A stretch of DNA of 64,000 nt from the IMG/VR virus record IMGVR_UViG_3300037743_000091. The stretch is one strand, 5' to 3'. Every line of letters starts with the position of its first letter. Within the stretch, counting starts at the first letter, position 1. Below the pieces are notes generated by a model. The model was not told the origin of the DNA and did not search any database. It worked only from the letters and a program-made list of their open reading frames with translations. This document shows positions 1 through 64,000 of the stretch, one piece after another. The translations under genes and the position numbers were made by a program. Source of the DNA: a virus (taxonomy: Duplodnaviria; Heunggongvirae; Uroviricota; Caudoviricetes).

Positions 1-13
1 CACGACGGGGGTA

Positions 14-1126
14 TTACTTCGGCTGGACGAACGGCGTCGAGCCCTCGGGGACCACATACACAGTCCCCTTCTTGTACGCCTCGATCTGACGAAGGCGGAT
101 CAGCTCTTCTGTCAGGGAGTCGGAAATGATCTCGTTCGCCTCGGCCTCGGCCTCCGCGTTCTTGATCAACTGCTCGTTCTGTACCTGCTTCGCGGCAGCG
201 TCAGCACGGGCAGCCTCCTCCTGCTGCTGCTTCTCCTCGACCTGGGACAGGGACGCCTCCACCTTCTCGGTGAAGTCCACGTCCTTGACCGTCGCCACGG
301 TAACGGCCACGCCGACGTCTTCCAGCACGTCGTTCACTTCTTCGGCGATCCGACCCCCGGCCTCGACGCTACCCGCGCCCCGGAACTCCGTAGTGGTGTA
401 CTCGGAGGGGAGGGAACGAGCGGCCTTCTGAATGGCGGGGTAAATCACCTGACGTGTGAACCGTTCCTGACTGCGGTACTTGCTGTACAGGGTCTTGAGG
501 TCCACCGTCTGGGTGCAGAACTCCGGATCTTCAACAACGCAGAGGTTGTACGTCACGTCGAGGTCGTACCAGACCTGCGCACCCGACTCCGCGCCGGACT
601 TCACCGACGTAGCGATCCGGGCGCCCGTGATCTCTCCCTTCTCGAATGTGGCTTCTGCGTCGTCCGGCTCGGACAGAGAGACATCCCGGGTGAACAGGTC
701 CCACTTGTGAACCCGATCCCAAGGCGCTTTAGTACCGAAGCCCTGCGTCATGTCGTCCTTGATGACCTCGCCACCGATACGGGTAATGATGACACCCTGC
801 CCGGCGCTCTGGGAGTAGATCATGGAGAACCCGGTGAAGAGCAGGGCACCCAGGGTGAAGACCCCCGTAATGACCTGAGCGACGCGCCGCGCGTTTCTCG
901 CGTCCGCCCACTCCTCGTACTTCTTCGAGGGGTTTCCGTAACGGTCCTGGGGGTTCTCCGGCTCCTCTCCCGGCTTGATGGCCCGGGAGATCGCCAGGCC
1001 GATCAAGGCGAGGACCGCCAAGACGATCGCCGTAATGAACATAGGTGTCCCTTCGTTGCTGGTACCTGGTAAGCCACCAGGCCACGGGTCACGAGCAAAG
1101 CTGTTCGTGAACCATGGTCCGGCCAC
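14..1126 (-). CDS. SPFH/band-7 (stomatin/prohibitin/HflC-like) membrane protein. GTG start at 1126 is coupled to the upstream stop; an alternative ATG start at 1042 lies just before the TM helix.
   Basis: N-terminal TM helix (FITAIVLAVLALIGLAI), SPFH-like core and C-terminal Ala/Glu/Gln-rich coiled coil. 370 aa ORF ending near window start. Confidence 0.6.
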   Translation of the reverse strand: MAGPWFTNSFARDPWPGGLPGTSNEGTPMFITAIVLAVLALIGLAISRAIKPGEEPENPQDRYGNPSKKYEEWADARNARRVAQVITGVFTLGALLFTGFSMIYSQSAGQGVIITRIGGEVIKDDMTQGFGTKAPWDRVHKWDLFTRDVSLSEPDDAEATFEKGEITGARIATSVKSGAESGAQVWYDLDVTYNLCVVEDPEFCTQTVDLKTLYSKYRSQERFTRQVIYPAIQKAARSLPSEYTTTEFRGAGSVEAGGRIAEEVNDVLEDVGVAVTVATVKDVDFTEKVEASLSQVEEKQQQEEAARADAAAKQVQNEQLIKNAEAEAEANEIISDSLTEELIRLRQIEAYKKGTVYVVPEGSTPFVQPK

Positions 1127-1473
1127 TAACTCACAGGGTCAGGGTGGCCGACGACAGAGGGGAATTCCGACAGGAACGGAATCCGCCATCCAACTGTCCG
1201 GATCTGGTACGAGTTCCCCGTCTCCAGATCCGAGTAGATATCCGCTGAGTCGAACTGGCCGCGCCACAGGATGTCTCGTACGGCCAGGGTTCCGCACTCC
1301 TGGGTGTAGATGCGCATGTCGCTACCGCTGTTGCCATTCCGTGTACGGTCCTTCTCCGTCACGGTGCAGGTACGCACATCTTCGCTTGCGTAGGCGGAAG
1401 CGACGCTCAGCGCGACGATCCCGACGACAAAGCAGACCGCGATCCCCATAACCCACTTCGGCAAATACTCCAC
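1126..1473 (-). CDS. Small secreted/lipoprotein-like protein
   Basis: GTG start 6 nt after GGAGGG. Signal-peptide-like N-terminus MGIAVCFVVGIVALSVASAYA. Stop overlaps the SPFH start (TAGTG). Confidence 0.5.
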   Translation of the reverse strand: MEYLPKWVMGIAVCFVVGIVALSVASAYASEDVRTCTVTEKDRTRNGNSGSDMRIYTQECGTLAVRDILWRGQFDSADIYSDLETGNSYQIRTVGWRIPFLSEFPSVVGHPDPVS

Positions 1474-1627
1474 GTAATTCCCTCCGGTATTCGTTACTTC
1501 TTGGGGTTGGGCTTCGGCTTGGAAGCTGGATCACCTTTTCTTTTCCCGCATCCGATGTTCCGGCACAGAAGGTAGGACTTGCCTTTTCCAGCCGGAACTC
1601 GGACATAGTTGTGTTTGAGGCACACCA

Positions 1628-1777
1628 TCAGGCGGTAACCTCAATCGGAACCGTGCGAGAGATGATCTCTTCCTGAGTCAGGAGTGCCTGAGCCGAGGTG
1701 ACCAGACCCATGTCTTGCATCTGGTCCACATCGGCGCACGCCTGGTTCGCCTCGGCACGCGAGATGATCATGTTCAT
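1628..1777 (-). CDS. Hypothetical small protein (49 aa)
   Basis: ATG overlaps the stop of the upstream gene (ATGA). Same operon as the two downstream genes. Confidence 0.35.
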   Translation of the reverse strand: MNMIISRAEANQACADVDQMQDMGLVTSAQALLTQEEIISRTVPIEVTA

Positions 1778-1962
1778 GAGCGCATCTTCTCCACTTTCGT
1801 ATCCACCTTGAGACGCATGTACTGCCCGTTGGCGAGGTGGAACGTGATGTTGTCCCCGATCTGTACCACGTGGGTGACCTGCTGCCGACCCCATACCGAC
1901 AGCACGGAATCGCCCTGGTTGACTCGGACAGCCTTCACGCGCTCGTACCCGTGCTCGCCCAT
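1774..1962 (-). CDS. Hypothetical protein (62 aa), first gene after a conserved promoter element
   Basis: ATG at 1962 with GGAGGAAG RBS. Conserved promoter element immediately upstream on the minus strand. Confidence 0.5.
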   Translation of the reverse strand: MGEHGYERVKAVRVNQGDSVLSVWGRQQVTHVVQIGDNITFHLANGQYMRLKVDTKVEKMRS

Positions 1963-1980
1963 GTGCTTCCTCCTTCGTTG

Positions 1981-2024
1981 TGCTGACGTTCGTAACATTA
2001 CCACAGCCCGTGGGAACCGGGCAA
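1981..2024 (-). promoter_or_regulatory. Conserved promoter/operator element (minus orientation): -35 TTGCCC, 18 bp spacer, -10 TAATGT, then TACGAACGTCAGCA
   Basis: Reverse complement of the plus-strand motif family. About 15 nt upstream of RBS+ATG of gene 1774..1962. Confidence 0.55.
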
Positions 2025-2047
2025 CCCGCCCAAGTTGCCGGGCTGAC

Positions 2048-2254
2048 TCAGCACCTGGACGGGGGTGTCTCGTTCTTGCCGACACCCTTCAAGACCTGCT
2101 TCTTCCGGTAGAGCGTCACGTCTTCATACTGACCGCACGCCCGACAAATCTTAATCGGCGCACCGCGCCGCTTTGTGAGATGGGAGTTGATCGGGGTCCC
2201 GTACTGTTTGGTATCACACCCGGGACACGGGTCGAGTTCGTGAATACCAGGCAT
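2048..2254 (-). CDS. Small zinc-ribbon protein (68 aa)
   Basis: ATG 2254 with AAGGAG RBS. CPGC ... CRAC four-Cys motif. Confidence 0.5.
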   Translation of the reverse strand: MPGIHELDPCPGCDTKQYGTPINSHLTKRRGAPIKICRACGQYEDVTLYRKKQVLKGVGKNETPPSRC

Positions 2255-2256
2255 GG

Positions 2257-2577
2257 CTACTCCTTGATCTGACGGACGTACTTGACCGGCCCCCGGTACC
2301 CGTTGGCGTGCAGGGCCGTGACGATTCCTCGGGTCCAGCCCTTCCCGCGCGGAGTCGGGGGACACTCCACAACGTCCCCCTCCTTCACCGGGAACCGACA
2401 ACCGTAGGTGAACTCGTTGGTTGTGCTGTGGCCAAAGTCGGCCAGGTGGGGCAGATCGAGCAGAACGGTAATCCGGTCATCATCCGGCCGCGTGCGTTCG
2501 TCCGCCTCTATGACGTCGAGGGCGCTCACGATCTGCGCGAAGCGCTCCTCGACGTTTTCTTCCATCTGCGTCGGCAT
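2257..2577 (-). CDS. Hypothetical protein (106 aa)
   Basis: ATG lies 1 nt after the sulfotransferase stop (tight coupling). Continuous coding potential. Confidence 0.5.
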   Translation of the reverse strand: MPTQMEENVEERFAQIVSALDVIEADERTRPDDDRITVLLDLPHLADFGHSTTNEFTYGCRFPVKEGDVVECPPTPRGKGWTRGIVTALHANGYRGPVKYVRQIKE

Positions 2578-2578
2578 C

Positions 2579-3193
2579 TTAGGTATATCCAAACCTTTCG
2601 GCTCGTGCTCGAATCAGTGCCCCGTCAGGGTGGTTATCGATGTCCTCCCGGGTTGGCCCGTTGGACCGGAGTGCGGGACTGTTGTGGTTGACCCGAGTAC
2701 CCAAGGCATCCATGACCTTGCGTACTTGTTGAAGTGGTGACGTTGAGTCAGTCAGGAATCCCACGGCGCGCTGAACCGTGAGTGCATCCGCTTCTACATG
2801 GAGGATGTAATCTCCCCGTATTTCCATTGGCTCGTCCCACAGAGCAGCCCAACGGATTGCGCGTCCGAGCCGGTCCGAGGGGATTGTGATGTCCGGGCGA
2901 TGGCGATGCACGAACGCCCCGTGTGGATGATCAAGCTGACCAAGGAACGGGCGTTCTGCTGCTGAACGGGCTACCTCGTAAGGATCGCGCACCATGCGCA
3001 ATACCCGAGTTTCCTTGGGAAGGCTCTCCAGAAAGGGAACGGCGTGCCACGCCGATTCCGGAACCCGCAGGGGCCCCGATGAGACTGGACTGAACTGGTT
3101 CTCGTGGCGGGTGCGGAAGCCCAGGTCCGTCAGGAGCCGGTGAGCCCACGTCGTTCCTGAGCGACCGCACCCAGAGATGAGGAACGGGGTCAC
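2579..3193 (-). CDS. Sulfotransferase-family protein (PAPS-dependent)
   Basis: N-terminal 5-prime-PSB-like P-loop ISGCGRSGTTW. GTG start overlaps the upstream stop (GTGA). 204 aa. Confidence 0.6.
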   Translation of the reverse strand: MTPFLISGCGRSGTTWAHRLLTDLGFRTRHENQFSPVSSGPLRVPESAWHAVPFLESLPKETRVLRMVRDPYEVARSAAERPFLGQLDHPHGAFVHRHRPDITIPSDRLGRAIRWAALWDEPMEIRGDYILHVEADALTVQRAVGFLTDSTSPLQQVRKVMDALGTRVNHNSPALRSNGPTREDIDNHPDGALIRARAERFGYT

Positions 3194-3369
3194 TGCCGCC
3201 GGTCCAGTTCCGCCTGAACCCGGGCGCGCTGCCTGAGCACTTCCGCGCGCTGGGTATCAGTGAGCTTGGTCCCGAGCACCCGGTTCAACTGCTTTCGCCA
3301 CCCGTCGAGAGTGGCGACCGTTGCTGTACTGAGGGTCGCGGTCTTGACCTTGTTGGTAGCGTCGTTCAT
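3190..3369 (-). CDS. Hypothetical small protein (59 aa), not in the ORF track
   Basis: ATGA overlap with the stop of 3366..3917 and GTGA overlap with the sulfotransferase start. Read manually. Confidence 0.4.
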   Translation of the reverse strand: MNDATNKVKTATLSTATVATLDGWRKQLNRVLGTKLTDTQRAEVLRQRARVQAELDRRQ

Positions 3370-3917
3370 CGTTCCTGGGTTCCCTTCATCTTGATCTTCT
3401 GGGCTTCGCCGATGGCCTGGTACACAGCGTCCAGGAGTTCCCGGAGTTCGTAGGTCTCCAGGACGTTTCGATCGGCAGTCTCCGTGCTCCTCATCGCCCG
3501 AATGGCCTCTTCTGGGGTGATCCCAAAGTCCTGGGGGTCCGGGACGAATTCCCGCACGTCTTCCTCACGGACCGCGAGAAGGCTTTCCGGCTGCTGTACG
3601 AAGGGAGCGAAGTAGAAGGTTCCGGTCAGCCCTTCGATCCACGTTCCCTTCACTTGACGCCCCTTAAGGAGGACACTTCCCCGCTCTCCAGGCTCACGTG
3701 CAGGGAGTTCCCGCGTACCCCCGACGAACTTCCAGCCTCCCGAGGTACAAGCAGTCGGGATGCCCCCGCCGGACATCGCGGGGAGTTCGAGGTGCGGTCC
3801 ACCGGAACGACAATCCCGGTGCTTTCCGGTCACCTGAACACCACTCTTGGTGAGAGTGATCGAGTCCCCATCCCGGACCTTCTTCGGGTCTGTAATGGTT
3901 ACCGTTCGTGCAGTCAT
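3366..3917 (-). CDS. Hypothetical protein (183 aa)
   Basis: ATG 3917 with GGAGGA RBS. ATGA overlap with the glycosyltransferase stop. Confidence 0.5.
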   Translation of the reverse strand: MTARTVTITDPKKVRDGDSITLTKSGVQVTGKHRDCRSGGPHLELPAMSGGGIPTACTSGGWKFVGGTRELPAREPGERGSVLLKGRQVKGTWIEGLTGTFYFAPFVQQPESLLAVREEDVREFVPDPQDFGITPEEAIRAMRSTETADRNVLETYELRELLDAVYQAIGEAQKIKMKGTQER

Positions 3918-4996
3918 GAGAGGTTCCTCCTTCGATTCACTGCGCGTTCCCACGCGTTGGCCCATTCTTCGGCTCGTGCCGAAATCGCCAAGGGACGGAC
4001 CTGGTTGATGAGTTCTGTGCGATAGTCGTTTCGGGCCTCACGCAAAGTACGCGTGACATCCACCTGCGCCTTCAAGTTCAGGTACCACTCCCGAGGATCG
4101 CTAGCCATACGCAATCCAGAAGTCTTACTCAACTCCCGGTTGGCGGGTGTCGGGGAGGCTACGACAAGAGCCCCCACGGCTCGGTACTCCAGGGCCTTTA
4201 GTGCGCTCTTGGCCTTGTTGAAGTGGTTGTCCACCAGGGGAACCATCGCTACGTCGGTGCCCTGGAGGGCTTCGTGGTACTCCTGGAGCGGTACCGGCCC
4301 GGACTCCGGTAGGAGTCGATCCTGTGGAATTCCCAGGGCCTCGGCAGCCCATTCATGATGTCCCACGATCTTGACGAACACGTCGGGATCTTCCGAGAGG
4401 ACGCGTTGAAGAGAGTCCCCTACCGCGCTCAGATCTCCGGCGTGACTCGCCTGAACACCGGACCAGCCCACGATCACGGCCCGTTCGTCCTCGGGACCAG
4501 TGTCAGGACTACCCGAAGCGAAAGCAGCGTCCGGGAGCCCGTTGACCAGCTTCTCGACGCGCCCGTGCTTCCCGTACCGCTGAGCCAGGGCATCGGTAGT
4601 AACGGTGACTAGATCAGCCTTCTTACACGCCTCGTCCAGGTGGGACCAGTGATGCGTCTGAGTCTTGTTCCAGTACACCCATGACCCGTTATCCCGTGGA
4701 ATAGCGTGCAGGGCGTCGTCCACGTCCACGACAACCGCAACGCCGTTCTTCTGGAATGCCCTTACCAACTCGACTTGAGTTGGAGAACCGACGCGCTGCA
4801 TCACAACGAGGTCCAATCCCTTCGGGTTGACTCCCCTGATCACAATGCCTCGGCTGCTCCTACCGATCTTGATAGATCCTGGCTTGTACTTCTCCACGGT
4901 CCACTCAGGACGAGCCTCTGCTACCACGACAGACGGCCAGATCAGACGAAAGTGACCGCAGGCCCCGACATCGTCGGGAAGAATCGCGACTCTCAC
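3914..4996 (-). CDS. Putative glycosyltransferase (GT-B-like)
   Basis: N-terminal MRVAILPDDVGACGHF Rossmann-like start typical of GT1/GT4. 360 aa. GTG start overlaps the upstream stop. Confidence 0.45.
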   Translation of the reverse strand: MRVAILPDDVGACGHFRLIWPSVVVAEARPEWTVEKYKPGSIKIGRSSRGIVIRGVNPKGLDLVVMQRVGSPTQVELVRAFQKNGVAVVVDVDDALHAIPRDNGSWVYWNKTQTHHWSHLDEACKKADLVTVTTDALAQRYGKHGRVEKLVNGLPDAAFASGSPDTGPEDERAVIVGWSGVQASHAGDLSAVGDSLQRVLSEDPDVFVKIVGHHEWAAEALGIPQDRLLPESGPVPLQEYHEALQGTDVAMVPLVDNHFNKAKSALKALEYRAVGALVVASPTPANRELSKTSGLRMASDPREWYLNLKAQVDVTRTLREARNDYRTELINQVRPLAISARAEEWANAWERAVNRRRNLS

Positions 4997-5226
4997 GAAC
5001 TCGCCACTCCCACCCAGATTCCGGCCAGGAGGAGAACGAGGCTAACGAAGAACAAAAAGAAACCCAGACTTCCTAGAGTTTCCGTGTTCTTGTTCATCCG
5101 GTTTCTTTCCTGGGCTGTCATTACCTCCCTGGCCCGAGGGTGAGGCCATCTCGCGGCTATTCCTGAAAAAGCACCGAAGATCAGAAATACCCCCGCCGTA
5201 GCCAACAGCCCTTCGTAAACTTCCAA
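4993..5226 (-). CDS. Small membrane protein (2 TM)
   Basis: TTG start 4 nt after AAGGGGG. Two hydrophobic helices. Coupled (GTGA) to the glycosyltransferase. Confidence 0.4.
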   Translation of the reverse strand: MEVYEGLLATAGVFLIFGAFSGIAARWPHPRAREVMTAQERNRMNKNTETLGSLGFFLFFVSLVLLLAGIWVGVASS

Positions 5227-5436
5227 ATCAAAACCCCCTTGAAGTCACGCTCATAAAGATGAGCACGAGTATGTAAGCGATGATCGCGACCACCTCCCAA
5301 CCCACCGGACCGTATCGGGACGGGCGGGAGGGGCGCCGTGTCACAGGAGACTCCAGTTAGTTCCTCGGGTGCCCCGATTCATGAAGCACCCGTAGCACTC
5401 GGCCAGTGTCACGCCTTCGACAGACCGGGCGCGCAG

Positions 5437-5490
5437 CCGCGCCGGTTCGCCGCACCCGCACAGTACTACTGAGTGGAGTGCGCCGAACCA
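5437..5490 (-). terminator. GC-rich hairpin (GGTTCGGCGCAC ... GTGCGGCGAACC) downstream of gene 5514..5882
   Basis: Imperfect inverted repeat in a 288 bp gene-free gap. Confidence 0.3.
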
Positions 5491-5513
5491 CAATGCGGCT
5501 ACATCGGCCTCGT

Positions 5514-5882
5514 TCACGTCGGGGCTCCGACCATCTGGAAGGTCTCCAGGTATCTGTCCGCCATCTGACGAACCCGGGCCGCACGCCCGTAGCTCGGATC
5601 GGTGCGCATCATGAATGCCAGGGATTCGGCAGCCTGGCGCAGGTCGAGAAAGGCGCGCGCCTCACGAATGCGGTCGAAGAACTGTTCCGCGTGACGCTGG
5701 ACTCTCTCGGGTACGAGACCCCAGCCGGGCTGCCACACGGACCGGAAGAACCGGTGCGTCAGGATGTCGCGCTTACCGCGCTCCGGGTTGGTGATGTACA
5801 GAGGGATCGCAGCAGCCCCGATATGGGGCAACTCCGGCCCCAGGATCAGCGGGTTAGCGTCTGCCAAGTCGATAGGACTCAC
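5514..5882 (-). CDS. Hypothetical protein (122 aa)
   Basis: GTG start with GAAGGAG RBS. GTGA overlap with the upstream stop. Confidence 0.5.
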   Translation of the reverse strand: MSPIDLADANPLILGPELPHIGAAAIPLYITNPERGKRDILTHRFFRSVWQPGWGLVPERVQRHAEQFFDRIREARAFLDLRQAAESLAFMMRTDPSYGRAARVRQMADRYLETFQMVGAPT

Positions 5883-6085
5883 GGGGGTACTCCTTCGTTT
5901 GCGTAGTCTTCAATCTTCTGAATCTGATGGGTGAGAAACGTTCCGTTCTTGATAGCCGAAAGCATCGGCTTAAACAAGGAGAGCTGTCTGTTTGTCTCGG
6001 CCCTCTTCACGGCGTTTCGTTCTATGTGCGCCTCCCAGGCTGCTCGGTACATGGGTCCATCGTTCGGACCGGGGGGAGTGCTCAC
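5879..6085 (-). CDS. Hypothetical protein (68 aa)
   Basis: Coupled to the downstream gene. Codon usage consistent with its neighbours. Confidence 0.45.
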   Translation of the reverse strand: MSTPPGPNDGPMYRAAWEAHIERNAVKRAETNRQLSLFKPMLSAIKNGTFLTHQIQKIEDYANEGVPP

Positions 6086-6095
6086 TGTATGTTTC

Positions 6096-6434
6096 TCAGT
6101 CTTCCTCTGGTTCTGCGATCTTTGAATAAATGATGAGGTAAGTGAGAATTGCTGAGGTCAGCGTCTCACCTGACTTCTCCGCGTTCTTCTTCGCGGATTC
6201 CCAGATATCGTCAGGGACGTAAAAGCGGTACATGGTGCTCGTATCCGAGCCCGGCGGCGCCTTCATGATCCCGATGCCTGGTTGAGATACGCGCTTTCCT
6301 CGCCGCCCGTAGGCAAGGAGGAAAGTACGTAGGCTGTTAGGCAGCGTCTCTCCTCGCTTTGTCGCCTGACGCTTGGACGCTTCGAGGATTTCTTTCGGAA
6401 CTCGGATGCTCCGTCCTTCTCCGGTGTGGGCCAT
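6096..6434 (-). CDS. Tandem ribbon-helix-helix (Arc/MetJ/CopG-like) DNA-binding protein
   Basis: Two internal repeats (IRVPKEILEASKRQATKRGETLPNSLRTFLL and YRFYVPDDIWESAKKNAEKSGETLTSAILTYL). ATG 6434 with GGGAGGAG RBS. Confidence 0.5.
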   Translation of the reverse strand: MAHTGEGRSIRVPKEILEASKRQATKRGETLPNSLRTFLLAYGRRGKRVSQPGIGIMKAPPGSDTSTMYRFYVPDDIWESAKKNAEKSGETLTSAILTYLIIYSKIAEPEED

Positions 6435-6473
6435 ACGGCTCCTCCCATGTGATGTTACAAACATACTATCACA

Positions 6474-8516
6474 TCAAGAGACGACGGTGGCAACGTCAGC
6501 GAGGCCCCACCGAGACCCCACGGATGCCTCGACTGCCAGCGGCACGTCCAGACGACACCCGAGACGTTCCAAGAGCTTGTGTGGATTGATCATTCGCTGC
6601 ATGGCCCGACCGATACAGCGCTGCCAATCGTCAATCGGAACCTCCACGACCAGCGAGTCATGCACCGTTCCGACGATCCGTACCCGTGGCACCGGGTTCC
6701 CGAACTGACCTCCGATGTCGGCGGCAGTGAGTTGCATGATGTCGGACGCGAACGACTGAACAGGGGAGTTGATCGCCTGACGTTCAGCCTGAGCGACCAG
6801 GTATTCGTCACCGCCCAGGGCATCCTCCAGGCGCCGCACTCGACCAACTGGGGAAGTCACGAACCCATCGCGACGAACTCGACGGCTCACGGCCATGTGC
6901 CACTGCTCCATACCCTCCCAACGCTCGAAGAAGGCGTTTCGCATCGCTACGGCCTGCTCCAGGGTGAGGAGCACGCCGTACGAGGACTCCGCGTAGTTCA
7001 CGAAACCGAAAGCCTCTTGGCCGTAGAGGAAGCCGAAGTTCGCGGCCTTCGCTTGCTGACGCTCTAGCGCCGTGACTTCTTCCGGAGATTTCCCGGTGAC
7101 TTCGGCTGCCATCAACCGGTGAAGGTCGTCCCCGTGTTGATACGCCTCGATCATCGGGGTACAGCGTGCGATAAACGCAGCAGCTCGAAGCTCAATCTGG
7201 GAATAGTCGATCTCCGCGATGTAGTACCCCGGCGTCGGAATGAACGCGGGTTTGAGAGCCTTCGTCACCTGTTGGAGATTCGGCTCAGAACTGGACAATC
7301 TTCCTGTACTAACCCGACCCACGTTGTACTTAGCGTGGATACGAGATTCCGGGCTGACCAGATCCATCCACGAGCGGAGGAATTCCTGCTGCTTTGATGC
7401 CTGTCGGAGGACGAGGAGCTTTGAGGCAATCTCCCGACCCTCCCGCTCCTGGCGCTTGAGAACCGTCTTGTTCCACTGGGGAATACCCTTCCTTGTCAGC
7501 GCGTCTACCCGGAGGTCTCCCTTCTCCACCGCCTGGGCCGTCCACGCGCGGAACCACTTCGAGGTAGGGGCGAAGGAGGGGTCACCAATTGAATTTTCAA
7601 CTTCATACCGCGCTACGAGGTCCGAGAATTCCTGCTCTTCTTCCTGGCTCAGGGATTCCAGCCGGTCGTGTACCCATTCTTGGTCTAGCCGGAGCCCCTG
7701 GACTTGAACGTTCGTCAGGTTCCGGAGCATGGGCATGACGCACTCGACGGTGAGGTTTCCGAGCCGGATTCCTTGGCTCGCGTCCGGGTCTTCGTCCGGG
7801 TCGAGTCCATCGGCTAGCCATAGGTCTCGTTGCTGTGCGAGGTACAGAATCCACGTCCAGTACGTGTCTCGTGCGGCGTAGAGTCCAAGCTGGATCAGCG
7901 GAGCACGCTCAGCCGCTCCCGGAGACGAGAGGTCGAAGTCGTCCCAGCGCTTCACGTTGAACCGGCGGGGTACGCACTCCTTGAGCTTCGTGCTGCTGTT
8001 CTCGTCCAGCAGGTGCTCCGCGACCATCGTGTCCCACGCCAGGAACGGGCTCAGGTCGATTCCCGTATGCGCCGCGATCCATCGCACGTCGAACGGCCCG
8101 TTATGCGCGATCAGCGGTGCCTCGGTCTCCTGCATCGCAATAGCGAATCGGCGCAGGATTTCGCGCCACTCCCCGAACCAGGGGCCTTTCTTGTGGCTCA
8201 GGGGAATGAGCCACGTGTGTGCGTTCATTTCTCCGCGCCGAGGCACCGTGAGCGATAGTAGGGCGACCCGAGCACCCGGGGCGAACTCGTTAAGCCCTGT
8301 GGTTTCGAGGTCGAAAGACACGTGACTAGCTGATCGGACCGATTCCAACGCGAGGTCGATCGTGTCATCGTCAGCCCAGCTAACGAGGGTGGCGTCAAAG
8401 CCGGGAAGTCCCGCCGCCTTGACTTCCCGCGCGTTATTCAGCAATTCCAGGGGTCGGATCATCCACTTCTCCACGTAGTAGAGGAGGAGGCCCCGAAGGA
8501 CCTCCTCCGCGTTCAC
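6474..8516 (-). CDS. DNA polymerase I (family A) with 3-prime-5-prime exonuclease domain
   Basis: Motif B (RQQAKAANFGFLYGQ) and motif C (VHDSLVVEV). Exo motifs in the N-terminal half. 680 aa. Confidence 0.9.
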   Translation of the reverse strand: MNAEEVLRGLLLYYVEKWMIRPLELLNNAREVKAAGLPGFDATLVSWADDDTIDLALESVRSASHVSFDLETTGLNEFAPGARVALLSLTVPRRGEMNAHTWLIPLSHKKGPWFGEWREILRRFAIAMQETEAPLIAHNGPFDVRWIAAHTGIDLSPFLAWDTMVAEHLLDENSSTKLKECVPRRFNVKRWDDFDLSSPGAAERAPLIQLGLYAARDTYWTWILYLAQQRDLWLADGLDPDEDPDASQGIRLGNLTVECVMPMLRNLTNVQVQGLRLDQEWVHDRLESLSQEEEQEFSDLVARYEVENSIGDPSFAPTSKWFRAWTAQAVEKGDLRVDALTRKGIPQWNKTVLKRQEREGREIASKLLVLRQASKQQEFLRSWMDLVSPESRIHAKYNVGRVSTGRLSSSEPNLQQVTKALKPAFIPTPGYYIAEIDYSQIELRAAAFIARCTPMIEAYQHGDDLHRLMAAEVTGKSPEEVTALERQQAKAANFGFLYGQEAFGFVNYAESSYGVLLTLEQAVAMRNAFFERWEGMEQWHMAVSRRVRRDGFVTSPVGRVRRLEDALGGDEYLVAQAERQAINSPVQSFASDIMQLTAADIGGQFGNPVPRVRIVGTVHDSLVVEVPIDDWQRCIGRAMQRMINPHKLLERLGCRLDVPLAVEASVGSRWGLADVATVVS

Positions 8517-8995
8517 CAGTTCTGATGCCAGTTAATACCCACTCGGCAATCGAGGCAGATACCGTGGCGAGCCCTATTTGTCATGCGCTCACGGAAGAAC
8601 ATGTTCGGGCATGAGCGGCACCGCCCGACCCACTTGTACATCTGCATCCCCTCCTCCTTGGTCACGACGACGGACGCCTCCCCACTCCCGCCCAACTCGC
8701 GGTGCTTGCGCTTCCACACGGAGTCATGCCCGTGCCTGCTCCCACCGACCAGGGCGTGAGCGACCTCATGCGTCATCGTGTCGAAGATCTGTTCCGGGGA
8801 CATGGTGAGCATTGCGCGCTGGCTGTAGGTGATCCGGTAGACGCGCCCGAACCACTCATGGGTACTTCCCAGACGGCGCACACCGGTGTGCCACCCGACG
8901 CTGACGTACTCCTCGCACCCCTGCTCGCGCAGCAACTCCCCCGTACGCTTGAACAGGTTGTCCACGGTAACGGGGGTCATGGTGGCGATCGTCAT
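8513..8995 (-). CDS. SprT-like zinc metallopeptidase
   Basis: HEXXH motif MTHEVAHAL plus C-terminal Cys-rich zinc ribbon. ATG with GGAGGACAC RBS directly after a promoter element. Confidence 0.6.
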   Translation of the reverse strand: MTIATMTPVTVDNLFKRTGELLREQGCEEYVSVGWHTGVRRLGSTHEWFGRVYRITYSQRAMLTMSPEQIFDTMTHEVAHALVGGSRHGHDSVWKRKHRELGGSGEASVVVTKEEGMQMYKWVGRCRSCPNMFFRERMTNRARHGICLDCRVGINWHQNW

Positions 8996-9014
8996 GTGTC
9001 CTCCAGGTTCGTTG

Positions 9015-9056
9015 TGCTGACGTACGTAACATTACCATACCCGAAGAGAGCCGCAA
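9015..9056 (-). promoter_or_regulatory. Conserved promoter/operator element (minus orientation): -35 TTGCGG, 16 bp spacer, -10 TAATGT, then TACGTACGTCAGCACAAC
   Basis: Same element family. 8 nt upstream of the RBS of the SprT-like gene. Confidence 0.55.
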
Positions 9057-9176
9057 TCCCGAGGGTGTGGGACTGCGGCTCTCCACGATGCAACAGAAGC
9101 GAACGAAAGGAGTTCTACGAGACGTGACGAGAGAAGTAACGGCTCACGGAGAGCTTAGCTCTCCCTGCTCCCCCTG

Positions 9177-10829
9177 TCACTTCCCCGCCTGATCTCCCCG
9201 GATGTAGGCGAGCAAGGCGGTCTCGATCGACTCGCGCGTCAGGTGCGCCTTGCGAATCACCTCGTCTACCGATCCGGGGACCTCCACATTCCAGAACGTC
9301 ACGGATGGTCCTTTCTGGCCAAGACGGTTCAACCTGTCCCGCGCCTGCACCACGTCATCGCGTCTTTCGGACAATGAGGTAAATACAGCGTGCGAGGCAG
9401 ACACAAGTTCGTTCACGGCCAACGAGAGGGTTCGCATCTGGGCTACCAGGATGATTCGCTGCTTCTCGTCTGATCCGAACCGCTTACGTAGGGCCTCCCG
9501 TTCCTTCGGTGGCGTGTCACCCGTAATCGTCATGACCTCGCTTTTCGGCTCGTAATAACGAAGTCGATCAGCAAGTGCCGCGACTTCCTGACGGAAGTGC
9601 GCGAATACGACCACTCGTCGCTGCCCGGCAAGGGTGTCCATGACCGTACTCGTTGCGGCGTCCACCTTCGAGGACCCGATGATCCGTGTTACCCCGTTGT
9701 CATCGGGCAGGTAACCGCTCGTGATCTGGCGTAGGCGCATCATCTGGGCGAGGCGGTTCGGTACGGAAGCGAACGTTCCGTCAGACATGACTGTGGCAAG
9801 TTGCCCCTTCATATCGTCATAGGCACGCTGTTCGGCTGGTGACAGATGCACGGGAACCGTGATGTCCATAACCGGTGGTAGGTCGAGTGCGTCAGCCTTT
9901 CGGACCACGATGGAGTTGGCTTCCATGACCTTTTGCATTTCCCCGAGGTTCTTGTACGCGATGACCTGACGACCCTGCCATCCTCCGAATACCCCATACC
10001 GATCCTGGAATGCCCCGAAGGACATGGGTTTACGTCCGCCCGGAAGTCGGGAATCTGGGCTGTAGAACGCCTCAGGTTCGAGGAATCGCCACTGCGCCCA
10101 GACGTCCATAGGTGAGTGAGGCATAACTGTTCCAGTGAGGATCAGACGCCGGGGACACAGCCTGCCGATCCGCGCGGCGGCGCGGGATACGTTCGAGGAG
10201 GCGGACTTGAGCCGGTGGCTCTCGTCCACGATCACTAGGTCAGGCTGAAAAATCTTGATCGCATCAACCACCTTGTCTGTACTCGTGCGTGAGGCCGAGA
10301 CCTGCCTCTTGTGGCTCAGGGAGTCCAACGAGACCACTTCCAGCACTAGTCCGGGGGCTGACTGCCAAGGACCCTCGTAGAAGTCCCCCCAGTGAGCCCT
10401 CCTGGCGCGTGAAGTACTGGAGACCGCCTCACCCGTACGTGTGACCCCCGCCCATGAGATCGCTCGCCGTAGCCCCTCTGACGGGTCGCTGGACGATGCC
10501 CGACGTCCCGCTAGGGCTTCGGCGCGCTGGAGCACGGTTCCCCCCAGCGCTTCGGCCCACACCGCGACCCCGTGGGAGGCGAACCCGGAGGTCTGTCCCA
10601 CCCAGGAATCCAGGGCAACTACGGGTGCGAGGACAAGAACCCGGATCGATCGTTCCGCCTTGAGCGCCAAGAGCGAGGCGTAGTCGATAGCGACAGCCGT
10701 CTTCCCCGTCCCCGGTTCGAGGAGCAGGGCACAGCGCCCTCGTGTCTCGATGATCCTACGTAGAGCTTGCTTCTGGTGTTCGAACCGGACCGGCCCGCGC
10801 GGCCGGTACTGAATCCGCTTTTCTGTCAT
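9177..10829 (-). CDS. SNF2/DEAD-box-like helicase
   Basis: Walker A (PGTGKTAV) and DExH (VIVDESHRLK). 550 aa. Confidence 0.8.
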   Translation of the reverse strand: MTEKRIQYRPRGPVRFEHQKQALRRIIETRGRCALLLEPGTGKTAVAIDYASLLALKAERSIRVLVLAPVVALDSWVGQTSGFASHGVAVWAEALGGTVLQRAEALAGRRASSSDPSEGLRRAISWAGVTRTGEAVSSTSRARRAHWGDFYEGPWQSAPGLVLEVVSLDSLSHKRQVSASRTSTDKVVDAIKIFQPDLVIVDESHRLKSASSNVSRAAARIGRLCPRRLILTGTVMPHSPMDVWAQWRFLEPEAFYSPDSRLPGGRKPMSFGAFQDRYGVFGGWQGRQVIAYKNLGEMQKVMEANSIVVRKADALDLPPVMDITVPVHLSPAEQRAYDDMKGQLATVMSDGTFASVPNRLAQMMRLRQITSGYLPDDNGVTRIIGSSKVDAATSTVMDTLAGQRRVVVFAHFRQEVAALADRLRYYEPKSEVMTITGDTPPKEREALRKRFGSDEKQRIILVAQMRTLSLAVNELVSASHAVFTSLSERRDDVVQARDRLNRLGQKGPSVTFWNVEVPGSVDEVIRKAHLTRESIETALLAYIRGDQAGK

Positions 10830-10861
10830 GTTACATTCCTCCCATCACGCTATGTGTGACT

Positions 10862-10956
10862 TTTGTGAAACCCCAGGTCAGACCGGGTGCGCCGGATCGA
10901 TTATTTGTTTCCAACCACCCGGACCCCCTATAGGTACAGGTGGTTGGAAACAAATA
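10862..10956. repeat. Conserved hairpin element, copy 1: TTGTGAAACCCCAGG ... TTATTTGTTTCCAACCACC, loop containing CCTATAGG, then GGTGGTTGGAAACAAATAA
   Basis: Near-perfect 19 bp inverted repeat. The whole element recurs at 14830..14936, co-oriented with the transcript on each side of the divergent module. Confidence 0.5.
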
Positions 10957-10984
10957 AAAGAATCAGTGTCCGGTTCGACCCGGT

Positions 10985-13282
10985 TTATACCCATGGTGGG
11001 GCGTCGCTCCCGCCCGTGGAGTCCTCCCGGTTGAAGAGCGCCTCTAGAACATCCGATCCGGGTAGGGACTCCGGAGGTGTGTAGTCGGGGTCGAGGGAGA
11101 ACACGTGCGGAGCCCCTCGGGCCTTGAGCACTTCATCTCGTAGCTCTCCGGTGGCAAGCATCCGATCTCGGGCGTCCGTGATCTTGCGACGCCCGACTCC
11201 GGCCTGCCGTCCGGCTTCGCTCTGGATCGCAGCGGCAACCAACTCGTTCGTACGGAGAGGTTCGTCTACCTGGGCCAGAACTTCGCGTACGGCGTCCTCG
11301 GCTGCCGCTTCGGTTCCGGTGTCGATAACAATCGCCCCGTTCGCATCCGTACCGACTGAGGTGTTCACCGTGTCGGCCTTGTCCCCCAAGGTGAGCTTGT
11401 GGGTTAGCTCGTCGTGGATGACCTGGAACTTGTCCAGGTTCGCCGAACGTCCCCGAGCACGGATGTACCGGGCGGCTGTCGGATCGTCCGGGTCATCCGT
11501 GGATAGGTACACGATGTCGTCCGGCCAGTCCTCCAGTGCCGAGGAACCGCGAGCGCGGTTTCCGGACCAGCCGGAGTGTGCGGTCACGATGAGTTCTTTC
11601 ACTCCGGCATCCTCGCGAGACCAGCGAAGTAGTTCGTCCAGCCACTTTCGGGTCTCCCCGGCGGAGTTCTGGTCTTCCCCATCGAACGAGGCCCCGAACG
11701 TGTCCAGGATCAGCACTTCGCACGAACGCTCACGTAGCTTTTCAGCTAGCAACGCACGTCCTCGACGAGAGGCCAGTAGGTTCTTACGCCCGCGTAGGTT
11801 GAAAGGCTTGACTCGACGCATGAGTCCCACATCTCCATCGGAGATTCCAGCGAACCATTCGGCGATTTGTTTCGGCTCCATCTCGAAGTTCAGGAAACCC
11901 ACGGTAGCCTCCGCTTCGATGGGCTTTACGGCTCTGTCACCCATGAGCGGGGAGCCGTCCACGAGGCTTTTCGCTAGGTTGAGTACAAACGTACTCTTAC
12001 CCGTCTTGCGTTGCGCGGTAACCATTAGTACACCTCCTCCCGTCATGATTCCTTCGATACGTTGATCTACGTCTTGGGCATTTTCTAGGGCATCGGCGAA
12101 ATCCTCGAAATCATCGTCGATAATCGCTTTTAGGTCTTCATCGGATACGCCATCTCGATACCTTTCGCGAGCCTCTTCACGCACCCGCATTCGCAAGATT
12201 TCTTGCTCAATCAGGCGTTCAAAGGTCTTGCGGCTCCACCCTCCGACAACCTCGCTATCGGAATCGTTCTCTTCGGAGTCCTCTTCATCCGAGGATGACG
12301 GGGAGGATTCTTTTCCACCGTCCCCGATTTCAGGTGGTGGCAAATAATCGGATTGAGCATCGTCCCCGGTAGGGCGCTCGTACCCGTGATCCTTCTCGAT
12401 CTGGCGCACGAATTCCCGCGCCCGGTTCACGACGTCCTCCCCGACCATCTCGGCCAGCGTTGGCCAACCCTGAACCGGCTTACCGTTCTGGATCTTGCGG
12501 ACGGTGGACTCCACGACCTCGCTCGCGCGGTCCTCGCGGTCGTGGGTGAGGTCGCGAATCGCATCGATGATGGGTTCGACGTACGGGTGCCAGACCGAGG
12601 ACACGCGGCGCTTGTCACCGTATCCCTCGGCCAGGAGCGCTCCCGCCAGGGCTAGGTGTGCATCGTGGCGCGAGCCCTCTCCGGGCCACTCGATCACCAG
12701 CAGGGAGACCAAGGCCATGAGGCCGCATCGCGCGCGGAGTTGATCTCCGGGGATCACGCCAGGCGTGACGTCTTCCCCGCCCCACGGTTGCCCGTCGTCC
12801 CAGACGTATCGTTCCCCGTTCGGGTGAATAGACGCGGGGATGGCCGTTTGGTGCCCATCGCTACGAATCTCGACCAGGACGTCCTTGCCCTTACCGAACC
12901 GGTTCTTGTCCGGGTGCTTCCATACGATGCGCCCCGTGCCGAGGTCCGAGCATTGGTACCACCAGTGCGAGCGAGGAGACCCGACGCGCCCCGAGACGAC
13001 CTCGGTCGTTCCCGCGAGGAAGAAGCGCTCAGCTAGGAGGGTGGCCCGGGGCCAGTCGATATCCACGTCTACGAGGTGCCCTGAGCGTGCCCCGAGGATG
13101 ACCCCGACGTTGCCCGTGTGATCCTCGAAGGTCTCGCGCACCTCGGTCTCATCCGTGTAGGTGAGAGTTCCCCAGTCTCCGGCAGGCTTCTTGCTGCGCT
13201 CCTGGAGGGGTAGAGGCGTGTACCCACGGCGGTAGGCGGTTACGGCGTGCGTCAGGGCTTGGGTTCCGATAGGCTCGCTCAC
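10985..13282 (-). CDS. Bifunctional primase-polymerase (PrimPol N-terminus) fused to a P-loop helicase/ATPase
   Basis: N-terminal Prim-Pol signature (LPLQERSKKPAGDW ... VGVILGARSGHLVDVDID). Central Walker A (RKTGKSTFVLNLA). 765 aa. Confidence 0.8.
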   Translation of the reverse strand: MSEPIGTQALTHAVTAYRRGYTPLPLQERSKKPAGDWGTLTYTDETEVRETFEDHTGNVGVILGARSGHLVDVDIDWPRATLLAERFFLAGTTEVVSGRVGSPRSHWWYQCSDLGTGRIVWKHPDKNRFGKGKDVLVEIRSDGHQTAIPASIHPNGERYVWDDGQPWGGEDVTPGVIPGDQLRARCGLMALVSLLVIEWPGEGSRHDAHLALAGALLAEGYGDKRRVSSVWHPYVEPIIDAIRDLTHDREDRASEVVESTVRKIQNGKPVQGWPTLAEMVGEDVVNRAREFVRQIEKDHGYERPTGDDAQSDYLPPPEIGDGGKESSPSSSDEEDSEENDSDSEVVGGWSRKTFERLIEQEILRMRVREEARERYRDGVSDEDLKAIIDDDFEDFADALENAQDVDQRIEGIMTGGGVLMVTAQRKTGKSTFVLNLAKSLVDGSPLMGDRAVKPIEAEATVGFLNFEMEPKQIAEWFAGISDGDVGLMRRVKPFNLRGRKNLLASRRGRALLAEKLRERSCEVLILDTFGASFDGEDQNSAGETRKWLDELLRWSREDAGVKELIVTAHSGWSGNRARGSSALEDWPDDIVYLSTDDPDDPTAARYIRARGRSANLDKFQVIHDELTHKLTLGDKADTVNTSVGTDANGAIVIDTGTEAAAEDAVREVLAQVDEPLRTNELVAAAIQSEAGRQAGVGRRKITDARDRMLATGELRDEVLKARGAPHVFSLDPDYTPPESLPGSDVLEALFNREDSTGGSDAPPWV

Positions 13283-13419
13283 GCGTCGATGACTCCTTGT
13301 GTGTTGTCGCTAGTCGAGAGGTCTTCGTCAAAAACTCTCTCGACGGGTTCCATCAGGTTGGTACCTGACGAAGGGCCGTTCGGTTCGTCCGGACGGCCCT
13401 TCGTTGTGTCCTGAGTCAT
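13279..13419 (-). CDS. Small acidic protein (46 aa), first gene of the minus-strand operon
   Basis: ATG 13419 with GGGGAGAGAG RBS. GTGA overlap with the primase start. Confidence 0.4.
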   Translation of the reverse strand: MTQDTTKGRPDEPNGPSSGTNLMEPVERVFDEDLSTSDNTQGVIDA

Positions 13420-13439
13420 GCTCTCTCCCCTCGCTCCGT

Positions 13440-13500
13440 ACCGGGTCGATCCGAGCAGGTACATGATACATTGGTACACATCACACCAGGTCACCAGGAC
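13440..13500. promoter_or_regulatory. AT-richer divergent promoter region between the minus and plus operons
   Basis: Local GC drop (GTACATGATACATTGGTACACATCACACC). TG-TATCAT extended -10-like box on the minus strand. Confidence 0.3.
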
Positions 13501-13586
13501 TCCGGGAGGGTCCGGCACCGTGGCGTGACGCAACGCTACCGCACAGGTAGGACACCGTGCGCGGCGACCTCAACCCGGATCGATTT

Positions 13587-13622
13587 GATTTCGAACCAGT
13601 GCCTCGTAGGTGGTTCGAAATC
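13587..13622 (+). repeat. TTTCGAACCA hairpin, copy 1: GATTTCGAACCA, 12 nt loop containing CGTAGG, then TGGTTCGAAATC
   Basis: Perfect 12 bp inverted repeat in the leader of the Cas4-like gene. Related copies at 15223..15276 and 39454..39480. Confidence 0.45.
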
Positions 13623-13641
13623 AGCGATGGAAGGAACTCCT

Positions 13642-14802
13642 ATGGATAAGCAAGCTGCCCCGGCGACCCCCGACGAGGTGCTGTGGATCTCGCCGTCGCG
13701 CCTGAACACGTGGCGCAAGTGCCCCAAGGCGTACGAGTACAGCTACCTACGCGGCCTGACCGTCGCGCAGGCGGGGGCGCAGGTGGACCGCGAGTTGGGT
13801 TCGTGGTGGCACGCGGTGCGTGGTGCCGACTCGATCGCACGAGCACAGCGTCAGGACGATGAGCCCTTGTACGTCCCCCCGACACTCTCCACAGGTGACC
13901 TCGGCCCAGAACTACCCGTGACTCTCCAGACGAACGCCACGGCCGTCCTGGCAGCGTCTGAGAGCTTCTGGCGCACCCTGAGCACGGACGACCGGGACGC
14001 CTGGGTTCAGCGCACCGGGCGGGGGCTTCCGGAGCACCTGGCGGAGATGGACGAGAGATGGCGTGACGTGTGGGACGAAGCTTCGACCGGCGAGAAACTG
14101 CTCGCGGTCGAGTACCCGTTCGCTGTCCGGATCGGGACCACCGGGTACGGCCTGCGTGGTCGCGTGGACGAGATCTACTACGACGCGGAGCGGGATCTGA
14201 CCGTGGTGCGCGATCACAAGTCGAATCGGGACATTCCGCCCAGTGAGTCACTGGAGGACATGCTGGACGCACAGTTGCACCTGTACGCGTGGGCCGTGAG
14301 TCAAGCACTCGTGAAGGTGGACGCCGTGGCCTTCGACCGGGCTCGTTCGAAGCCCGCCGCGACCCCTACCCTCACCAAGTCCGGAAGCCTGTCGAAGTCG
14401 GTCACGGACTACGACGCGCTGGCCTACCTCGCGTTCACGGACGCCCCGGTCCCCTACCCGGGGCTCAAGAAGGACGGGTCCGGCGCGGGTGAGTACACGC
14501 GTGATGAAGACGTACTCGCGAAGCTGCGTACCCCCTCGGAGCGGGACAAGTGGAACCGGCGCACGCTCGATCCCGTGAACCGGCGCATGGTGCGCGGGCA
14601 CATGCGAGAGCTGTTGGCCTCAGCCGTGGACATGCGTCAGGCGCAGGAGCGCTACGCGCGCTCGACGGATGAGGGGATAGGGAACGCTCGCAACCTGTCG
14701 CGGTACTCGTGCAAGGGCTGTGACTTCCTGAGCCTGTGCCTCGACGAGCTGCGTACGGGGCTGATCCTGGAGCCGGACGAGTACGGGCTGCGGGTTCGGT
14801 AG
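13642..14802 (+). CDS. Cas4/RecB-family PD-(D/E)XK exonuclease with Fe-S Cys cluster
   Basis: N-terminal Cys (RKCPKAY), C-terminal C-x2-C-x5-C (YSCKGCDFLSLC) and D ... EIYYD ... DHK nuclease motifs. ATG with GGAAGGAA RBS. Confidence 0.75.
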   Translation: MDKQAAPATPDEVLWISPSRLNTWRKCPKAYEYSYLRGLTVAQAGAQVDRELGSWWHAVRGADSIARAQRQDDEPLYVPPTLSTGDLGPELPVTLQTNATAVLAASESFWRTLSTDDRDAWVQRTGRGLPEHLAEMDERWRDVWDEASTGEKLLAVEYPFAVRIGTTGYGLRGRVDEIYYDAERDLTVVRDHKSNRDIPPSESLEDMLDAQLHLYAWAVSQALVKVDAVAFDRARSKPAATPTLTKSGSLSKSVTDYDALAYLAFTDAPVPYPGLKKDGSGAGEYTRDEDVLAKLRTPSERDKWNRRTLDPVNRRMVRGHMRELLASAVDMRQAQERYARSTDEGIGNARNLSRYSCKGCDFLSLCLDELRTGLILEPDEYGLRVR

Positions 14803-14829
14803 ATCCTGTGAAAATCGGACATATCTCCT

Positions 14830-14936
14830 CCTGATTTTTTATTTCATTCCACCTCCCTCTACCTATAGGGAATCGGGGGTGGTTGGAAACAAATAATCGA
14901 GAATCAGGACCCCGTCTGACCTGGGGTTTCACACAA
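14830..14936. repeat. Conserved hairpin element, copy 2: TTATTTCATTCCACCTCCC, CCTATAGGG loop, GGTGGTTGGAAACAAATAA, then GTCTGACCTGGGGTTTCACA
   Basis: Matches copy 1 in the same orientation relative to transcription, immediately after the Cas4-like gene. Confidence 0.5.
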
Positions 14937-14967
14937 TCTACAAAATCTGTCATGGGAGGAACGTAAC

Positions 14968-15219
14968 ATGCCACTCCGCGTGCGGATCGACTACCCGGGG
15001 AGCACCCGGTATCCGTGGCGTCCTTGGCGGCTCGGCTGGGACCGGTACGGGAGTCGCGCCCTGTTCCTCGGGCTGCCCCGCTTCCGGTGCCTCGCGATCG
15101 TGTACCGCGAGTGCAGGGAGCCGTGTTGTCCATGCGAGTACCTGGAGCCCTACGGCTGCTCGGACTGCTACAACACGGGACACCTACATCTGTACGAACC
15201 GAAGCGGCCCCGGATTTGA
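14968..15219 (+). CDS. Cys-rich small protein (83 aa)
   Basis: ATG with GGGAGGAA RBS. 9 Cys including CCPCEY and CSDCYNTGH. Confidence 0.45.
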   Translation: MPLRVRIDYPGSTRYPWRPWRLGWDRYGSRALFLGLPRFRCLAIVYRECREPCCPCEYLEPYGCSDCYNTGHLHLYEPKRPRI

Positions 15220-15222
15220 TTG

Positions 15223-15276
15223 ATTATTTCGAACCAGTTAGGATGCGCCGTAGGCGCTCCACTGGTTCGAAATAAT
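15223..15276 (+). repeat. TTTCGAACCA hairpin, copy 2: ATTATTTCGAACCAGT, 23 nt loop containing CGTAGG, then ACTGGTTCGAAATAAT
   Basis: Perfect 16 bp inverted repeat directly after the stop of 14968..15219. Confidence 0.45.
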
Positions 15277-15387
15277 AATCAGCGAACCGGAGACCAACTC
15301 ATCTAGCTAGCTCCCCGGTACTCCGCTATACGGGTACCGGGTTAGTTATTCCCCCCGTTTGATATCAGATGGTCTCGGATCTTGTGG

Positions 15388-15409
15388 TAAGGTTACGAAC
15401 GTCAACAAC
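15388..15409 (+). promoter_or_regulatory. Degenerate copy of the promoter core (TAAGGTTACGAACGTCAACAAC)
   Basis: Two substitutions relative to TAATGTTACGAACGTCAGCAC. Upstream of the Sak4-like gene. Confidence 0.3.
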
Positions 15410-15446
15410 ACAGGTCATGGCGACGCCAGACCGGGGAGAGGCAACT

Positions 15447-16283
15447 ATGCAGATTGCTGGGCTTGACATGTTCGACGTCGGGGACGTCGGTGCGGACTAC
15501 GGGAGGTTCCTCCTCCACGGTCCTCAGGGATCGGGCAAGAGCTTCCTGGCCGCGACGATGGCCGAGGTCGGCCCCACGCTGTACGTGGACATGAGGGGTG
15601 AGCGCGGGACGCGGTCGTTCATCGGTACCCCGTACGCGAAGAACATCAAGGTGATCCGACCCAAGTCGATCCAACAGCTTGACTCGCTGTTCTACGCGCT
15701 GGACAAGGGCGATCAGGGGTTCAAGGCGGTGGTTCTGGACTCCCTCACGGCGGTGCAGAAGCTCACCATGCGCTTCCTGCTCGGGCACTCGGAGACGGCG
15801 GTTCGTGAGATCAGCCAAGGGGTTGCCCCGGCCGATCAACGTACCTGGGGCCAGGCGCTCGACATCATGAGCGATGTCCCCACGTTCTGGTACAGCCTCG
15901 CCGACGCGGAGCGTCCCAACCCCATGCACGTCATCCTCACAGCGCAGACCAAGGTCACGGAGGACGAGGTCAATCAGGTCACTTCCCGTGTTCCGGATGT
16001 TCAGCGCGGAGCGCAGTCGATTACGCTAGCCACTCCGGATTACATCCTGTACACAGATACAGAACTCGACTACGACAACCTGAACGATGAGGGTGACCCG
16101 GCTACCCGCCACATCGCCCGATTCGGAAACGATCGGGATTACCGAATCAAGGCACGAGTTCCGGCGCACCTCCACGGGAAGATTCCCCCGGTGCTCGGAC
16201 GCAAGGGACCGATGTCCCTGGTGACCCTGGGGCGCGCCCTCGGCCTGGGTGGTATCCCCGCCAAGCCTGCCGCCAAGAAGTAA
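15447..16283 (+). CDS. RecA-like AAA ATPase (Sak4/AAA_24-like recombination protein)
   Basis: Walker A (HGPQGSGKSF) and Walker B (VVLDSLT). Followed by a DUF669-like gene as in Sak4 modules. ATG with GGGGAGAGG RBS. Confidence 0.7.
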   Translation: MQIAGLDMFDVGDVGADYGRFLLHGPQGSGKSFLAATMAEVGPTLYVDMRGERGTRSFIGTPYAKNIKVIRPKSIQQLDSLFYALDKGDQGFKAVVLDSLTAVQKLTMRFLLGHSETAVREISQGVAPADQRTWGQALDIMSDVPTFWYSLADAERPNPMHVILTAQTKVTEDEVNQVTSRVPDVQRGAQSITLATPDYILYTDTELDYDNLNDEGDPATRHIARFGNDRDYRIKARVPAHLHGKIPPVLGRKGPMSLVTLGRALGLGGIPAKPAAKK

Positions 16284-16312
16284 CCAACAACAGCACAGAG
16301 AAACGAGCATCG

Positions 16313-16918
16313 ATGTACACACTGGATCTCACCGGGTACAAGGAGACGCTGTCTGCAACGGTTCCGGATGGCCGGTACCTCGTGCAGGTGGACGACTACG
16401 AACTCACCAAGACGAAGTCCACCCAAAAGGACATGTTCAACGTCTGGCTCCGGATCGTCGAGGGCGAGTACGCGGGGGAAGTCGTTATCGACCGCCTTAC
16501 CGTGACGGACAAGGCGCTGTTCCGGATCGTCGGGTTCCTCAACGGCCTAGGCATCCCGACTCCGAAGAAGCGCCTGGCCCTCGACCCAAACAAGTGGACG
16601 GGTCGCAAGGTGTGGGTGGACCTGGAGATCGGGGAGCCTTACCGAGGCCGTCCGGGCAAGTCCGAGGTTCGTGGGTACGTGCGCTACGTTCCCGGCGAGG
16701 CGGCTCCTCAAGCCGCGCCGGGTGACGTTCCTGGTACCGTGGAACGTCAGTCCACGCGGGACGAGCTGGACGAGTTCGCTACTGCTCAGGGTGTCGTGAC
16801 GGATACCCCGGCAGAGGCCGATACTCCGGCGACAGCCTCACCTTCGATCGCTGAGGCGGTCGAAGCGAAGGTCTCCGATTCGGAGACGATCAACCTCTCG
16901 GATATCGAGGGGCTGTAA
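16313..16918 (+). CDS. DUF669-like protein (putative ssDNA-binding partner of Sak4)
   Basis: Position after Sak4. Acidic disordered C-terminal tail typical of phage SSB-like proteins. 201 aa. Confidence 0.45.
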   Translation: MYTLDLTGYKETLSATVPDGRYLVQVDDYELTKTKSTQKDMFNVWLRIVEGEYAGEVVIDRLTVTDKALFRIVGFLNGLGIPTPKKRLALDPNKWTGRKVWVDLEIGEPYRGRPGKSEVRGYVRYVPGEAAPQAAPGDVPGTVERQSTRDELDEFATAQGVVTDTPAEADTPATASPSIAEAVEAKVSDSETINLSDIEGL

Positions 16919-17081
16919 CCTAAGACCCCTGGCGGGGAGTAGAGCGCGGTTGTGCTGACACTCAACTCCCTTCGGGTAGCTCCTCCCCGTCAGGTCCAGG
17001 ACCAGCGTCTCACCGTGGCAGGTAACCTGGTCCCCGACGCCCGCCGTGTGTTCTTCCATCCGCGCGGCGGGCGTCGTTCTC

Positions 17082-17153
17082 GCTGGTCTGGCTGATCGGT
17101 TAGGTGCTCGCCTGCAAAGCGAGATCAAGCGGGTTCGAGTCCCGCCACCAGTT
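17082..17153 (+). tRNA. tRNA-Cys(GCA), tentative; D-arm atypical
   Basis: T-arm GCGGG-TTCGAGT-CCCGC. Anticodon arm CTCGC-CTGCAAA-GCGAG. Acceptor 6/7 paired. Confidence 0.4.
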
Positions 17154-17154
17154 C

Positions 17155-17226
17155 GGCCCGTTCGTCCAGCGGTCAGGATTCCGGACCTTCACTCCGGCGA
17201 CAGGGGTTCGACTCCCCTACGGGCTA
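17155..17226 (+). tRNA. tRNA-Glu(TTC), with C at position 33
   Basis: Acceptor GGCCCGT/ACGGGCT. D-arm GTCC..GGAT. Anticodon arm CCGGA-CCTTCAC-TCCGG. T-arm AGGGG-TTCGACT-CCCCT. Confidence 0.5.
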
Positions 17227-17227
17227 C

Positions 17228-17299
17228 GCGGTATTGGTCTAGTGGTTAAGGCACCAGGCTTCCACCCTGGAGACCCGGGTTCGATTCCCGGATACCGCT
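17228..17299 (+). tRNA. tRNA-Gly(TCC)
   Basis: Acceptor GCGGTAT/ATACCGC. Anticodon arm CCAGG-CTTCCAC-CCTGG. T-arm CCGGG-TTCGATT-CCCGG. Confidence 0.75.
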
Positions 17300-17300
17300 C

Positions 17301-17373
17301 GTCGCGTTCGTCTAGTTGGCCAGGACGCCGGTCCCTCACTCCGGAAACACGGGTTCGAATCCCGTACGCGGTA
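17301..17373 (+). tRNA. tRNA-like gene with an atypical, apparently 9-nt anticodon loop; identity unresolved
   Basis: Acceptor GTCGCGT/ACGCGGT. D-arm GTCT..AGGA. T-arm ACGGG-TTCGAAT-CCCGT. Anticodon region GCCGG-TCCCTCACT-CCGG. Confidence 0.4.
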
Positions 17374-17383
17374 CTGTCGAGAA

Positions 17384-17704
17384 ATGGCGCAACCTGAAAC
17401 CCTCCTGGTTAACAAGATCCGGGCCGCAGTCAAGAAGAAGTACCCTGACTCCGTCAGCTTCAAGGTTCACGGAGGCCCCTATCAAACTGGGGGAGTTCCT
17501 GACCTCCTGGTCTTCCTCAACGGCAAGGTGGCCGGATTCGAGGTGAAGAAACAGAAGCTTGGGGAGTCGGAGGAACATGCGCGGGAGCGCGCGACCCTTC
17601 GTCAACGCCTCCGGATTGACGCCTTCCGCAAAGCCGGGTGCCGCGCGGAGGTCGTGCTCTCCGTAGGCGAGGTGCTAACCGTCCTCGCGGACCTGGATAC
17701 GTAA
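17384..17704 (+). CDS. VRR-NUC domain nuclease
   Basis: GVPDLLVF ... GFEVK core of the VRR-NUC (PD-(D/E)XK) fold. 106 aa. Confidence 0.7.
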   Translation: MAQPETLLVNKIRAAVKKKYPDSVSFKVHGGPYQTGGVPDLLVFLNGKVAGFEVKKQKLGESEEHARERATLRQRLRIDAFRKAGCRAEVVLSVGEVLTVLADLDT

Positions 17705-17725
17705 CCATCCTGTTATCTCCCTGGG

Positions 17726-17769
17726 TTGCTAACTCCTGTGACTTCGTGTAATGTTACATATGTCAGCAC
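17726..17769 (+). promoter_or_regulatory. Conserved promoter/operator element: -35 TTGCTA, 17 bp spacer, -10 TAATGT, then TACATATGTCAGCAC
   Basis: Canonical spacing. 25 nt upstream of GGAGG + ATG 17795. Confidence 0.6.
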
Positions 17770-17794
17770 GGAACACCGAACCACGGAGGTCACC

Positions 17795-18046
17795 ATGAAC
17801 AGCACCCGCGAGGAACTGACCCAGGGCGTCAAGTCGTTCAGCGACAAGCTCCTGAACGACCTGCGGAACTCCGCGCACATGGACCGAGCGAACCTGGTCG
17901 AGAACATCACGGGCTACACGATCCCGGAGCGCTCGGAGAAGATCATGCACGTGGACACGATCATCTCCGTGATCGAGGAGGAGCAGGCGCGGCGTAGCGG
18001 ACTCGCTTCTTCGGGGGAGATCCTGGCAGCGTTCGGCGCGAACTGA
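17795..18046 (+). CDS. Hypothetical protein (83 aa)
   Basis: ATG after ACGGAGG RBS. Promoter-proximal. Confidence 0.5.
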   Translation: MNSTREELTQGVKSFSDKLLNDLRNSAHMDRANLVENITGYTIPERSEKIMHVDTIISVIEEEQARRSGLASSGEILAAFGAN

Positions 18047-18131
18047 CTCGCCCGGTGACGGCCCGCTTCTGCGGGACGTTGCCGAGTGGGTTAGCCCGCT
18101 ACGTCAGCACAACTACCGAAAGGAACCCACC

Positions 18132-19202
18132 ATGGTTCACGAAATCACTGACACGGACGCCATGTTTAGCGTCCGCGAAATGCCGTGGCATCGTCTCGGA
18201 ACGGTCCTCACGGACTACCCGACGCGCGAGGAGGCGCAGAAGATCGCCCACGACTGGGAGCCCGTGACGGCCCCGGTGTTCCGCCGCGTGGTCGGCGTCC
18301 ATACCCACGGGAACGAGTGCTACAGCGACTTCGGCTCCGGCGACCTGGAGTGTGAGCAGGCGGAGGGTCCGTTCTCCCGCTTCGAGGAGATCGAGGGACA
18401 GCAGGAGGTCGTCCGCTCGGACAACGGCCACCACATCGGCGTCACGAACGACACCCTCGGGATCGTCACGAACGATGAGATGTACGACATTGCGGAGGCT
18501 GTCCAGGGGCTCAGCGGGGACGTGATGTACGAGACCGGCGGTACCCTTCGCGGAGGCCGTCAGGTGTGGCTCCTCCTGCGCCTCGCGGAGCCCCTGGAGA
18601 TCAAGGGCGATCCTCGCGGCGCGACGATGCAGTACTTCGCCCTCCAGAACAACCACGACGGCGGGGGTTCGTTCCGGGGTCAGGCGATCAACACGAGGAT
18701 CGTGTGCGCGAACACGTCCCGCATGGCCGACATGGACGCCCGCGCCCACGAGACGGAGATCGTCTTCCGGCACACGAAGAACGTGGCGGAGCGCGTCGAG
18801 GAGGCGAAGCAGGCACTGGCCATGTGGCGTACCTCGATCAACGAGTGGCAGCTCTTCAACGAGCACCTGATCTCGTGCAAGATCACGCGGGAGCAGCGGG
18901 AGGAGTTTGTGGAGCGGTTCTTTCCGATACCGCCCACGGGTGTTTCCAAGCGCATGATGACCAACATCGAGAACGACCGGGGGAACCTGCGGGAGATCTT
19001 CGCAGGGGTCACCAGCGAGGGGATCGAGAACACGGCCTACGGCCTGGTTCAGGGTGCAGTGGAGTTCTCCCAGCACTACCGCGCGACCCGGGGCAAGAGT
19101 GACATGGCGCGCAACGAGAACCGTTTCCGCCGGTCCGTCCTGGACAAGGACAAGCTGGTCCGGGGCGCGGCGAAGCTGGCCAAGGAGATCGCCCTCGTGT
19201 GA
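18132..19202 (+). CDS. DUF932 (phage/plasmid-related) protein
   Basis: YFALQNNHDGGGSFRGQAINTRIVCANT block matches the DUF932 R.VC.N signature. 356 aa. GAAAGGAA RBS. Confidence 0.5.
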   Translation: MVHEITDTDAMFSVREMPWHRLGTVLTDYPTREEAQKIAHDWEPVTAPVFRRVVGVHTHGNECYSDFGSGDLECEQAEGPFSRFEEIEGQQEVVRSDNGHHIGVTNDTLGIVTNDEMYDIAEAVQGLSGDVMYETGGTLRGGRQVWLLLRLAEPLEIKGDPRGATMQYFALQNNHDGGGSFRGQAINTRIVCANTSRMADMDARAHETEIVFRHTKNVAERVEEAKQALAMWRTSINEWQLFNEHLISCKITREQREEFVERFFPIPPTGVSKRMMTNIENDRGNLREIFAGVTSEGIENTAYGLVQGAVEFSQHYRATRGKSDMARNENRFRRSVLDKDKLVRGAAKLAKEIALV

Positions 19203-19215
19203 TCCCCTGACCGTA

Positions 19216-19243
19216 GGACGGGCGGCCTTCGGGCCGCCCGTCC
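19216..19243 (+). terminator. I-shaped GC hairpin terminator (GGACGGGCGGCC-TTCG-GGCCGCCCGTCC)
   Basis: Perfect 12 bp stem immediately after the stop of 18132..19202, followed by TTCC. Confidence 0.5.
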
Positions 19244-19269
19244 TTCCGTGCAGTAGAAAGGATGGATAG

Positions 19270-19482
19270 ATGGCGCAGCGTAAGACGACCTTCGAGATGT
19301 GCGATAACCCGGAGTGCGGCAACGAGTACGAGGTCTTCAAGAGCGAACCCCTTCCGGGTTTTGTGATCACACGCGGTAGCTGGGACAACGGCGCGGGTGG
19401 GGGACCGATCCCTCAGACCTACGCGTGCTCCGTGGAATGCTTGCCCGCTGCCGTACTTTGCCGGATCGGGGAGGAGGGATGA
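19270..19482 (+). CDS. Zinc-finger protein (70 aa)
   Basis: CDNPECG ... CSVEC Cys4. AAAGGATGG RBS. Confidence 0.5.
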   Translation: MAQRKTTFEMCDNPECGNEYEVFKSEPLPGFVITRGSWDNGAGGGPIPQTYACSVECLPAAVLCRIGEEG

Positions 19483-19796
19483 GCGAGGAGTACGAGCCTC
19501 ACACTGAGGAGGAAGTACGCCAGAGCGCCGCTGACACACTCCGGCACGCCCGTCTCGATACCAAGGGGATCATCTGGGGTAAGAGGAGCAAGGATGATCG
19601 CCGGTCGGCGTGGCGCACCCTGGAGTCAGCTTCCCTGTCGGCGGCCTCCATGTGTGCCCAGTGGACGGCAGCGGGAGATCCGTTCGCCATGCACCAGGCG
19701 GTCAAGTGGGCTCGTGTGTTCGTCCTCCTGGACGATCGCCGTAAGCGCATGTTCAGGATGCACCGGGATCGTTTATTCGGGAGGTTTCTTAAATGA
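19479..19796 (+). CDS. Hypothetical protein (105 aa)
   Basis: ATGA overlap. GGGAGGAGGG RBS. Confidence 0.5.
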   Translation: MSEEYEPHTEEEVRQSAADTLRHARLDTKGIIWGKRSKDDRRSAWRTLESASLSAASMCAQWTAAGDPFAMHQAVKWARVFVLLDDRRKRMFRMHRDRLFGRFLK

Positions 19797-20167
19797 GGTA
19801 CCTCGGACCTCTTCCGTTCCCTGTGAGGACTCTTGGGGACGTGTGGGATCTTTCGGTACCGATTCCTCCACGCCGCCACCTCCGGACCTTGGGAGATTTC
19901 TGGGACCTGCCGGACGTGGTTATCCGTGTCCTGGAGATGCGGGAGAGGGAACAGGAGGAAGAGGACATGGACGAGGACGACGAGTGGACCGAGGAGGACG
20001 ACGCGGAGGAGGGATGGAGGCAGTACAGGTACGCGAAGAATCAGGTACTCGCTGCTCGGAAGATCCTCGACGACCTCGAACGAGCCCTGGAAGACGCGGT
20101 ACGTCTTCGTGAGTTCCGTCAGGAATTCAGGCGCATTACTAATAGCTCCCACTTCTACCGGGGGTGA
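19793..20167 (+). CDS. Hypothetical acidic protein (124 aa)
   Basis: TAAATG overlap. GGAGG RBS. Glu/Asp-rich central stretch. Confidence 0.45.
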   Translation: MRYLGPLPFPVRTLGDVWDLSVPIPPRRHLRTLGDFWDLPDVVIRVLEMREREQEEEDMDEDDEWTEEDDAEEGWRQYRYAKNQVLAARKILDDLERALEDAVRLREFRQEFRRITNSSHFYRG

Positions 20168-20190
20168 CATAACAGGGTTACAGTGCAGGC

Positions 20191-21099
20191 ATGGCCGAAG
20201 AATCGTTCTACCTGTTGGAACACAAGAATCCACACCTCGATCAGTACGGGGAGGAACGTCGATACGACCAAACACCGTCAGGCACTATCGTCATTCACAC
20301 GGCGGAGAACGTCGCGGATCAACTCGGGGGAGACCTCGGGGCGGAGAACGTAGCGGCCTATGTCGTGAGGCGGACGAACCACGGTTCTTATCACCGGCTC
20401 GTCGATGCTGATTCCATTATTAAGATGGCGCCTTTCGGGTACGAAACGTGGCATTGCCGTAATACCAATCCGTGGTCCATCGGTATTTCCATGGCGGTCA
20501 TGGCTGACGACTGGGATAAGTACTCGGACGATTACGTGATGCGAGTTCTCCGCAATGCGGCTCGTGCGGCAGCGGAAGCAGTTCGGGACCTTAAGAAGTA
20601 TTGGAAGGTCACAGTCCCCCTCGAACACATCACGGGATCTCAGGCGCTTGCCAAGCGCCCGGGATTCACTGGACACGGAGAGACGGACCCGACTCGACGG
20701 CACGACCCCGGCTCCGGGTTCCCGTGGGCTCGTTTCCTGAATCTGGTTCGCGAGGAACTGGGAGACGACCCGATCGAAGCGGAACCGGTCAACAACCCGA
20801 TCACTCCCGCCAAGCCCAAGCCCGCCCCGAAACCGAAGGGAACCGAATACCGCATGAACCGTCTCGACTTGCGTACCGCGCACCGTACAAAGATCTATAA
20901 CGACGATATGAAGAAGTGGCAAGGGCTGCTGCTCGCCCACGGTTACGGTCCGCGCGGTCTCGTGGAGACCACTGGACGGCCGGATGGGATCGGCGGTGCC
21001 TATACGCGGCGTGCGACGCTGGCCTTCCAGAAGAAGGCGGGTATCGAGGAGGACGCCGTGGTCGGCCCTATCACCTGGAAGAAGGCCCTGGAGGGGTAA
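20191..21099 (+). CDS. Endolysin: N-acetylmuramoyl-L-alanine amidase (amidase_2/PGRP-like) with C-terminal peptidoglycan-binding domain
   Basis: IVIHTAE ... GHGETDPTRRHDPGSGFPW amidase_2 motifs. C-terminal PG_binding_1 repeat (WQGLLLAHGY ... DGIGGAYTRRATLAFQKKAGIEEDAVVGPITWKKAL). Confidence 0.75.
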   Translation: MAEESFYLLEHKNPHLDQYGEERRYDQTPSGTIVIHTAENVADQLGGDLGAENVAAYVVRRTNHGSYHRLVDADSIIKMAPFGYETWHCRNTNPWSIGISMAVMADDWDKYSDDYVMRVLRNAARAAAEAVRDLKKYWKVTVPLEHITGSQALAKRPGFTGHGETDPTRRHDPGSGFPWARFLNLVREELGDDPIEAEPVNNPITPAKPKPAPKPKGTEYRMNRLDLRTAHRTKIYNDDMKKWQGLLLAHGYGPRGLVETTGRPDGIGGAYTRRATLAFQKKAGIEEDAVVGPITWKKALEG

Positions 21100-21314
21100 T
21101 GGCGGGACGTAATTCAACGATCCAGGATTCTTACGGAGAATCCCGGAAGAAGTTCGAGGCGTCACTGGAGTTCGGGACTCACGACTTCGTCGGCCAGTTG
21201 GCCTACGCTCGTGACCCTGCCCGTGTTCTGTACGATCGTCAGCAGGCGATGCGTCGCTCTACCATCGAGCGGGGACGTAAGAAAATCCCCATGAGAGGAC
21301 AGAACATTGAGTGA
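21099..21314 (+). CDS. Hypothetical protein (71 aa) within the lysis cassette
   Basis: TAATG overlap with the endolysin stop. GGAGGGG RBS. Confidence 0.4.
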   Translation: MAGRNSTIQDSYGESRKKFEASLEFGTHDFVGQLAYARDPARVLYDRQQAMRRSTIERGRKKIPMRGQNIE

Positions 21315-21585
21315 CTTCGTTCGATCTGCGATCCGTACGGGTGTCCCGTACATCGTCGGTGCCCTGCTCTCTTGGCTCACGGCGCGGGGGATCGATATTC
21401 CTCCGGAGGGTGAGGCGGGGCTGATCGCGTTCTTGACCGCGTTGTTCGGCGCGGTTTACTACTTGACGGTTCGGGCCCTGGAGAGTCGTTGGCCTAAGCT
21501 CGGGGTTCTTCTCGGGTCGGCTACGGCTCCGGAATACCGGGGACCGGACTCCAAGGGGGTTACCTCGAAGGAGACGCAGGACTGA
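21307..21585 (+). CDS. Holin-like membrane protein (TTG start)
   Basis: Two hydrophobic helices (VPYIVGALLSWL; LIAFLTALFGAVYYL). Directly downstream of the endolysin. GAGAGGA RBS. Confidence 0.45.
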   Translation: MSDFVRSAIRTGVPYIVGALLSWLTARGIDIPPEGEAGLIAFLTALFGAVYYLTVRALESRWPKLGVLLGSATAPEYRGPDSKGVTSKETQD

Positions 21586-21652
21586 CCCCGGCGGCTGCCG
21601 GTCCGTTATCCCACTGTTATACGGATCGGTAGTCGCCCTCTCTTGGATGTGG

Positions 21653-21673
21653 TAATGTTACGAACGTCAGCAC
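21653..21673 (+). promoter_or_regulatory. Conserved promoter core (TAATGTTACGAACGTCAGCAC), divergent -35
   Basis: Same -10/+1 block as the family. 30 nt upstream of the HicA-like gene. Confidence 0.5.
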
Positions 21674-21703
21674 AACGTACGGTACGACATCCCGGAGGGC
21701 ACA

Positions 21704-21904
21704 GTGAACAGGGAACTACGAGAACTCCTTGCGGAACTGGATAAGCAGGGGTTCAAGTACAAGGTGACCAAGAAGGGTCACGTCATGATCAAGACGGCCG
21801 ATAATAAGCCGGTGACCACGTTCTCCGGTACCCCGAGCGATATTCGTTCGTGGAAGAACAGTATAAGCCGTTTGAAGCGGGCCGGTTTCGAGGATGAGGG
21901 TTGA
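21704..21904 (+). CDS. hicA: HicA-like toxin (mRNA interferase family)
   Basis: 66 aa. LRELLAELDKQGFKYKVTKKGHVMIKT ... SDIRSWKNSISRLKRAGF follows the HicA/YcfA pattern (helix-GW-KGSH-h-h, then a C-terminal basic helix). GTG start after GGAGGG. Confidence 0.55.
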   Translation: MNRELRELLAELDKQGFKYKVTKKGHVMIKTADNKPVTTFSGTPSDIRSWKNSISRLKRAGFEDEG

Positions 21905-21915
21905 AAGGAATAAAG

Positions 21916-22176
21916 ATGGAAGAGACCCGGGAGCAGTTCAACGTCACCCTTACTCTCAGTGGTGAGTTGAGTGACCGGGAGGTGGGGAGGCTGATTGACG
22001 GTCTGGTGGGCATGTCTCCCGCCATCGCACATGAGGGCGAGATCGTCGTCACCGTGACCGCAATCAATCACTCCGAGGCTCTGGTTAAGGCCGGAATAGA
22101 AGCGAAGAGATTCATGGGGGACATCGTTCAGGCCGTCATCCTCACTACCGAAGAATTCGATAAGGACAACGAGTAG
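21916..22176 (+). CDS. Possible HicB-like antitoxin (UPF0150-like)
   Basis: 86 aa acidic protein immediately downstream of hicA-like gene (toxin-first order). Weak resemblance only. Confidence 0.3.
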   Translation: MEETREQFNVTLTLSGELSDREVGRLIDGLVGMSPAIAHEGEIVVTVTAINHSEALVKAGIEAKRFMGDIVQAVILTTEEFDKDNE

Positions 22177-22198
22177 GTATCGACCGAGGGAGTAACCC

Positions 22199-22534
22199 AT
22201 GATGACCGATCGCAAGAAGACAATGAGGTGGAGTGTGGTGCTCGGCGCATCACTGCTCATCTTTACCGGTGGGTGGTTCACCGGGCACAGCACTGCACGC
22301 GTCGAGAAGGTCGTCATTGAGCCCTCGGAAGCGTGCTTGGCCTCCTCGCAGTACGGGCGCGTTTACGTAGCCCGTGAGCGGCAGGAGAACCTGATCCTCC
22401 TTAATCAGGAAGAGCACAGCGACGAGAAGGTCCGTGAGTTGTTGCAGGCCAACGCGGAACGTAAGCAGAAGGCATCCGTTCTCTGGCGCTCATTCGAGGA
22501 TCAGTGCCAGGTCGATCTCCAGGAGGGGTCATGA
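22199..22534 (+). CDS. Membrane-anchored protein (N-terminal TM)
   Basis: WSVVLGASLLIFTGGWF helix. GGAG RBS. Confidence 0.45.
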   Translation: MMTDRKKTMRWSVVLGASLLIFTGGWFTGHSTARVEKVVIEPSEACLASSQYGRVYVARERQENLILLNQEEHSDEKVRELLQANAERKQKASVLWRSFEDQCQVDLQEGS

Positions 22535-22827
22535 CTCGCGTATTCAGTGATGCCGTCCTCGCAAAGTCTCGTAGTTACCTGGCCAATGGGCACGTTCATC
22601 GTGATGCCGAAGCGGAAAACATGTGGTGGGTTCAGGGTGCGGACCTCATGAACAGTCGCCCGTACCGGGTTCAGGTAGTCATGGATGGGGATCTGATCCT
22701 CACCCGAACCTGTACGTGCGAGCACGGGAAGAACGCGGGAGGGTCGGCCACGTGTTCGCACGTTGCGGCTGCTCTCATTCGTAAACAGCAGATCGACAAA
22801 GAAGGGGGTACAGCAGATGACGAGTAA
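22531..22827 (+). CDS. SWIM zinc-finger protein
   Basis: C-x-C-x11-C-x-H (RTCTCEHGKNAGGSATCSH). GGAGGGG RBS. ATGA overlap. Confidence 0.5.
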   Translation: MTRVFSDAVLAKSRSYLANGHVHRDAEAENMWWVQGADLMNSRPYRVQVVMDGDLILTRTCTCEHGKNAGGSATCSHVAAALIRKQQIDKEGGTADDE

Positions 22828-23029
22828 TAAGGGCGAAGATGAGGAGTTGCTGACTCCGGCGGAAGTGGCTCACCTGTTCCGTGTGGACGTCAAGACGGTT
22901 GCGCGATGGGCGCAGATCGGCAGAATCCCTCGCGATCAGGTGATCATCACCCTGGGCGGGCACCGCCGGTACAAGGCCCGGTTCATCCGGTCTCTGCTGC
23001 TGAGCGAGGGAGAGAATGACGCAGGATGA
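22817..23029 (+). CDS. Helix-turn-helix DNA-binding protein (excisionase/MerR-like HTH_17)
   Basis: LTPAEVAHLFRVDVKTVARWAQIGRIP motif. Confidence 0.55.
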   Translation: MTSNKGEDEELLTPAEVAHLFRVDVKTVARWAQIGRIPRDQVIITLGGHRRYKARFIRSLLLSEGENDAG

Positions 23030-23198
23030 TGTGTTGTTCCTGGTCCTGCTGATTGCGGGTTGCTTGCTCGTGGTCGGGTGCGGGATCGAACTGCTGTTGT
23101 GGATGCTCAGGGTGTCGATGCGCATGGGCGGGGGCGTGTGGCTGTGGGGCGCGACGTGCGTCGGTGCGGTCGTGTTCATGAACCATCTTGCGTGGTAA
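23016..23198 (+). CDS. Small membrane protein (60 aa)
   Basis: GAGGGAGAG RBS. Two hydrophobic segments. Confidence 0.4.
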   Translation: MTQDDVLFLVLLIAGCLLVVGCGIELLLWMLRVSMRMGGGVWLWGATCVGAVVFMNHLAW

Positions 23199-23265
23199 CT
23201 CAGGGCGTTATCTAACCGTGATGGAAGATCAGACGGATTAGGTAGCGCCCTGAGTTGTTGTGATG

Positions 23266-23286
23266 TAGTGTTACGTACGTCAGCAC
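23266..23286 (+). promoter_or_regulatory. Promoter core variant (TAGTGTTACGTACGTCAGCAC)
   Basis: Single substitution in the -10. 24 nt upstream of AAGGAG + ATG 23311. Confidence 0.45.
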
Positions 23287-23310
23287 AACGAATCACCGAA
23301 GGAGTAGATC

Positions 23311-23961
23311 ATGCAGATCTCCAAGATGAACATCGGCACCATGTACCTGGTCAACGAGCGTCGGGACTGGAAGACCTGGGGTTACGACAACAAGGCGTAC
23401 ATCCTCATGAGCCTGGAGCCGTTCGAGGAGCAGAAGCTGCGATGGTCCTCGCGTTACACCTATGCCACCGTGACCATCAACGGGACCAACTACTCTTACG
23501 GCGGTCGGCCGTGGTTGGCGACCACAGTCAGCGGCTCGAAGCTCTACCTGATGCAGCACGTTGACCCGGACACTCGGGAGCCGGTCCTGAACGAGCAGAA
23601 CGGCAAGCCGTTCCTGTCGCTCATCTCGACTCGGAGTGTGCGCGGCGAGTGGGCCGTGGCCAAGGCGGAGCAGGAGGGGGCAGTCAAGGAAAAGCAGGAG
23701 CGCAGTGACCGGGAGCGGGTAGCCTCTCAGAACCGTTGGAACCGCGCCGAGGGTATCGCGATCCGCCTCCGTTCCCTGCTCGGGCTGAACTCGAACGCCT
23801 ACCAGGTGAACACGGCCGATGTCGGACACGGGTACTCCGGGGGAGGTCCGCGCGCCATCAAGATCAGCATGAACGAGGCCGAGAAGCTGGCCGACATGCT
23901 GGGCGAAGCTCACCAGGAGATCGAAGACCTCAAGGCGGAGTTGCGCGACCTTCGCGGCTAA
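23311..23961 (+). CDS. Hypothetical protein (216 aa) with C-terminal coiled coil
   Basis: Promoter-proximal with strong RBS. Followed by a terminator hairpin. Confidence 0.55.
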   Translation: MQISKMNIGTMYLVNERRDWKTWGYDNKAYILMSLEPFEEQKLRWSSRYTYATVTINGTNYSYGGRPWLATTVSGSKLYLMQHVDPDTREPVLNEQNGKPFLSLISTRSVRGEWAVAKAEQEGAVKEKQERSDRERVASQNRWNRAEGIAIRLRSLLGLNSNAYQVNTADVGHGYSGGGPRAIKISMNEAEKLADMLGEAHQEIEDLKAELRDLRG

Positions 23962-23971
23962 CCTGTTCTCT

Positions 23972-24014
23972 CACACTGGGGCGATAACCCGTTTGTGGTT
24001 ATCGCCCCAGTGTG
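23972..24014 (+). terminator. Hairpin terminator (CACACTGGGGCGATAACC-CGTTTGT-GGTTATCGCCCCAGTGTG) overlapping the next promoter
   Basis: Perfect 18 bp stem directly after stop 23961. Its 3-prime arm abuts TAATGT of the next promoter copy. Confidence 0.5.
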
Positions 24015-24015
24015 C

Positions 24016-24036
24016 TAATGTTACGTACGTCAGCAC
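24016..24036 (+). promoter_or_regulatory. Conserved promoter core (TAATGTTACGTACGTCAGCAC)
   Basis: 22 nt upstream of AAAGGAAG + ATG 24059. Confidence 0.5.
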
Positions 24037-24058
24037 CTCACCGAACGAAAGGAAGATC

Positions 24059-24337
24059 ATGGGTCTCTTGAACGGTCTCTTCGGACTCAGCGAGCCGACC
24101 CCGGAAGAGCGGCGCAAGGCGCGGAACGACAAGCGCGAGACGCGCCGGATCGTGGGTGAGCGTGACACGGGCGAGATCGCGGACGCCACGGCGGCCGGTT
24201 CCCTGTCGATCGACGTCGAGCGTGACGGTTCCGGCGTGACGAGCAAGGCATACAACCGGCGCGGGAACTCGTGGCCCGGTCAGCGGATCTCCGAGACCCC
24301 GGCGGAAGAGCCCAAGAAGGGCAGCCTGGGCTGGTGA
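24059..24337 (+). CDS. Hypothetical protein (92 aa)
   Basis: Promoter-proximal. Basic N-terminal region. Confidence 0.5.
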   Translation: MGLLNGLFGLSEPTPEERRKARNDKRETRRIVGERDTGEIADATAAGSLSIDVERDGSGVTSKAYNRRGNSWPGQRISETPAEEPKKGSLGW

Positions 24338-24483
24338 CCGACCCGGACGACAAGCTTCTTGCTGCCCTCTCCGAGAAGGACACGTGCGTTCACTGCACGT
24401 GGGAGGTCACCAACTTCACGGAGTACGTGGAGCACCTGGCCAAGGAGCACCCGGAGCACGGGAATCCCAAGACATACGGCTGA
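24334..24483 (+). CDS. C2H2-type zinc-finger miniprotein (49 aa)
   Basis: C-x2-C-x12-H-x5-H (CVHCTWEVTNFTEYVEHLAKEH). GTGA overlap. Confidence 0.4.
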   Translation: MTDPDDKLLAALSEKDTCVHCTWEVTNFTEYVEHLAKEHPEHGNPKTYG

Positions 24484-24538
24484 ACCACACCGGAGGGGCG
24501 CATATTGCGCCCCTCCGGGCTACATGGAAGAGAGCACG

Positions 24539-25471
24539 ATGAATTCACCTACCTTGGTGATCACCAGGGGTCTGCCCGGAGCGGGAAAGGCCACGTTTGC
24601 CCGGCGCTGGGTGGACGAAGATCTGGAGAAGCGCATACGGGTTAACTACCGTGATCTTTACACGTCGATGTATGGACGGAGTAGGCCCCCTCGGGAACCT
24701 CAGAAGAACAGCGTCCGGAAGGCCCAGCACGCACAAGTTCAGGCGCTCCTGCTGAGTGGCATAAGCGTCGTTGTGGATGACGAGAACCTGGTTCTTCGGG
24801 ACGCTCGTGCTTTTGCTGACCTTGCCCTGCGTACCGGGGCTGAGTTTCAGGTGAGGGACTTTACGGATGTCTCCCTGTCGGAGTGCATTCAGCGTGACGC
24901 CGGGCGCGTGTTTTCGGTAGGGGAGCAGACGATTCGGGACCTGTACCGGCGGTACAAGTTCCCTCTGCCGAAGGTGGAGCCGACACCGCGTCGAGCCGGT
25001 GAGCGCCCGGCGTGGTACAAGCCGCATGACACCTCCGCAATCCCGACCGTCATCGTGGATCTGGACGGCACCCTGGCTCGCAACATCACGAATCGGGAGA
25101 TGTGGGGCCCCAGGTTCGAGGAGCGCGTTTACGAAGACGAGGTGAACCAGTCTGTTCTTCGGTTCATTACTGGATGGCTCATGCAGGGGTATGAACTGAT
25201 CTTCATGTCGGGGCGTGCGGAGATCTCTCGCGCTGAGACGATGCGCTGGCTCTTCGATAAGGCGGGCATCCGTGAGGATGAATACGAGCTGTTCATGCGT
25301 CGAAACGGGGATGGTCGGCACGACTATGAGGTCAAGGCCGACCTGTTCGAGGAGCACGTTCGCCCCTACTACGCGAACGTGGCCCTGGCGATCGACGATC
25401 GGAATCAGGTCGTGGATCTCTGGCGCGGGATTGGCCTGGAGTGCTGGCAGGTTCGCGACGGAGACTTCTAG
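24539..25471 (+). CDS. pnk: Polynucleotide 5-prime-kinase/3-prime-phosphatase (T4 Pnk-like)
   Basis: N-terminal P-loop kinase (TRGLPGAGKATFARRW). C-terminal HAD phosphatase motif I (VIVDLDGTLA). GGAAGAGAG RBS. Confidence 0.7.
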   Translation: MNSPTLVITRGLPGAGKATFARRWVDEDLEKRIRVNYRDLYTSMYGRSRPPREPQKNSVRKAQHAQVQALLLSGISVVVDDENLVLRDARAFADLALRTGAEFQVRDFTDVSLSECIQRDAGRVFSVGEQTIRDLYRRYKFPLPKVEPTPRRAGERPAWYKPHDTSAIPTVIVDLDGTLARNITNREMWGPRFEERVYEDEVNQSVLRFITGWLMQGYELIFMSGRAEISRAETMRWLFDKAGIREDEYELFMRRNGDGRHDYEVKADLFEEHVRPYYANVALAIDDRNQVVDLWRGIGLECWQVRDGDF

Positions 25472-25479
25472 GAGGAGTC

Positions 25480-25884
25480 ATGACGAATGACTGGCGCGTT
25501 GGCTACCGGAAGGCGGTGGCTGACTTCTTGAAGACCCAAGGGCTGTTCGTTACTAAGGACGCATACCGGAGCTACTGGACCGACGAGGACACAGAAGATT
25601 ACGACACCAGTAACACCGTGTACGGATGGGCGGATCATGAGCATACTCAGGGAGTTCCTTGGAGGACTCCTCCGGTTCCCGGGTGCCCCGTCGTGTCAGT
25701 GAGGTTCGAGACGATGAGGGAGCGCAGCCTGTCGCAGTTCACGGACACGTTCCACAGCAACGAGATGCGTGCAGGCGTCGAGGTCCGGGCCTCGTGCGCC
25801 TGTGGTGGGTACACGGATAAGTGGTTGCGCTGGGACGGGGCGGTCTCGGAGATCCTTCCCGAGTTGTTGAAGGGAGGTGAATAA
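25480..25884 (+). CDS. Hypothetical protein (134 aa)
   Basis: GGAGGAG RBS. Cys pair CACGG. Confidence 0.5.
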   Translation: MTNDWRVGYRKAVADFLKTQGLFVTKDAYRSYWTDEDTEDYDTSNTVYGWADHEHTQGVPWRTPPVPGCPVVSVRFETMRERSLSQFTDTFHSNEMRAGVEVRASCACGGYTDKWLRWDGAVSEILPELLKGGE

Positions 25885-25885
25885 C

Positions 25886-26068
25886 GTGGTGGAGCCGAAT
25901 ATCCGGAAGACGAATCAGGAATTCAAAAAGGGGCATTACTGGCTGGCCTGGACGATTCAGGGTCCGGAGGGGCTGATCCGGGGCATGGCTACCTCGGAGG
26001 GCCAGGCCAAGAAGGATGCCGCGAAGGAACTTAAAAGGGCCGTTAAGGCAGCCGAGAAAAGGACCTGA
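25886..26068 (+). CDS. Hypothetical basic protein (60 aa)
   Basis: GTG 9 nt after GGGAGG. Lys-rich C-terminus. Confidence 0.4.
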   Translation: MVEPNIRKTNQEFKKGHYWLAWTIQGPEGLIRGMATSEGQAKKDAAKELKRAVKAAEKRT

Positions 26069-26141
26069 CGCTCTCGCCGATTCAGGAGCTTAGGAGTTCC
26101 TGGGTGGGCGTGTACGCCAGATACCTTAGATGGAGAAGGAA

Positions 26142-26690
26142 ATGATTGAGTTTGAGATCGGGGATCGTGTTCGCCGCGTAGCTCTCATCACCGGAGGCAT
26201 GAAGGTAGGGCACGAGGGGACGGTTATGCATACCCGAAAGGGGGAGGGCGACGGAGCCGACCAGTATGTCATGCTGGACAACTCACCTAATCACTGGTGG
26301 TTGTCGAGCGGCTTCGAGAAGGTCGCTTCCCTCTCCTGGGATGACCTGGAGGTCGGCGGGCGCGCTCGTATCCGCGTGAACGAGACTGGCGAGGAGTTCG
26401 AGGGGGAGATTCTCCCTGACTCCACGACGTACCCGGAGCACAACGGTCCGCGCATCCTGGGGGTGAGTGTCCTGCTGTTCAAGACCTTCCCGGACCGGTG
26501 GACTCTCCTGGAGGTCACAGCACCGGAGCCGAAGTTGCCAACTGCTTTCGGTTCTCTCATCCGGTACGAAGACGATGGGTCGTACTGGATTCTCAACGCG
26601 CGTGACCACTGGTACAGCGACCACGGGCACGACCACTTTTCACCGTTCATGCGCCCCGGCTGGACTCTCGTTCGTGACGGGATCGAGTGA
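26142..26690 (+). CDS. Hypothetical protein (182 aa)
   Basis: GGAGAAGGA RBS. Confidence 0.5.
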   Translation: MIEFEIGDRVRRVALITGGMKVGHEGTVMHTRKGEGDGADQYVMLDNSPNHWWLSSGFEKVASLSWDDLEVGGRARIRVNETGEEFEGEILPDSTTYPEHNGPRILGVSVLLFKTFPDRWTLLEVTAPEPKLPTAFGSLIRYEDDGSYWILNARDHWYSDHGHDHFSPFMRPGWTLVRDGIE

Positions 26691-26896
26691 TGGGCTGGAT
26701 TCACGGTAAAAGCTCGGTTCACCGTTGCCCTCCGCTTCCGGTTCTGTGGTGGCCCCAGACTGGACGCATGGTGACGTGCGCGGAATGCGGCACCAGATAT
26801 GTCGTTCAGGGAAGCCGTTGGGTGTGGCAGGGGGTTCCGCCTAAGCCCTCGAACCGGATAGCCGAGGAGATCGCGGAGGACCGTTATGACGCCTGA
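26687..26896 (+). CDS. Zinc-ribbon protein (69 aa)
   Basis: CPP ... CAECGTRY. GTGA/TGATG overlap. Confidence 0.4.
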   Translation: MMGWIHGKSSVHRCPPLPVLWWPQTGRMVTCAECGTRYVVQGSRWVWQGVPPKPSNRIAEEIAEDRYDA

Positions 26897-27176
26897 ACCC
26901 CGGAGGTACCGCAAGAAGCCTCTGTCTGTGATCGCCATGCAGTGGTCCGAAGAGGCCGTATTTAATGATTTGGTTCTGTTCGCTAACTACCTTATTCGGG
27001 TAGATAGCGCAGGCCCGATTCGCTATTTCGTGTATGACCGGCTGCACGATACCTGGGTCGAATTCAAGCGTGGGGATTGGATCGTCCAGGGGGTGAAGGG
27101 GGAGTTCTATCCGGTTGAAGAAGTTGTCTTCGCAGAAACGTACGAGCAAGTGGGATTCGACCCCGAGGAGTGGTAA
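26886..27176 (+). CDS. Hypothetical protein (96 aa)
   Basis: GGAGGA RBS. Confidence 0.45.
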   Translation: MTPEPRRYRKKPLSVIAMQWSEEAVFNDLVLFANYLIRVDSAGPIRYFVYDRLHDTWVEFKRGDWIVQGVKGEFYPVEEVVFAETYEQVGFDPEEW

Positions 27177-27180
27177 GCGC

Positions 27181-27453
27181 ATGAATGATTCGGAAAATCT
27201 GGTAACCCGTCCGATGCGTCGAGCACTGGACTTCCTGTATCCCCGGCCGGACGGTAGCGAGTATGAGGGCTGGGAGGTTACCAACGTGCGAGAAGTACTG
27301 CGTGCTGCACTCGCAGAGGAGCGGGACTTTCTGATAGCTCGCCTGCACTCGGAGGAGTGTCCGTACGATTCCATGATTTGTGAGTGTGACATGGACTGGT
27401 ATAGCTCACACGTGGACACCGTAATCACGCACATCCTCGGGAGTTCGGAGTGA
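27181..27453 (+). CDS. Hypothetical protein (90 aa)
   Basis: GAGGAG RBS. Cys cluster CPYDSMICECD. Confidence 0.45.
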   Translation: MNDSENLVTRPMRRALDFLYPRPDGSEYEGWEVTNVREVLRAALAEERDFLIARLHSEECPYDSMICECDMDWYSSHVDTVITHILGSSE

Positions 27454-27725
27454 GACTCAAGCTCGACCACAGGCCGACTCTTTTCATGCGTTCCCCGCTG
27501 TGCGGGACGTGCTGGGTCGATCTGGAGTACGACGCAGATGGTATGACGTGCCCGAACTGCGGTACCTACTGGGATCATGAGGACGCCGAGGACGGGGCTG
27601 AGGGGAAACTTCCAGAGGACTGGGACGACCTCCCCGGGCTTCCGATCGACGAAGACCAGGCGCGCACGATCGCACTGGAGCAGGAGCGGGAGACGTTCGC
27701 CGCGTGGAAGAGGCGTCGGGAATGA
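27450..27725 (+). CDS. Zinc-ribbon protein (91 aa)
   Basis: CGTC ... CPNCG. GTG after GGGAG. Acidic C-terminus. Confidence 0.45.
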   Translation: MRLKLDHRPTLFMRSPLCGTCWVDLEYDADGMTCPNCGTYWDHEDAEDGAEGKLPEDWDDLPGLPIDEDQARTIALEQERETFAAWKRRRE

Positions 27726-27730
27726 TGTGC

Positions 27731-27750
27731 TAATGTTACGTACGTCAGCA
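27731..27750 (+). promoter_or_regulatory. Conserved promoter core (TAATGTTACGTACGTCAGCAC) directly after a stop codon
   Basis: 22 nt upstream of GAAGGGG + ATG 27773. Confidence 0.5.
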
Positions 27751-27772
27751 CGTCCGATCGGAAGGGGTCAAG

Positions 27773-27952
27773 ATGAACAGCAGGAGATGGGTCACTGCCG
27801 GAGTCGGCCTCGCGCTGGGATACGTAGTCGTGTCCTGCGCGTTCGCCGGGCTCTGGTGGCCGCTGGGCGCCCTGGTTGCCCTGTGGGTTGCCGCGTTCGC
27901 CTGGACGAACACGAGCACGCGGGCAGTCTGGAGGCGTAACACAGGTGACTAA
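27773..27952 (+). CDS. Small membrane protein (59 aa), not in the ORF track
   Basis: Read manually: MNSRRWVTAGVGLALGYVVVSCAFAGLWWPLGALVALWVAAFAW ... Two TM helices. Promoter + RBS. Confidence 0.45.
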   Translation: MNSRRWVTAGVGLALGYVVVSCAFAGLWWPLGALVALWVAAFAWTNTSTRAVWRRNTGD

Positions 27953-27959
27953 GGGACCG

Positions 27960-28109
27960 ATGCTGCGCGGGGAATGTCCCGCGTGTGGAAGGTTCATGCC
28001 TCTCCGGAAAAACGGGAAGCTGATCATGCATTTGCCCCGGGAACTGATCAACACACCATCCGCTCCGCGTTACCAGTGCCCGGGATCGTCGAAGCCACCG
28101 AAGAAGTGA
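27960..28109 (+). CDS. Zinc-ribbon miniprotein (49 aa)
   Basis: CPACGRF ... CPGSS. AAGGGA RBS. Confidence 0.4.
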   Translation: MLRGECPACGRFMPLRKNGKLIMHLPRELINTPSAPRYQCPGSSKPPKK

Positions 28110-28148
28110 AGAGGTAGACGCCTCATTACAGGTGGGGCGTCTACCTAA

Positions 28149-28373
28149 ATGGATGAAGTTCACGAATGGAACAGGAGGGGTCCGGTGACTAGCTGGCTCC
28201 GTGGCTTCTGGTGTTGGCTTACTTCGCATGACTGGGTGGAGGTCTCCTCACCGGTGAGAGGGGGGACTCACCTGCACGTCGTGGGTGGGTGCGGTAGGTG
28301 CGGCCTTCGTCGAGAAGACACGGTGACCAACGAGGAATGGATACACGGATATCCACGAAGGGAGTGGGGATGA
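28149..28373 (+). CDS. Hypothetical protein (74 aa)
   Basis: ORF with Trp-rich N-terminus and CGRCG. Confidence 0.4.
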   Translation: MDEVHEWNRRGPVTSWLRGFWCWLTSHDWVEVSSPVRGGTHLHVVGGCGRCGLRREDTVTNEEWIHGYPRREWG

Positions 28374-28753
28374 GTAGCTTCGGCGAGGACGTGACTGACG
28401 CCATGGCGGAGGAGATGGCCCGGAAGTACTGGGGTAAGCACTGGTCTGACCTTCCCGAACCTCAGCGTGAGCCCGAGAAGAGGCGCATGGCGTCCTTCCT
28501 CCGGTTCGCTGCCCCGATGCTCGAACAGTGGGCTACGGAACTCCTGGAGAGGGAGCGCACGGGTCACACGGCGACTGCCCAGGAGCGCGACGGGTGGAAG
28601 CACCGCGCCGAAGTGGCGGAGGAAGCCCTGGCGGAGGTACAGGCCCTCGTGAATGACGGTGTACGCCATCTCCGGGGAACGACGATGGAGGGGGACATGG
28701 TGGCCGACTTCATTCCCGTGACCTCCTTGAAGAGGGCATTGGTGGCGCGATGA
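28370..28753 (+). CDS. Hypothetical protein (127 aa)
   Basis: GAAGGGAGTGGGG RBS. ATGA overlap. Confidence 0.5.
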   Translation: MSSFGEDVTDAMAEEMARKYWGKHWSDLPEPQREPEKRRMASFLRFAAPMLEQWATELLERERTGHTATAQERDGWKHRAEVAEEALAEVQALVNDGVRHLRGTTMEGDMVADFIPVTSLKRALVAR

Positions 28754-29025
28754 GCGGGTATCTGGACGACCCCACGGCCGTAGCGAAGGAGGCCCTTCGC
28801 GAGTTCGTGGGAGACGGTGAGGGTGCCGACGAGTGGGTACTCATGGCGCATGACGCTCAGGTGCGGGCGCAGGCGTTCGAAGAGGCCGCAGAGGCGTTTG
28901 ACCTCGATGTCGCCTCGGTTGCGTTCACTGCATCGGACGGTTACCAGAGTGTTGGGGTCTACACCAACGAGGAGGCGAAAGTCATCGTGAAGGCTTGGCT
29001 GAGGGAGAGGAAGGGGCCCGGGTGA
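28750..29025 (+). CDS. Hypothetical acidic protein (91 aa)
   Basis: ATGA overlap. Confidence 0.5.
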   Translation: MSGYLDDPTAVAKEALREFVGDGEGADEWVLMAHDAQVRAQAFEEAAEAFDLDVASVAFTASDGYQSVGVYTNEEAKVIVKAWLRERKGPG

Positions 29026-29312
29026 AGACTTGCACCTATCGCATTCCCTTCGGGGCCGCGTACTTCACGTGCGGGGGAGATCACACGACGGAACAGCACA
29101 ACGCCCACGTCAATGCCGCATACGTAGACGGCCTGCGGTTCGCCGCTGACATCGTGCATAAGGAGGCGCGTTGGCAGATGGAGCGGTCCATGCGGAGTAT
29201 GCAGAGGGTCGGGAAGGCGTTGGCCCTGGGTATCTCAGAGCGCATGACCGTGACGGAGAACGCCATCCGGGCTGTGATCGAGACCGTGAGTCCGAGGAAG
29301 GATGACACGTGA
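29022..29312 (+). CDS. Hypothetical protein (96 aa)
   Basis: GTGA overlap. GGAGAGGAAGGGG RBS. Confidence 0.45.
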   Translation: MKTCTYRIPFGAAYFTCGGDHTTEQHNAHVNAAYVDGLRFAADIVHKEARWQMERSMRSMQRVGKALALGISERMTVTENAIRAVIETVSPRKDDT

Positions 29313-29704
29313 GTGAGGTAGGCAAGACTCCGGTTGAGCAGGCGGGGCGGGCCGTAGCTGCTCACGCCCTGGAGACCTGGGGACTCGGCGTCCCTGTGTA
29401 TCTCTGTAAGGACGACGAGAACAATCCTCGTGGGGATTGGGACCACCCCACGACTGCCGCGCATGAAGTGGCTCAGGCAGCCGTCCTGGCCGCTGTCTCC
29501 GACCTGGAAGGCTTGGCACGGGTGTTGCTGGAGCACGCGGCAGAGATCTGGTCTTTGGGTGATGTCGAGTGTTCGTGCCGAAAGTTTGAGTCTCGAATTG
29601 ACTGGGAGTACGGGGAGACCTCAGCTCATCGTAGCCGGAACCTCGACGCCCACAGGGAGCACGTAGCCCGGGAGATCTTCTATTACCTGACAGGTAGGAG
29701 CTGA
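29309..29704 (+). CDS. Hypothetical protein (131 aa)
   Basis: GTG after GAAGGATGA. Confidence 0.5.
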   Translation: MSEVGKTPVEQAGRAVAAHALETWGLGVPVYLCKDDENNPRGDWDHPTTAAHEVAQAAVLAAVSDLEGLARVLLEHAAEIWSLGDVECSCRKFESRIDWEYGETSAHRSRNLDAHREHVAREIFYYLTGRS

Positions 29705-29723
29705 AATTAATCCTCAAGAGGCG

Positions 29724-29882
29724 ATGCACCAGGTAGCAGATGAACTTGCACGCCTTCGTGAAATGGCCGATGGGTTCCGCGCTCAAATGATAGAGAACGG
29801 GTGGAGTAAGGAGTTCTCTCAGGAAGTCTCGGCTCATCTCCTCAAGGAAATGATTTTGAAATCATTTGACAGAGGGAAATGA
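29724..29882 (+). CDS. Small protein (52 aa) in a locally AT-richer segment, not in the ORF track
   Basis: Read manually: MHQVADELARLREMADGFRAQMIENGWSKEFSQEVSAHLLKEMILKSFDRGK. AAGAGG RBS. Confidence 0.35.
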   Translation: MHQVADELARLREMADGFRAQMIENGWSKEFSQEVSAHLLKEMILKSFDRGK

Positions 29883-29896
29883 AGGGAGGAGTGGCT

Positions 29897-30079
29897 ATGA
29901 ATAGCGACGCAGATACGGAATACGCAAGGGCCCTTCAAGCGTGGATTTCAGCTAATAAGCGATTGTCCGATGCGCGTAAGCGACAGGCTGCACGGAACTT
30001 GCGTGCGTTGGCCGCTTTCACTGAGTCCGTGGCAGGCGCAATCGAAGGAGTCGATAATGCAGAGCTTTCTCCACGCTGA
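29897..30079 (+). CDS. Hypothetical protein (60 aa)
   Basis: GAAGGGAGGAG RBS. Alternative ATG 29879 overlaps the upstream stop. Confidence 0.4.
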   Translation: MNSDADTEYARALQAWISANKRLSDARKRQAARNLRALAAFTESVAGAIEGVDNAELSPR

Positions 30080-30479
30080 GGCGTCGGTGCGTAAGTTCGG
30101 TGGATCAGTGGCCGACTACCTTCCCATTCATGAGTTCATCGACGAGAGCAAGAAGTGGGTCGGGGACGTACGGCATCGGGCTATGCGTCATCACACGGCA
30201 GGTCCGTGGATGGCGCAGGAGAAGTTCGGGGTCGCGATCGAGATTCACAACGAGGACGGAACGCCGATCCTCAACAAGCACGGCAGACCCAAGCGGGTAA
30301 TCGTGCGGGACATCGCAGAGAACCACATCGTGGAAGACCTCGGTTGGATTCCCTCTCCGGCGGATTGGCTCTCCTGCATGGAGTGCAAAACGTGGATGGG
30401 CGGGAAGAGAAATAAGGTCATGAGCCGGGCGGGCGTTGCCCGGAAGTTCGCGGAATCGCAGAAGGAGAACAACGCATGA
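30057..30479 (+). CDS. Hypothetical protein (140 aa)
   Basis: AAGGAG RBS. Confidence 0.5.
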   Translation: MQSFLHAEASVRKFGGSVADYLPIHEFIDESKKWVGDVRHRAMRHHTAGPWMAQEKFGVAIEIHNEDGTPILNKHGRPKRVIVRDIAENHIVEDLGWIPSPADWLSCMECKTWMGGKRNKVMSRAGVARKFAESQKENNA

Positions 30480-30976
30480 ACGAGCAGCGCAGCATCTCGG
30501 GTCGTCCGATCACGGGAAACGTCGAGCACTACACGAGCCCTCGCGGTCCCCAGGGAACGGCTGAGGAGTTCCTGGCGGAGGTGGATCAAGCCTTCGCCAC
30601 GGTTCCCGGTCTCCTGCGGATTCGGTGGCACCAGTACACGCCGTACTTCAACGACGGAGAGCCCTGTGTCTTCGAGATCCACGGCGTCTACTTCGAGCTT
30701 GAGTGGACTACGGGCGACGAGTACGGGGACTACGAGGATGGCTTCGTGGATGAGTGGGACCTCTACACCCGGGACTATTCGCAACCCGGTAAGAGCCAAC
30801 CCGTGTACAAGGTGGACGGACGCGACACGGAGGCCGAGTACACGGCGGTCAAGGCAGCAATGACGGGCCTGGCCTCTGGTCGGTACCACGACGTGGTGCA
30901 GGAGGCGTTCGGCGACCCGGCGAAGGTGACAGCCTCTCGTGACGGTTTCGACGTGGAGTTCTACGAGCACGACTAA
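30476..30976 (+). CDS. Hypothetical protein (166 aa)
   Basis: ATGA overlap. Confidence 0.5.
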   Translation: MNEQRSISGRPITGNVEHYTSPRGPQGTAEEFLAEVDQAFATVPGLLRIRWHQYTPYFNDGEPCVFEIHGVYFELEWTTGDEYGDYEDGFVDEWDLYTRDYSQPGKSQPVYKVDGRDTEAEYTAVKAAMTGLASGRYHDVVQEAFGDPAKVTASRDGFDVEFYEHD

Positions 30977-30991
30977 GGGAGGAGGTGCCCC

Positions 30992-31567
30992 GTGATGTGG
31001 AAACAGGTACTCGTGTGCGTGGTTTTCGCCGTGACCGTTCCGTCTCCGGAACCGTCATCCGTACCCACGGAAACACCGGTTCCTGAGCCGAGCGTGACAT
31101 CTCCGGCACCCGTGACACCTAGCGTGACCCCTGATCCGGACCCCACACCGACTCTCACGGAGGTACCCGAACCTAGCCCGACAGCACCCAGTTCTCCTCC
31201 GGTTCCGGAACCCGTGCCTCGTGTGACGCCAACCACGGAACCGACTTCGGACCCGTCGCCTACAGGGCGGGTATCCGAGTCTCCGAACCCGGCCCCCTCG
31301 GAACCCGTGACGGTAGGGAGGAAACCTTCGGCATCTCCCGAGCCCACTGTTACAGGGGGCTCACCGACGAAGGTCGAGGAAGTGTGTTCCTCCCCTTCCC
31401 CGGAGTGCTTTACAGGATCAGAGATTACTTCGGGTTACTCCGAGTTCGTGGGGGAAGTCCTGGAATTCCTTCTGGGAGTTACGTTGGCCGGGGGCCTCGT
31501 ATGGCTTTGGTACCGGAAAAACCGTACGGCTGTATACAACTGGCTCCGTGAACCTAAGCACTCATAA
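30992..31567 (+). CDS. Pro/Thr/Ser/Glu-rich membrane-anchored protein (signal peptide + C-terminal TM)
   Basis: N-terminal hydrophobic leader. About 130 aa low-complexity PEPS/PTPT repeats. C-terminal TM (LEFLLGVTLAGGLVWLWY) followed by RKNR. GGAGGAGG RBS. Confidence 0.5.
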   Translation: MMWKQVLVCVVFAVTVPSPEPSSVPTETPVPEPSVTSPAPVTPSVTPDPDPTPTLTEVPEPSPTAPSSPPVPEPVPRVTPTTEPTSDPSPTGRVSESPNPAPSEPVTVGRKPSASPEPTVTGGSPTKVEEVCSSPSPECFTGSEITSGYSEFVGEVLEFLLGVTLAGGLVWLWYRKNRTAVYNWLREPKHS

Positions 31568-31576
31568 GGAGGGTGA

Positions 31577-32485
31577 ATGAATCAGGAGCGTAAGAATGTC
31601 TCTATCGGGGACGAGGAGATCGCTCGACGGAACGAGATCCTTCGTACAAGAGCGGGCTCCGAAGTATTCGGAATGGCCCTTCCTGGTACAAGCGATCAGG
31701 ACGAGATGGGTGTCTACGTCGAGACGCAGGAACAGCTTCTTGGGCTGGCCCCGTCCTCGGAGCACTACACCTTCCGTACTCAGCCGGAAGGTATGCGCTC
31801 AGGGCCGGGAGATACTGATCTGACCCTGTACTCGTTGCGTAAGTACATGCGCCTCGCGTGTGCCGGGAATCCTACGGTCCTGACGCCGTTGTTCGTGGAG
31901 CCCCAGCACGTCCTTTCTGGGACGGTGGTCGGGGGTGCTCTGCGGAACCTCGCGCCGTTCATCGTTTCCCGGCGGGCTGGGTGGCGGTTTCTCGGGTACC
32001 TGGAGAGTCAGCGTGAGCGCATGGTCGGCGGCGGTCGGCAGAGCCGAGTCCCCAAGCGTCCGGAGTTGATCGAGAAGCACGGGTATGACACCAAGTACGC
32101 CAGTCACGCCTTGCGTCTCGGACTCCAGGGAATCCAGTTGGTGTCCAGAGGCTACCTGCCGCTGCCCATGGATGAAGAGTTCTTGGAAACGTGCATGGAG
32201 GTTAAGCGCGGGGAGGTGGATTTCACCGAAGCATTGAGACGCGTGGATGTAGCACGTGAACGACTGCGGGAATGCATAGAAAACGGCACATCCCCTCTCC
32301 CGCCACAACCCAACATGCAGTACATCAATGCGTGGATGGTTCAGGCACATAAGGAGCATTGGCGGGTCGAAAGAATGGCTCGGTACATGAAGGCAGACTC
32401 CACATATCAGTCAATCCTCTTTCGTGAAGCCGCTGCGACGACTCGACTAGACCGGGACGAAACATTCAGTCTCGGTCCCCAGTAA
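31577..32485 (+). CDS. Pol-beta-superfamily nucleotidyltransferase
   Basis: GS-x9-D-x-D signature (RAGSEVFGMALPGTSDQDEMGVYVE). 302 aa. Confidence 0.55.
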   Translation: MNQERKNVSIGDEEIARRNEILRTRAGSEVFGMALPGTSDQDEMGVYVETQEQLLGLAPSSEHYTFRTQPEGMRSGPGDTDLTLYSLRKYMRLACAGNPTVLTPLFVEPQHVLSGTVVGGALRNLAPFIVSRRAGWRFLGYLESQRERMVGGGRQSRVPKRPELIEKHGYDTKYASHALRLGLQGIQLVSRGYLPLPMDEEFLETCMEVKRGEVDFTEALRRVDVARERLRECIENGTSPLPPQPNMQYINAWMVQAHKEHWRVERMARYMKADSTYQSILFREAAATTRLDRDETFSLGPQ

Positions 32486-32499
32486 TCAAGGAGAACAAG

Positions 32500-32988
32500 A
32501 TGGAAGAGATCAAGATCGGAGACCGGGTCGCGGCTGCCGTGAAGCACCGCAACTCCTCCGCTCTGCGTAAGGGCACTGTGGAGAAGATCCATCCGAGGAC
32601 CCAGGCAAGCCCCCTCCGGTTCACGATCCGGGAGGATAACGGCCTCTGTACGGTCGTTGCGGCTTCACGAACGGTCGCTATCGAGCGCGATCGTCACCAC
32701 ACGATGGATGAGCTGTACTACTACAGGGGGTTGTACAACGCGTACGCAACGCAGGCGTGGCTGGCCTCTGGCTTCGAGGTCGTGAAGTCGTGGCTGCACG
32801 ATGACGGGACGATGTTCGACAACATGTTCATCGTGACCGCCCATCTCTTCACGGGACAGGTGTCCAACCACTACCTGTCGGACCTGTGGGACCTGTTCGA
32901 CGTACCGGAGGTTGAGAAGGCACCGCCGTGGGATGGGCACGACCCGAAGATCGCGGCACGGCGACTCCGGGATGGACTGAACCGGTGA
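32500..32988 (+). CDS. Hypothetical protein (162 aa)
   Basis: CAAGGAG RBS. Confidence 0.5.
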   Translation: MEEIKIGDRVAAAVKHRNSSALRKGTVEKIHPRTQASPLRFTIREDNGLCTVVAASRTVAIERDRHHTMDELYYYRGLYNAYATQAWLASGFEVVKSWLHDDGTMFDNMFIVTAHLFTGQVSNHYLSDLWDLFDVPEVEKAPPWDGHDPKIAARRLRDGLNR

Positions 32989-33185
32989 GCGTGGCTCAGC
33001 CTGTAGGGCCGTGCGCCGCTGATGGGTGCGGCGCACGGTTCGAGCCGGGCGATTACTGGGTTTATCACTCCAGGTTGAATGCCTACGTGCATTCGATCTG
33101 CTCAACTACTCGGACCGTTAAGGGCGAGGACATTCAGGGACACACAATTACCTGCGGACAGATTCCTGAGGAGAACGAAGAATGA
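32985..33185 (+). CDS. Cys/His-rich small protein (66 aa)
   Basis: GTGA overlap. CAADGCGARF ... HSIC. Confidence 0.4.
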   Translation: MSVAQPVGPCAADGCGARFEPGDYWVYHSRLNAYVHSICSTTRTVKGEDIQGHTITCGQIPEENEE

Positions 33186-34798
33186 GAACGTGGAAGAACC
33201 TGTCGAACGCGGCTGAACCGCGTGAGGGGGATCGCGTCACCCTTGAGCAGGGGGATAGGCTCGCCCGATTCGTCGTGGACCACATCGATCCGAACGGGTT
33301 TCTGTGGGACGGTCAGGATGAGATGCAGAGCGCGGCGTATGAAGTGCTTCCCCGACTCCCTATGGAGAAGGACGGATTCCTGATCGTTCACGACCCTTAC
33401 GCCTGGGGCGTGATGCAGATTGAGCGCCTGGAGTCTGAGGTGAAGCCTGGCACGATCGGGGTCGCGACCGTGCGAGGTGTCAAGAACGTGCGGGTAGTGC
33501 GCACATATCATGACACGGTGCCCTGGTTTAGTCCGTCCTCGCGTATTGAAAAGAGCCGGTGGTATGCCGAGGAATCGGTTACCGATTTCGTCCCCGACGA
33601 CGCCGAGGCGCTGCGGCGGGAGGTCGGTCTCCTGACCCACAAGCTGGACAAGTTGCAGCAGGCGCACGACATCATCGCGAAGGATCGTGACGCGCACCTC
33701 CAGGCCGTGGCGCGTGTGGCCGAGGAGAGGAACGAGGCCCGGCGCGAGGCCAAGCGGCTCGGCAAGGCGTTCGACGACCTGACCGAGCAGTGGCGTGCCC
33801 AGAACGCCGCGATCAACGACGCCGGGCAGTACCTGATCCCGGTCGATCGGGCGAGTGAAGGTCTCGCAGGCGATGCCCGGGCGCTGCGGGCTGAGGTCGA
33901 GCGCCTGACCGCCGTGCTGGCGGAAAAGGAGCAGGCGCTCGACGGCGTCTATGGCCGCCTGGACCGGATGCAGCAACGCGCCGAACAGGCAGAGGCCGAG
34001 ACCGAGCGCGTGGGCCGCCGTTACGCGGAGCAGGCGCAGAAGTTCGAGAGCCTCGACGCGCTCGTCAACGGTCAGCAGATCAAGATCCAGACCCTGGAGA
34101 ACATCCGCGACGCTCTCCGCGAGGAAATCAAGGCTCTGCGCGCCACCCGCACGCTGCCGACGCGGGAGCGGCGGGAGCAGGTGGTGGACCTGCTGATCGC
34201 GTTCAGCAACGACCGCGCGGACGAGTGGGACACGGCGGACAAGATCATTGCCCTCTTCGAGCAGGACGGCGCGTCCTCGGGGGACCTTCTCCCCGTAGTA
34301 GAGAATCTGGTCCGAGAGTGTCAGCAGAAGAACGCCGACTGCGAGCGTTACGCACAGGCTCTTTCCGAGGCGGAAAGAGAGCGCAACGTGCTCCGCCGTG
34401 AGCGTGACGAGATGCGTCAGGAGCGGGACTCAGCGGAGCGGGCTGCCAACGCGGCCGAGGCCCGTACCCGTATCGCTGAGCGAGAGGTTGACCGCCTCCG
34501 CAAGAAGGTTCTTCCCAAGGATCTGACCGCGTGCGCGTGTCACACTCACGCACAGGACGCCGGAGCTGGATTCACGGAGTACACCGTGGAGTACGAGCCC
34601 GCGTGTCCGATTCACTCGACGCATGTCTACAACCCGCGCACGGGCCAGTGGAGAAGCCTGCCCGATCAGGTGGCCCTTGCCAAGGCCATCGGAGACGGTC
34701 AGCGTGAGGTTCCCGGTAGCGGTACTTTCTTGAAGGAGATCAAGCCGGAGTACGCCGCGAACCGTGTTATTCACCTGCTTAAGATGTGGGGCCTCTGA
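33182..34798 (+). CDS. Large coiled-coil protein with C-terminal Cys/His cluster
   Basis: 538 aa. About 300 aa of heptad-like Ala/Glu/Arg/Leu-rich sequence, then CACHTH ... PACPIHSTH. ATGA overlap. GAGGAGAACGAAGA RBS. Confidence 0.55.
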   Translation: MRTWKNLSNAAEPREGDRVTLEQGDRLARFVVDHIDPNGFLWDGQDEMQSAAYEVLPRLPMEKDGFLIVHDPYAWGVMQIERLESEVKPGTIGVATVRGVKNVRVVRTYHDTVPWFSPSSRIEKSRWYAEESVTDFVPDDAEALRREVGLLTHKLDKLQQAHDIIAKDRDAHLQAVARVAEERNEARREAKRLGKAFDDLTEQWRAQNAAINDAGQYLIPVDRASEGLAGDARALRAEVERLTAVLAEKEQALDGVYGRLDRMQQRAEQAEAETERVGRRYAEQAQKFESLDALVNGQQIKIQTLENIRDALREEIKALRATRTLPTRERREQVVDLLIAFSNDRADEWDTADKIIALFEQDGASSGDLLPVVENLVRECQQKNADCERYAQALSEAERERNVLRRERDEMRQERDSAERAANAAEARTRIAEREVDRLRKKVLPKDLTACACHTHAQDAGAGFTEYTVEYEPACPIHSTHVYNPRTGQWRSLPDQVALAKAIGDGQREVPGSGTFLKEIKPEYAANRVIHLLKMWGL

Positions 34799-35049
34799 TG
34801 GACCAGGATAAGAACCTGGTCGGGTACAACGTCGAATACCGTTATGAAGACCTGGTATTTACACGAACTGAGACCAGGGAGTATCACGTAGGGTTCGTGA
34901 TCTATATTTCGAACCTGGACAAGTGGCGCGCCAAGTTTCGGGATGACCCTCATGAAGCGCCATCAACGGTGTTCGACTCCGTGGACGAGGCTCGCTCTTA
35001 CCTGATTCAGCGATACGAACAGACGGTATTCGGAAAGAAGGTTGAGTAA
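34798..35049 (+). CDS. Hypothetical protein (83 aa)
   Basis: TGATG overlap. Confidence 0.45.
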   Translation: MDQDKNLVGYNVEYRYEDLVFTRTETREYHVGFVIYISNLDKWRAKFRDDPHEAPSTVFDSVDEARSYLIQRYEQTVFGKKVE

Positions 35050-35262
35050 ATGGAACAGGACCACTACCTGATGCGCTACTTCGACACGTCGAGGCGCACT
35101 CAGAACACGAACATCCGGGACGTAGCACGCAAGTTCGAGGAACTGGTCGCGTTCCTGAACGACTTCCTGCCGGAGGGCTCAGAAAAGTCCTTCGCCATGC
35201 GACAAGTTCTCCTCGCCAAGGACGCCGGGTGCCGCTCCGCTCTCGATCTCCCGGAGGGATGA
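35050..35262 (+). CDS. Hypothetical protein (70 aa)
   Basis: AAGAAGG RBS. Confidence 0.45.
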   Translation: MEQDHYLMRYFDTSRRTQNTNIRDVARKFEELVAFLNDFLPEGSEKSFAMRQVLLAKDAGCRSALDLPEG

Positions 35263-35420
35263 CCATGGGGCTGTTCGATAAGAAGCCTGTTCCTGAGTCC
35301 GACGATCCTGAGCGACCCCCGAAGGGTCCGGCTAGCGTGAGCCGCAAAAGGGAGGATCAGGACAAGGAGACCCCGGAGGTTCGGATCACTACGACGTACG
35401 AAATCTGGGGTACCCGATGA
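35259..35420 (+). CDS. Hypothetical protein (53 aa)
   Basis: ATGA overlap. CCGGAGGG RBS. Confidence 0.35.
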   Translation: MTMGLFDKKPVPESDDPERPPKGPASVSRKREDQDKETPEVRITTTYEIWGTR

Positions 35421-35435
35421 TGAGGGAGAAGTGAC

Positions 35436-35657
35436 ATGTGTGGTGACTGCTTCAACGGAGGACAGTGTGCCCAGTGTCGGAGTGATTCCGACACGGTCGT
35501 CACGACGCGGGAGGCCCTGGGTGGTGCGCTCAGGGACGCGGTGTCGTATATGGACTACGACCTCTACAAGTCCCTGGAAACCCCGGAAAACGGCGAAGAG
35601 GGAATGACGTTCGCTGAGGTGCTGGACCGCTTCGTGAAGAACCTGGAGGATCAGTGA
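35436..35657 (+). CDS. Cys-rich small protein (73 aa)
   Basis: MCGDCFNGGQCAQC. GGGAGAAG RBS. Confidence 0.4.
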   Translation: MCGDCFNGGQCAQCRSDSDTVVTTREALGGALRDAVSYMDYDLYKSLETPENGEEGMTFAEVLDRFVKNLEDQ

Positions 35658-36265
35658 TCCCGGAGGGTATGGAGCCCGAGGGCCGGTACACGAAAAAGCG
35701 CAAGGATTGCCCGTACCCGGAACGCCTGCACTCTCCGGATCAGGACTCCACGGAGTACGAGGTCAGTAGATGGATCGCTGCTACGGTCGGAATGCTCCGT
35801 CCGGATCTCGTGGTGGAGACCGGAACGGCCTTCGGGCAGACGGCCGAACTCATTGGGGAGATGCTGGGGGAGACCCCGCATGGCTTGTTGATGACGTTCG
35901 AGACCGATCCGGCGCGCGTGAAGATCGCACGGGAGCGCGTTATGGAGATGCGCGTTGAGGTTCACCAGGAGTCGAGCCTGGACGGTCTGCGTGCGTTGGC
36001 GCACCTCGTAGAGATCGGGCAGCGCCCGAAGGTGGGGTTCGCCTGGCTGGACTCCCTGTTCGAGCTTCGAGCGAAGGAGCTGCGTATCGTGACCCCGATG
36101 CTTTCGCCGGGAGCCTTCGTGGGGATTCACGACTGCGGGGAACCCGGACACACGAAATACAACCCGTTTTCCCGGCAGATCGCGACGGAGGCCGAACGCC
36201 TCAAGTACAACCGGATCAGTGCCCCGACGCCACGTGGTGTGACGCTGCTCCAGAAGAGATGGTGA
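35654..36265 (+). CDS. Class I SAM-dependent methyltransferase
   Basis: Motif I VVETGTAFGQTA. GTGA overlap. 203 aa. Confidence 0.6.
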   Translation: MIPEGMEPEGRYTKKRKDCPYPERLHSPDQDSTEYEVSRWIAATVGMLRPDLVVETGTAFGQTAELIGEMLGETPHGLLMTFETDPARVKIARERVMEMRVEVHQESSLDGLRALAHLVEIGQRPKVGFAWLDSLFELRAKELRIVTPMLSPGAFVGIHDCGEPGHTKYNPFSRQIATEAERLKYNRISAPTPRGVTLLQKRW

Positions 36266-36274
36266 TTACATTAA

Positions 36275-36781
36275 ATGCCCCCACCGGCTCCAGAGTGGGA
36301 GAGGTTCTGGCCCAAGGTAAACCTTCTAGCTAAGGATGGTTGCTGGGAATGGGTAGCCGGGAAGTCTGGCAGTGGATACGGACGATTTAACGCCGGAAGC
36401 ACTACTACTGGAAATAACCGATCTGTCCAGGCGCATAGAAGATCATATGAGTGGTTCGTTGGAGATATCCCGAATGGACTTGACTTAGATCACTTGTGCC
36501 GTAATCGAGCGTGTGTTAATCCTGATCATCTTGAACCGGTTACCCGGTCCGAGAATGTCCGAAGAGGACTCGTCCCAGGCTTGTTGCGGGAAGTTCAGAG
36601 ACGTAACTCTCAGGCAATTACACATTGCCCACAAGGACATGAGTACAACAAAGACAACTGTCGGGTAGGCGCAGCCGGAGCAAGGCACTGTAGGAAGTGC
36701 CAGGCGCAGCGGGCGAGAGAACATAGGAAGACGAAGAAGTACAAGGACTGGTACACCGCATGGAAGGGGCGTAAAGGATGA
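36275..36781 (+). CDS. HNH endonuclease (HNH_3/homing-type) in a low-GC segment
   Basis: DGCWEW ... GYGR ... AHR ... DHLCRNRACVNPDHLEPVT ... EN. Local GC clearly lower than flanks. Confidence 0.7.
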   Translation: MPPPAPEWERFWPKVNLLAKDGCWEWVAGKSGSGYGRFNAGSTTTGNNRSVQAHRRSYEWFVGDIPNGLDLDHLCRNRACVNPDHLEPVTRSENVRRGLVPGLLREVQRRNSQAITHCPQGHEYNKDNCRVGAAGARHCRKCQAQRAREHRKTKKYKDWYTAWKGRKG

Positions 36782-37422
36782 AATGTAGCGTAATTATTCC
36801 CACTATTCGTGGAAGGGAAAAGCTACTGGATCGGGCGCTGTCCTCAGTGAAGGCTCAGGACTTTACCGATTTTGAAGTCCTCGTAGAAATGGATGACCGA
36901 GGGGACGGTCCTGCGGTAGTTCGTAATCGGGCAGCAAACAGGGCTACCGGGGACTTTCTGGCGCTACTCGATGATGACGACGAGTTCAAGCCGGGACACC
37001 TAACCAAGTGCATTCGTCACGCCGAGGAGACCGGGGCGGACATCGTGTACCCCTGGTTCGATCTCATGCGCGGGAAAGTCCTCCGCAACGACACAAAGGT
37101 TCTCCTCCAACAGGACGGGAACGGGGGGAAGGTGGACGCCTTCGAGAAGCCGTTTAGTGTCAATGCCCTGCGCAAGAACAACTACATCCCTGTCACGACC
37201 GTGATCCGTACCGACAAGTTCTTGGAGGTGGGCGGGTTTCCGACCCCGGGGACCGACGCGTGGCCTCACAAGGACTGTGAGGACTGGGGGCTGTGGCTGC
37301 GCATGGTTGAGGACGGAGCCACGTTCTCGCACCTGCCAGAGCGGACGTGGACCTGGTGGTGGCACGGGCGGAACACCTCGGGACGTCCTGACAACGCCCG
37401 TAAGATCTACGGCCAGGCGTGA
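36778..37422 (+). CDS. Family 2 glycosyltransferase (GT-A fold)
   Basis: CSVIIPTIRGRE ... DFEVLVEMDD ... DFLALLDDDDEF (DXD motif). 214 aa. Confidence 0.7.
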   Translation: MKCSVIIPTIRGREKLLDRALSSVKAQDFTDFEVLVEMDDRGDGPAVVRNRAANRATGDFLALLDDDDEFKPGHLTKCIRHAEETGADIVYPWFDLMRGKVLRNDTKVLLQQDGNGGKVDAFEKPFSVNALRKNNYIPVTTVIRTDKFLEVGGFPTPGTDAWPHKDCEDWGLWLRMVEDGATFSHLPERTWTWWWHGRNTSGRPDNARKIYGQA

Positions 37423-37427
37423 ACTCT

Positions 37428-37457
37428 GGGCCCGACTCCCCTTGTGGGAGTCGGGCC
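37428..37457 (+). terminator. Hairpin terminator (GGGCCCGACTCCC-CTTGT-GGGAGTCGGGCC)
   Basis: 12-13 bp stem immediately after stop 37422. Adjacent to the next promoter copy. Confidence 0.5.
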
Positions 37458-37471
37458 TCGTCCACATGTGG

Positions 37472-37491
37472 TAATGTTACGAACGTCAGCA
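37472..37491 (+). promoter_or_regulatory. Conserved promoter core (TAATGTTACGAACGTCAGCAC)
   Basis: 23 nt upstream of GGGAGGAGGGG + ATG 37515. Confidence 0.5.
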
Positions 37492-37514
37492 CGTCCACAG
37501 AGGGAGGAGGGGAC

Positions 37515-37835
37515 ATGGAGGAAGAGAAAGAGACCGTGGACCTCATGGAACTGAGGTACATGCGAGAACTTCCGGGAGTCCTGGCGGGCTCCCTGGTATC
37601 CGTGGTTATTGGGCTCATCCTGGCTGTCTGGGCTGGCCTCGTCTACCGGATCACGGACGGCAGGTGGGATGACCTGCTGCTCGGCCTGCTCGGTATGGCC
37701 ATGGCGTCATTCGGAGCCAAGACCTTCGGAAGTAACCTCGGTAGCTCGGTGCGTGAACTCAGTGCATGGCTGGGTGTCATCCACACGAACACGCGCTCGA
37801 AGAAGGACCCGGAGGACTTTCCCCATGAGGGCTAA
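37515..37835 (+). CDS. Membrane protein (106 aa, 2 TM)
   Basis: Hydrophobic helices LAGSLVSVVIGLILAVWAGLV and LLLGLLGMAMASFGA. Confidence 0.5.
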   Translation: MEEEKETVDLMELRYMRELPGVLAGSLVSVVIGLILAVWAGLVYRITDGRWDDLLLGLLGMAMASFGAKTFGSNLGSSVRELSAWLGVIHTNTRSKKDPEDFPHEG

Positions 37836-38001
37836 CTGGGGTATCCGCCCGGAGCCGGACCCCAAGGACGGGACCTGCGGCAAGCCGCTCAAGCGAGCAC
37901 GCTTCGTAGGCCGCCCGGTGGAGAAGCCCACCGATGTGGCCCAGGGCTCCTATGAGCAGGAGTACTGCCCCAAGCCTCGCGGTCATTGGGGTGAGTGCTA
38001 G
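37825..38001 (+). CDS. Small Cys-containing protein (58 aa)
   Basis: ATG overlapping the upstream stop region. CGKP ... CPKP. Confidence 0.35.
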   Translation: MRANWGIRPEPDPKDGTCGKPLKRARFVGRPVEKPTDVAQGSYEQEYCPKPRGHWGEC

Positions 38002-38025
38002 CGCTACTAGTCATGGGGAGAGGTC

Positions 38026-38325
38026 ATGACGTCGAACTTGGACGATGACGCGACAGTCACGGCGCTCAATGCGCGGTTGGCTCGTGTCACGGCCAGGCAT
38101 GAGGAAGCCATCGTCATTCGGAACAGGTTGGCTCGGTTTACCGAAGGACGAATCTGGACGGATCGCTACCCGGGCCAGGATGTCTACTACGTGACGATGG
38201 ATCAGCGAGCGGCGGCCGACCTGGCGCGGCTCCTTACGGAGAAGCAGAAGAAAACGGCCCGAGAGGCGTTCAAGACCGTTCTCTTCGCTATCACCCGGAA
38301 TTATCACAGACCGAAAGAAAGATGA
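38026..38325 (+). CDS. Hypothetical protein (99 aa)
   Basis: GGGGAGAGG RBS. Confidence 0.45.
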   Translation: MTSNLDDDATVTALNARLARVTARHEEAIVIRNRLARFTEGRIWTDRYPGQDVYYVTMDQRAAADLARLLTEKQKKTAREAFKTVLFAITRNYHRPKER

Positions 38326-38335
38326 CGTGATCAGT

Positions 38336-39241
38336 ATGTCAGACAGCACTGAGCAGTACGCATGGAAGAACGTCAGCCCGGTTCTCTACACGGACGGGGT
38401 GGACATCTTCGCGGCGGACATGACGCCGGAGGTCGCTTCGGAACTCCTCGGGCACAACCCCAAGAACCGCACGATCTCGGCGAAGAACACCGGGCGCATC
38501 ATGCGTCAGGTCGAGAAGGGCGAGTGGAAGTTTAACGGGGACGCTATCCGTATCACTGCGGACGGAAAGCTCATCGACGGGCAGCACCGGGCCCTGGCCT
38601 GTATCAACGCGAACACGTCGATTCGGGTTCTCGTGGTGCATGGGGTTCCGGCCGAGGTTCAGGACACCATTGACACGGGACGCCCCCGCACCCTGGCCGA
38701 CATCCTCGCCATCCGTGGGTACACGAACACCAACGCTCTGTCCGTGGTCCTGCGGGGGATCTACACGCGGGAGAACGCTGCACTGGAGCGCTGCTTCGAG
38801 ATGGCCGGGCCCGTGGCCCGTCTCCGGTGGACGAACGCGGAACTCCTGGCCTTCCTGAACAAGAACGAGGAGCGCGTTCTCGATTTGGTCAAGGTCTCCA
38901 CCTCCCGTTCGGACAAGATCCCGTACATGCCCCGGAGTGTCACGGCCGTCCTGACCGAGGAGTTCGAGGACGCCTCGTACATGGACGCTGACGAGTTCTG
39001 GCACCGGCTCACGACCGGAATCGCTGACAGCGCGGATGAGGCGTGTTTTGTCCTTCGTAGGACGCTCCAGCGTGAGGCCGACAAGCACGACCGCGAGGGC
39101 CGCTCGAACGTGTGGGTGGCTGCCCTGACGATCAAGGCATGGAACGCCTACCTCCAGGGCAGGCCGGTCAATCACCTCCGCATGATCCGTGGTGGAAGCC
39201 AGCCCGAGGCATTCCCCAGCGTCCTGACTCGGGCGGAATAA
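38336..39241 (+). CDS. ParB-like nuclease domain protein
   Basis: ParB N-terminal box (GHNPKNRTISAKNTGRI ... ITADGKLIDGQHRALACI). 302 aa. Confidence 0.65.
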   Translation: MSDSTEQYAWKNVSPVLYTDGVDIFAADMTPEVASELLGHNPKNRTISAKNTGRIMRQVEKGEWKFNGDAIRITADGKLIDGQHRALACINANTSIRVLVVHGVPAEVQDTIDTGRPRTLADILAIRGYTNTNALSVVLRGIYTRENAALERCFEMAGPVARLRWTNAELLAFLNKNEERVLDLVKVSTSRSDKIPYMPRSVTAVLTEEFEDASYMDADEFWHRLTTGIADSADEACFVLRRTLQREADKHDREGRSNVWVAALTIKAWNAYLQGRPVNHLRMIRGGSQPEAFPSVLTRAE

Positions 39242-39261
39242 ATCCGCGTCGAGATTTGTTA

Positions 39262-39364
39262 GCCGCTAGGCGGTGCGCGGAGCGCGGCGGCGATTTGCGG
39301 CGGAGCGACCCCTAGGGAGCGGAAGACGTAAATCGCCAGAGTGCGCCGGGTGACGCCTAGCGGC
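39262..39364. repeat. Roughly 100 bp nested imperfect palindrome centred on CCCTAGGG
   Basis: Outer arms GCCGCTAGGCGG / CGCCTAGCGGC. Inner arms GGCGATTTGC / GTAAATCGCC. Non-coding, immediately after the ParB-like gene. Confidence 0.4.
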
Positions 39365-39453
39365 TGCGAACCGGGAGGTCTCTCCCAAAATAGGGCTATA
39401 GCAGTAGATGTAACCCCGCGTTCAGCCCAAACTTTCCGCACGGTTTACCGTCG

Positions 39454-39480
39454 TTATTTCTAACCGCTGGTTTGAAATAA
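39454..39480 (+). repeat. TTTCGAACCA-family hairpin, copy 3 (TTATTTCTAACC-GCT-GGTTTGAAATAA)
   Basis: Imperfect inverted repeat related to 13587 and 15223 copies. AT-rich surroundings. Confidence 0.3.
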
Positions 39481-39529
39481 TTAACGCGGAATATTCCTTT
39501 ACCAACACTTGAAAGAGGTTCAGACCACG

Positions 39530-39661
39530 ATGCGCGACTCCTCCACGATCAAACTGGGTAGCGTGACCCGGAAGTGCCGCACCTGGGGATGTGACGAGTT
39601 CGCTCTCAACGAGAAGGACAAGTGCGCTGACTGCTATCTGAACCGGGAAGACAACAGATGA
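39530..39661 (+). CDS. Zinc-ribbon miniprotein (43 aa), not in the ORF track
   Basis: Read manually: MRDSSTIKLGSVTRKCRTWGCDEFALNEKDKCADCYLNREDNR. AAAGAGG RBS. ATGA overlap with the next gene. Confidence 0.35.
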   Translation: MRDSSTIKLGSVTRKCRTWGCDEFALNEKDKCADCYLNREDNR

Positions 39662-39921
39662 GCGATGACGTGAAGTTCCGGAACGTTACTGTGGACGACA
39701 AGGGGCGTTGCACCCTCGGGAAGGGGGCGGCGGGCCTGTACCGGGCCACGATCCACCCTGAGGGGCGGATCGTCCTGGAACCGGCGAAGGTGTACACGGA
39801 GGCGGAGGTGGCCGTCCTGCGGAACCCGGAGGTGTCCGAAGCCCTGGAACGCGGGTTCTCGGACACTCCTCCCGGGATGCTCCGCGATCCGCAGACACCG
39901 ACCCTCGAAGGTATCGACTGA
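39658..39921 (+). CDS. AbrB/SpoVT/MazE-like swapped-hairpin DNA-binding protein
   Basis: N-terminal KFRNVTVDDKGRCTLGK motif. 87 aa. Confidence 0.45.
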   Translation: MSDDVKFRNVTVDDKGRCTLGKGAAGLYRATIHPEGRIVLEPAKVYTEAEVAVLRNPEVSEALERGFSDTPPGMLRDPQTPTLEGID

Positions 39922-40044
39922 CCTCGTGTCGGTCACCGGTGCTACGGTGCTGACAGGAGCCCTCGGGTTCCAGGAGAGGCGCAACCCGCCATCGCGAAAC
40001 TCAACAGGTTTCCGGTGGCGGGTTGTTGTCGTCCCGGCCCGGTG

Positions 40045-40088
40045 TTGCTAAGTCCCCTGGATTCGTGTAATGTTACGAACGTCAGCAC
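40045..40088 (+). promoter_or_regulatory. Conserved promoter/operator element: -35 TTGCTA, 17 bp spacer, -10 TAATGT, then TACGAACGTCAGCAC
   Basis: Canonical copy. 28 nt upstream of GAAGGAG + ATG 40117. Confidence 0.6.
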
Positions 40089-40116
40089 AACAGAGCACGA
40101 TCCGAAGGAGCACACC

Positions 40117-40890
40117 ATGACCCGCACGAAGCGCCCGGCCGATTACAACGTCAAGAACATTTGGGAGGACTGCGGCAAGTGCGGCGGTTCTGGTTCGGTG
40201 GACTGGGGTATCGATGTTGCCGGTTCGGTGACGCTGGTGAAGCAGGGGAAGGTCGTCGGCCACCGAACGGTCGAGAAGGTGTGCTTCACCTGCCACGGAG
40301 CGCGCGGCAAGAGGGTCTCTCAGGGGCAGCTTGACCGGCGCGAGTACAACCGTAAGCTCCGGGAGCGTAAGGCGGCCGAGAAGGCAGCCGCCAAGGCCGC
40401 TGAGGTTGCCGCGAAGGAGGCCGCGAAGCTCTCGGAGTTCGAGGAGTGGAAGACCGACAACGCGGACGTGGTGACGTTCCTGGAGGGACTGACCTTCGTG
40501 GGTGAGCCGGGAACGTTCCTGTTCGACATGGTGGACACCTACAGGTACAACCGGGCGCTCTCGGAGCGGCAGACGGAGGCTGTGCGTCGGATCGCGGTTC
40601 AGCGGGCCGAGGAGCGCAAGAACTCCTCCCCGGTGATCGAGGGTCGTATCGTCATCACGGGCACGGTAATCCGGGTCAAGGAGCAGTTCAACTACTACGG
40701 CAGCGTGATCAAGATGCTGGTCAAGGACGACCGGGGATTCCGCGTGTGGGGCACGATGCCCAAGGCCATCATGGGCGAACAGTGCGAGGGAAAGAACGTC
40801 ACCTTCACGGCGAAGGTGACCGCCAAGGAGGGCGACGAGACCTTCGGCTTCTACAGCCGCCCGACCAAGGCTTCGCTGGTCGAGGCGTGA
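40117..40890 (+). CDS. Hypothetical protein with N-terminal zinc ribbon and central coiled coil (257 aa)
   Basis: CGKCGGSG ... CFTCHGARG. Ala/Lys/Glu-rich helix. Promoter and terminator flank it. Confidence 0.55.
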   Translation: MTRTKRPADYNVKNIWEDCGKCGGSGSVDWGIDVAGSVTLVKQGKVVGHRTVEKVCFTCHGARGKRVSQGQLDRREYNRKLRERKAAEKAAAKAAEVAAKEAAKLSEFEEWKTDNADVVTFLEGLTFVGEPGTFLFDMVDTYRYNRALSERQTEAVRRIAVQRAEERKNSSPVIEGRIVITGTVIRVKEQFNYYGSVIKMLVKDDRGFRVWGTMPKAIMGEQCEGKNVTFTAKVTAKEGDETFGFYSRPTKASLVEA

Positions 40891-40896
40891 TCATCC

Positions 40897-40920
40897 GGGA
40901 GGGGCCTTGCGGCCCCTCCC
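40897..40920 (+). terminator. Hairpin terminator (GGGAGGGGCC-TTGC-GGCCCCTCCC)
   Basis: Perfect 10 bp GC stem 7 nt after the stop, followed by TCTACTT. Confidence 0.5.
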
Positions 40921-40939
40921 TCTACTTGAGGAGAAGCGA

Positions 40940-41329
40940 ATGAACCTGATCTGCAAGCTCTTCGGACACAAGTGGGGTCCGGTCTACTCCGGTAATACCG
41001 CTATTCACCAGGTTCCGCATCGGTATGACTGCGTGCGGTGTGGAGCGTTTGGGTCGAATGTGTTCATCGTGCGCCGGGGGTCTGTTGAGGATGCCTACGA
41101 GCGGGAGGACCCGCCGTCTGGTGATCCGATGACGTGGATTGAGCACCTTCGCGGAATTCCCTGGTGGGAAGCCGGTATTCCGCCCCGTAACCATCAGTGC
41201 TGGGCTCAGACTCGTGGATTTATCAGACTGAATCTCACGCAGCGTTGCGCGTGCGGGGCCATTCGGATGCCTCGGCATCACCTGGACAGTGTGGGTTGGA
41301 GTAACCGCAATTCCCGTACCGACAGCTAA
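40940..41329 (+). CDS. Hypothetical Cys/His-containing protein (129 aa)
   Basis: GAGGAGAAG RBS. N-terminal LICKLFGHKW then CVRCG. Confidence 0.5.
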   Translation: MNLICKLFGHKWGPVYSGNTAIHQVPHRYDCVRCGAFGSNVFIVRRGSVEDAYEREDPPSGDPMTWIEHLRGIPWWEAGIPPRNHQCWAQTRGFIRLNLTQRCACGAIRMPRHHLDSVGWSNRNSRTDS

Positions 41330-41347
41330 GAGCCGAGGGAGAACACC

Positions 41348-41596
41348 GTGAAGCTCAAGAGGGGCATGAAGGTGCGCGTCACCGAGGCGTACAAAGTGAG
41401 AACCGGAAACCCCTTCTCCGGGGGTTTCCGGGCGGAGGCCGGGATGGTGGGCGTCATTGAGCACGTGTCGGAGGATTACGGAGACCCCGATTTCGAGGTG
41501 ACCGACTACCCGTACGCCGTGGAGTTTCCTGGCGGAGATTACGAGATCTTCGCACCTGACGAGATCGAAGCCGTGAACGACAGCGAGGAGAAGTAG
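41348..41596 (+). CDS. Hypothetical acidic protein (82 aa)
   Basis: GTG after GAGGGAG. Confidence 0.45.
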   Translation: MKLKRGMKVRVTEAYKVRTGNPFSGGFRAEAGMVGVIEHVSEDYGDPDFEVTDYPYAVEFPGGDYEIFAPDEIEAVNDSEEK

Positions 41597-41599
41597 GAC

Positions 41600-41941
41600 A
41601 TGGATAAGGAGCAGTACGAGCAGTACACGGAGTGGGTGAGCAAACTGGAGGAGCCCGTGAAGTTCATCTTCGCGAAAGACTTCATCAAGCCCGCCGGAAC
41701 TCTGCTGATGCACGGGTACACGAGCGCCCGGGAGGACATGAAGGTCTGGTTTGATCCGGACCTCGGACTGGGACTCCAGATGAACCAGGGAGCATTCGAC
41801 TGGCGTATCTCGTGGCCCACAGATCGGCTCTACCCGAGCAAGCGCGCCTACCCGGAACGCACCGACCTGACGTTCGCCATGCTCATGGCGGAGCGGCACG
41901 AGTACCCGATCAGATTCACGAACCCCACCGATTGGGAGTAA
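41600..41941 (+). CDS. Hypothetical protein (113 aa)
   Basis: GAGGAGAAG RBS. Confidence 0.5.
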   Translation: MDKEQYEQYTEWVSKLEEPVKFIFAKDFIKPAGTLLMHGYTSAREDMKVWFDPDLGLGLQMNQGAFDWRISWPTDRLYPSKRAYPERTDLTFAMLMAERHEYPIRFTNPTDWE

Positions 41942-41959
41942 GTCTCTTATCCCCCTGGG

Positions 41960-42004
41960 TTGTTGGACTGGCCCGACATGGTGTAATGTTACGTACGTCA
42001 GCAC
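41960..42004 (+). promoter_or_regulatory. Conserved promoter/operator element: -35 TTGTTG, 18 bp spacer, -10 TAATGT, then TACGTACGTCAGCAC
   Basis: 19 nt upstream of CAGGAGG + ATG 42024. Confidence 0.6.
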
Positions 42005-42023
42005 AACAACCCAGGAGGTCACC

Positions 42024-42695
42024 ATGAACGGCAAGCAGGAGCGGGACGCTCAGATGGACATCCTCGCGATGGGCTCGCGTTGCACCCGATGCGGTGTCTT
42101 CGCGGACGAGAAGTGCCAGACCCCCAAGGGCCGCGAGACCTACCCGCACAAGGCCCGAATCGACCGGGCCGTGAAGCAGTACATCGCGGCCCGAGACGCG
42201 AAGACGGTTGCCGAGGCCCCGAAGGAGCAGCCCACGGTGACCAAGTACGAGGTCGAGTGCCAGGAGGACTGCAACGACGGCACGATGCACGAGGCCACCT
42301 ACAGCCACGACACGTACGGCAAGAAGGTGTACGTCGCCGTGTGCAACGGGTACGAGGACACGTACACGGAGGACGTGGTGTGGCCCGTCGAGGTACCCGA
42401 GGAGACGGCAGAGGCACTGGGTCTCGATCTGCGTCAGGTTCCCGAAGTGCAGGACGCGAAGACCGAACTGGTGACCATCAAGCTCCCGGACGGCTCCGAG
42501 CAGTCCCGGCGAATCGAGGTGAGCGACTTCACGGGCGTGGGGGAGTTCCTGTCCGAGGTGGTTGGGACCAGCTATCGGAGCCTCAATCAGGAGTACGCCG
42601 GGCGCAAGGATGACGGTACTCGGAAGTGGCTCCTGCGCGACCACCGGGGCGACACTCACGCCACGATCTACAAGAAGAGGGGAATCCAGGAATGA
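42024..42695 (+). CDS. Hypothetical protein with N-terminal zinc ribbon (223 aa)
   Basis: CTRCGVF ... EKCQTP. Promoter-proximal. Confidence 0.55.
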   Translation: MNGKQERDAQMDILAMGSRCTRCGVFADEKCQTPKGRETYPHKARIDRAVKQYIAARDAKTVAEAPKEQPTVTKYEVECQEDCNDGTMHEATYSHDTYGKKVYVAVCNGYEDTYTEDVVWPVEVPEETAEALGLDLRQVPEVQDAKTELVTIKLPDGSEQSRRIEVSDFTGVGEFLSEVVGTSYRSLNQEYAGRKDDGTRKWLLRDHRGDTHATIYKKRGIQE

Positions 42696-42868
42696 GCGGG
42701 TATTCCAATCTGGATACGGAAACGCTGCGCAAGATTCAGCGGATCGCGGCTCAGGCCTTCGTTCTGTTCGACGAGGAGGACCGGACCGAGGCCGCCGAGA
42801 ATGCCAAGGAGGTCTTCCAGGACATCAACGAAGAATTGGCCTCCCGGAAGGGTGCAGACGATGACTGA
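42692..42868 (+). CDS. Hypothetical acidic protein (58 aa)
   Basis: ATGA overlap. Confidence 0.4.
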   Translation: MSGYSNLDTETLRKIQRIAAQAFVLFDEEDRTEAAENAKEVFQDINEELASRKGADDD

Positions 42869-42966
42869 GGGCAAGCATCTCAGACGTCACTCCAAGGATT
42901 GCGGGTGCTCAAAATGCCTCGAAGAGGTTCGCCTGGAGGCCGAGGAGACCGCGAGGGAAGGGCGTC

Positions 42967-43203
42967 GTGGTTCGTAAAGGAGCGCGGTACATCCACTCGA
43001 CCCCGGAGGACATCGAACGACGTCGTAGACGTGTACGGGGCATGGCGAAGGCCGGACTGGTGGATCACGAGATAGCAGGGGAATTGGGTGTCTCGGAACG
43101 CACGATCCTCCGGGATCGCAAGGCGGCGAACATCCCGACCGGATATGACCCGTTCATGCGGATGCCTCGCCTCAAGAGCAAAGACGGGCGCCGGGCCAGT
43201 TGA
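42967..43203 (+). CDS. Small HTH DNA-binding protein (sigma-region-4/LuxR-like helix)
   Basis: GLVDHEIAGELGVSERTILRDRKAAN. A 38 aa Zn-binding ORF (42865..42981) overlaps its start. Confidence 0.45.
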   Translation: MVRKGARYIHSTPEDIERRRRRVRGMAKAGLVDHEIAGELGVSERTILRDRKAANIPTGYDPFMRMPRLKSKDGRRAS

Positions 43204-43232
43204 GCCGGTGACGTCCTTACCGAATAGAAGGA

Positions 43233-43712
43233 ATGATGAAACAGCTCGAATACAAGTACGCGGGCCCGGACCCGATCGGGGACACGCGAACCTGGGAGAC
43301 TCGGCGGGATACGCCGGACGCTCCGGCGAACTGGAGTGGAGTCCTGGTCGGTCGCCGTATCGTCCAGATCGCCAAGGCGCGGAAGCACCTCGTGAGCCTT
43401 GTGCTTGACGACGGGACCAGTCTGGACCTGGAGCCGGTCCGGGCGTGCTGTGTGGATTACGAGGTGAGCGAGATCGCTACCGAGCCGTTCGACGGCGTGA
43501 TCATGCGTGTCTTGACCATGGTCAACGACAAGGACGGCCTGGAGTCCAACACGAGGGATAACCCCCGTATCTTCCGTCTGTTCGTGTATGGCCAGGACGG
43601 GACTCAGGCGCAGATTGCGCGCTTCGATGGCTCGGACGGTACGGGGTACTACGGCACGGGCTTCAACGTCACGGTACGCCGTGTGGTTCAGGGGCAGGGG
43701 AAGAGCGCATGA
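43233..43712 (+). CDS. Hypothetical protein (159 aa)
   Basis: AGAAGGAA RBS. Confidence 0.5.
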   Translation: MMKQLEYKYAGPDPIGDTRTWETRRDTPDAPANWSGVLVGRRIVQIAKARKHLVSLVLDDGTSLDLEPVRACCVDYEVSEIATEPFDGVIMRVLTMVNDKDGLESNTRDNPRIFRLFVYGQDGTQAQIARFDGSDGTGYYGTGFNVTVRRVVQGQGKSA

Positions 43713-44149
43713 GCGACGTAGGTTCCCCGCTGGCTGAGCTGGACGCACTCGCTCCGTACCTGTGCATCGCTGTGGAGGGTAAGGAGACCCGTGACGGCCG
43801 TCTTCTCCTTCCTGGGGTCGTTAACTGGCAGTACGGGCACTCTCTGCCCCTCCGCGTTCTCCCTGTGGGTTCCCCGCCGGAACACGGGCACGCGGGTGCG
43901 CGGCTCGTGGGGAGCGTCGTGGTCAGCCGCACGCACAGCTTCGGGGCTGTCAGTGACGTCATGGCTTACCTGTACCTCAAGCCGGAGGATATGCCGGAAG
44001 GTCAGATCGCCCTCGGGATCGACCTGGACGAACTCGGCTTCGTGATGCGTGAGGGAACCCTGACCGTGACCCACGCCCGGCTGCGCGCCGTGACGATCCT
44101 GCCGGGAAGCGCGGGAGTGTGGCCCGAAGTGGTTTACGACCGGATCTGA
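43709..44149 (+). CDS. Hypothetical protein (146 aa)
   Basis: ATGA overlap. Confidence 0.5.
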   Translation: MSDVGSPLAELDALAPYLCIAVEGKETRDGRLLLPGVVNWQYGHSLPLRVLPVGSPPEHGHAGARLVGSVVVSRTHSFGAVSDVMAYLYLKPEDMPEGQIALGIDLDELGFVMREGTLTVTHARLRAVTILPGSAGVWPEVVYDRI

Positions 44150-44167
44150 TTTGACGAGGAGAAGAGC

Positions 44168-44581
44168 ATGACAACCAAGGAAACGGTTATCGACGCTGAG
44201 AGCGTCGCGAAGTTGTTCGGTGAGTGCGTTGCCAAGCGCGGGCGTGACTACACGCACCCGAGGACGCGATGCGTTTACTTCGAGTACGACGGCACTCCCT
44301 CGTGCGCTGTGGGATGGATGCTGAACCGGGTGGAAGTCACAGCCCAGACGTTCGAGGACATGGGTTCGATCCCGGGCAAGTACCAGATCGGCGGGGGTGT
44401 GGTGGACCCGAACGATGCCCGCTTCGAACTTCTGTGGGAGCACCTGGAGATGCACACGCAGCTCCGGTTCACCGAACACGCCGTTCAGACCATCGCCCTC
44501 ATTCAGTCTGAACAGGACGGTATGACGCCCTACGGGGAGATCCTGGACATGGTGAAGGATGAGCGGGAGGACGCCTCATGA
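44168..44581 (+). CDS. Hypothetical protein (137 aa)
   Basis: GAGGAGAAGAG RBS. Confidence 0.5.
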   Translation: MTTKETVIDAESVAKLFGECVAKRGRDYTHPRTRCVYFEYDGTPSCAVGWMLNRVEVTAQTFEDMGSIPGKYQIGGGVVDPNDARFELLWEHLEMHTQLRFTEHAVQTIALIQSEQDGMTPYGEILDMVKDEREDAS

Positions 44582-44802
44582 AGGGTGTCACGAGCTACGA
44601 GGACATCCCGCTCCACCTTCACGGTAAGGAGTGGGTCCGCGTCTACGTGAGCCCTGAGGGAGCTATCTGCCTTGAACCGGTGTCTCGTACGCCGATTGGC
44701 ACCACTCAGCGGGGCGATTACATGCCGCTGCACCCGGATAAGGCCGAGGAATTGATTAAGGCACTCAAGCGTGCATTGCGTCGCTCGAAACGGGGGAACT
44801 GA
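44578..44802 (+). CDS. Hypothetical protein (74 aa)
   Basis: ATGA overlap. Confidence 0.45.
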   Translation: MKGVTSYEDIPLHLHGKEWVRVYVSPEGAICLEPVSRTPIGTTQRGDYMPLHPDKAEELIKALKRALRRSKRGN

Positions 44803-44969
44803 TGGAAACGAAATGCCGACCCTGTAAGGGTTACGGCTTGGTGGGTCGGAACTACGCAACCAAAGGAGGAAATACCGCTATCTCTCCTGATAAGTGCAAG
44901 GCGTGCAAGGGGACGGGGTTAGTGGAATTCCCGGGAAGTAGTAACAACACAGGAAAGGAGAAGAAGTAA
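44802..44969 (+). CDS. DnaJ-type zinc-finger miniprotein (55 aa), not in the ORF track
   Basis: Read manually: two CxxCxGxG repeats (CRPCKGYG, CKACKGTG). TGATG and TAATG overlaps with neighbours. Confidence 0.45.
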   Translation: METKCRPCKGYGLVGRNYATKGGNTAISPDKCKACKGTGLVEFPGSSNNTGKEKK

Positions 44970-45223
44970 TGCTAGTCGATCTGGAGGAGATGGACAACTA
45001 TGTCGGTAGTCAGCCCACACCGAGTCCTCAGCACCTTGAGGACGGGTGCATGGAGTGCCGTTCGCTCGTGGCGCTCAGAACCCTCGTGGAGTTCGCCCAG
45101 GGGGTCGAGAGGCTGACTCAGGAAGCGTTCAAGGAGGCCCAGGAGTACAAGTCCCCCGAGGAGGACGCCACGGTGGACGCCGCAGATCTGCGGTCGATCC
45201 TGCGGGTCCTGACAGGAGGCTGA
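44969..45223 (+). CDS. Hypothetical protein (84 aa)
   Basis: Coupled start. Cys pair CMEC. Confidence 0.45.
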   Translation: MLVDLEEMDNYVGSQPTPSPQHLEDGCMECRSLVALRTLVEFAQGVERLTQEAFKEAQEYKSPEEDATVDAADLRSILRVLTGG

Positions 45224-45226
45224 GAC

Positions 45227-45436
45227 GTGGCCACAGTCGCACATGGGCGGCTCGGGAGTATCCACACGGAATCAGATATCTGTGCCCATACGGGGCGCAC
45301 TCTGGCTATCGCGCTGGACGAGGCGGCCCAGTGTGCGGGGGTTCCTATGACGGTCCTCGAACGCACGAACATGGTGTCAAATCTGAAAGGCGGCAACGCG
45401 GCCCCGTTCAAGGGGATTGGCTTCGCCGCCAAGTGA
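45227..45436 (+). CDS. Hypothetical protein (69 aa)
   Basis: GTG after AGGAGG. Confidence 0.4.
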   Translation: MATVAHGRLGSIHTESDICAHTGRTLAIALDEAAQCAGVPMTVLERTNMVSNLKGGNAAPFKGIGFAAK

Positions 45437-45526
45437 TCTGACGCGCTCCATACCCTCACGGCCGGTAAGTCGTGGGGATTGGAGTACGGCGGACCTGACC
45501 GTACGAACACAAGGAGATGAGTACCG

Positions 45527-45934
45527 ATGATCCAGATGTCTCAGCGTGGCCTTGATCTGCTGACCGCTGCCCTGGAGTCCGGAGAGTACGAGCAGGGACG
45601 CGGGAGGCTGCACTACCTGGAGGACGGCAAGGAGAAGTTCTGCTGCCTCGGCGTTCTCTGCCGGGTAGCTCTCAAGGATGGCGCGGAGGTGTCCGAGGAG
45701 TCCGCGCCCTACGGTGCAGTGGAGATCTACAAGTACGACACCCGGTCCACGATGCCTCCCCGGTCCGTCCTGGACCACTTCCAGATCACGGAGGGGGCGT
45801 CCGACGAAGAGGCACGGGCGAATGACGTCTTCGAGCTTCTGACGCTGGTCGCCTGGAACGACACCACCGAGTCCGATCACAAGAACTTCGTCGAGATCGC
45901 GCAGGAACTCCGTGCGCGCGTCGTGGTCGTCTGA
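45527..45934 (+). CDS. CCLGVLC-motif protein, paralog A (135 aa)
   Basis: AAGGAGATG RBS. Shares SQRGLDL-TAALESGEY, CCLGVLC and WND ... HK.F.EIA.ELR with the next gene. Confidence 0.5.
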   Translation: MIQMSQRGLDLLTAALESGEYEQGRGRLHYLEDGKEKFCCLGVLCRVALKDGAEVSEESAPYGAVEIYKYDTRSTMPPRSVLDHFQITEGASDEEARANDVFELLTLVAWNDTTESDHKNFVEIAQELRARVVVV

Positions 45935-46014
45935 CACGCTCCATACCCTCATGGCTCACGTCATGGGGGTTGGAGTGTGGCAGATCGGCTGCTACCTCAC
46001 CGATGGAGGAAAAA

Positions 46015-46457
46015 TGGGAATCAGGATGTCCAAGCGCGGTCTGGACCTGTGGACCGAGGCGCTGGAGAGTGGTAAGTACCCCCAGGGTGAAGGGTGGCTG
46101 TGCCAGATCAGCGGGGAGGACGAGGGGAAGGCCGAGTGGTGCTGTCTTGGCGTTCTCTGTGACGTCGCGATCAAGGACGGTCTCCAGCTCGAACAGGAGA
46201 CTGGGCGGTGTCACGATGAGTGTGGCGACGACGCTCATTCTCCGGTGGTCAAGTTCGCCGGATACGACGCGACCTTGCCTCCCGAAGTTCGCGACCACTT
46301 CGACTTCGAGCAGGTCGTAGAAGGTTTCGGTGGGGCACACGAGTACATCAGCATCCACAAGCTGATCAAGTGGAACGACTCCAGCCTCTCCCACGAGCAC
46401 AAGACCTTCCCGGAGATCGCCGCGAAGCTCCGCGAATTCGTGGAAGTCATCGACTGA
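46015..46457 (+). CDS. CCLGVLC-motif protein, paralog B (147 aa)
   Basis: GGAGGAAAA RBS. Tandem duplicate of 45527..45934, including the conserved leader GACRCGCTCCATACCCTCA. Confidence 0.5.
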
Positions 46458-46513
46458 CCCACGCCGGACTCAAGTACGCGTCCCCCACCAATAAGAAAGG
46501 AAAAATCCCACCC

Positions 46514-46630
46514 GTGGAATGCATCGGCTGGCTCCTGGTCATCTTCTGCGCCTACGTTCTCGCGCAGGATGACATTTCCGCATTTCTTGCCCGTAGGCGA
46601 GCTGACAAGAATCGCCGTCGCAACTCCTGA
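46514..46630 (+). CDS. Possible TM micropeptide (38 aa)
   Basis: GTG 8 nt after AAGAAAGGAAAAA. VECIGWLLVIFCAYVLA helix. Confidence 0.3.
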   Translation: MECIGWLLVIFCAYVLAQDDISAFLARRRADKNRRRNS

Positions 46631-46647
46631 AAGGACCGGCAGCACGC

Positions 46648-46794
46648 ATGGATTCACTCCTGGAAACTCTGGGCCTCATCGCTATGATTCTGGCCGCTCC
46701 CGTCGCCATTCTTCTGCTCCACCACGGAGGTGACCTGCTCGACGCGATCGCTACCCGTATCCGGGGGAACAGGAAGGACAACTCCGATGACTAA
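46648..46794 (+). CDS. Small membrane protein (48 aa), not in the ORF track
   Basis: Read manually: MDSLLETLGLIAMILAAPVAILLLHHGG ... Confidence 0.35.
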   Translation: MDSLLETLGLIAMILAAPVAILLLHHGGDLLDAIATRIRGNRKDNSDD

Positions 46795-47065
46795 GTGGGA
46801 CCCGGCGCTCACCCCTGCACAGCGGGCCAAGCTCGATCAGCACGTCACCTACCTGCGCGAGATCGGCCAGGAAGAAGCCAAGAAACGGGCTCAGAGCGCT
46901 CTGGACGATCTCGCACGCAGCGATGATCTCGGGGCTCTCGTGGGCTGGCTTGTAGCCATCGAAGAGGCGTTCCACGCCCCGGCTACCTGGTCGTGGGAGG
47001 ACGAGGGAGGCCACTGGCACGCCACCGTGACTCTCGAACGTCTCACCCCCGACTCAAGTACGTGA
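46787..47065 (+). CDS. Hypothetical protein (92 aa)
   Basis: ATG overlapping the upstream gene end. Confidence 0.45.
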   Translation: MTKWDPALTPAQRAKLDQHVTYLREIGQEEAKKRAQSALDDLARSDDLGALVGWLVAIEEAFHAPATWSWEDEGGHWHATVTLERLTPDSST

Positions 47066-47075
47066 AGGAGATCGG

Positions 47076-47306
47076 ATGATCTCAGATCGAAGCGAACTCA
47101 GTAAGGGGCGGGCGTGGTCGGCGGCGCTCCTGGCCTCCCTTGGATCAGCTTTCGGATGCTTCGAACTGGCTCAGGTGGAGGCACAGGAGTCCAGCTCCTT
47201 CCCGACCGCCTGGGCGATCATGACAGTGGTCTGGGCCCTGTCCGCCATCGCGTCATCCCTGAACGCCGGAGCGGCTTTCCGCGCTCATATCAAGAGCAAG
47301 CGCTGA
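47076..47306 (+). CDS. Membrane protein (76 aa)
   Basis: GAAGGAG RBS. Two hydrophobic helices. Confidence 0.45.
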   Translation: MISDRSELSKGRAWSAALLASLGSAFGCFELAQVEAQESSSFPTAWAIMTVVWALSAIASSLNAGAAFRAHIKSKR

Positions 47307-47308
47307 CT

Positions 47309-47512
47309 CACGTGCATCACGACCCCCAGGGTATCGAGACGGCTATCGCCAAGGCCCTGTTTCACGACCGCACGCATCCGTTACCGGAATTTCAGGAATG
47401 CGCGTGCGTGTGCCCGGAGTGTTTCACCACGCAGGAGACCGAGAGTAGAACGGACTGCATCTGTCCGGAATGTCCGTGCCATGAGTACGACGTTCCTCTC
47501 CATCCCACCTGA
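47309..47512 (+). CDS. Possible Cys-rich miniprotein (GTG start uncertain)
   Basis: CACVCPEC ... CICPECPCHEY. Confidence 0.3.
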   Translation, partial: HVHHDPQGIETAIAKALFHDRTHPLPEFQECACVCPECFTTQETESRTDCICPECPCHEYDVPLHPT

Positions 47513-47639
47513 CAATCCCTGATACATACGTACCACGCGATACCCCGTCACGCATCACGCGTCGGCGGGGTATTCGTGTACTCCCATCTGCCCCTGTACC
47601 CTCACCGTAGGACCCATCGGAACGTGTTACATAGGAGAC

Positions 47640-48068
47640 ATGAATATGGAGGGTCAGGAAGTAGTTCCAGAGGGAATGTCCCAAGATGGGCGGTGTACGG
47701 CGACCAGCAGAAAGACCGGTGATCGGTGCGGCGCGATGGCTATTGCGGGGGGCCGCGTATGCCGTTATCACGGGGGAGGAGCGCCCCAGATCAAGCGTAA
47801 GGCGCAGCTCCGACTTCTTGAATTGATCGAACCCGCGATTGCCACACTGGCGCGGGAAATGGCTACGGCGGAAAAGTCGGCCGACCGGCAACGCGCGGCG
47901 AACTCGATCCTCGACCGCGCGGGTATGCCCCGTACCCAGGTGGTGGACGCGGGTGTGGCGAAGGATCTGCTCATGGCCCGTATTACGTCGATGCGTAAGC
48001 GGGGCCTCGCCTCGAACCTGTCCGAGGACCACAAGGTCATTGAGCAGAAGAGCGGGGATGACGAATGA
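47640..48068 (+). CDS. Zinc-ribbon DNA-binding protein; possible small terminase subunit
   Basis: RCTATSRKTGDRCGAMAIAGGRVCRYHGGGAPQ motif plus helical basic C-terminal half. 142 aa, size and position compatible with TerS. Confidence 0.4.
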   Translation: MNMEGQEVVPEGMSQDGRCTATSRKTGDRCGAMAIAGGRVCRYHGGGAPQIKRKAQLRLLELIEPAIATLAREMATAEKSADRQRAANSILDRAGMPRTQVVDAGVAKDLLMARITSMRKRGLASNLSEDHKVIEQKSGDDE

Positions 48069-48220
48069 GTACAGCATTCATTGCCTGGTGTGACCTGTGT
48101 GAGGAAACCGGCCCGACGTTGAAGCGCAAGGCGGGTGGAGCCGTCCTCGAAGATCAGGACGAGTGGACTCGTTGGCTGATTGACCACGAGTACCACGGAT
48201 TGGAGTTGAGGCACGAGTGA
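48065..48220 (+). CDS. Small Cys-containing protein (51 aa), not in the ORF track
   Basis: ATGA and GTGA overlaps with both neighbours. WCDLCEE. Confidence 0.35.
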   Translation: MSTAFIAWCDLCEETGPTLKRKAGGAVLEDQDEWTRWLIDHEYHGLELRHE

Positions 48221-48693
48221 CGCCTACGCGAATCAAGACTCAAGCATCAGTTCAGGTATCCGAGCTATGGAAGTGTGGGTGCCCCACTCTCCCGGGTGCT
48301 CCGGTGGCGGCCTTCGAAGCGGAAATGGACCTGACGCTCCGGGGGAACCTGAGCCCAGATGCAACCCAGTTCATTAACTACTCAGTTGACTGCACGCTCG
48401 ACGGTCAGCAAGCACGGGATCTCTTGCCTCCGTACGCGGCAGTAGAAGCGTGGATTCCGGGACTCGCCTCGATTACTTGTGAAGGGTACGAGGACGAGGA
48501 CGAGGGCCCCACTAAGTACGGGTATCTACTGTTGCCCCGAGTTGATCACGGGGCGCTGACGTTCGACGGGAACAAGTGCAAGCACCTCGTCTCGCGGCTC
48601 TCCCCGGTCCCGTGGAATACCCACCTGTTCATGACGATGACCCCGTATGAATGGGAGACTCCGGATCTGAACTTTGATTATTCTCGGAGTTGA
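48217..48693 (+). CDS. Hypothetical protein (158 aa)
   Basis: GTGA overlap. Confidence 0.45.
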   Translation: MTPTRIKTQASVQVSELWKCGCPTLPGAPVAAFEAEMDLTLRGNLSPDATQFINYSVDCTLDGQQARDLLPPYAAVEAWIPGLASITCEGYEDEDEGPTKYGYLLLPRVDHGALTFDGNKCKHLVSRLSPVPWNTHLFMTMTPYEWETPDLNFDYSRS

Positions 48694-48842
48694 GATCGAC
48701 CCGACTCAATACTTCGACCATTCTCCTAGGCTCATGTGGCTCACGGAGGATCAGTATTGGACCTGGGTTTGCATGGTCTGCGAATCCGCGTGGCCTTGGT
48801 TCTGTGTAGAAATGCCCGAATACGAAGGAGAAGATTACGACG

Positions 48843-49235
48843 ATGACGAGTAAGGCGATTGTGACGCACGGTCAGGCATCCGGGGAGGGGCCGGGAATGC
48901 TGATCGTTCAGACCGGCGTTCGCGCAGATCGGGTCACCCTGGAGTCCTACGACGGTGACACCTCGAAGGTTCACCTGAATCATGGGGCTGTCCTGGACCT
49001 GATCCTGGCGCTTACCGGCGCTCTCGCGTACCGACCAACTCAGGTGGTCGATATCGCGGCCCCGGAGGGTTACGAGGTCGAGGAAGTGTCCGAGGCCAAG
49101 ACGGAGGCGACCGACCTTCTGCACCGTGAGGAAGGGGCCGACTACCTCACCCTCGGGAACGATATCGTCGAGAGCCTTATCGCCATGGGATGGCGTCCCA
49201 CGTTTTCCGAGGAAGGAAACAAGAATGACAAGTGA
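48843..49235 (+). CDS. Hypothetical acidic protein (130 aa)
   Basis: GAAGGAGAAG RBS. Confidence 0.45.
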   Translation: MTSKAIVTHGQASGEGPGMLIVQTGVRADRVTLESYDGDTSKVHLNHGAVLDLILALTGALAYRPTQVVDIAAPEGYEVEEVSEAKTEATDLLHREEGADYLTLGNDIVESLIAMGWRPTFSEEGNKNDK

Positions 49236-49881
49236 GACCCCTGCCCCGCGCCGGACTGAATACGTGCGCCTCGCTGAACTCAAGGTGAATCCCCGGAATC
49301 CCAAGAGTCACAACCTGGAGGAGATCGACGCCTCCGTAAAGCGGTTCGGGACCATCGACCCCATCGTCCGGGACGACCGAACCGGGTACATCATCTCTGG
49401 GCACGGGCGGCGCGAGACGTTGACCCAGATGTTCAAGCGAGGAGAAGATGCGCCGGACGGGGTGCTCGTGAACGAGTCCGGGGAGTGGATGGTCCCGGTA
49501 GGCGTGGGCTGGGCGAGCCGAACGGATGCCGAAGCCACGGCAGCTCTTATCGCCCTGAACAGGACGACGGAACTGGGAGGCTGGGTGGATGACTCGCTTC
49601 TTGATGCCCTGGATTCGCTCGACGACTACTCGGGTGTGGGTTTCACGGAAGAAGACATTGAGGCGCTTCGCGTACTCACTGATCGCGTCAACGAGGATGG
49701 CGGGGAGCGCGACCTGGACGCACTCGCTGAGGAATACGGAGCCGACGACGAGGAGAACCAAGCCAACGACGCCCTTCGCAAGGTGACGCTGAATCTCCCG
49801 CGCGTTCTGGCCGAGCAAGTGGAGGAGGCGTTGGCCGACCAGGACCACGCGGAGGTAGTGGCCCAGTGGCTCCGCCCGTAA
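49229..49881 (+). CDS. ParB-like nuclease-domain protein adjacent to DpdA (DpdB-like candidate)
   Basis: ParB N-terminal box (LKVNPRNPKSHNLEEIDASVKRFGTIDPIVRDDRTGYIISGHGRRETL). Acidic C-terminus. Immediately upstream of the TGT-like gene. Confidence 0.55.
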
Positions 49882-49920
49882 GTGATGGAGGACCCCGTCA
49901 AGTCACAGCGTTAGGAAGAC

Positions 49921-51192
49921 ATGACTCACAAGCGACCCTCTCTCTCCCCAGAGGATCGACGCCCAGATGGCCCGAGACAGGTGGTCGCCGTGAGTAAGTC
50001 GAGTAACGCGGACCCGAAGGTGTTCGCCTCGCCCCTGAACACTCCGAATGACGTCGTGACGCTCGACGAGCCCACGGACATCCTGTGCAGCTACCACTAC
50101 TTCTCGGACGTGGATATGGCGCAGGTTCACGGTTGGGGGACGCGCATCATCGGGGACTCCGGGGCGTTCTCGGCGGAGACCTCCGGCAAGCCGATCGATC
50201 GTGAAAAGTTTCACGAGTGGGCAGCTAAGTGGGGTGACTCCCTGTGGTGGGTAGCGTCTCTCGACGTGATCGGAGACGCCTCAGCAACTCGCCGGAATTG
50301 GGAAGCTGCCCAAGCAGACGGCCTGAACCTCGTACCGTCGATCCACTACGGCGCGACAGTTAGCGACCTGGATTGGTACGTGGAGCAGGGCGTGGACTTC
50401 CTGGGCCTCGGGGGAATGGTCGCGTACTCCTCGGAGAAGGCGCGCCTGATGCGCTGGCTTATTCCCCTCTTCCGGCACGTTCGTGATCACGCCCCGCACG
50501 TCCGGTTCCATGGCTGGGGGATCAGTCACCCTGAGTTGCTGGACAAGCTGCCCTTCTACTCCACGGACTCCTCCGGGTTCTCCTCTGCATTCAGGTTCGC
50601 TACCTTGCGTCTGTGGGACGTGGACAAGGCACGCTTCTACACGGTGGACCTGGACGGGAAGGAACCGGCGAAGTACGCCCGACTTCTGCGTGAGCACTAC
50701 GGGATTCACTGGAAGAAGATCGCCGTATCTACTCCGGAAGTGCGCCGCGATCTCGGGCGCGTTGCCGTGAAGGCCGTTCAGCATTATGGACGGTGGCTTC
50801 GTTCTCGTCAGCAGGTGACGGCTCCACAGTCGCTCGTGGATCGGCCGGGCGCTCCGCGCCCGGCCGTCGTAATGGCGTTCCCTGGAACTGCGCAGAATCT
50901 AGCTGTGCAGCCTCCCGACGAGGGTCCGTGGCAGGTGAGAAGTGCTATGGGTAGATCTAACTCTCAGGCTGTCCACCCAGAGGGAACGGGTAGTTTGCCA
51001 CGTTCTGGAGAAGATGGGCCCATGCAAGTTGCTGCCGTGGGTCGAGATACCAAGGTCTCTTTTGTGATCGACGGACCCCGAAAAGAAGGCCCTCACGCGG
51101 TAACCGCATTTGGTGTGGGGCAAGATGCAAAGGTGCTCATTCCTCCTCCGGATGAACACTGGCCGAAAACTAACTCAGGAGAAAATCAATGA
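49921..51192 (+). CDS. dpdA: tRNA-guanine-transglycosylase-like DNA 7-deazaguanine transferase (DpdA-like)
   Basis: 423 aa TGT-fold candidate (ILCSYHYF, GDSGAFS, DFLGLGGM). Directly followed by queC/queD/queE/folE. Confidence 0.55.
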   Translation: MTHKRPSLSPEDRRPDGPRQVVAVSKSSNADPKVFASPLNTPNDVVTLDEPTDILCSYHYFSDVDMAQVHGWGTRIIGDSGAFSAETSGKPIDREKFHEWAAKWGDSLWWVASLDVIGDASATRRNWEAAQADGLNLVPSIHYGATVSDLDWYVEQGVDFLGLGGMVAYSSEKARLMRWLIPLFRHVRDHAPHVRFHGWGISHPELLDKLPFYSTDSSGFSSAFRFATLRLWDVDKARFYTVDLDGKEPAKYARLLREHYGIHWKKIAVSTPEVRRDLGRVAVKAVQHYGRWLRSRQQVTAPQSLVDRPGAPRPAVVMAFPGTAQNLAVQPPDEGPWQVRSAMGRSNSQAVHPEGTGSLPRSGEDGPMQVAAVGRDTKVSFVIDGPRKEGPHAVTAFGVGQDAKVLIPPPDEHWPKTNSGENQ

Positions 51193-51878
51193 CCAATCAC
51201 CTCGTTGTTCTGTCCGGCGGAATGGACTCGACCGTTGCTCTCGCTACGGCGTTGCGGGATATGGAATTGGGGGACACCGTTCAGGCGGTTTCCTTCTCGT
51301 ACGGCCAGCGGCACAAGAAGGAATTGGCTGCCGCTCGGGCGGTGGTGGATTACTACACAGGCATTCCGTACCGCGTGATCTCGCTCGACGGGCTCATGTC
51401 CGGATCTGCGCTTCTGTACGAAAGCAACGTTCCGCAGGGGCACTACGCGGAAGAGAACATGAAGGCCACTGTGGTTCAGGGCCGTAACCTCTTGTTCGCC
51501 TCGGCTGCTGTTGCCGCGACCGGCTCTGACGGGGACGCGAAGGTGTGGCTGGGCGTTCACGCAGGTGATCACCCGATCTACCCGGACTGCCGACCGGAGT
51601 TCTGGAACCGTCTCCGGGGGCTGGTGTTCGACGCCTACGGGGTCACCCTGTACACGCCGTTCCTCGGCATTTCCAAGGCTGACGTCGCTAAGCGAGGAGC
51701 CGCGCTGAACGCCCCTCTCGGGCTCACCTGGTCGTGCTACGAGGGTGGCGAGATCCACTGCGGTAAGTGCGGGACGTGCGTCGAGCGCGCCGAGGCGTTC
51801 CACCTCGCCGGAGTTCCTGACCCGACGCCGTACGCGGATGCCGACTTCTGGCGGGAGGCTGTGAAGATCGTTGTCTGA
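51189..51878 (+). CDS. queC: 7-cyano-7-deazaguanine synthase
   Basis: PP-loop VVLSGGMDST. Zn-binding CYEGGEIHCGKCGTC at the C-terminus. ATGA overlap with dpdA-like stop. Confidence 0.85.
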   Translation: MTNHLVVLSGGMDSTVALATALRDMELGDTVQAVSFSYGQRHKKELAAARAVVDYYTGIPYRVISLDGLMSGSALLYESNVPQGHYAEENMKATVVQGRNLLFASAAVAATGSDGDAKVWLGVHAGDHPIYPDCRPEFWNRLRGLVFDAYGVTLYTPFLGISKADVAKRGAALNAPLGLTWSCYEGGEIHCGKCGTCVERAEAFHLAGVPDPTPYADADFWREAVKIVV

Positions 51879-52278
51879 TCCGACGATCGTCATAGGGTGC
51901 GGTGCCGCGAAGCTGGACCACGCGGCACCCGCCCGTGACCTGTACATCGGACAGCAATTCCGTATGGCGCGTCGAGTCGTTGAATATCGAGGATATGACT
52001 GGCTCATTCTGTCTGGGAGACATGGGCTTCTATATCCCGAGGAAATAATTCGCCCTTATGACTACTTCCTGGGTGATTCAGTTCCTCGAAGGAAACTACT
52101 AACGAGGCTACTTACTCTCCAACGGAGTAAATGGCCTAAGGGCCAGATTGAATCCTGGTGTGCTCGCAGGTATACCCAAGCCATGAAAGAAGCCCGAATG
52201 CCCGTGGTGTCTGCGCCCCTTGACGGATTGGGAGTCGGGGAGTGTTACACATGGCTCTACGAAAGGATGTTTGTATGA
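51871..52278 (+). CDS. Hypothetical protein within the queuosine-precursor cluster (TTG start uncertain)
   Basis: 135 aa. N-terminal IVIGCGAAK strand-like segment. Coupled to queD (ATGA). Confidence 0.4.
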   Translation: MSDPTIVIGCGAAKLDHAAPARDLYIGQQFRMARRVVEYRGYDWLILSGRHGLLYPEEIIRPYDYFLGDSVPRRKLLTRLLTLQRSKWPKGQIESWCARRYTQAMKEARMPVVSAPLDGLGVGECYTWLYERMFV

Positions 52279-52730
52279 CGCGCTCAGTCACCGTGAGGCA
52301 CAACTTCGAGACCGGGCATCGCCTCCCTCACCTGGAGGGCAAGTGCCAGTCCCTCCACGGGCATTCGTGGTGGGTAGAGGTCACGGTTCAGGCCCCGGGT
52401 GATCCGGGGATCGTGGTCGAGTTCGGCCCGTTCAAGAAGGCGATCCGCTCGTGGATCGATGACCACCTTGACCACGGGCTCATGCTCGGGCTGAACGATC
52501 CCCTACTTAAGACGCTCGCCGCGCACGGGAAGGTGTTCGCGTTCAGTGAGCATTACGGCGGCTGGCCGACCGTGGAGAACGTCGCCGGACTCCTGGCGGA
52601 GATCTCTCAGGACGCTCTCCGAACGTTCACCCGTGCGCATGATGCGCGTGTGGAGCGCGTGCGGGTGAGTGAGACCTCAGTGAACGCCGCTGAGTGGATC
52701 AACGACGCACCAAAGACGTGGGAGCGCTAA
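52275..52730 (+). CDS. queD: 6-carboxy-5,6,7,8-tetrahydropterin synthase
   Basis: HNFETGHRL ... CQSLHGHSW (Cys-x3-His-Gly-His). Confidence 0.85.
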   Translation: MTRSVTVRHNFETGHRLPHLEGKCQSLHGHSWWVEVTVQAPGDPGIVVEFGPFKKAIRSWIDDHLDHGLMLGLNDPLLKTLAAHGKVFAFSEHYGGWPTVENVAGLLAEISQDALRTFTRAHDARVERVRVSETSVNAAEWINDAPKTWER

Positions 52731-53401
52731 TGCATCTGAATATTTCAGAACATTTCTCCGGAACCATTCAAGGGGAGGGACGCTACGCCGGGCACCTTGC
52801 GTCCTTCCTGCGCGTGGCCGGATGCAACCTGACGTGCTCGTGGTGCGACAGTGCGTACACCTGGGATTGGGGCAAGTACGACCACGCCCAGGAAGTGCGG
52901 CAGATGGAGATCGAGGAGGTCTCCGACGTCGTGCGCCGGATGAAGGGGCGCATTGTCGTTACGGGAGGCGAGCCTCTTCTCCAGTCCGCAGGTCTCGGGT
53001 ACGTACTGAGCCGGTTTGCTGATACGCGTCTGTTCGATCTGGAGACGAACGGAACGCGACCTCTCGGGGCCACGCTGGGAATGTGGGCGTCAATCACGTG
53101 TTCACCGAAGGTCATTCCATCGGCCGATCAGGGAAACCTCGCCCGGCGCATTCACGCGGACATGATCAACTACGCGGACTTCAAGTTCGTGATCCGGGAC
53201 GGTGCCGACCTCGACGCTACGGACGCGTTTATCGAGGAACATGGGATTTCGCCCTCTCGGGTATGGCTCATGCCCGAGGGAACGAACGCTCAGACCATTA
53301 CCGACCGAACTCCGGCCGTGGCGAATGCCGCTGTGGACCGGGGTATGAACTTCTCCTCACGGCTGCACGTGTACGCCTGGGGCGACGAGAGGGGGCACTG
53401 A
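52730..53401 (+). CDS. queE: 7-carboxy-7-deazaguanine synthase (radical SAM)
   Basis: CNLTCSWCDS radical-SAM cysteine triad. TAATG overlap. Confidence 0.85.
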   Translation: MHLNISEHFSGTIQGEGRYAGHLASFLRVAGCNLTCSWCDSAYTWDWGKYDHAQEVRQMEIEEVSDVVRRMKGRIVVTGGEPLLQSAGLGYVLSRFADTRLFDLETNGTRPLGATLGMWASITCSPKVIPSADQGNLARRIHADMINYADFKFVIRDGADLDATDAFIEEHGISPSRVWLMPEGTNAQTITDRTPAVANAAVDRGMNFSSRLHVYAWGDERGH

Positions 53402-53949
53402 TGTCCGTCAATCAATACGCCGTAGCCCAGGCGGTACGGGATCTTCTGCACGCAGTAGGGATCGATCCGGACGACTCCCCGCACACCTCGGATACCCCGA
53501 ATCGGGTAGCGCGTTTCTGGGCAGAATTCATGGACTACGACCCGGGGACCGTGGCTACGACCTTCCCCGTGGAGCAGGTAGACCAAATGGTGGTCGTCTC
53601 CGGGATCGATACGTGGAGCATGTGCGCTCACCACCTCCTGCCATTCTCAGCACGGGTCACCATCGGGTATATCGCAGATGACCAGGTACTCGGGCTGTCC
53701 AAGTTCGCGCGCATCGCGCACGCGGAAGCGCACCAACCCAATACGCAGGAGGGGCTGGTCGCCAGGATCGCTGACACGGTTACCGAGGTGACGGGGACGA
53801 AGGACGTTGCGGTCAAGGCCACGGGAATGCACCTGTGCATGGCTATGCGCGGGATCAAGACCCCGGCGGAAATGACCACCTCGGTAACTCGTGGAGCATT
53901 CCGGGATCAGCCGGAAACTCGGGCCGAATGGCTTTCTCTGACACGATGA
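53401..53949 (+). CDS. folE: GTP cyclohydrolase I
   Basis: SMCAHHLLPF (CEHH-type zinc motif) and ... GLSKFARI ...; TGATG overlap with queE. Confidence 0.8.
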   Translation: MSVNQYAVAQAVRDLLHAVGIDPDDSPHTSDTPNRVARFWAEFMDYDPGTVATTFPVEQVDQMVVVSGIDTWSMCAHHLLPFSARVTIGYIADDQVLGLSKFARIAHAEAHQPNTQEGLVARIADTVTEVTGTKDVAVKATGMHLCMAMRGIKTPAEMTTSVTRGAFRDQPETRAEWLSLTR

Positions 53950-53953
53950 GTCC

Positions 53954-55564
53954 GTGATGGACGAATACACCGATGCGGAACTTGCCGAACTGGTAGCGGG
54001 GCTGAGTCCGGAAGAGATCGAAGAGCTGATCGATGATCTTCCGGACCCAGCCGCGCGCGCCTTGCTGAATATCCTTCCGGCATCGCGGGAAGACCTCCCG
54101 GCAACGGCCTTGGCGCAGGCACTCGAACTCGACGACGGATACCGCGTCCGCGCGCACCTGGAGTACCTGTCCGACCGCCTCGCCAAGGCCGTTGAGGACG
54201 TGGAGAACGGCGAGAGCCGAAACCTCGTAATCTCCATGCCTCCGCGTATGGGGAAGTCCACCCTGGCGTCTCAGTACCTCCAGGTGTGGCTCTTGCGTCA
54301 ACATCCGGAGTGGAAGATCGGTATGGTCTCCCACGACTCCTCCTTGGCCGTCACCTGGGGTCGTGCGGTGCGCCGGTTCGCTGAGAACAGGCCGGAACTA
54401 GGTATCCGAATCGCGCCGGACGCCGGGGCCGCGCAGGAGTGGGAAACCAAGGAACACGGTGGCATCCTTGCGCGCTCCGTAGGTGGGTCGATTACCGGGC
54501 GTGGGTTCAAGGTGCTCCTGATCGACGATCCGGTCAAGGACTTCGTGACGGCCCACTCCGAGGTCTTCCGAAAAAATCTGTGGGACTGGTGGCTGTCCAC
54601 GGCATTGACCCGCCTCGAACCCCCGTCGTTGACGATCGTGATCGGTACGCGCTGGCACGAGGATGATTTCATTGGGCGTCTTCTGTCGGACGACTACGAG
54701 GGCGACCCGAACGAGTGGGAAGTCATTTCCTTCCCCGCGCTGGCCGATGAGGAATCCGATGTCCTAGGGCGTGAACTCGACGAACCCCTGATCTCTCCCC
54801 TGATCGAGGAGACCCCGGAAGAAGCGGTTCAGCGCTGGGAGAAGATTCAAAAGGACGTCGGCTCTTACACGTGGTCCGCTCTTTATCAGCAAAAGCCCTC
54901 AGCACCTAAGGGGGCAATCTTCAATGTGGGTTGGTGGCGTTACTGGACCACGAACCCGAAGAAGGTTTCCGATGACGGTCGAGTGGTGTTGTTCGATCCG
55001 GACGACCACGCCGGTACCTGGGTGGAATCTTGGGACTGCGCGTTCAAGGACACCAAGGCGTCTGACTACGTGGTGGGTCAACGGTGGGTACGTCGAGAGG
55101 CGCAGATCTTCCTAGCTCAACAGGTGCGGGGACGCTGGTCGTTCACCAAGACCCTCCCCCAGATGGAAGCGTTCTCCGCGCCGTGGGTGGTCGCGCGATT
55201 GGTCGAGGACAAGGCGAACGGCACGGCGATTCTGGACACCATGCGCCGGAGGTTGACGGGCCTTATCCCGATTAATCCTCGGGAGAGCAAGGAGGCACGC
55301 GCTCGTGCTATCTCTCCCCTCGTCGAGGCGGGTAACGTCTACATTCCCCACCCGAGCGAACCAGGCTGTGAATGGGTCACGGACCTGATCAATGAGACGA
55401 GGAACTTTCCCACAGGTGCGCACGATGACCAGGTGGACGCACTCAGTCAGGCATTGTTCCGTCTGCGCCTCGTCGAAGTCACCCGTAAGACGCGATCTCC
55501 AAACGCCATGGGTCAACGTGTTCCTCAACGGGCTACGAGTGGATCACTACGCCGGACTCGGTGA
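53954..55564 (+). CDS. Terminase large subunit
   Basis: Walker A-like PPRMGKST, Walker B LLIDDPVKD, C-terminal RNaseH-like nuclease region. 536 aa. Confidence 0.85.
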   Translation: MMDEYTDAELAELVAGLSPEEIEELIDDLPDPAARALLNILPASREDLPATALAQALELDDGYRVRAHLEYLSDRLAKAVEDVENGESRNLVISMPPRMGKSTLASQYLQVWLLRQHPEWKIGMVSHDSSLAVTWGRAVRRFAENRPELGIRIAPDAGAAQEWETKEHGGILARSVGGSITGRGFKVLLIDDPVKDFVTAHSEVFRKNLWDWWLSTALTRLEPPSLTIVIGTRWHEDDFIGRLLSDDYEGDPNEWEVISFPALADEESDVLGRELDEPLISPLIEETPEEAVQRWEKIQKDVGSYTWSALYQQKPSAPKGAIFNVGWWRYWTTNPKKVSDDGRVVLFDPDDHAGTWVESWDCAFKDTKASDYVVGQRWVRREAQIFLAQQVRGRWSFTKTLPQMEAFSAPWVVARLVEDKANGTAILDTMRRRLTGLIPINPRESKEARARAISPLVEAGNVYIPHPSEPGCEWVTDLINETRNFPTGAHDDQVDALSQALFRLRLVEVTRKTRSPNAMGQRVPQRATSGSLRRTR

Positions 55565-55585
55565 GGGCGTGACACTATCAACCCT

Positions 55586-55987
55586 ATGACCTTGGAAACC
55601 ATCTTCTGGATTGCCGCAGATATGGCCCTGCTACTCGGAGGGTCGTTGCGCCTGGTTCGGCTCGCCATCATGGATGACCTCGGCAGACGTGCCCTCCTTC
55701 CCCTGGAGGAGCGTCTTCGAGACAGGTTGCCCGAGGAACGTCAGTGGATCGCGGACGGATTCACGTGCCCGTTCTGTATTGGGTTCTGGATCGGGGCGGT
55801 GTTGCTCGGTACGTATTGGTTCGCAGGTTACGTTTCCCCGGAATGGATGATGGTCCCGTGGCGTCTGATCATGGGTTCGCTGGCCCTGAATTACGTGGTG
55901 GGACACCTGGTCGCGACTCTTGACATCTACGATGGGGACGAGGAAGAAGAATTAGTTGTTATCGATAATGACGAGGAGCCGCGTTGA
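55586..55987 (+). CDS. Membrane protein (CPFCIGFW motif)
   Basis: Three hydrophobic helices. Sits between terminase and portal. Confidence 0.5.
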   Translation: MTLETIFWIAADMALLLGGSLRLVRLAIMDDLGRRALLPLEERLRDRLPEERQWIADGFTCPFCIGFWIGAVLLGTYWFAGYVSPEWMMVPWRLIMGSLALNYVVGHLVATLDIYDGDEEEELVVIDNDEEPR

Positions 55988-57645
55988 TGGTCACCAAGAC
56001 TCCCACTCGAACTACGAAGGGTCTCGTACCGACCGCTGACCCGGAGGCTCGTCGCCTTGCGCGCAAGGCGCTGGTCGCCGCTTCGGCGCGCTTGCGTACC
56101 ACGCGACTCAACCGGCGTGAACTCATTGCCGCCTACGGCAGTGACGAGTGGCAATCCGAGGCGTGGGATGTCTACGACCTGGTAGGGGAGATGCGCTACC
56201 TGGCCGACACGTTGGCTGCCCGGGAGTCACAGGCTCGCCTGTATATCGGGCGCGTCACGGAACAGGACGAGTTCGGAGAACCTGTTCCGATTGATGAAGA
56301 CGATCCGGCGAATGTTCTTGACCTTCTCGGGTCGGAATCCGAGATCCAAGAAATGTTGGAGATCTACGGGGTAAACCAGTTCGTCACGGGTGACGGATGG
56401 ATGGTCGGAGTGCCGAAGCATTTCCTGGACCCGACCGCCGAAGCTCCTATCGCGGAACCGGAGATGTTCCTGGATCCGATCGGGTTGGAGCCTCTGGCGG
56501 AACCCTCGATCGAAGACCTCAAGTGGCGTTTCCTGTCCGTGGACGAGATCTCCTTCACCGATGGCGGGATCGCTTTGGAGTGGGAGTGCGAAGCGGCTCA
56601 CGGCGGAACAATTCACGTGGATAAGGAGCAGGTGTATGCCTTCCGCGTGTGGCACCCGCATCCGCGCCGTCAGCGCGAGGCCAACAGTCCGGTTCGCGCG
56701 GCCCTCCCCGTCCTTCGGGAACTCGTGGGCCTGACCATGCACGTTTCCGCGCAGATCGACTCTCGTCTTGCTGGCGCTGGAATCCTCTTCCTGCTCCAGA
56801 ACGCCGCTTCTGACGTTGCCGGACCGAACGGTGAAGATATGCCGTTTGATGAGGCGCTAGTAGACGCGATGGTCACTCCGATCAAGGACCGCGCCGCAGC
56901 CGGGGCTGTGGCTCCGCTGGTGTCGATCATTCCGGATGACGGGACCGATCGGGCGGCCTCTGACTACGTCCACCTCCAGACCTTTTCCCAGGTGCTTGAC
57001 CCCGAGGCGCGGAACCTACGCCGGGAGTCGATCGAACGGGCAGCATGGCAACTCGACGCCCCGCCGGAACTCCTTCTTGGTACCGGCGGCATGAATCACT
57101 GGGGCGCGTGGCTGGTCAAGGAAGACACGATTACCACGCACGTGAACCCGCCGGTCGAGCGGTTTGTTAACGCCCTGACTCAGCAATTCCTGTGGCCTGT
57201 CTTGGAAGCTCAGGGCAAGACTCCGGAAGAGGCTCGTGAATTCGTCGTGTGGTACTCCACGCGTCACCTCGTTACCCGACCGAACCGGACGGCTGACGCT
57301 CTGGACGTGTTCAAGGAAGGGCAGATCGATGGCGCGGCTCTGCGTCGTGAGTCTGGGTTCAACGAGTCGGACGCCCCGGATGACGGTGATAATGACGCGG
57401 CCGTGGACATGGTGTTGGCCCTCGTGTCGGGTTCACCGCAACTCGCAGTGAATCCCGGCTTGCCCGAACTCCTTCGGCAGATCCGTGAAATTCTCGACGG
57501 TCAAGAAGGTCCCGAACCCGAGACTGAACCCATCTCCGAACCGGAACCGGTGCAGGTCGAAGAGGGACCGGAAGATGAAAGTGAGAACAACGACATTCCC
57601 GAAACTATCGACCAGGAGACTGCCATGCCCGGAGCTGACGCGTGA
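55987..57645 (+). CDS. Portal protein
   Basis: 553 aa, position after TerL, acidic C-terminal tail. TGATG overlap. Confidence 0.8.
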   Translation: MVTKTPTRTTKGLVPTADPEARRLARKALVAASARLRTTRLNRRELIAAYGSDEWQSEAWDVYDLVGEMRYLADTLAARESQARLYIGRVTEQDEFGEPVPIDEDDPANVLDLLGSESEIQEMLEIYGVNQFVTGDGWMVGVPKHFLDPTAEAPIAEPEMFLDPIGLEPLAEPSIEDLKWRFLSVDEISFTDGGIALEWECEAAHGGTIHVDKEQVYAFRVWHPHPRRQREANSPVRAALPVLRELVGLTMHVSAQIDSRLAGAGILFLLQNAASDVAGPNGEDMPFDEALVDAMVTPIKDRAAAGAVAPLVSIIPDDGTDRAASDYVHLQTFSQVLDPEARNLRRESIERAAWQLDAPPELLLGTGGMNHWGAWLVKEDTITTHVNPPVERFVNALTQQFLWPVLEAQGKTPEEAREFVVWYSTRHLVTRPNRTADALDVFKEGQIDGAALRRESGFNESDAPDDGDNDAAVDMVLALVSGSPQLAVNPGLPELLRQIREILDGQEGPEPETEPISEPEPVQVEEGPEDESENNDIPETIDQETAMPGADA

Positions 57646-58091
57646 CCCCCACGGTACCCACCACCTCGGTTTCCACGTGTCCCGCGTGCGGGGCGTGGTC
57701 TCTTCCCGCTCTCGCTGAGCGCTCCGCGCTGCTGGCGGTGTGTGATGTGCTGGTGACCAAGGCACTGGAGGTTACGGGGAAGCGACTCGTAAGAGTCACG
57801 CGTTCTCGTCATGCTCAGCTTGCCGGGCGTCCGTGGCATATGGCGCATACGGTGTGGCGCGCGGACGCGAATCTCATCGACAAGGCCCTTTCCGGGGCTT
57901 GGGATGTACTGCCCGCCATGCTCGGGAATCACCGTACCGAAGCCCTCGGATTGTCACCGGAACAGGTGACGAAGACTCTGGACGAGTACGTGCGAGCATT
58001 GATTCAGTACCGTACTGCGCACGACTTGCGATCCTTGCGCGCGTGGTTGGTATCTCGGTTGAATCTGACCTTTCCTGGAGATCCGGAGTAA
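57642..58091 (+). CDS. Hypothetical protein (149 aa)
   Basis: GTGA overlap with the portal stop. CPACG near the N-terminus. Confidence 0.45.
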   Translation: MTPTVPTTSVSTCPACGAWSLPALAERSALLAVCDVLVTKALEVTGKRLVRVTRSRHAQLAGRPWHMAHTVWRADANLIDKALSGAWDVLPAMLGNHRTEALGLSPEQVTKTLDEYVRALIQYRTAHDLRSLRAWLVSRLNLTFPGDPE

Positions 58092-58094
58092 CCC

Positions 58095-59060
58095 GTGACC
58101 CTTAAGAATCCCACCCAGGATGAATCCCTCGAAATGATGGACGACATCGAGGAAACCATCATTGGACCGGCAGTAAATCGGGCAGTTCGTACCGTACTGA
58201 CGACGTTGGTTGACTCAGCAATCGCTGCTCTTCGTGCAGCTCCCTCACCGGAGTCAATTGTTGCGGCTGCTGAACCCTGGCCTCTTACTGCTGCCCAAGT
58301 CGCGGGATGGTGGGAAGACGAGGTCTCGATGGAAGTCCGATCCGCCATCGAGGAAGCATGGAGGTCCGCTTACGTCGGGCGGTCCACTGCTCCCCCGTCA
58401 TCGATCGCGCTGGACGCCCTCGTACTGTTCGTCACCCAGGTTATTGATCGTCTGGTACACGGACTTACTCCCCCCCTGCCTGATAACGCGATGGATCTTG
58501 TACGGGTATCGATCGTCTCCGGTACGGCTCTTGGATGGAGTACGAATCAAGTGGCCGAAGACATCGCTGCTCGGTTGGATTGGGATGTCCCAGATCGTTA
58601 CTGGCAACGCCAGCACCAGGAAGCTACTGAGCAACTGGACGCCCTACTGGATACGTACGGTCCCCCGGGAACTCCCGCTCGTGAGGCTGCTCGCACTGGG
58701 GGAGACCCCACCGTGACAGCCTGGCAGAATCAACGCGCGTCAGCACGAATCGAACTGGACCGTACTGAGTCGTTCTGGCGAATGCGTGCGACGCGGATTG
58801 CCCGTACGGAGTCCACCTCCGCGTACAACTCAGGTGCGCTAGCGGCTCTGGCGGACGAGGGGGTAACGAATAAGCGTTGGGTGGCCACCCGGGACTCTCG
58901 CACTCGCCCTACACACATCCGTGCTGACGGGCAGGTGCGTCCCCTGGTCGAGCCCTTCGACGTAGGAGGTCGCTCTCTCCAGATACCCGGCGACCCGTCC
59001 GGACCAGCTAGAGAAATAATCAACTGCCGATGCACAATGATCGCTGACGATGTCGATTGA
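58095..59060 (+). CDS. MuF-like minor capsid/head morphogenesis protein
   Basis: C-terminal VRPLVEPFDVGG ... INCRCTM signature. 321 aa. GTG after GGAG. Confidence 0.75.
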   Translation: MTLKNPTQDESLEMMDDIEETIIGPAVNRAVRTVLTTLVDSAIAALRAAPSPESIVAAAEPWPLTAAQVAGWWEDEVSMEVRSAIEEAWRSAYVGRSTAPPSSIALDALVLFVTQVIDRLVHGLTPPLPDNAMDLVRVSIVSGTALGWSTNQVAEDIAARLDWDVPDRYWQRQHQEATEQLDALLDTYGPPGTPAREAARTGGDPTVTAWQNQRASARIELDRTESFWRMRATRIARTESTSAYNSGALAALADEGVTNKRWVATRDSRTRPTHIRADGQVRPLVEPFDVGGRSLQIPGDPSGPAREIINCRCTMIADDVD

Positions 59061-59173
59061 TGAAGTCGCTGCGATACCCCGTGAAAAACTCAAACACAGC
59101 AACTACACTCAGGTACGCACCGATCACCTCGGGCACCCGGCCCCGCCCCGAGTCACTGCGGGACGGGGCTTTA

Positions 59174-59246
59174 TTCCTCGGTAGCTCAACAGGTAGAGCA
59201 CTGCCCTGTTAAGGCATTGGTTGTAGGTTCGAGTCCTGCTCGGGGA
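59174..59246 (+). tRNA. tRNA-Asn(GTT)
   Basis: Acceptor TCCTCGG/TCGGGGA. D-arm GCTC..GAGC. Anticodon loop CTGTTAA. T-arm GTAGG-TTCGAGT-CCTGC. Confidence 0.75.
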
Positions 59247-59249
59247 GCT

Positions 59250-59336
59250 TGGTAAGGCCAGCCGATGGGCGGCGGCAACTGTCTTGAAAACAGTCTGCGG
59301 GTGATACCGCGTGTGGGTTCGACTCCCACCCTTACC
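59250..59336 (+). tRNA. tRNA-Ser(TGA) with long variable arm
   Basis: Acceptor GGTAAGG/CCTTACC. Anticodon arm ACTGT-CTTGAAA-ACAGT. 19 nt variable arm. T-arm GTGGG-TTCGACT-CCCAC. Confidence 0.7.
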
Positions 59337-59340
59337 GCTC

Positions 59341-59421
59341 TGCTGTTCACGCGACTGGTGTCGCACGCGGACTGTAAATCCGTTGCCCTTGGGCGTGCCA
59401 GGTTCGATCCCTGGGAGCAGC
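59341..59421 (+). tRNA. tRNA-Tyr(GTA) with long variable arm
   Basis: Acceptor GCTGTTC/GAGCAGC. D-arm GCGA..TCGC. Anticodon loop CTGTAAA. T-arm CCAGG-TTCGATC-CCTGG. Confidence 0.7.
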
Positions 59422-59425
59422 ACCG

Positions 59426-59500
59426 AGCACCTATGGGGAAGTCAGGAGTTCCCGTCTCCCTGTCAAGGAGAAGATCGCCGGTTCAAATCCGGTTAGGTGC
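59426..59500 (+). tRNA. tRNA-Asp(GTC)
   Basis: Acceptor GCACCTA/TAGGTGC. Anticodon arm TCTCC-CTGTCAA-GGAGA. T-arm GCCGG-TTCAAAT-CCGGT. Confidence 0.7.
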
Positions 59501-59508
59501 GCTTTTCA

Positions 59509-59580
59509 TTCCGCATTCGTCCAACGGGCAGGACCCCGGATTTTGGTTCCGGAAATCTAGGTTCGAATCCTAGATGCGGA
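59509..59580 (+). tRNA. tRNA-Gln(TTG)
   Basis: Acceptor TCCGCAT/ATGCGGA. D-arm GTCC..GGAC. Anticodon arm CCGGA-TTTTGGT-TCCGG. T-arm CTAGG-TTCGAAT-CCTAG. Confidence 0.75.
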
Positions 59581-59667
59581 ACTGTTATTGCCCATTTCGG
59601 TTACCCTGGCCCTAGTTGTGATACGTGGCTGGCGATCGGGCCGCACGGGACCTCCAAGGAGGAAACC

Positions 59668-61608
59668 GTGACGATCAAGATTCGGAACGTGAAGCAAGCC
59701 GCTGCCCTTGTGGCCAGCGGATCGGATGAATGCCCGCCGTGTGCGCTGGCCGAAGAGTACGACCGGAACGCACTCGTTGCCGCTGGTCTGGCCGACATGG
59801 AGAAGGACGGGCGAACCCTCGCTCAGTGGTCGGGGCCTATCGGATACGAGAACCGCCGTACCGGTGACGGGCGGATGATCGAAGGTGGCGCGCTCGTATG
59901 GGACACTCCGATCCCGCTCATGTGGGCCCCGGAGAACATGGGCGCTCACCAGGGCGCCCAGGTGGTTGGGCGTATTACGGAGATCACCCGGGACGGGGAG
60001 GCCCTGATCGCGAGCGGGGACTTCGACCTCGGTTCCGAGGTAGGGCGTGAGGCATATCGCCACGTGGCCGAGGGGCTGACGCCGGGTGTGTCGATGGACC
60101 TGGACGAAATCTCTTTCGAAATCCGTATCGATGGGGAGCGCTACGACGAAGCGCGTCGCGAGGCCCAAGAGATGGAGGCCGCATGGGAAAACGGCGAGGA
60201 CATGCCGGAACCCCCGGAGCCGGATAGGGATTCAGAGGGTAACGTCGTCGTGCTCAAGATGAGCGTGGACGACGAAATGATGGTTACCACTTCGGCCCGT
60301 ATTCGCGGTGCGACGATGGTTTCTGTTCCGGCATTCCGGGAAGCGCTGATCACGCTGGAGGAAGAGGCGGCCGAAGGGGGAAGCCTTCTTTCTCTGGTCG
60401 CTTCCGTTACCGGAGCGACTGACCTTCCTGTAGCTCCGCGAGAGCACCAGTGGGAGGGGCAGGCCGCGCTGGATCGCGTGTTCGACTTCTACACGGACGA
60501 CGAGGGGAACGTGGATGTTCAGGGCGTCTCTCGTGCGTTCCTGTGGCGGGACAACGATGCGGACTCCACTCTTCGCGGTTCGTACTCCCTCGGATTCGCG
60601 GACATCATCGATGGCGTCCTGCGCATCATTCCGCGCGGGGTTGCGGCGACCGCCGGAGGCCGGGGCGTAGACGCTACCGACATTCCCGAGGACGCCAAGC
60701 GTCGTCTTCGTACACGGGTCTGTGCGCTCTACGATCGAGTTCGTCGGGAGTTCGATACCTGGCCCGCGTGCCCGTTCGATCAGGGCAGCAACGCCGGAGG
60801 TACTACGGCGCTCACTGCTAGCGCTTCGGTGAAGGAACGCGAACTGGCCGCACCCGCTCTCCCGCCGCGTGCCTGGTTCGGCAAGCCGGACCTCCCGGAT
60901 GTGACGCCTCTGACGATCTCGAACACTGGTCGGGTATTCGGACACATTGCCTCGTGGGGTACCTGTCACACGAGCTATCCGGGACGCTGCGTTACGCCTC
61001 CGGAATCGGTCAGCAACTACGCGTACTTCCACACGGGAGCCCTCCTTCTGGAGGACGGGGACGAGATCGCTGTCGGTCACCTGACCGTCGATACCGGTCA
61101 CGCGAATCCGGACATGCGTGCGACTGCCGCATTGGAGCACTACGACAACACGGGAACAACCGTGGCGTACGTGCGTGCCGGGGAGGATGGGTTCGGCATC
61201 TGGGTTTCGGGAACGCTCAACCCGACCGCCACGGAAGAGCAGGTCCGGACGTTGCGAGCTTCGCCGATGTCGGGTGACTGGCGTCGGATCGCGCATAACC
61301 TCGAACTCGTGGGCGTCCTCGGAGTCAACGTCCCCGGATTCCCGATCCCGCGTACACAAGCCGTGGTTGCCTCGGGTGCGATGCAGTCTCTCGTGGCCGC
61401 TGGCATGATCCCGCCGCGCGAGGTGATCCGTCCCGGTCTTCCGGGCGCTCTTTCGATGGACGATCTGCGTTACCTCAAGCACCTGGCGAACGCGGAACGC
61501 GATCGGCAGAAGCGTGAGGCCCCGGCGTCAGAGGACAAGCTGGAGCAGGCCGCCGCGTGGGCGAAGCGGGTCGAGGTACTGGCCTTTGCTAACGCCCTGT
61601 CCAAGTAA
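59668..61608 (+). CDS. Capsid maturation (prohead) protease of the HK97/S78 family fused to a large C-terminal domain
   Basis: GTG after AAGGAGGAAAC. N-terminal block IPLMWAPENMGAHQGAQVVGRI ... GDFDLGSEVGREAYRHVAEGLTPGVSMDL resembles the S78 protease. 646 aa. Position after MuF. Confidence 0.5.
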   Translation: MTIKIRNVKQAAALVASGSDECPPCALAEEYDRNALVAAGLADMEKDGRTLAQWSGPIGYENRRTGDGRMIEGGALVWDTPIPLMWAPENMGAHQGAQVVGRITEITRDGEALIASGDFDLGSEVGREAYRHVAEGLTPGVSMDLDEISFEIRIDGERYDEARREAQEMEAAWENGEDMPEPPEPDRDSEGNVVVLKMSVDDEMMVTTSARIRGATMVSVPAFREALITLEEEAAEGGSLLSLVASVTGATDLPVAPREHQWEGQAALDRVFDFYTDDEGNVDVQGVSRAFLWRDNDADSTLRGSYSLGFADIIDGVLRIIPRGVAATAGGRGVDATDIPEDAKRRLRTRVCALYDRVRREFDTWPACPFDQGSNAGGTTALTASASVKERELAAPALPPRAWFGKPDLPDVTPLTISNTGRVFGHIASWGTCHTSYPGRCVTPPESVSNYAYFHTGALLLEDGDEIAVGHLTVDTGHANPDMRATAALEHYDNTGTTVAYVRAGEDGFGIWVSGTLNPTATEEQVRTLRASPMSGDWRRIAHNLELVGVLGVNVPGFPIPRTQAVVASGAMQSLVAAGMIPPREVIRPGLPGALSMDDLRYLKHLANAERDRQKREAPASEDKLEQAAAWAKRVEVLAFANALSK

Positions 61609-61645
61609 CCTGAGAAGTACCGGTCACTCTCCAGGAGGAAATCAC

Positions 61646-61801
61646 ATGTGCGCATGTAACAGGAAGTCCAAGCCGCTCCAGGCCCGTCAGACCTCGACGG
61701 CCCAGGCTGGCGCTACTGCGAACCCGGCTCGTGTCCAGGTTCAGAAGGCCCGACCGACGTCTCAGCCCCGAGGAGCAAGCCCCGCCCCGCTCAAGAGCTG
61801 A
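61646..61801 (+). CDS. Small basic protein (51 aa)
   Basis: CAGGAGGAAATCAC RBS. Confidence 0.35.
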   Translation: MCACNRKSKPLQARQTSTAQAGATANPARVQVQKARPTSQPRGASPAPLKS

Positions 61802-61892
61802 TTTGTCCGGTTTATGCCCGTCTTCCCTGTATGGGTAGGCGGGCATCGCCGTGTTCGTTACACAATCTTCACAAATTAGTTAGTCCCCTGGG

Positions 61893-61936
61893 TTGCTAAC
61901 TGGGTGGTCTCCGTGTAATGTTACGTATGTCAGCAC
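61893..61936 (+). promoter_or_regulatory. Conserved promoter/operator element: -35 TTGCTA, 17 bp spacer, -10 TAATGT, then TACGTATGTCAGCAC
   Basis: 26 nt upstream of CCGGAGGA + ATG 61963. Confidence 0.6.
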
Positions 61937-61962
61937 AGAGGAACACAAACCCGGAGGACAGC

Positions 61963-62343
61963 ATGAACGTCACCACCAACGGCACCACGGTTCACAACGG
62001 ATGGATCGGTTTCGGTGAGTCCGGTGTCTACTGCGGATCTTCCAAGCGGTCTAACTACAGGATCACGCAGTACCGTGCCACGAACGCTCCGGTCAACTGC
62101 AAGCGCTGCCTGGGGATCCGCGAAGAGCGCCCCGCCGCTCCAGTCGTCGAGAAGACCATCACGACCATCGCCGCGACTGACCTTACCGAGGGCATGATGG
62201 TCATGGTCAAGGGAAACGCTCGCCGGGTCGTCGCGATCAGCAACCACATCAACGGTGAGGCACTGCTCGTCCGGGTTCGCATCGGGGCTCAGACCAAGAG
62301 GTTCCCGGTTCGCAAGAGCGCGAACGTCAAGGTTCAGAACTGA
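61963..62343 (+). CDS. Hypothetical protein (126 aa), own promoter and terminator
   Basis: CGSS ... CKRC pair. Bracketed by a promoter copy and a GC hairpin. Confidence 0.55.
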   Translation: MNVTTNGTTVHNGWIGFGESGVYCGSSKRSNYRITQYRATNAPVNCKRCLGIREERPAAPVVEKTITTIAATDLTEGMMVMVKGNARRVVAISNHINGEALLVRVRIGAQTKRFPVRKSANVKVQN

Positions 62344-62346
62344 GAC

Positions 62347-62375
62347 GGAGGGGCGCGGCCTCCGGGCCGCCCTCC
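62347..62375 (+). terminator. Hairpin terminator (GGAGGGGCGCGGCC-TCC-GGGCCGCCCTCC) followed by TTCTTCC
   Basis: GC stem 4 nt after stop. T-rich tail. Confidence 0.55.
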
Positions 62376-62407
62376 TTCTTCCGTTACAAACTCGTGATCT
62401 CCCCAGG

Positions 62408-62451
62408 TTGCTAAGTCCCCTGGACTACTGTAATGTTACGTATGTCAGCAC
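62408..62451 (+). promoter_or_regulatory. Conserved promoter/operator element: -35 TTGCTA, 17 bp spacer, -10 TAATGT, then TACGTATGTCAGCAC
   Basis: 28 nt upstream of GAAGGAG + ATG 62480. Confidence 0.6.
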
Positions 62452-62479
62452 AACAGAGGTACTACCGAAGGAGCTTCCG

Positions 62480-62965
62480 ATGAACGCCACTCTGATCGCG
62501 AACCGCCGTCCGGGCCGAACGGCCACCATGATCCACATCGAGGGCGTTGGGTGCGCCGCACTGGCGCAGGCGAAGTACACCCGGACCCTCGGGGACGAGC
62601 GCGAGCTGAGCGAGGCCCTTCGGAACGCCATCGCCCTCGCGACCGCGTTCAAGCAGATGAGCGTGTGCCGCAAGTGCCGCGCGACGGCGCGCCAGATCCT
62701 CGCGGTTGCCGCTAAGCGTGCGGCTTCTCAGCCGGTCGTTCAGGTTGAGGTGAAGACGGTCCCCCTCGTGATCGAGATGGCGAACACGGTCCGGTATGCA
62801 TCGGTTCACCACAAGGGTTGCCGCTCCATGAAGGACCCCATGGATCTCGGACGTGCTGTCTCTGCCACGGAGGTCCCGGGGCTGATCATGGAGGTCACGG
62901 GATGGGATGAGTACACCATGGACGACGTGACCTTCTGCCCGTGCGCGAAGACCCGACTCCAGTAG
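62480..62965 (+). CDS. Hypothetical protein (161 aa), own promoter and terminator
   Basis: Cys-containing (CRKCRATARQ, CPCAK). Promoter-proximal. Confidence 0.55.
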   Translation: MNATLIANRRPGRTATMIHIEGVGCAALAQAKYTRTLGDERELSEALRNAIALATAFKQMSVCRKCRATARQILAVAAKRAASQPVVQVEVKTVPLVIEMANTVRYASVHHKGCRSMKDPMDLGRAVSATEVPGLIMEVTGWDEYTMDDVTFCPCAKTRLQ

Positions 62966-62972
62966 TCGAATG

Positions 62973-62998
62973 AGAGCGGCCCCTTGGGGCCGCTCTCA
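62973..62998 (+). terminator. Hairpin terminator (GAGAGCGGCCCC-TTG-GGGCCGCTCTC)
   Basis: Perfect 11-12 bp stem 8 nt after the stop. Confidence 0.55.
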
Positions 62999-63035
62999 CC
63001 GGAGTTCCGTTCGAGCATGGAGAGGAGGGGAAGAC

Positions 63036-63194
63036 ATGAGCAACTACAGCAAGGGAACCGTGATCCAGGTGGCCCCGAAGGGTGGCGGTCCGTTCGTCGA
63101 GCACGGGGTTAGCAAGGACAACGGCAAGTCCGTCCTGACAACAACGGGCGAGGTGATCATCAAGAACGCCGTTCTGATGCAGGAAAAGAAGTGA
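63036..63194 (+). CDS. Small protein (52 aa)
   Basis: GAGGAGGGGAAG RBS. Confidence 0.4.
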   Translation: MSNYSKGTVIQVAPKGGGPFVEHGVSKDNGKSVLTTTGEVIIKNAVLMQEKK

Positions 63195-63253
63195 GCACCG
63201 GGGGAGGCCCGGAATCGGGTCTCCCCTCCCACTACCCGGAATTGGAGAAAGCA

Positions 63254-63523
63254 ATGAGCATGACCCACGCAGGAATGCGGCACGCGACGAAGACCCGGTC
63301 CCTCAAGGAGGGTGAGCAGGTGTTCACCCTGGCGTACTACTACGGCACCGCACACATTGAGACGGTCGAGATCGTCGCGCATACCCGCTCTGCCGTTGCG
63401 CGCCAGTACGCCAGGCGTAACCGCATGTACCTGGGGCGCAAGCGGATGACGGGACGGGGATGCTGGTTCAAGGTGACCGAGCGTAAGACGGGGCTCCCTG
63501 GTGGTTGGGTCTGGGTCTCGTGA
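63254..63523 (+). CDS. Hypothetical basic protein (89 aa)
   Basis: GGAGAAAG RBS. Arg/Lys-rich C-terminal half. Confidence 0.45.
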   Translation: MSMTHAGMRHATKTRSLKEGEQVFTLAYYYGTAHIETVEIVAHTRSAVARQYARRNRMYLGRKRMTGRGCWFKVTERKTGLPGGWVWVS

Positions 63524-63547
63524 CCCAAAATTAATTGATCCCCTGGG

Positions 63548-63591
63548 TTGCAGCCTGGCCCCGGATAGGGTAATGTTACGTATGTCAGCAC
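63548..63591 (+). promoter_or_regulatory. Conserved promoter/operator element: -35 TTGCAG, 17 bp spacer, -10 TAATGT, then TACGTATGTCAGCAC
   Basis: 27 nt upstream of CCGGAGGAA + ATG 63619. Confidence 0.6.
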
Positions 63592-63618
63592 AACAGGAAC
63601 GAACATCCCGGAGGAATC

Positions 63619-64000
63619 ATGGCTATCAAGGTCAACGGCACCGTTACCCTCGGCCCGAAGACGGCCCGCGTGACCTTTCGCGTGACGGAGATCAGCAGCC
63701 CGCGTCCGATCCCGGGAGGTACGGAATCCCACCAGTTCGTCACCCTCGTTGACGTGCAGGACAGGACTACGTGGCGAGTCACGGTCAAGGAGAACGCCGC
63801 GCGTATCAACTGGAACGTTCGCCGGTTCCGGGTCATGACCGAGGCCGACCACATGCGCGAGATCCGCGAGGAGCAGGCGCGTGTGGCGCAGGAGTTCCCC
63901 TACCTCACCCGAGTCCGCGTGAACGGGCGCCTCGGAGTCGTGCAGGGGGCGTCCAAGTGGATCGACCGCCTGAACGTGAGGTACGAGGATGGCGGGGAGG
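63619..64000 (+). CDS. Hypothetical protein, 3-prime-truncated by the window end
   Basis: Promoter + RBS. ORF continues to the last base. Confidence 0.5.
   Translation, partial: MAIKVNGTVTLGPKTARVTFRVTEISSPRPIPGGTESHQFVTLVDVQDRTTWRVTVKENAARINWNVRRFRVMTEADHMREIREEQARVAQEFPYLTRVRVNGRLGVVQGASKWIDRLNVRYEDGGE

What the first reader, a model, noticed from the sequence alone, without database searches (positions are those of the whole stretch)
17726..63591. About 14 copies of a 45 bp promoter-plus-operator element tile the genome, always oriented with the downstream gene
The element reads -35 TTGCTA, a 17 bp spacer (18 bp in the 41960 copy), -10 TAATGT, then a conserved TACG(T/A)(A/T)(C/T)GTCAGCACAAC block covering the predicted +1 region. 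It recurs at 1981 and 9015 on the minus strand. On the plus strand it recurs at 15388 (degenerate), 17726, 21653, 23266, 24016, 27731, 37472, 40045, 41960, 61893, 62408 and 63548; the 21653, 23266, 24016, 27731 and 37472 copies keep the -10/core but have no clear -35. Each copy sits 15-35 nt upstream of a GGAGG-type RBS. The downstream block is semi-palindromic around ACGTACGT, which is more than RNA polymerase needs. That fits a repressor or activator operator, or a conserved 5-prime leader structure. Several copies abut an I-shaped terminator, giving terminator-promoter insulator pairs that isolate single genes such as 61963, 62480 and 40117.
Basis: seen in the sequence. Interest (0 to 1): 0.75.

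Follow-up and report, generated by a model that had tools for sequence, protein, structure and literature searches.

The report
Repeated phage promoter with shared leader
An uncultured soil phage of high-G+C Gram-positive bacteria starts at least 14 of its transcription units with the same promoter and the same first 11 transcribed bases, and that shared start is exactly complementary to the loop of a conserved hairpin encoded after the phage's single-strand-DNA-binding gene, which gives a testable explanation for similar unexplained repeats in cultured Microbacterium phages.

Summary
The window holds exactly 14 copies of a 24-bp core, TA(A/G)TGT-TACGWAYG-TCAGCAC(AAC). All are intergenic and point the same way as the next gene. 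A start codon lies 25-46 nt downstream. The same core is invariant in three IMG/VR contigs and several soil and groundwater fragments whose genes are only 64-74% identical to the window.

The promoter reading is well supported. In 41 of 44 copies a T[T/A]G sits at the -35 position, against a 5% background. Half the window copies follow a strong hairpin.

The semi-palindromic operator argument is not supported, because ACGTACGT is not conserved. What persists in cultured relatives (Megan, Nicole72, clusters EC and EI) is the block GTnAG(G)C... It begins 6-7 nt after the -10 in the W, Megan-type and EC clades (4 or 6 nt in EI, depending on the hexamer chosen), at the predicted +1.

New lead: in four clades a strong hairpin right after the SSB gene carries in its loop the reverse complement of that clade's own block. 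A forward prediction in phage Quhwah was met.

Best reading: host primary-sigma promoters fused to a common 5' leader that pairs with an anti-leader RNA. A DNA operator remains a rival. This is a new variant of a known but unexplained kind of element.

The parts
1977..2023 (-). Promoter-leader element: -35 TTGCCC (inside a hairpin), TGG-TAATGT, TACGAACG, block GTCAGCACAAC at 1977-1987. Drives the 62-aa gene 1774-1962.
   Evidence: upstream hairpin -25.5 kcal/mol
9011..9057 (-). Promoter-leader element between the helicase gene and the SprT-like and DNA polymerase genes. The position is syntenic with copies in contigs A, B and C.
   Evidence: hairpin -32.7 kcal/mol
15365..15411 (+). Variant element: TGG-TAAGGT-TACGAACGT is kept, but the block is degenerate (CAACAACAC). 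It drives the Sak4-like ATPase / SSB-like operon that contains the anti-leader hairpin.
   Evidence: predicted pairing with the hairpin loop is only -12.0 kcal/mol
16925..16996 (+). Anti-leader hairpin (-34 to -36 kcal/mol) right after the SSB-like gene 16313-16918. Its upper stem and loop hold GGTTGTGCTGAC (16948-16959), the exact complement of leader GUCAGCACAACC.
   Evidence: conserved in A, B, C, L013 and L031, with covarying outer stem
16997..17081 (+). Two further hairpins. The second looks like a terminator (GACGCCCGCCG...CGGCGGGCGTC followed by GTTCTC). They link the anti-leader hairpin to the tRNA cluster 17082-17374.
   Evidence: read from the sequence; not tested further
17726..17772 (+). 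Promoter-leader element: CCCTGGG-TTGCTA, 17-bp spacer, TAATGT, TACATATG, GTCAGCACGGA. Drives the 83-aa gene 17795-18046. This gene also carries its own copy in A, B, C and L012, but at a different genome position.
18103..18113 (+). 'Block-only' copy GTCAGCACAAC with no recognisable -10, 19 nt upstream of the DUF932 gene start (18132).
   Evidence: The site upstream of DUF932 carries a full element in A and B, and a homologous element of the clade's own type in Megan, Nicole72, MementoMori and Quhwah.
21630..21676 (+). Promoter-leader element: GGTAGT at the -35 position, TGG-TAATGT. Abuts a hairpin. Drives 21704-21904.
23243..23289 (+). Promoter-leader element: GGTAGC at the -35 position, -10 TAGTGT. 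Drives 23311-23961.
23993..24039 (+). Promoter-leader element directly abutting a -32.8 kcal/mol hairpin: TGC-TAATGT, block GTCAGCACCTC. Drives 24059-24337.
27708..27754 (+). Promoter-leader element with no -35, TGC-TAATGT. Drives the 59-aa ORF 27773-27952.
37449..37495 (+). Promoter-leader element with no -35, TGG-TAATGT, abutting a -28.6 kcal/mol hairpin. Drives 37515-37835.
40045..40091 (+). Promoter-leader element: TTGCTA, 17-bp spacer, TAATGT. A hairpin of -30.8 kcal/mol lies upstream. Drives 40117-40890.
41961..42007 (+). Promoter-leader element: TTGTTG, 18-bp spacer, TAATGT. Drives 42024-42695, a 223-aa protein with a weak zinc-finger hit.
61893..61939 (+). Promoter-leader element downstream of the capsid gene: AT-rich stretch, CCCCTGGG-TTGCTA, 17-bp spacer, TAATGT. 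Drives 61963-62343.
62408..62454 (+). Promoter-leader element. A hairpin of -27.5 kcal/mol lies upstream. Drives 62480-62965.
63548..63594 (+). Promoter-leader element: TTGCAG, 17-bp spacer, TAATGT. Drives 63619 onward.

Best explanation
Each copy is a compact expression cassette. (1) It contains a promoter of the type read by the host's primary-sigma RNA polymerase: -35 TTGC or TAGC, a spacer of about 17 bp, -10 TAATGT, and often TGn. (2) It has a 7-nt discriminator, TACGWAY. (3) It has an invariant block, GTCAGCAC(AAC), that begins at the predicted transcription start, so every transcript carries the same 5' end. (4) This is followed by a short A/C-rich, unstructured leader, a strong ribosome-binding site and a start codon, often followed by AAC.

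The block is the functionally shared part. It is kept, at the same place relative to the -10, in cultured Microbacterium phages whose -10 and discriminator differ.

My preferred mechanism is inferred, not shown. The common 5' leader is a tag read by base pairing. A hairpin RNA lies in the 3' untranslated region of the early SSB operon, just upstream of phage tRNA genes. Its loop displays the exact complement of the leader. It could therefore bind all tagged mRNAs in trans and co-regulate their stability or translation.

Confidence by step:
- Promoter function: about 0.85.
- The block acts as a transcribed leader rather than as part of the polymerase-binding site: about 0.6.
- Leader and hairpin loop pair as RNA: about 0.4-0.45.
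For: The family is real.
- There are 14 clean copies, all intergenic and co-oriented with the next gene.
- The 24-nt core is invariant in 44 distinct copies from the window, three 46-59 kb IMG/VR contigs and nine short contigs.
- Shared genes in those relatives are only 64-74% identical at the nucleotide level and 35-78% at the protein level.
- Several copy positions are syntenic: after the helicase, after the endonuclease, and upstream of DUF932.

Promoter geometry.
- T[TA]G at 16-19 bp spacing occurs in 41 of 44 copies, against a 5% background.
- TGn is present in 22 of 44 copies.
- Hairpins at or below -24.9 kcal/mol lie upstream of 7 of 14 window copies, against 5% of controls.
- No phage RNA polymerase or sigma factor was found among the called ORFs of 100 aa or more that were scanned (about 70 proteins, a few short ones included). 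Eight ORFs of that size, including 14-1042, were scanned with PHROGs only. Most ORFs under 100 aa were not scanned.
- No homolog of the small EC/EI 'sigma factor' was found.

The block is separable from the -10.
- Megan and Nicole72 read gTTGCCc, N17-18, TA[AGT]CGT, a variable 7 nt, then GTCAGGCACACAAC (identical in 8 of the 9 copies found, one mismatch in the ninth).
- EI reads TAGAGT-AGGC-GTTAGCCAAACACC.
- EC reads TAGACT-ATAGGT-GTAAGCC.
- The promoter of the operon that holds the hairpin keeps the -10 and TACGWAYGT but lacks the block in W, A and B.
- Block-only copies without a -10 exist at W 18103, B 21827, A 37236, B 55045 and C 45307.

Leader properties.
- Length is 25-46 nt and composition is 8% T.
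- It folds less than shuffled sequence (mean z +0.76; 37 of 42 positive).
- AAC is the second codon in 6 of 14 motif-driven genes against 6 of 102 others (p = 0.0006).

Anti-leader hairpin.
- A -30 to -36 kcal/mol hairpin right after the SSB gene holds the complement of that clade's own block.
- W clade: 12 nt. Megan and Nicole72: 9 nt. EI (MementoMori, MO526): 10 nt. EC (Quhwah): 9 nt.
- In an intergenic-only shuffle test, P = 0.0008, 0.027 and 0.0025 for three clades, and blocks from other clades reach 8 nt at most.
- The Quhwah case was a forward prediction and was met.
- Stems covary while loops stay fixed (Megan against Nicole72).
- The complementarity covers the predicted transcribed part (+1 onward) in three clades. 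In Quhwah it starts at -1, and a looser 11-of-12 match reaches -4.
- In the W clade the hairpin is followed by terminator-like hairpins and tRNA genes.
Against: - No transcription start site, RNA or binding data exist. The +1 is inferred only from the usual 6-7 nt distance after a -10 hexamer.
- An inverted double-stranded DNA copy of a protein-binding site would co-vary with the block in exactly the same way. Covariation therefore does not by itself separate RNA pairing from a DNA operator.
- In Megan the 9-nt match is not significant at whole-genome level (P = 0.37). It is significant only within intergenic sequence.
- In EI the complementary stretch is shifted to +5 to +14.
- The four hairpins are probably orthologous, so their common orientation and position count as one event.
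- In the W clade the -10 and discriminator are as invariant as the block. The leader model does not explain that.
- The window is only part of the genome, and contigs A, B and C were only partly retrieved. A sigma factor or regulator could be encoded elsewhere.
Confidence: 0.55

Rival explanations
1. DNA operator. A phage-encoded (or host) DNA-binding protein recognises double-stranded GTCAGCAC(AAC) at +1 to +12 of every copy and represses or activates all of these promoters together. The inverted copy in the post-SSB hairpin is one more binding site.
For: - A site at +1 to +12 is a classic operator position.
- Information content is about 3 times what is needed to specify the sites, as at T7 promoters.
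- An inverted site would co-vary with the block, just as observed.
- The phage encodes small DNA-binding candidates, such as the HTH_17/MerR protein at 22817-23029, which has a 60%-identical homolog in contig B.
Against: - The block is asymmetric, and the only semi-palindrome nearby is not conserved.
- No DNA-binding protein is conserved across all the motif-bearing clades. The proteins shared with Megan, Nicole72 or MementoMori are DUF932, ParB-like, a small-terminase-like protein, one 91-aa protein of unknown function (27450-27725), the preQ0 module and the packaging and head genes. Only DUF932 and the capsid protein are found in all three.
- The inverted copy sits in the apical loop of a strong hairpin in all four clades. 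In three of them it matches only the transcribed part of the element (in Quhwah it starts at -1), even in the W clade, where the -10 and discriminator are equally invariant. A duplex-DNA site needs none of this.
- Block-only copies occur inside operons.
Confidence: 0.2
2. Polymerase- or ribosome-intrinsic optimisation only. The discriminator and initial transcribed sequence are kept because they maximise open-complex formation, promoter escape, mRNA stability or translation with the host machinery. No specific partner exists, and the hairpin complementarity is incidental.
For: - The cassette looks built for high expression: an unstructured CA-rich leader, a strong ribosome-binding site, and AAC as second codon.
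- RNA polymerase can read the discriminator and the region from about -4 to +2 (established knowledge of sigma region 1.2 and core-recognition-element contacts).
- The motif is absent from the one genome per species searched, apart from one phage-like fragment. That is consistent with a phage-specific optimum.
Against: - RNA polymerase contacts do not explain invariance out to +11 or +14.
- They do not explain why different clades keep different blocks with equal rigidity.
- The loop complementarity recurs in four clades and met a forward prediction. The intergenic shuffle P values are 0.0008 to 0.027.
Confidence: 0.17
3. Promoters for a phage-encoded sigma factor or RNA polymerase. The 24-bp core is the recognition site of a phage-specified transcription enzyme, as with T7-type promoters or as suspected for clusters EC and EI, which carry a gene annotated as a sigma factor.
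For: - The length and invariance of the core resemble phage-polymerase promoters.
- EC and EI phages with analogous motifs are annotated with an 'RNA polymerase sigma factor'.
Against: - No RNA polymerase or sigma domain reached a Pfam cut-off among the roughly 60 window proteins scanned with Pfam, nor any PHROG of that kind among those scanned with PHROGs.
- The only trace is a sub-threshold Sigma70_r3 hit in 42024-42695 (16.7 bits against a 25.3-bit cut-off), with no PDB relative.
- No homolog of the 82-86 aa EC/EI protein was found.
- The -35/-10 geometry is that of an ordinary housekeeping-sigma promoter.
- Copies precede both replication genes and genes next to the capsid gene. At least some would have to fire before any phage factor exists.
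Confidence: 0.06

Closest known systems
Repeated asymmetric intergenic motifs of Microbacterium phage clusters EC and EI (Jacobs-Sera et al. 2020, PMC7302621; also PMC9224216 and PMC12614000)
   Same: - There are 5-13 copies per genome in short intergenic gaps, all oriented with the genes, upstream of the ribosome-binding site and 21-30 bp from the start codon.
- Read in the sequences themselves, they have the same layout: a -35-like hexamer, a spacer of about 17 bp, TAnnnT, then a conserved block GT[A/T]AGCC followed by a CA-rich leader.
- The copy upstream of the DUF932 gene is orthologous.
- These are also the window's nearest cultured relatives by terminase and portal.
   Different: - The sequence differs: TAATGT-TACGWAY-GTCAGCACAAC here, against TAGaCTATaGGTgTaAgC in EC.
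- No match to this core exists in 50,697 GenBank phage records.
- No homolog of the small protein annotated as a sigma factor in EC and EI was found in the window.
- The published papers state that the function is unknown, and they do not mention a -35/-10 reading or a complementary hairpin.
Motif of Microbacterium phages Megan and Nicole72 (seen in the GenBank records; I found no description of it in the papers read)
   Same: The element is clearly homologous: gTTGCCc, N17-18, TA[AGT]CGT, 7 nt, then GTCAGGCACACAAC, with the block at the same distance from the -10. The hairpin after the SSB gene has the loop GUGCCUGAC.
   Different: The block has one extra G and an extra CA. The discriminator is variable. 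There are only 4-6 copies. The ribosome-binding site is GAAAGGCA rather than GGAGG.
Phage-polymerase promoter families (T7, T3, SP6 type)
   Same: Many near-identical copies of about 23 bp span the start site, carrying more information than is needed to specify the sites (own knowledge; compare).
   Different: Those need a phage RNA polymerase gene and lack -35/-10 geometry. Here no such gene is found, and the geometry is that of a housekeeping-sigma promoter.
Stoperators of Cluster A mycobacteriophages (see PMC6550527)
   Same: Short asymmetric sites occur in many copies, with orientation tied to the direction of transcription.
   Different: Stoperators are repressor sites of temperate phages and are scattered without fixed linkage to a -10. 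Here every full copy is fused to a -10 at a fixed 7-nt distance. No repressor or integrase was seen among the proteins scanned.
Processed antisense immunity RNAs of P4 (CI RNA) and P1/P7 (C4 RNA), which are RNase P substrates (mentioned in PMC5499578; mechanism from own knowledge)
   Same: A small hairpin RNA cut out of an operon transcript pairs with short complementary sequences near the 5' part of several phage transcripts. Here the candidate hairpin lies just 5' of tRNA genes, so RNase P cleavage would free its 3' side.
   Different: Those act in lysogenic immunity of temperate elements of enterobacteria, and on 2-3 targets. Here the candidate would target 14 or more leaders of an apparently lytic actinophage. 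Nothing is shown experimentally.
Other promoter-bearing intergenic repeats: the Gordonia cluster DJ 50-bp motif (PMC9671010) and the halovirus HF2 intergenic repeats (PMC8707807)
   Same: Repeated intergenic elements contain a -10-like box just upstream of genes. For HF2, promoter activity was shown with reporters.
   Different: Their sequences and hosts are unrelated, and no common transcribed block or complementary hairpin has been reported.

Membership tests
Sigma-70/SigA-type bacterial promoter | -10 hexamer of the form TAnnnT | tested here: met
   TAATGT, TAGTGT, TAAGGT or TAGGGT in 43 of 44 copies. One copy (B 17292) reads GTATGT, or TATGTT if shifted by 1 nt.
Sigma-70/SigA-type bacterial promoter | -35-like element (TTGnnn) 16-19 bp upstream, or an extended -10 TGn | tested here: met
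   TTG in 30 of 44 copies and TAG in 11 of 44 at 16-19 bp spacing, against a 5% background. TGn in 22 of 44. The three copies with no -35 all have TGn. The overall inverse association between -35 and TGn is not significant (p = 0.75).
Sigma-70/SigA-type bacterial promoter | Transcription starts 6-8 nt downstream of the -10, by host holoenzyme | not testable with these tools
   Needs 5' end mapping or in vitro transcription.
Cluster EC/EI repeated intergenic motif (Microbacterium phages) | Multiple asymmetric copies in short intergenic regions, one orientation relative to genes, upstream of the RBS and a few tens of bp from the start codon | tested here: met
   definition taken
Cluster EC/EI repeated intergenic motif (Microbacterium phages) | Consensus sequence TAGaCTATaGGTgTaAgC (EC) or the 30-bp EI repeat | tested here: not met
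   The sequence is different, and no BLAST match to GenBank phages was found. Only the layout and the sub-block GTnAGC...AAC are shared.
Cluster EC/EI repeated intergenic motif (Microbacterium phages) | Genome relatedness and orthologous placement | tested here: met
   Terminase and portal are 39-56% identical at the protein level to Megan and Nicole72, and DUF932 is 48-49% identical to all three cultured phages. The copy upstream of the DUF932 gene is present in every clade.
Cluster EC/EI repeated intergenic motif (Microbacterium phages) | Co-occurring small 'RNA polymerase sigma factor' gene | tested here: not met
   A profile built from the MementoMori and Megan proteins gives no hit in any window ORF (best E = 0.11). 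The rest of the genome was not available.
Phage RNA polymerase promoter family (T7-like) | Phage-encoded RNA polymerase gene | tested here: not met
   No RNA polymerase hit among the called ORFs of 100 aa or more that were scanned. Most were scanned with Pfam and eight with PHROGs only. This covers the window only.
Cluster A stoperator | Repressor-bound sites of a temperate phage, not tied to a promoter | tested here: not met
   Every full copy is fused to a -10 at a fixed distance. No repressor or integrase domain was seen in the proteins scanned.
Start-associated sequences (SAS/ESAS; cluster K, cluster EF) | The conserved motif occupies the ribosome-binding-site position immediately before the start codon | tested here: not met
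   The block ends 1-25 nt upstream of a separate, ordinary GGAGG-type RBS.
Trans-acting antisense hairpin RNA (P4 CI / P1 C4 type) | Loop sequence complementary to target sites near transcript 5' ends | tested here: met
   A 12-nt perfect complement. Predicted duplexes are -17.6 to -21.9 kcal/mol for 13 of 14 leaders, against -10.5 +/- 3.3 for controls. It co-varies in four clades.
Trans-acting antisense hairpin RNA (P4 CI / P1 C4 type) | A stable processed RNA accumulates and acts on its targets | not testable with these tools
   Needs Northern blots or RNA-seq, plus compensatory mutagenesis. No Rfam family matches.

The most novel reading that the evidence does not exclude
The shared 5' leader and the post-SSB hairpin loop form a phage-wide RNA-RNA regulatory circuit. 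One small RNA, derived from a 3' untranslated region and released next to tRNA genes, pairs with the first 9-12 nt of every leader-tagged phage mRNA and co-ordinates their stability or translation. Leader and loop co-evolve across at least four clades of actinophages: this uncultured clade, the Megan type, cluster EC and cluster EI. This would explain the repeated motifs reported as unexplained in Microbacterium phages since 2020.
Probability: 0.38. Interest if true: 0.82.

Novelty: new variant of a known kind. Interest (0 to 1): 0.62.

Why it matters
Repeated, oriented intergenic motifs have been catalogued in several actinophage clusters, but the papers that describe them say their function is unknown. 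This window shows an unusually clean case, and comparison with relatives yields three results.

- These motifs are ordinary -35/-10 promoters fused to a clade-specific block at the transcription start.
- The block, not the -10, is what is conserved across clades.
- A hairpin loop after the SSB gene carries the complement of each clade's block.

Together these turn a descriptive observation into a concrete hypothesis that can be tested in culturable phages such as Quhwah, MementoMori and Megan.

If the RNA pairing is real, it would be a global post-transcriptional control layer in lytic actinophages. The cassettes would also be useful as compact, insulated expression parts for high-G+C hosts. 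If it is not real, the elements are still a well-defined promoter set for annotating these uncultured phages.

Tried and rejected
- Known phage: rejected. Megablast of 6 kb found nothing. Only 64-68% identity to Microbacterium phages over the terminase and portal genes.
- The motif in GenBank phages: none.
- The motif as a host sequence: a scan of one genome per species found only a 1.6-kb phage-like contig binned with a Nocardioides MAG.
- Distant capsid relatives (L033-L036) were fetched to look for diverged motifs. They have neither this motif nor any repeated 12-mer.
- Phage RNA polymerase or sigma: no domain found. The weak Sigma70_r3 and zinc-finger hits in 42024-42695 led nowhere. No homolog of the EC/EI 'sigma'.
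- The 140-aa conserved protein 47646-48068 was considered as a regulator. Its C-x-C...HGG motif looks like the small terminase subunits of actinophages (recalled from memory, not tested), so I dropped it.
- The ParB-like protein 49225-49881 was considered as the motif binder. It sits next to the DpdA and preQ0 genes and more likely belongs to the DNA-modification module. I did not pursue it.
- The expected trade-off between -35 and TGn: not significant.
- Leader secondary structure: the leaders are less structured than shuffles, so a conserved 5' structure is rejected.
- Rfam: only tRNAs at gathering score. Nothing credible on the hairpin region.
- Whole-genome test of the Megan anti-leader: not significant. 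It becomes significant only when restricted to intergenic sequence.
- The EC consensus searched in Megan found nothing, which revealed that Megan has its own variant.

Full report

Yes. The 18-nt core with up to 3 mismatches occurs 13 times, against 0.24 expected. The divergent 17726 copy adds one more.

A weight matrix built from these copies finds exactly 14 sites. Each scores at least 40 bits over the full 32-nt matrix, or at least 29.8 bits over the 21 core positions alone. Nothing else in the window scores above 8 bits. The family is therefore sharply bounded.

With my own codon-usage gene calls, all 14 sites fall in intergenic gaps of 82-644 bp and point the same way as the next gene. 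Two lie on the minus strand in the leftward replication arm. Twelve lie on the plus strand.

The conserved stretch is 24 nt: TA(A/G)TGT-TACGWAYG-TCAGCAC(AAC). It carries 39.3 bits, against the 13.2 bits needed to pick 14 sites in 64 kb.

**2. What is the window?**

It is about 60% G+C.
- The leftward arm holds primase, helicase, DNA polymerase I and glycosyltransferases.
- The rightward arm holds a Sak4-like ATPase, an SSB-like DUF669 protein, DUF932, a lysin, an RNA-repair set, a preQ0/DpdA module, large terminase, portal, a MuF-like protein and a capsid protein.
- There are nine tRNA genes.

There is no close match in GenBank phages. The nearest cultured relatives are Microbacterium phages of the EC/EI type (Nicole72, Megan, MementoMori), at 64-68% nucleotide identity over terminase and portal.

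**3. Relatives with the same element**

The exact 21-mer occurs in the following:
- three IMG/VR contigs of 46-59 kb, called A, B and C here;
- eight short soil or groundwater metagenome contigs;
- one 1.6-kb contig binned with a Nocardioides MAG.

It is absent from GenBank phages.

These relatives are only 64-74% identical to the window in coding DNA and 35-78% identical in protein. Yet the 24-nt core is essentially invariant in all 44 distinct copies.

Conservation falls abruptly on both sides of the core. Several copy positions are syntenic. This is purifying selection on a discrete site, not recent copying.

**4. Promoter reading**

- 41 of 44 copies have T[T/A]G (TTGC.. or TAGC/TAGT) at 16-19 bp, mostly 17 bp, upstream of the hexamer. 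The background rate is 5%.
- Half have TGn, including all three copies that lack a -35.
- Seven of the 14 window copies follow a hairpin at or below -24.9 kcal/mol, a value reached by 5% of control windows.
- No RNA polymerase or sigma domain was found among the called ORFs of 100 aa or more that were scanned. Most ORFs under 100 aa were not scanned.
- No homolog of the small EC/EI 'sigma factor' was found.

I conclude that these are promoters of the housekeeping-sigma type.

Two kinds of upstream module accompany the shared core:
- aTTAGTTATCCCCnGGGG-TTGC;
- in relatives, cGTAAC-N6-GTTACc followed by TAGC.

This suggests promoter classes.

**5. What is the downstream block?**

The semi-palindrome ACGTACGT is not conserved. 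Only 5 of 14 window copies have it, and most copies in relatives read TACGTATG.

The decisive comparison is with cultured relatives.
- Megan and Nicole72 carry gTTGCCc, N17-18, TA[AGT]CGT, a variable 7 nt, then GTCAGGCACACAAC, followed by an RBS and ATG. Eight of the nine copies found have this block exactly, and one has a single mismatch.
- MementoMori and MO526 (EI) carry TTAGG, N17, TAGAGT (TAACGT or TATGGT in some MO526 copies), then a 4-nt (MementoMori) or 7-nt (MO526) spacer, then GT[T/A]AGCCAAACACC.
- Quhwah (EC) carries TAGACT-ATAGGT-GTAAGCC.

The same layout therefore recurs. The part held in common is an asymmetric block, GTnAG(G)C..A(A/C)AAC. It begins 6-7 nt after the -10 in the W, Megan-type and EC clades. 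In MementoMori the distance is 4 nt after TAGAGT, or 6 nt if TATAGA is taken as the hexamer. That is where transcription should start.

The copy in front of the DUF932 gene is orthologous across all these clades.

Within the window clade the block can also be separated from the -10.
- The promoter of the ATPase-SSB operon keeps the -10 and TACGWAYGT but lacks the block in W, A and B.
- Block-only copies without a -10 sit before genes at W 18103, B 21827, A 37236, B 55045 and C 45307.

From the predicted G, the leaders have these properties:
- They are 25-46 nt long and 8% T.
- They fold less than shuffled sequence (mean z +0.76).
- They end in a strong RBS.
- The second codon is AAC in 6 of 14 motif-driven genes, against 6 of 102 others (p = 0.0006).

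The element is thus a whole expression cassette, and the block is best read as a common 5' leader.

**6. A candidate partner**

I listed every GTCAGCAC in the four genomes. This turned up one inverted copy conserved in W, A, B, C, L013 and L031.

On the transcribed strand it reads GGTTGTGCTGAC, the perfect complement of leader GUCAGCACAACC. It sits in the upper stem and loop of a -34 to -36 kcal/mol hairpin immediately after the SSB-like gene (window 16925-16996).

The outer stem covaries. Four pairs show double changes, while the loop is invariant. More hairpins and tRNA genes follow it in every genome.

The same arrangement exists in the cultured clades. In each, a strong hairpin right after the SSB gene carries that clade's own anti-block.
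- Megan and Nicole72: GUGCCUGAC against GUCAGGCAC. The stems differ and the loop is the same.
- MementoMori and MO526: GGUGUUUGGC against GCCAAACACC.

I ran shuffle tests restricted to intergenic sequence on the transcribed strand. They give P = 0.0008 (W), 0.027 (Megan) and 0.0025 (MementoMori). Blocks from other clades reach 8 nt at most.

I then predicted that a true EC phage should have the complement of GTAAGCC in the loop of a hairpin after its SSB gene. Quhwah has GGGCCGGGAGC-AUGGCUUACAACU-CGCUCCCGGCCC there. UGGCUUACA is the longest complement in the 23.5-kb locus.

Predicted duplexes between the window loop and 13 of the 14 leaders are -17.6 to -21.9 kcal/mol. The 15382 copy, whose operon contains the hairpin, gives -12.0. 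Control upstream regions give -10.5 +/- 3.3.

**7. Weighing the mechanisms**

Co-variation of block and loop shows the two are functionally linked. An inverted duplex-DNA binding site would co-vary in the same way, however.

These points favour RNA pairing:
- The complement lies in the apical part of a hairpin on the sense strand.
- It is confined to the predicted transcribed part of the element in three of the four clades, including the window clade, where the -10 and discriminator are just as invariant. In Quhwah it starts at -1, and a looser 11-of-12 match reaches -4.
- The stems covary while the loops are conserved.
- The setting is that of a 3' untranslated region next to tRNA genes.
- Block-only copies occur inside operons.
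- The hairpin's own operon lacks the block.

These points argue against it, or leave it open:
- There are no expression data.
- The four hairpins are probably one orthologous element.
- The EI pairing is shifted to +5 to +14.
- The Megan match is weak genome-wide.
- The leader model does not explain the invariance of the discriminator in the window clade.

My estimates are: promoter about 0.85; RNA pairing about 0.4; DNA operator about 0.2; intrinsic optimisation only about 0.17; phage sigma or polymerase about 0.06.

**8. Comparison with what is known, and novelty**

The closest described things are the repeated intergenic motifs of clusters EC and EI. The papers report their function as unknown. 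This element shares their layout, placement and genomic relatives, but not their sequence, and the window has no copy of their small 'sigma' gene.

It is not a T7-type promoter, because there is no phage polymerase. It is not a stoperator, because it is fused to a -10 and no repressor is evident. It is not a start-associated sequence, because a separate RBS follows it.

The candidate anti-leader resembles, in principle only, the processed antisense RNAs of P4 and P1/P7.

Verdict: a real and very clean promoter-leader family. It is a new sequence variant of a known but unexplained kind of element. It comes with a new, testable lead on how the whole class might work.

Noticed in passing
window 16925-17081 (also A 4353-4200 rc, B 22985-22830 rc, C 21529-21700, L013, L031): A conserved three-hairpin 3'-UTR-like region lies between the SSB-like gene and the tRNA cluster. 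The first hairpin's loop is the exact complement of the common leader. No Rfam family matches it.
   Followed up: yes
window 17082-17374 and 59175-59582: There are nine tRNA genes in two clusters (Cys, Glu x2, Gly; Asn, Ser, Tyr, Asp, Gln). Asn(GTT), Tyr(GTA) and Asp(GTC) are three of the four tRNAs that normally carry queuosine, and the phage encodes a preQ0 pathway and a TGT/DpdA-like enzyme. The enzyme might therefore act on phage tRNAs as well as, or instead of, DNA.
   Followed up: no
window 49225-53949: A 7-deazaguanine module sits directly upstream of the large terminase: ParB-like protein (49225-49881), TGT/DpdA-like (49981-51192), QueC, QueD, QueE and FolE. The ParB-like gene next to DpdA recalls the DpdA/DpdB pair of bacterial dpd systems (from memory). 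The module is shared with Nicole72 and partly with Megan, MementoMori and contigs B and C.
   Followed up: partly
start codons of the 14 motif-driven genes: The second codon is AAC in 6 of 14 motif-driven genes, against 6 of 102 other genes (Fisher p = 0.0006). Many genes downstream of the motif in the relatives begin ATGAACACC. The phage carries tRNA-Asn(GTT).
   Followed up: partly
upstream of the core: window 17726, 41961, 61893, 62408, 63548; relatives A 11813, B 30259, C 44686 and others: Two distinct upstream modules accompany the same core. One is an AT-rich stretch plus the palindrome CCCCnGGGG fused to the -35 TTGC. The other, mostly in relatives, is an inverted repeat cGTAAC-N6-GTTACc at about -50 to -65, followed by TAGC and cTTrCTG. 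They look like promoter classes or extra binding sites. GTTAC also occurs inside the core.
   Followed up: partly
window 17795-18046 versus A 37583-37353, B 55358-55161, C 44768-44965, L012: The 83-aa gene always has its own promoter copy. It sits in the early region in the window but right after the capsid gene in the relatives. Promoter and gene seem to move as one cassette.
   Followed up: partly
window 24359-25471, 30057-30479, 31577-32485, 32500-32988: An RNA-repair-like set is present: polynucleotide kinase-phosphatase, DUF6915, an RlaP nucleotidyltransferase and a WDGH-domain protein. It is presumably a counter-measure to host tRNA or RNA nucleases.
   Followed up: no
window 18132-19202: The DUF932 protein is the one non-structural protein of unknown function conserved in every motif-bearing clade (48-71% identity). 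It is always directly served by a copy of the motif.
   Followed up: partly
L032, L039, L040 (MementoMori, Quhwah, MO526), upstream of their motifs: In EC and EI phages the -35 region is embedded in CCTAAC-N4-6-ATTAGG, itself an inverted repeat (CCTAA/TTAGG). This is analogous to the palindromes abutting the -35 in the window clade.
   Followed up: no
window 2579-4996, 35654-37422: There are sulfotransferase-like, glycosyltransferase (x2) and methyltransferase genes. Cluster EC phages are also noted for glycosyltransferases.
   Followed up: no

Follow-up and report, generated by a model that had tools for sequence, protein, structure and literature searches.

We propose that two adjacent small genes in a phage genome fragment form a compact, phage-borne module of the HicA kind, similar to type II toxin-antitoxin systems, a reading to which we give a probability of roughly 0.6. 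The first gene, ORF A, encodes a basic HicA-like protein and putative RNase toxin of 66 amino acids, and the second, ORF B, an acidic partner and putative antitoxin of 86 amino acids. In the mechanism that we envisage, ORF A would be a histidine-dependent toxin that, by analogy with HicA, cuts RNA without the ribosome, and ORF B, made from the same phage transcript, would bind and block it. ORF B would correspond to the N-terminal, toxin-facing part of a partner with two domains, whose DNA-binding half the phage copy has presumably lost. RNase activity, toxicity, binding, neutralisation and a benefit to the phage are all inferred here, and the benefit could lie in controlled decay of host RNA, in competition with other phages or in the use of ORF B to neutralise a related toxin of the host. 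The reading as a type II pair draws on the toxin-first order, on the contrast between a basic toxin and its acidic partner, and on the joining of a candidate binding domain to a DNA-binding domain in bacterial relatives, while the distribution of the pair over chromosomal islands, plasmids and a phage points to a mobile two-gene module. A phage homologue of HicA is in itself ordinary, HicA toxins being well known and "HicA-like toxin" a routine label in actinophages. The new part is the partner, an unnamed acidic domain of ~90 amino acids that goes with one HicA subfamily in all of the bacterial and plasmid loci examined.

The stretch of 64,000 nucleotides analysed here (hereafter the window) is a phage genome fragment with a G+C content of ~60% that encodes a terminase, DNA polymerase I, a primase-helicase, an endolysin and a holin. 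Its terminase is ~58% identical to terminases of Microbacterium phages; a megablast comparison of the region with 50,697 phage records returned no match, and at DNA level the phage is thus new. The pair is found directly past the lysis genes, an endolysin gene (20191-21099) and a holin-like gene (21307-21585), from which it is separated by an exact copy of a repeated promoter-like motif. ORF A (21704-21904, plus strand) starts with GTG seven nucleotides after a ribosome-binding site (GGAGG, 21692-21696), and ORF B (21916-22176, plus strand) starts with ATG five nucleotides after its own (AAGGA, 21906-21910), the ORF A stop and the ORF B start being 11 nucleotides apart. Both frames lie where the original prediction had put them, and the TTG codon that it had noted as a possible overlap is present at 21901, where it overlaps the ORF A stop and would yield an alternative 91-residue form of ORF B. 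The conserved start is nevertheless the ATG at 21916, because homologues begin MEETREQF or MEDTREQF. The products differ strongly in charge, with a pI of 9.82 for ORF A and 4.45 for ORF B, in which 17 aspartate and glutamate residues stand against seven lysine and arginine residues. Comparison with related metagenomic phage contigs gives ORF A a dN/dS of 0.20 and ORF B one of 0.10-0.12; these values, together with the existence of homologues, rule out chance reading frames, and both are genuine genes under purifying selection. Co-expression of the two fits their 11-nucleotide spacing, the shared promoter motif and the selection acting on them.

ORF A was compared with HicA models from several profile collections. 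It matches the PADLOC HicA-like model (E=2.3e-7) and phrog_2089 (E=3.5e-15), but scores E=0.09 and 13.3 bits against Pfam HicA_toxin (PF07927), below the cut-off of 27, with no match to an NCBIfam HicA model. Across its family the signal is clearer: all 54 members match PADLOC HicA-like (best E=4.8e-11), and 18 of the 54 relatives match Pfam HicA_toxin at E<=0.01 (best 1.3e-5), the sole Pfam match to recur. The family is uniformly basic (pI 9.8-11.9). A tblastn search with ORF A retrieved 61 phage records. Of these, 41 are from Microbacterium phages, and among the matches listed most of this group are annotated "HicA-like toxin". A profile search recovered at least 529 relatives, nearly all labelled "hypothetical protein", and many are encoded on chromosomes of Streptomyces, Nocardia, Cellulomonas and Dermatophilus. 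The HicA of Gordonia phage Agueybana matches the ORF A family HMM (E=4e-10), and the homologue on plasmid pVAPN1571 is annotated by NCBI as a HicA family toxin; these two independent links strengthen the membership of ORF A in the HicA superfamily. Searches against PDB sequences gave less, phmmer with ORF A, P0040 and P0097 returning no HicA match and the family profile only weak ones (E=0.56 and 1.2), and a literature search on this HicA subfamily found no paper.

The predicted structure agrees with this assignment. The AlphaFold model of ORF A (pLDDT 85.7) comprises a helix (residues 3-15), three strands (18-21, 27-30 and 36-40) and a second helix (47-60), and this predicted alpha-beta-beta-beta-alpha topology has the order of the HicA fold. 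Its top Foldseek match in the PDB is 1WHZ (probability 0.93, TM 0.59, E-value 0.22), a Thermus structure from which the HicA fold was defined; domains of this size commonly give poor Foldseek E-values. The 54 aligned family sequences all have His26, and at least 90% of them share Gly25; a family signature, G-T-P-S-D-x-R-S-x-x-N, replaces the usual P-x-H segment. Profile comparison by hhalign aligned His26 with the catalytic H23 of Escherichia coli HicA (P=1e-3) and Gly25/His26 with G28/H31 of Adephagia gp91 (P=5e-4). Both alignments are weak, with probabilities against single HicA sequences as low as 22-32%, and they agree with each other; the same comparison of ORF B with HicB was negative, as detailed below. 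G28 and H31 of gp91 have been probed by substitution (PMC11373665). The invariant histidine and the HicA-like order of the predicted fold dispose of the other identity considered for ORF A, a plain dsRBD lacking the catalytic histidine. From sequence comparison, ORF A is best described as a HicA-superfamily protein that keeps a catalytic-type histidine, and the HicA-like identity originally predicted for it is upheld.

The closest named phage relatives of ORF A share its sequence but differ in their surroundings. The genes annotated as "HicA-like toxin" by SEA-PHAGES in Microbacterium phages Eden, Armstrong, Franklin22 and Dismas belong to the same family, with 38-48% identity, E-values down to 7e-12 and the same invariant residues; they are, however, solitary, lie on the strand opposite to their neighbours and have no partner, whereas in the window the gene opens an operon and is accompanied by a partner. 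In each of the four Microbacterium phage loci inspected (from 61 phage records in total), a lone HicA-like gene that keeps the invariant histidine sits between opposite-strand genes, and the Franklin22 genome contains no homologue of the partner anywhere. Lone homologues in lytic Microbacterium phages indicate that the toxin fold can persist without an ORF B-type partner. ORF A could thus have the HicA fold and be put to direct use by the phage as an RNA-binding protein or RNase, for instance in turnover of host or phage transcripts, with no need of an antitoxin and with ORF B modulating it or doing an unrelated job. Host toxicity in a lytic infection requires no antidote, and an orphan HicA-like gene of phage LeBron, which belongs to another subfamily, was non-toxic on overexpression (PMC13148394). 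We nevertheless consider direct use unlikely, since within this phage lineage, as in all bacterial and plasmid loci examined, the partner is adjacent without exception, the phage has kept exactly the half of the partner that does not bind DNA under strong purifying selection (dN/dS ~0.1), and the charge complementarity of the two proteins suits a neutraliser.

Searches of single sequences left ORF B almost without relatives. It has no match in Pfam, PHROG, NCBIfam, PADLOC or PDB sequences and none by tblastn in the phage collection, and pattern scans of IMG/VR for the ORF A and ORF B proteins returned nothing. An exhaustive phmmer search of 1.84 billion representatives yielded one close homologue (repeats in two giant proteins that were also matched were judged compositional), and overall ORF B has two or three close homologues among billions of proteins. 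A connection emerged from gene neighbourhood. In three bacterial loci the genes directly 3' of the HicA-like gene encode mutually homologous proteins, and the first 90 residues of these faintly resemble ORF B. When an HMM was trained solely on 13 bacterial N-terminal domains, its one match among 1010 six-frame segments of the window was ORF B (E=3.6e-6; 3-88 of 89 model positions), the next best window match having E=1.8. Alignment of the phage set with the bacterial partner set by hhalign gave a probability of 97.2% and E=2.9e-11 over 81 columns, although ORF B is only ~17-25% identical to the bacterial N-domains. The bacterial partners are proteins of 140-260 amino acids in which an acidic N-domain (pI 4.05-5.15) is followed by a C-terminal Pfam HTH_17 domain; eight full-length examples match HTH families only, and public records name them "helix-turn-helix domain-containing protein" or "hypothetical protein". 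On this sequence evidence ORF B is a homologue of the N-terminal domain found in an HTH_17-bearing partner, and, as it ends exactly where the N-domain does (TTEEFD), it appears to be a form of that partner lacking the DNA-binding half. Antitoxins usually combine a binding domain with one that binds DNA.

The pairing was followed across genomes by searching a single genome per GTDB species with a 13-sequence alignment of the HicA-like family, which added 14 loci to the initial three. As judged by the partner HMM, the partner lies directly downstream of the HicA-like gene in all 17 of these loci, which span more than 10 genera, and two of the loci, which had not gone into the HMM, scored E=1e-18 and 1e-28. 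The partner also adjoins a HicA-like gene in three further metagenomic prophage-like modules, and the pair is carried on Rhodococcus/Prescottella plasmids, the partner being matched by 32 plasmid records; on pVAPN1571 toxin and partner are WP_172685820 and WP_233279765. Persistence of a small co-oriented pair across unrelated contexts and mobile elements, as found here, is a generic trait of type II toxin-antitoxin systems. The module is often located beside tyrosine recombinases or integrases in chromosomal islands, or is plasmid-borne, and toxin-antitoxin modules are commonly found in both settings. The same neighbourhood could be taken to mean that the partner is a regulatory or excision-type DNA-binding protein of integration modules, combining a ferredoxin/ACT-like sensor domain with an excisionase-type HTH_17, that ORF B is its remnant and that adjacency to the HicA-like gene has nothing to do with toxin-antitoxin function. 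We regard this as very improbable, because some bacterial loci have no integrase nearby and others are on plasmids, because the phage version lacks the HTH and is conserved all the same, and because strict one-to-one pairing with a HicA-like gene would be unexpected of an excisionase.

A host-directed role for ORF B is also conceivable on the basis of this distribution. ORF B could serve as an antitoxin decoy in counter-defence, acting against a related host HicA-like toxin released in infection, with ORF A merely captured along with the module. Phage-encoded antitoxin mimics are an established strategy, as exemplified by T4 Dmd, the module is widespread in chromosomes, prophages and plasmids of Actinomycetota, the likely host range, and loss of the DNA-binding domain would leave the binding function alone. 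Set against these points, purifying selection acts on ORF A, which retains every invariant residue and hence is not decaying, and the ~17-25% identity of ORF B to bacterial N-domains weakens the case for cross-neutralisation. Counter-defence as the purpose of the pair therefore seems to us quite unlikely.

Returning to the toxin-antitoxin reading, the identity of ORF B has to be distinguished from its position. The original prediction described ORF B as an acidic protein where a HicB antitoxin would be expected, and as far as position goes this stands, since ORF B is a cognate partner in the antitoxin position by virtue of its HMM match (E=3.6e-6) and the arrangement in 17 of 17 loci; identity with HicB, by contrast, finds no backing in either sequence or predicted fold. 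With HicB proteins ORF B shares its acidity and its place beside a hicA-like gene, 11 nucleotides away. HicB proteins often carry a C-terminal HTH or RHH domain, and so do the bacterial homologues of ORF B with their HTH_17 domain, but the window copy has no DNA-binding domain. The AlphaFold model, built on a two-sequence alignment (pLDDT 70.7), is beta-alpha-beta-beta-alpha-beta and hence ferredoxin-like, a predicted topology other than the partial RNase H fold of HicB (beta-beta-beta-alpha-beta). Comparison of the ORF B family with E. coli HicB and Adephagia gp90 by hhalign gave probabilities of at most 1%, and the partner N-domain scored E=44 against Agueybana HicB. ORF B is thus not recognisably HicB by sequence or predicted fold. 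A very weak alignment of the partner N-domain with one actinobacterial HicB (E=0.12) leaves room for remote or rearranged kinship, and the HTH of the partner is similar to the one in class 3 HicBs of actinobacteria (E=2e-5 to 8e-3 for a set database size of 1000). Given the absence of HicB likeness and the different predicted topology, we argue for neutralisation by ORF B from gene neighbourhood only.

Among described systems, the pair has features of two hicAB classes. In Gerdes 2024 (PMC10865869), class 1 hicAB consists of hicA followed by a small HicB of 67-97 amino acids without a DNA-binding domain, and includes an example from Planktothrix phage PaV-LD. The window pair is similar in having the toxin first, in the sizes of its products (66 and 86 amino acids), in its tight spacing, in a partner without a DNA-binding domain and in being phage-borne; it differs in that its partner carries no detectable HicB sequence signal and is predicted to fold as beta-alpha-beta-beta-alpha-beta as opposed to the partial RNase H fold. 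Class 3 of the same source is defined by a HicB with a C-terminal HTH, as in E. coli HicAB and the Agueybana pair, the HicA of which is placed in this class (PMC10865869). The bacterial and plasmid relatives resemble class 3, with hicA first and a partner made of an N-terminal domain and a C-terminal HTH, and the Agueybana toxin and ORF A fall into one HicA subfamily (E=4e-10); the N-terminal domain of the partner is, however, of another, unnamed family, and the window copy has no HTH. In the Gerdes scheme the bacterial form therefore looks like class 3 and the phage form like class 1, with the partner domain differing in both. Six accessions compared with part of Gerdes Table S1 were absent from that part.

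Adephagia gp90/gp91 offers a further comparison, as toxicity of gp91 and its rescue by gp90 have been shown experimentally (PMC11373665). It likewise pairs an actinophage HicA-like toxin with a small acidic antitoxin, and its Gly/His pair aligns with Gly25/His26 of ORF A. Unlike the window pair, it has the antitoxin gene upstream (class 2) and an antitoxin of HicB fold, and gp91 belongs to another HicA subfamily and is not among the tblastn matches of ORF A at E<=1e-3. Adephagia is a temperate mycobacteriophage whose antitoxin is expressed in the lysogen (PMC11373665). For the phage studied here, addiction of a prophage, one of the roles that the original prediction had entertained, is not favoured: limited tests of the window returned no integrase, either by tblastn with three module-associated integrases or in non-exhaustive Pfam and PHROG scans of the larger window ORFs.

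With somewhat less than even confidence, we suggest that the partner N-domain represents a previously undescribed antitoxin family of ferredoxin/ACT-like fold that neutralises a HicA-type RNase and is unlike HicB. It would then provide a further genetic context for HicA beyond the 14 catalogued, located on actinobacterial chromosomes, prophage-like elements and plasmids, with the phage keeping only the binding domain, to check its own toxin or to disarm a host copy. If the partner is an antitoxin, a new antitoxin fold would join the HicA repertoire, and a toxin-antitoxin annotation could be given to the partner genes, including that of the Prescottella equi pVAPN plasmid, and to many toxin genes now labelled "hypothetical protein". 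The window copy, a natural version of the partner stripped of its DNA-binding half, would in that case supply a natural minimal construct of 66 and 86 amino acids for studying inhibition of a HicA RNase without HicB. Phages with the toxin alone and the phage with toxin plus partner also allow a matched comparison of what small RNases do in phages.

The pair is probably transcribed from a phage promoter motif. A 21-nucleotide motif, TAATGTTACGWAYGTCAGCAC, occurs in 13 copies in the window at two or fewer mismatches, compared with none expected from 100 shuffles, and one further degenerate copy brings the total to 14. All 14 copies are oriented toward the next gene, and each is followed within 15-40 nucleotides by a Shine-Dalgarno sequence and a start codon. 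The copy in front of ORF A, TAATGTTACGAACGTCAGCAC (21653-21673, plus strand), is exact and lies within a wider conserved block (21637-21677). The motif includes a -10-like hexamer, TAATGT, preceded by TGG as in an extended -10, and five copies have TTGCTA 17 nucleotides upstream of TAATGT. Its position upstream of the ORF A homologue is kept in five related contigs (L001-L005) whose proteins are only 63-70% identical. A generic sigma-70 scan of 21000-24500 called no promoter, which leaves the recurrence of the motif as the basis for calling it promoter-like; that the motif is a promoter, or a promoter plus operator, is a reasonable reading of these features. Loss of the HTH from ORF B fits the presence of a phage promoter motif in place of an autoregulated toxin-antitoxin promoter. 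The claim that the HicA-like gene has its own phage promoter is correct in that a conserved motif copy directly precedes ORF A, and needs amending in that this copy serves an operon of six genes and not the pair alone.

The motif copies also bear on a broader suggestion, that the phage pursues a theme of RNA cleavage and repair. The genes cited for it are present, as the same genome does encode a polynucleotide kinase-phosphatase (PNKP, 24359-25471) and a nucleotidyltransferase homologue (31577-32485), and nine tRNAs were found in the window. The connection with ORF A is not borne out, however, since PNKP lies behind a separate motif copy, the module occurs in bacteria and on plasmids without RNA-repair genes, solo HicA-like genes are present in phages of other architecture, and the RNA ligase of some relatives is missing at the PNKP position in this phage.

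The next motif copies after the one at 21653 are at 23266 (23266-23286) and 24016, and the unit headed by ORF A thus extends beyond the pair, with six ORFs in ~1.6 kb, all on the plus strand. The third gene (22199-22534) encodes a protein of 111 amino acids with a hydrophobic segment at its N-terminus and no family match in Pfam or PHROG; related phages keep it behind the pair, and the bacterial modules lack it. The fourth gene (22531-22827) encodes a SWIM zinc-finger protein (Pfam SWIM, E=1.2e-5). Its longest reading frame begins at 22504; the probable ATG start at 22531 overlaps the preceding stop, and this shorter form is favoured because the homologue in relatives has 100 amino acids. An HTH_17/MerR-type DNA-binding protein (Pfam HTH_17, E=7.8e-8) is encoded by the fifth gene (22763-23029), the real start of which is probably an internal ATG near 22814. 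The possibility that this protein is the detached DNA-binding half of the partner was considered and set aside, as it scores only E=0.35 against the C-terminal HTH of the bacterial partners. The sixth and last ORF of the unit (23016-23198) encodes a hydrophobic protein of 60 amino acids.

The HicA-like gene and its partner occur together on bacterial plasmids, where the partner's sole annotation is "helix-turn-helix domain-containing protein". The Rhodococcus/Prescottella plasmid records comprised that of Prescottella equi pVAPN1571 (L041) and 31 others; two were inspected for the full module and 30 represent a match to the partner alone. Both inspected plasmids carry the HicA-like gene and partner, among them the P. 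equi pVAPN plasmid (L041 2160-2926). The HicA-like ORF is frameshifted just ahead of the end of the C-terminal LKRAGF helix in the actinobacterial loci from Cellulosimicrobium marinum and Oerskovia sp. M15 (L029 3001-3915; L030 3001-3700), and in the second of these the partner gene is frameshifted as well. These frameshifts could reflect decay of the toxin or an indel error in assembly.

HicA-like ORFs with a GSH motif are also found in the Gordonia phages MossRose and NHagos (2001-2192 in both L011 and L013). There the ORF is unannotated and an opposite-strand gene is called over the same stretch, unlike in phage Wooper, where the equivalent ORF is annotated.

The 21-nt motif preceding the putative toxin gene, TAATGTTACGWAYGTCAGCAC, contains the palindrome ACGTACGT and is distributed genome-wide, with copies on the (-) strand at 1980-2000 and 9014-9034 and on the (+) strand at 15388, 17749, 21653 (the copy ahead of the HicA-like gene), 23266, 24016, 27731, 37472, 40068, 41984, 61916, 62431 and 63571. 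Replication, lysis-adjacent and structural genes lie behind these copies without distinction, and in five cases TTGCTA is found 17 nt upstream. The motif could represent one promoter class, or a promoter combined with an operator for a phage regulator.

Among the related phage contigs, L001, L003 and L004 (at about 7860-10070) have a gene for a T4 Rnl1-type RNA ligase immediately ahead of the one for polynucleotide kinase-phosphatase (PNKP). This ligase is absent from the position upstream of PNKP in the window (PNKP 24359-25471) and in L002, both of which encode PNKP. The DUF932 gene of L004 (564-2564; window counterpart 18132-19202) specifies 666 aa with a LAGLIDADG_3 match mid-protein, compared with 356-361 aa elsewhere, and has likely acquired an intein or homing endonuclease insertion.

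The window further encodes a Tgt/DpdA-like queuine tRNA-ribosyltransferase homologue (49921-51192; phrog_7068, E=4.5e-74), a hint that the phage DNA carries 7-deazaguanine modifications. Cys, Glu, Gly and Glu tRNA genes (n=4) lie end to end at 17082-17374, with 0 spacer nucleotides. A cluster of five tRNA genes (59175-59582) is located between two ORFs that match different parts of the portal/MuF-type PHROG family phrog_859 (N-terminal part, 58095-59060; C-terminal part, 59497-61608). In its longest form, the second of these ORFs overlaps with tRNA-Gln.
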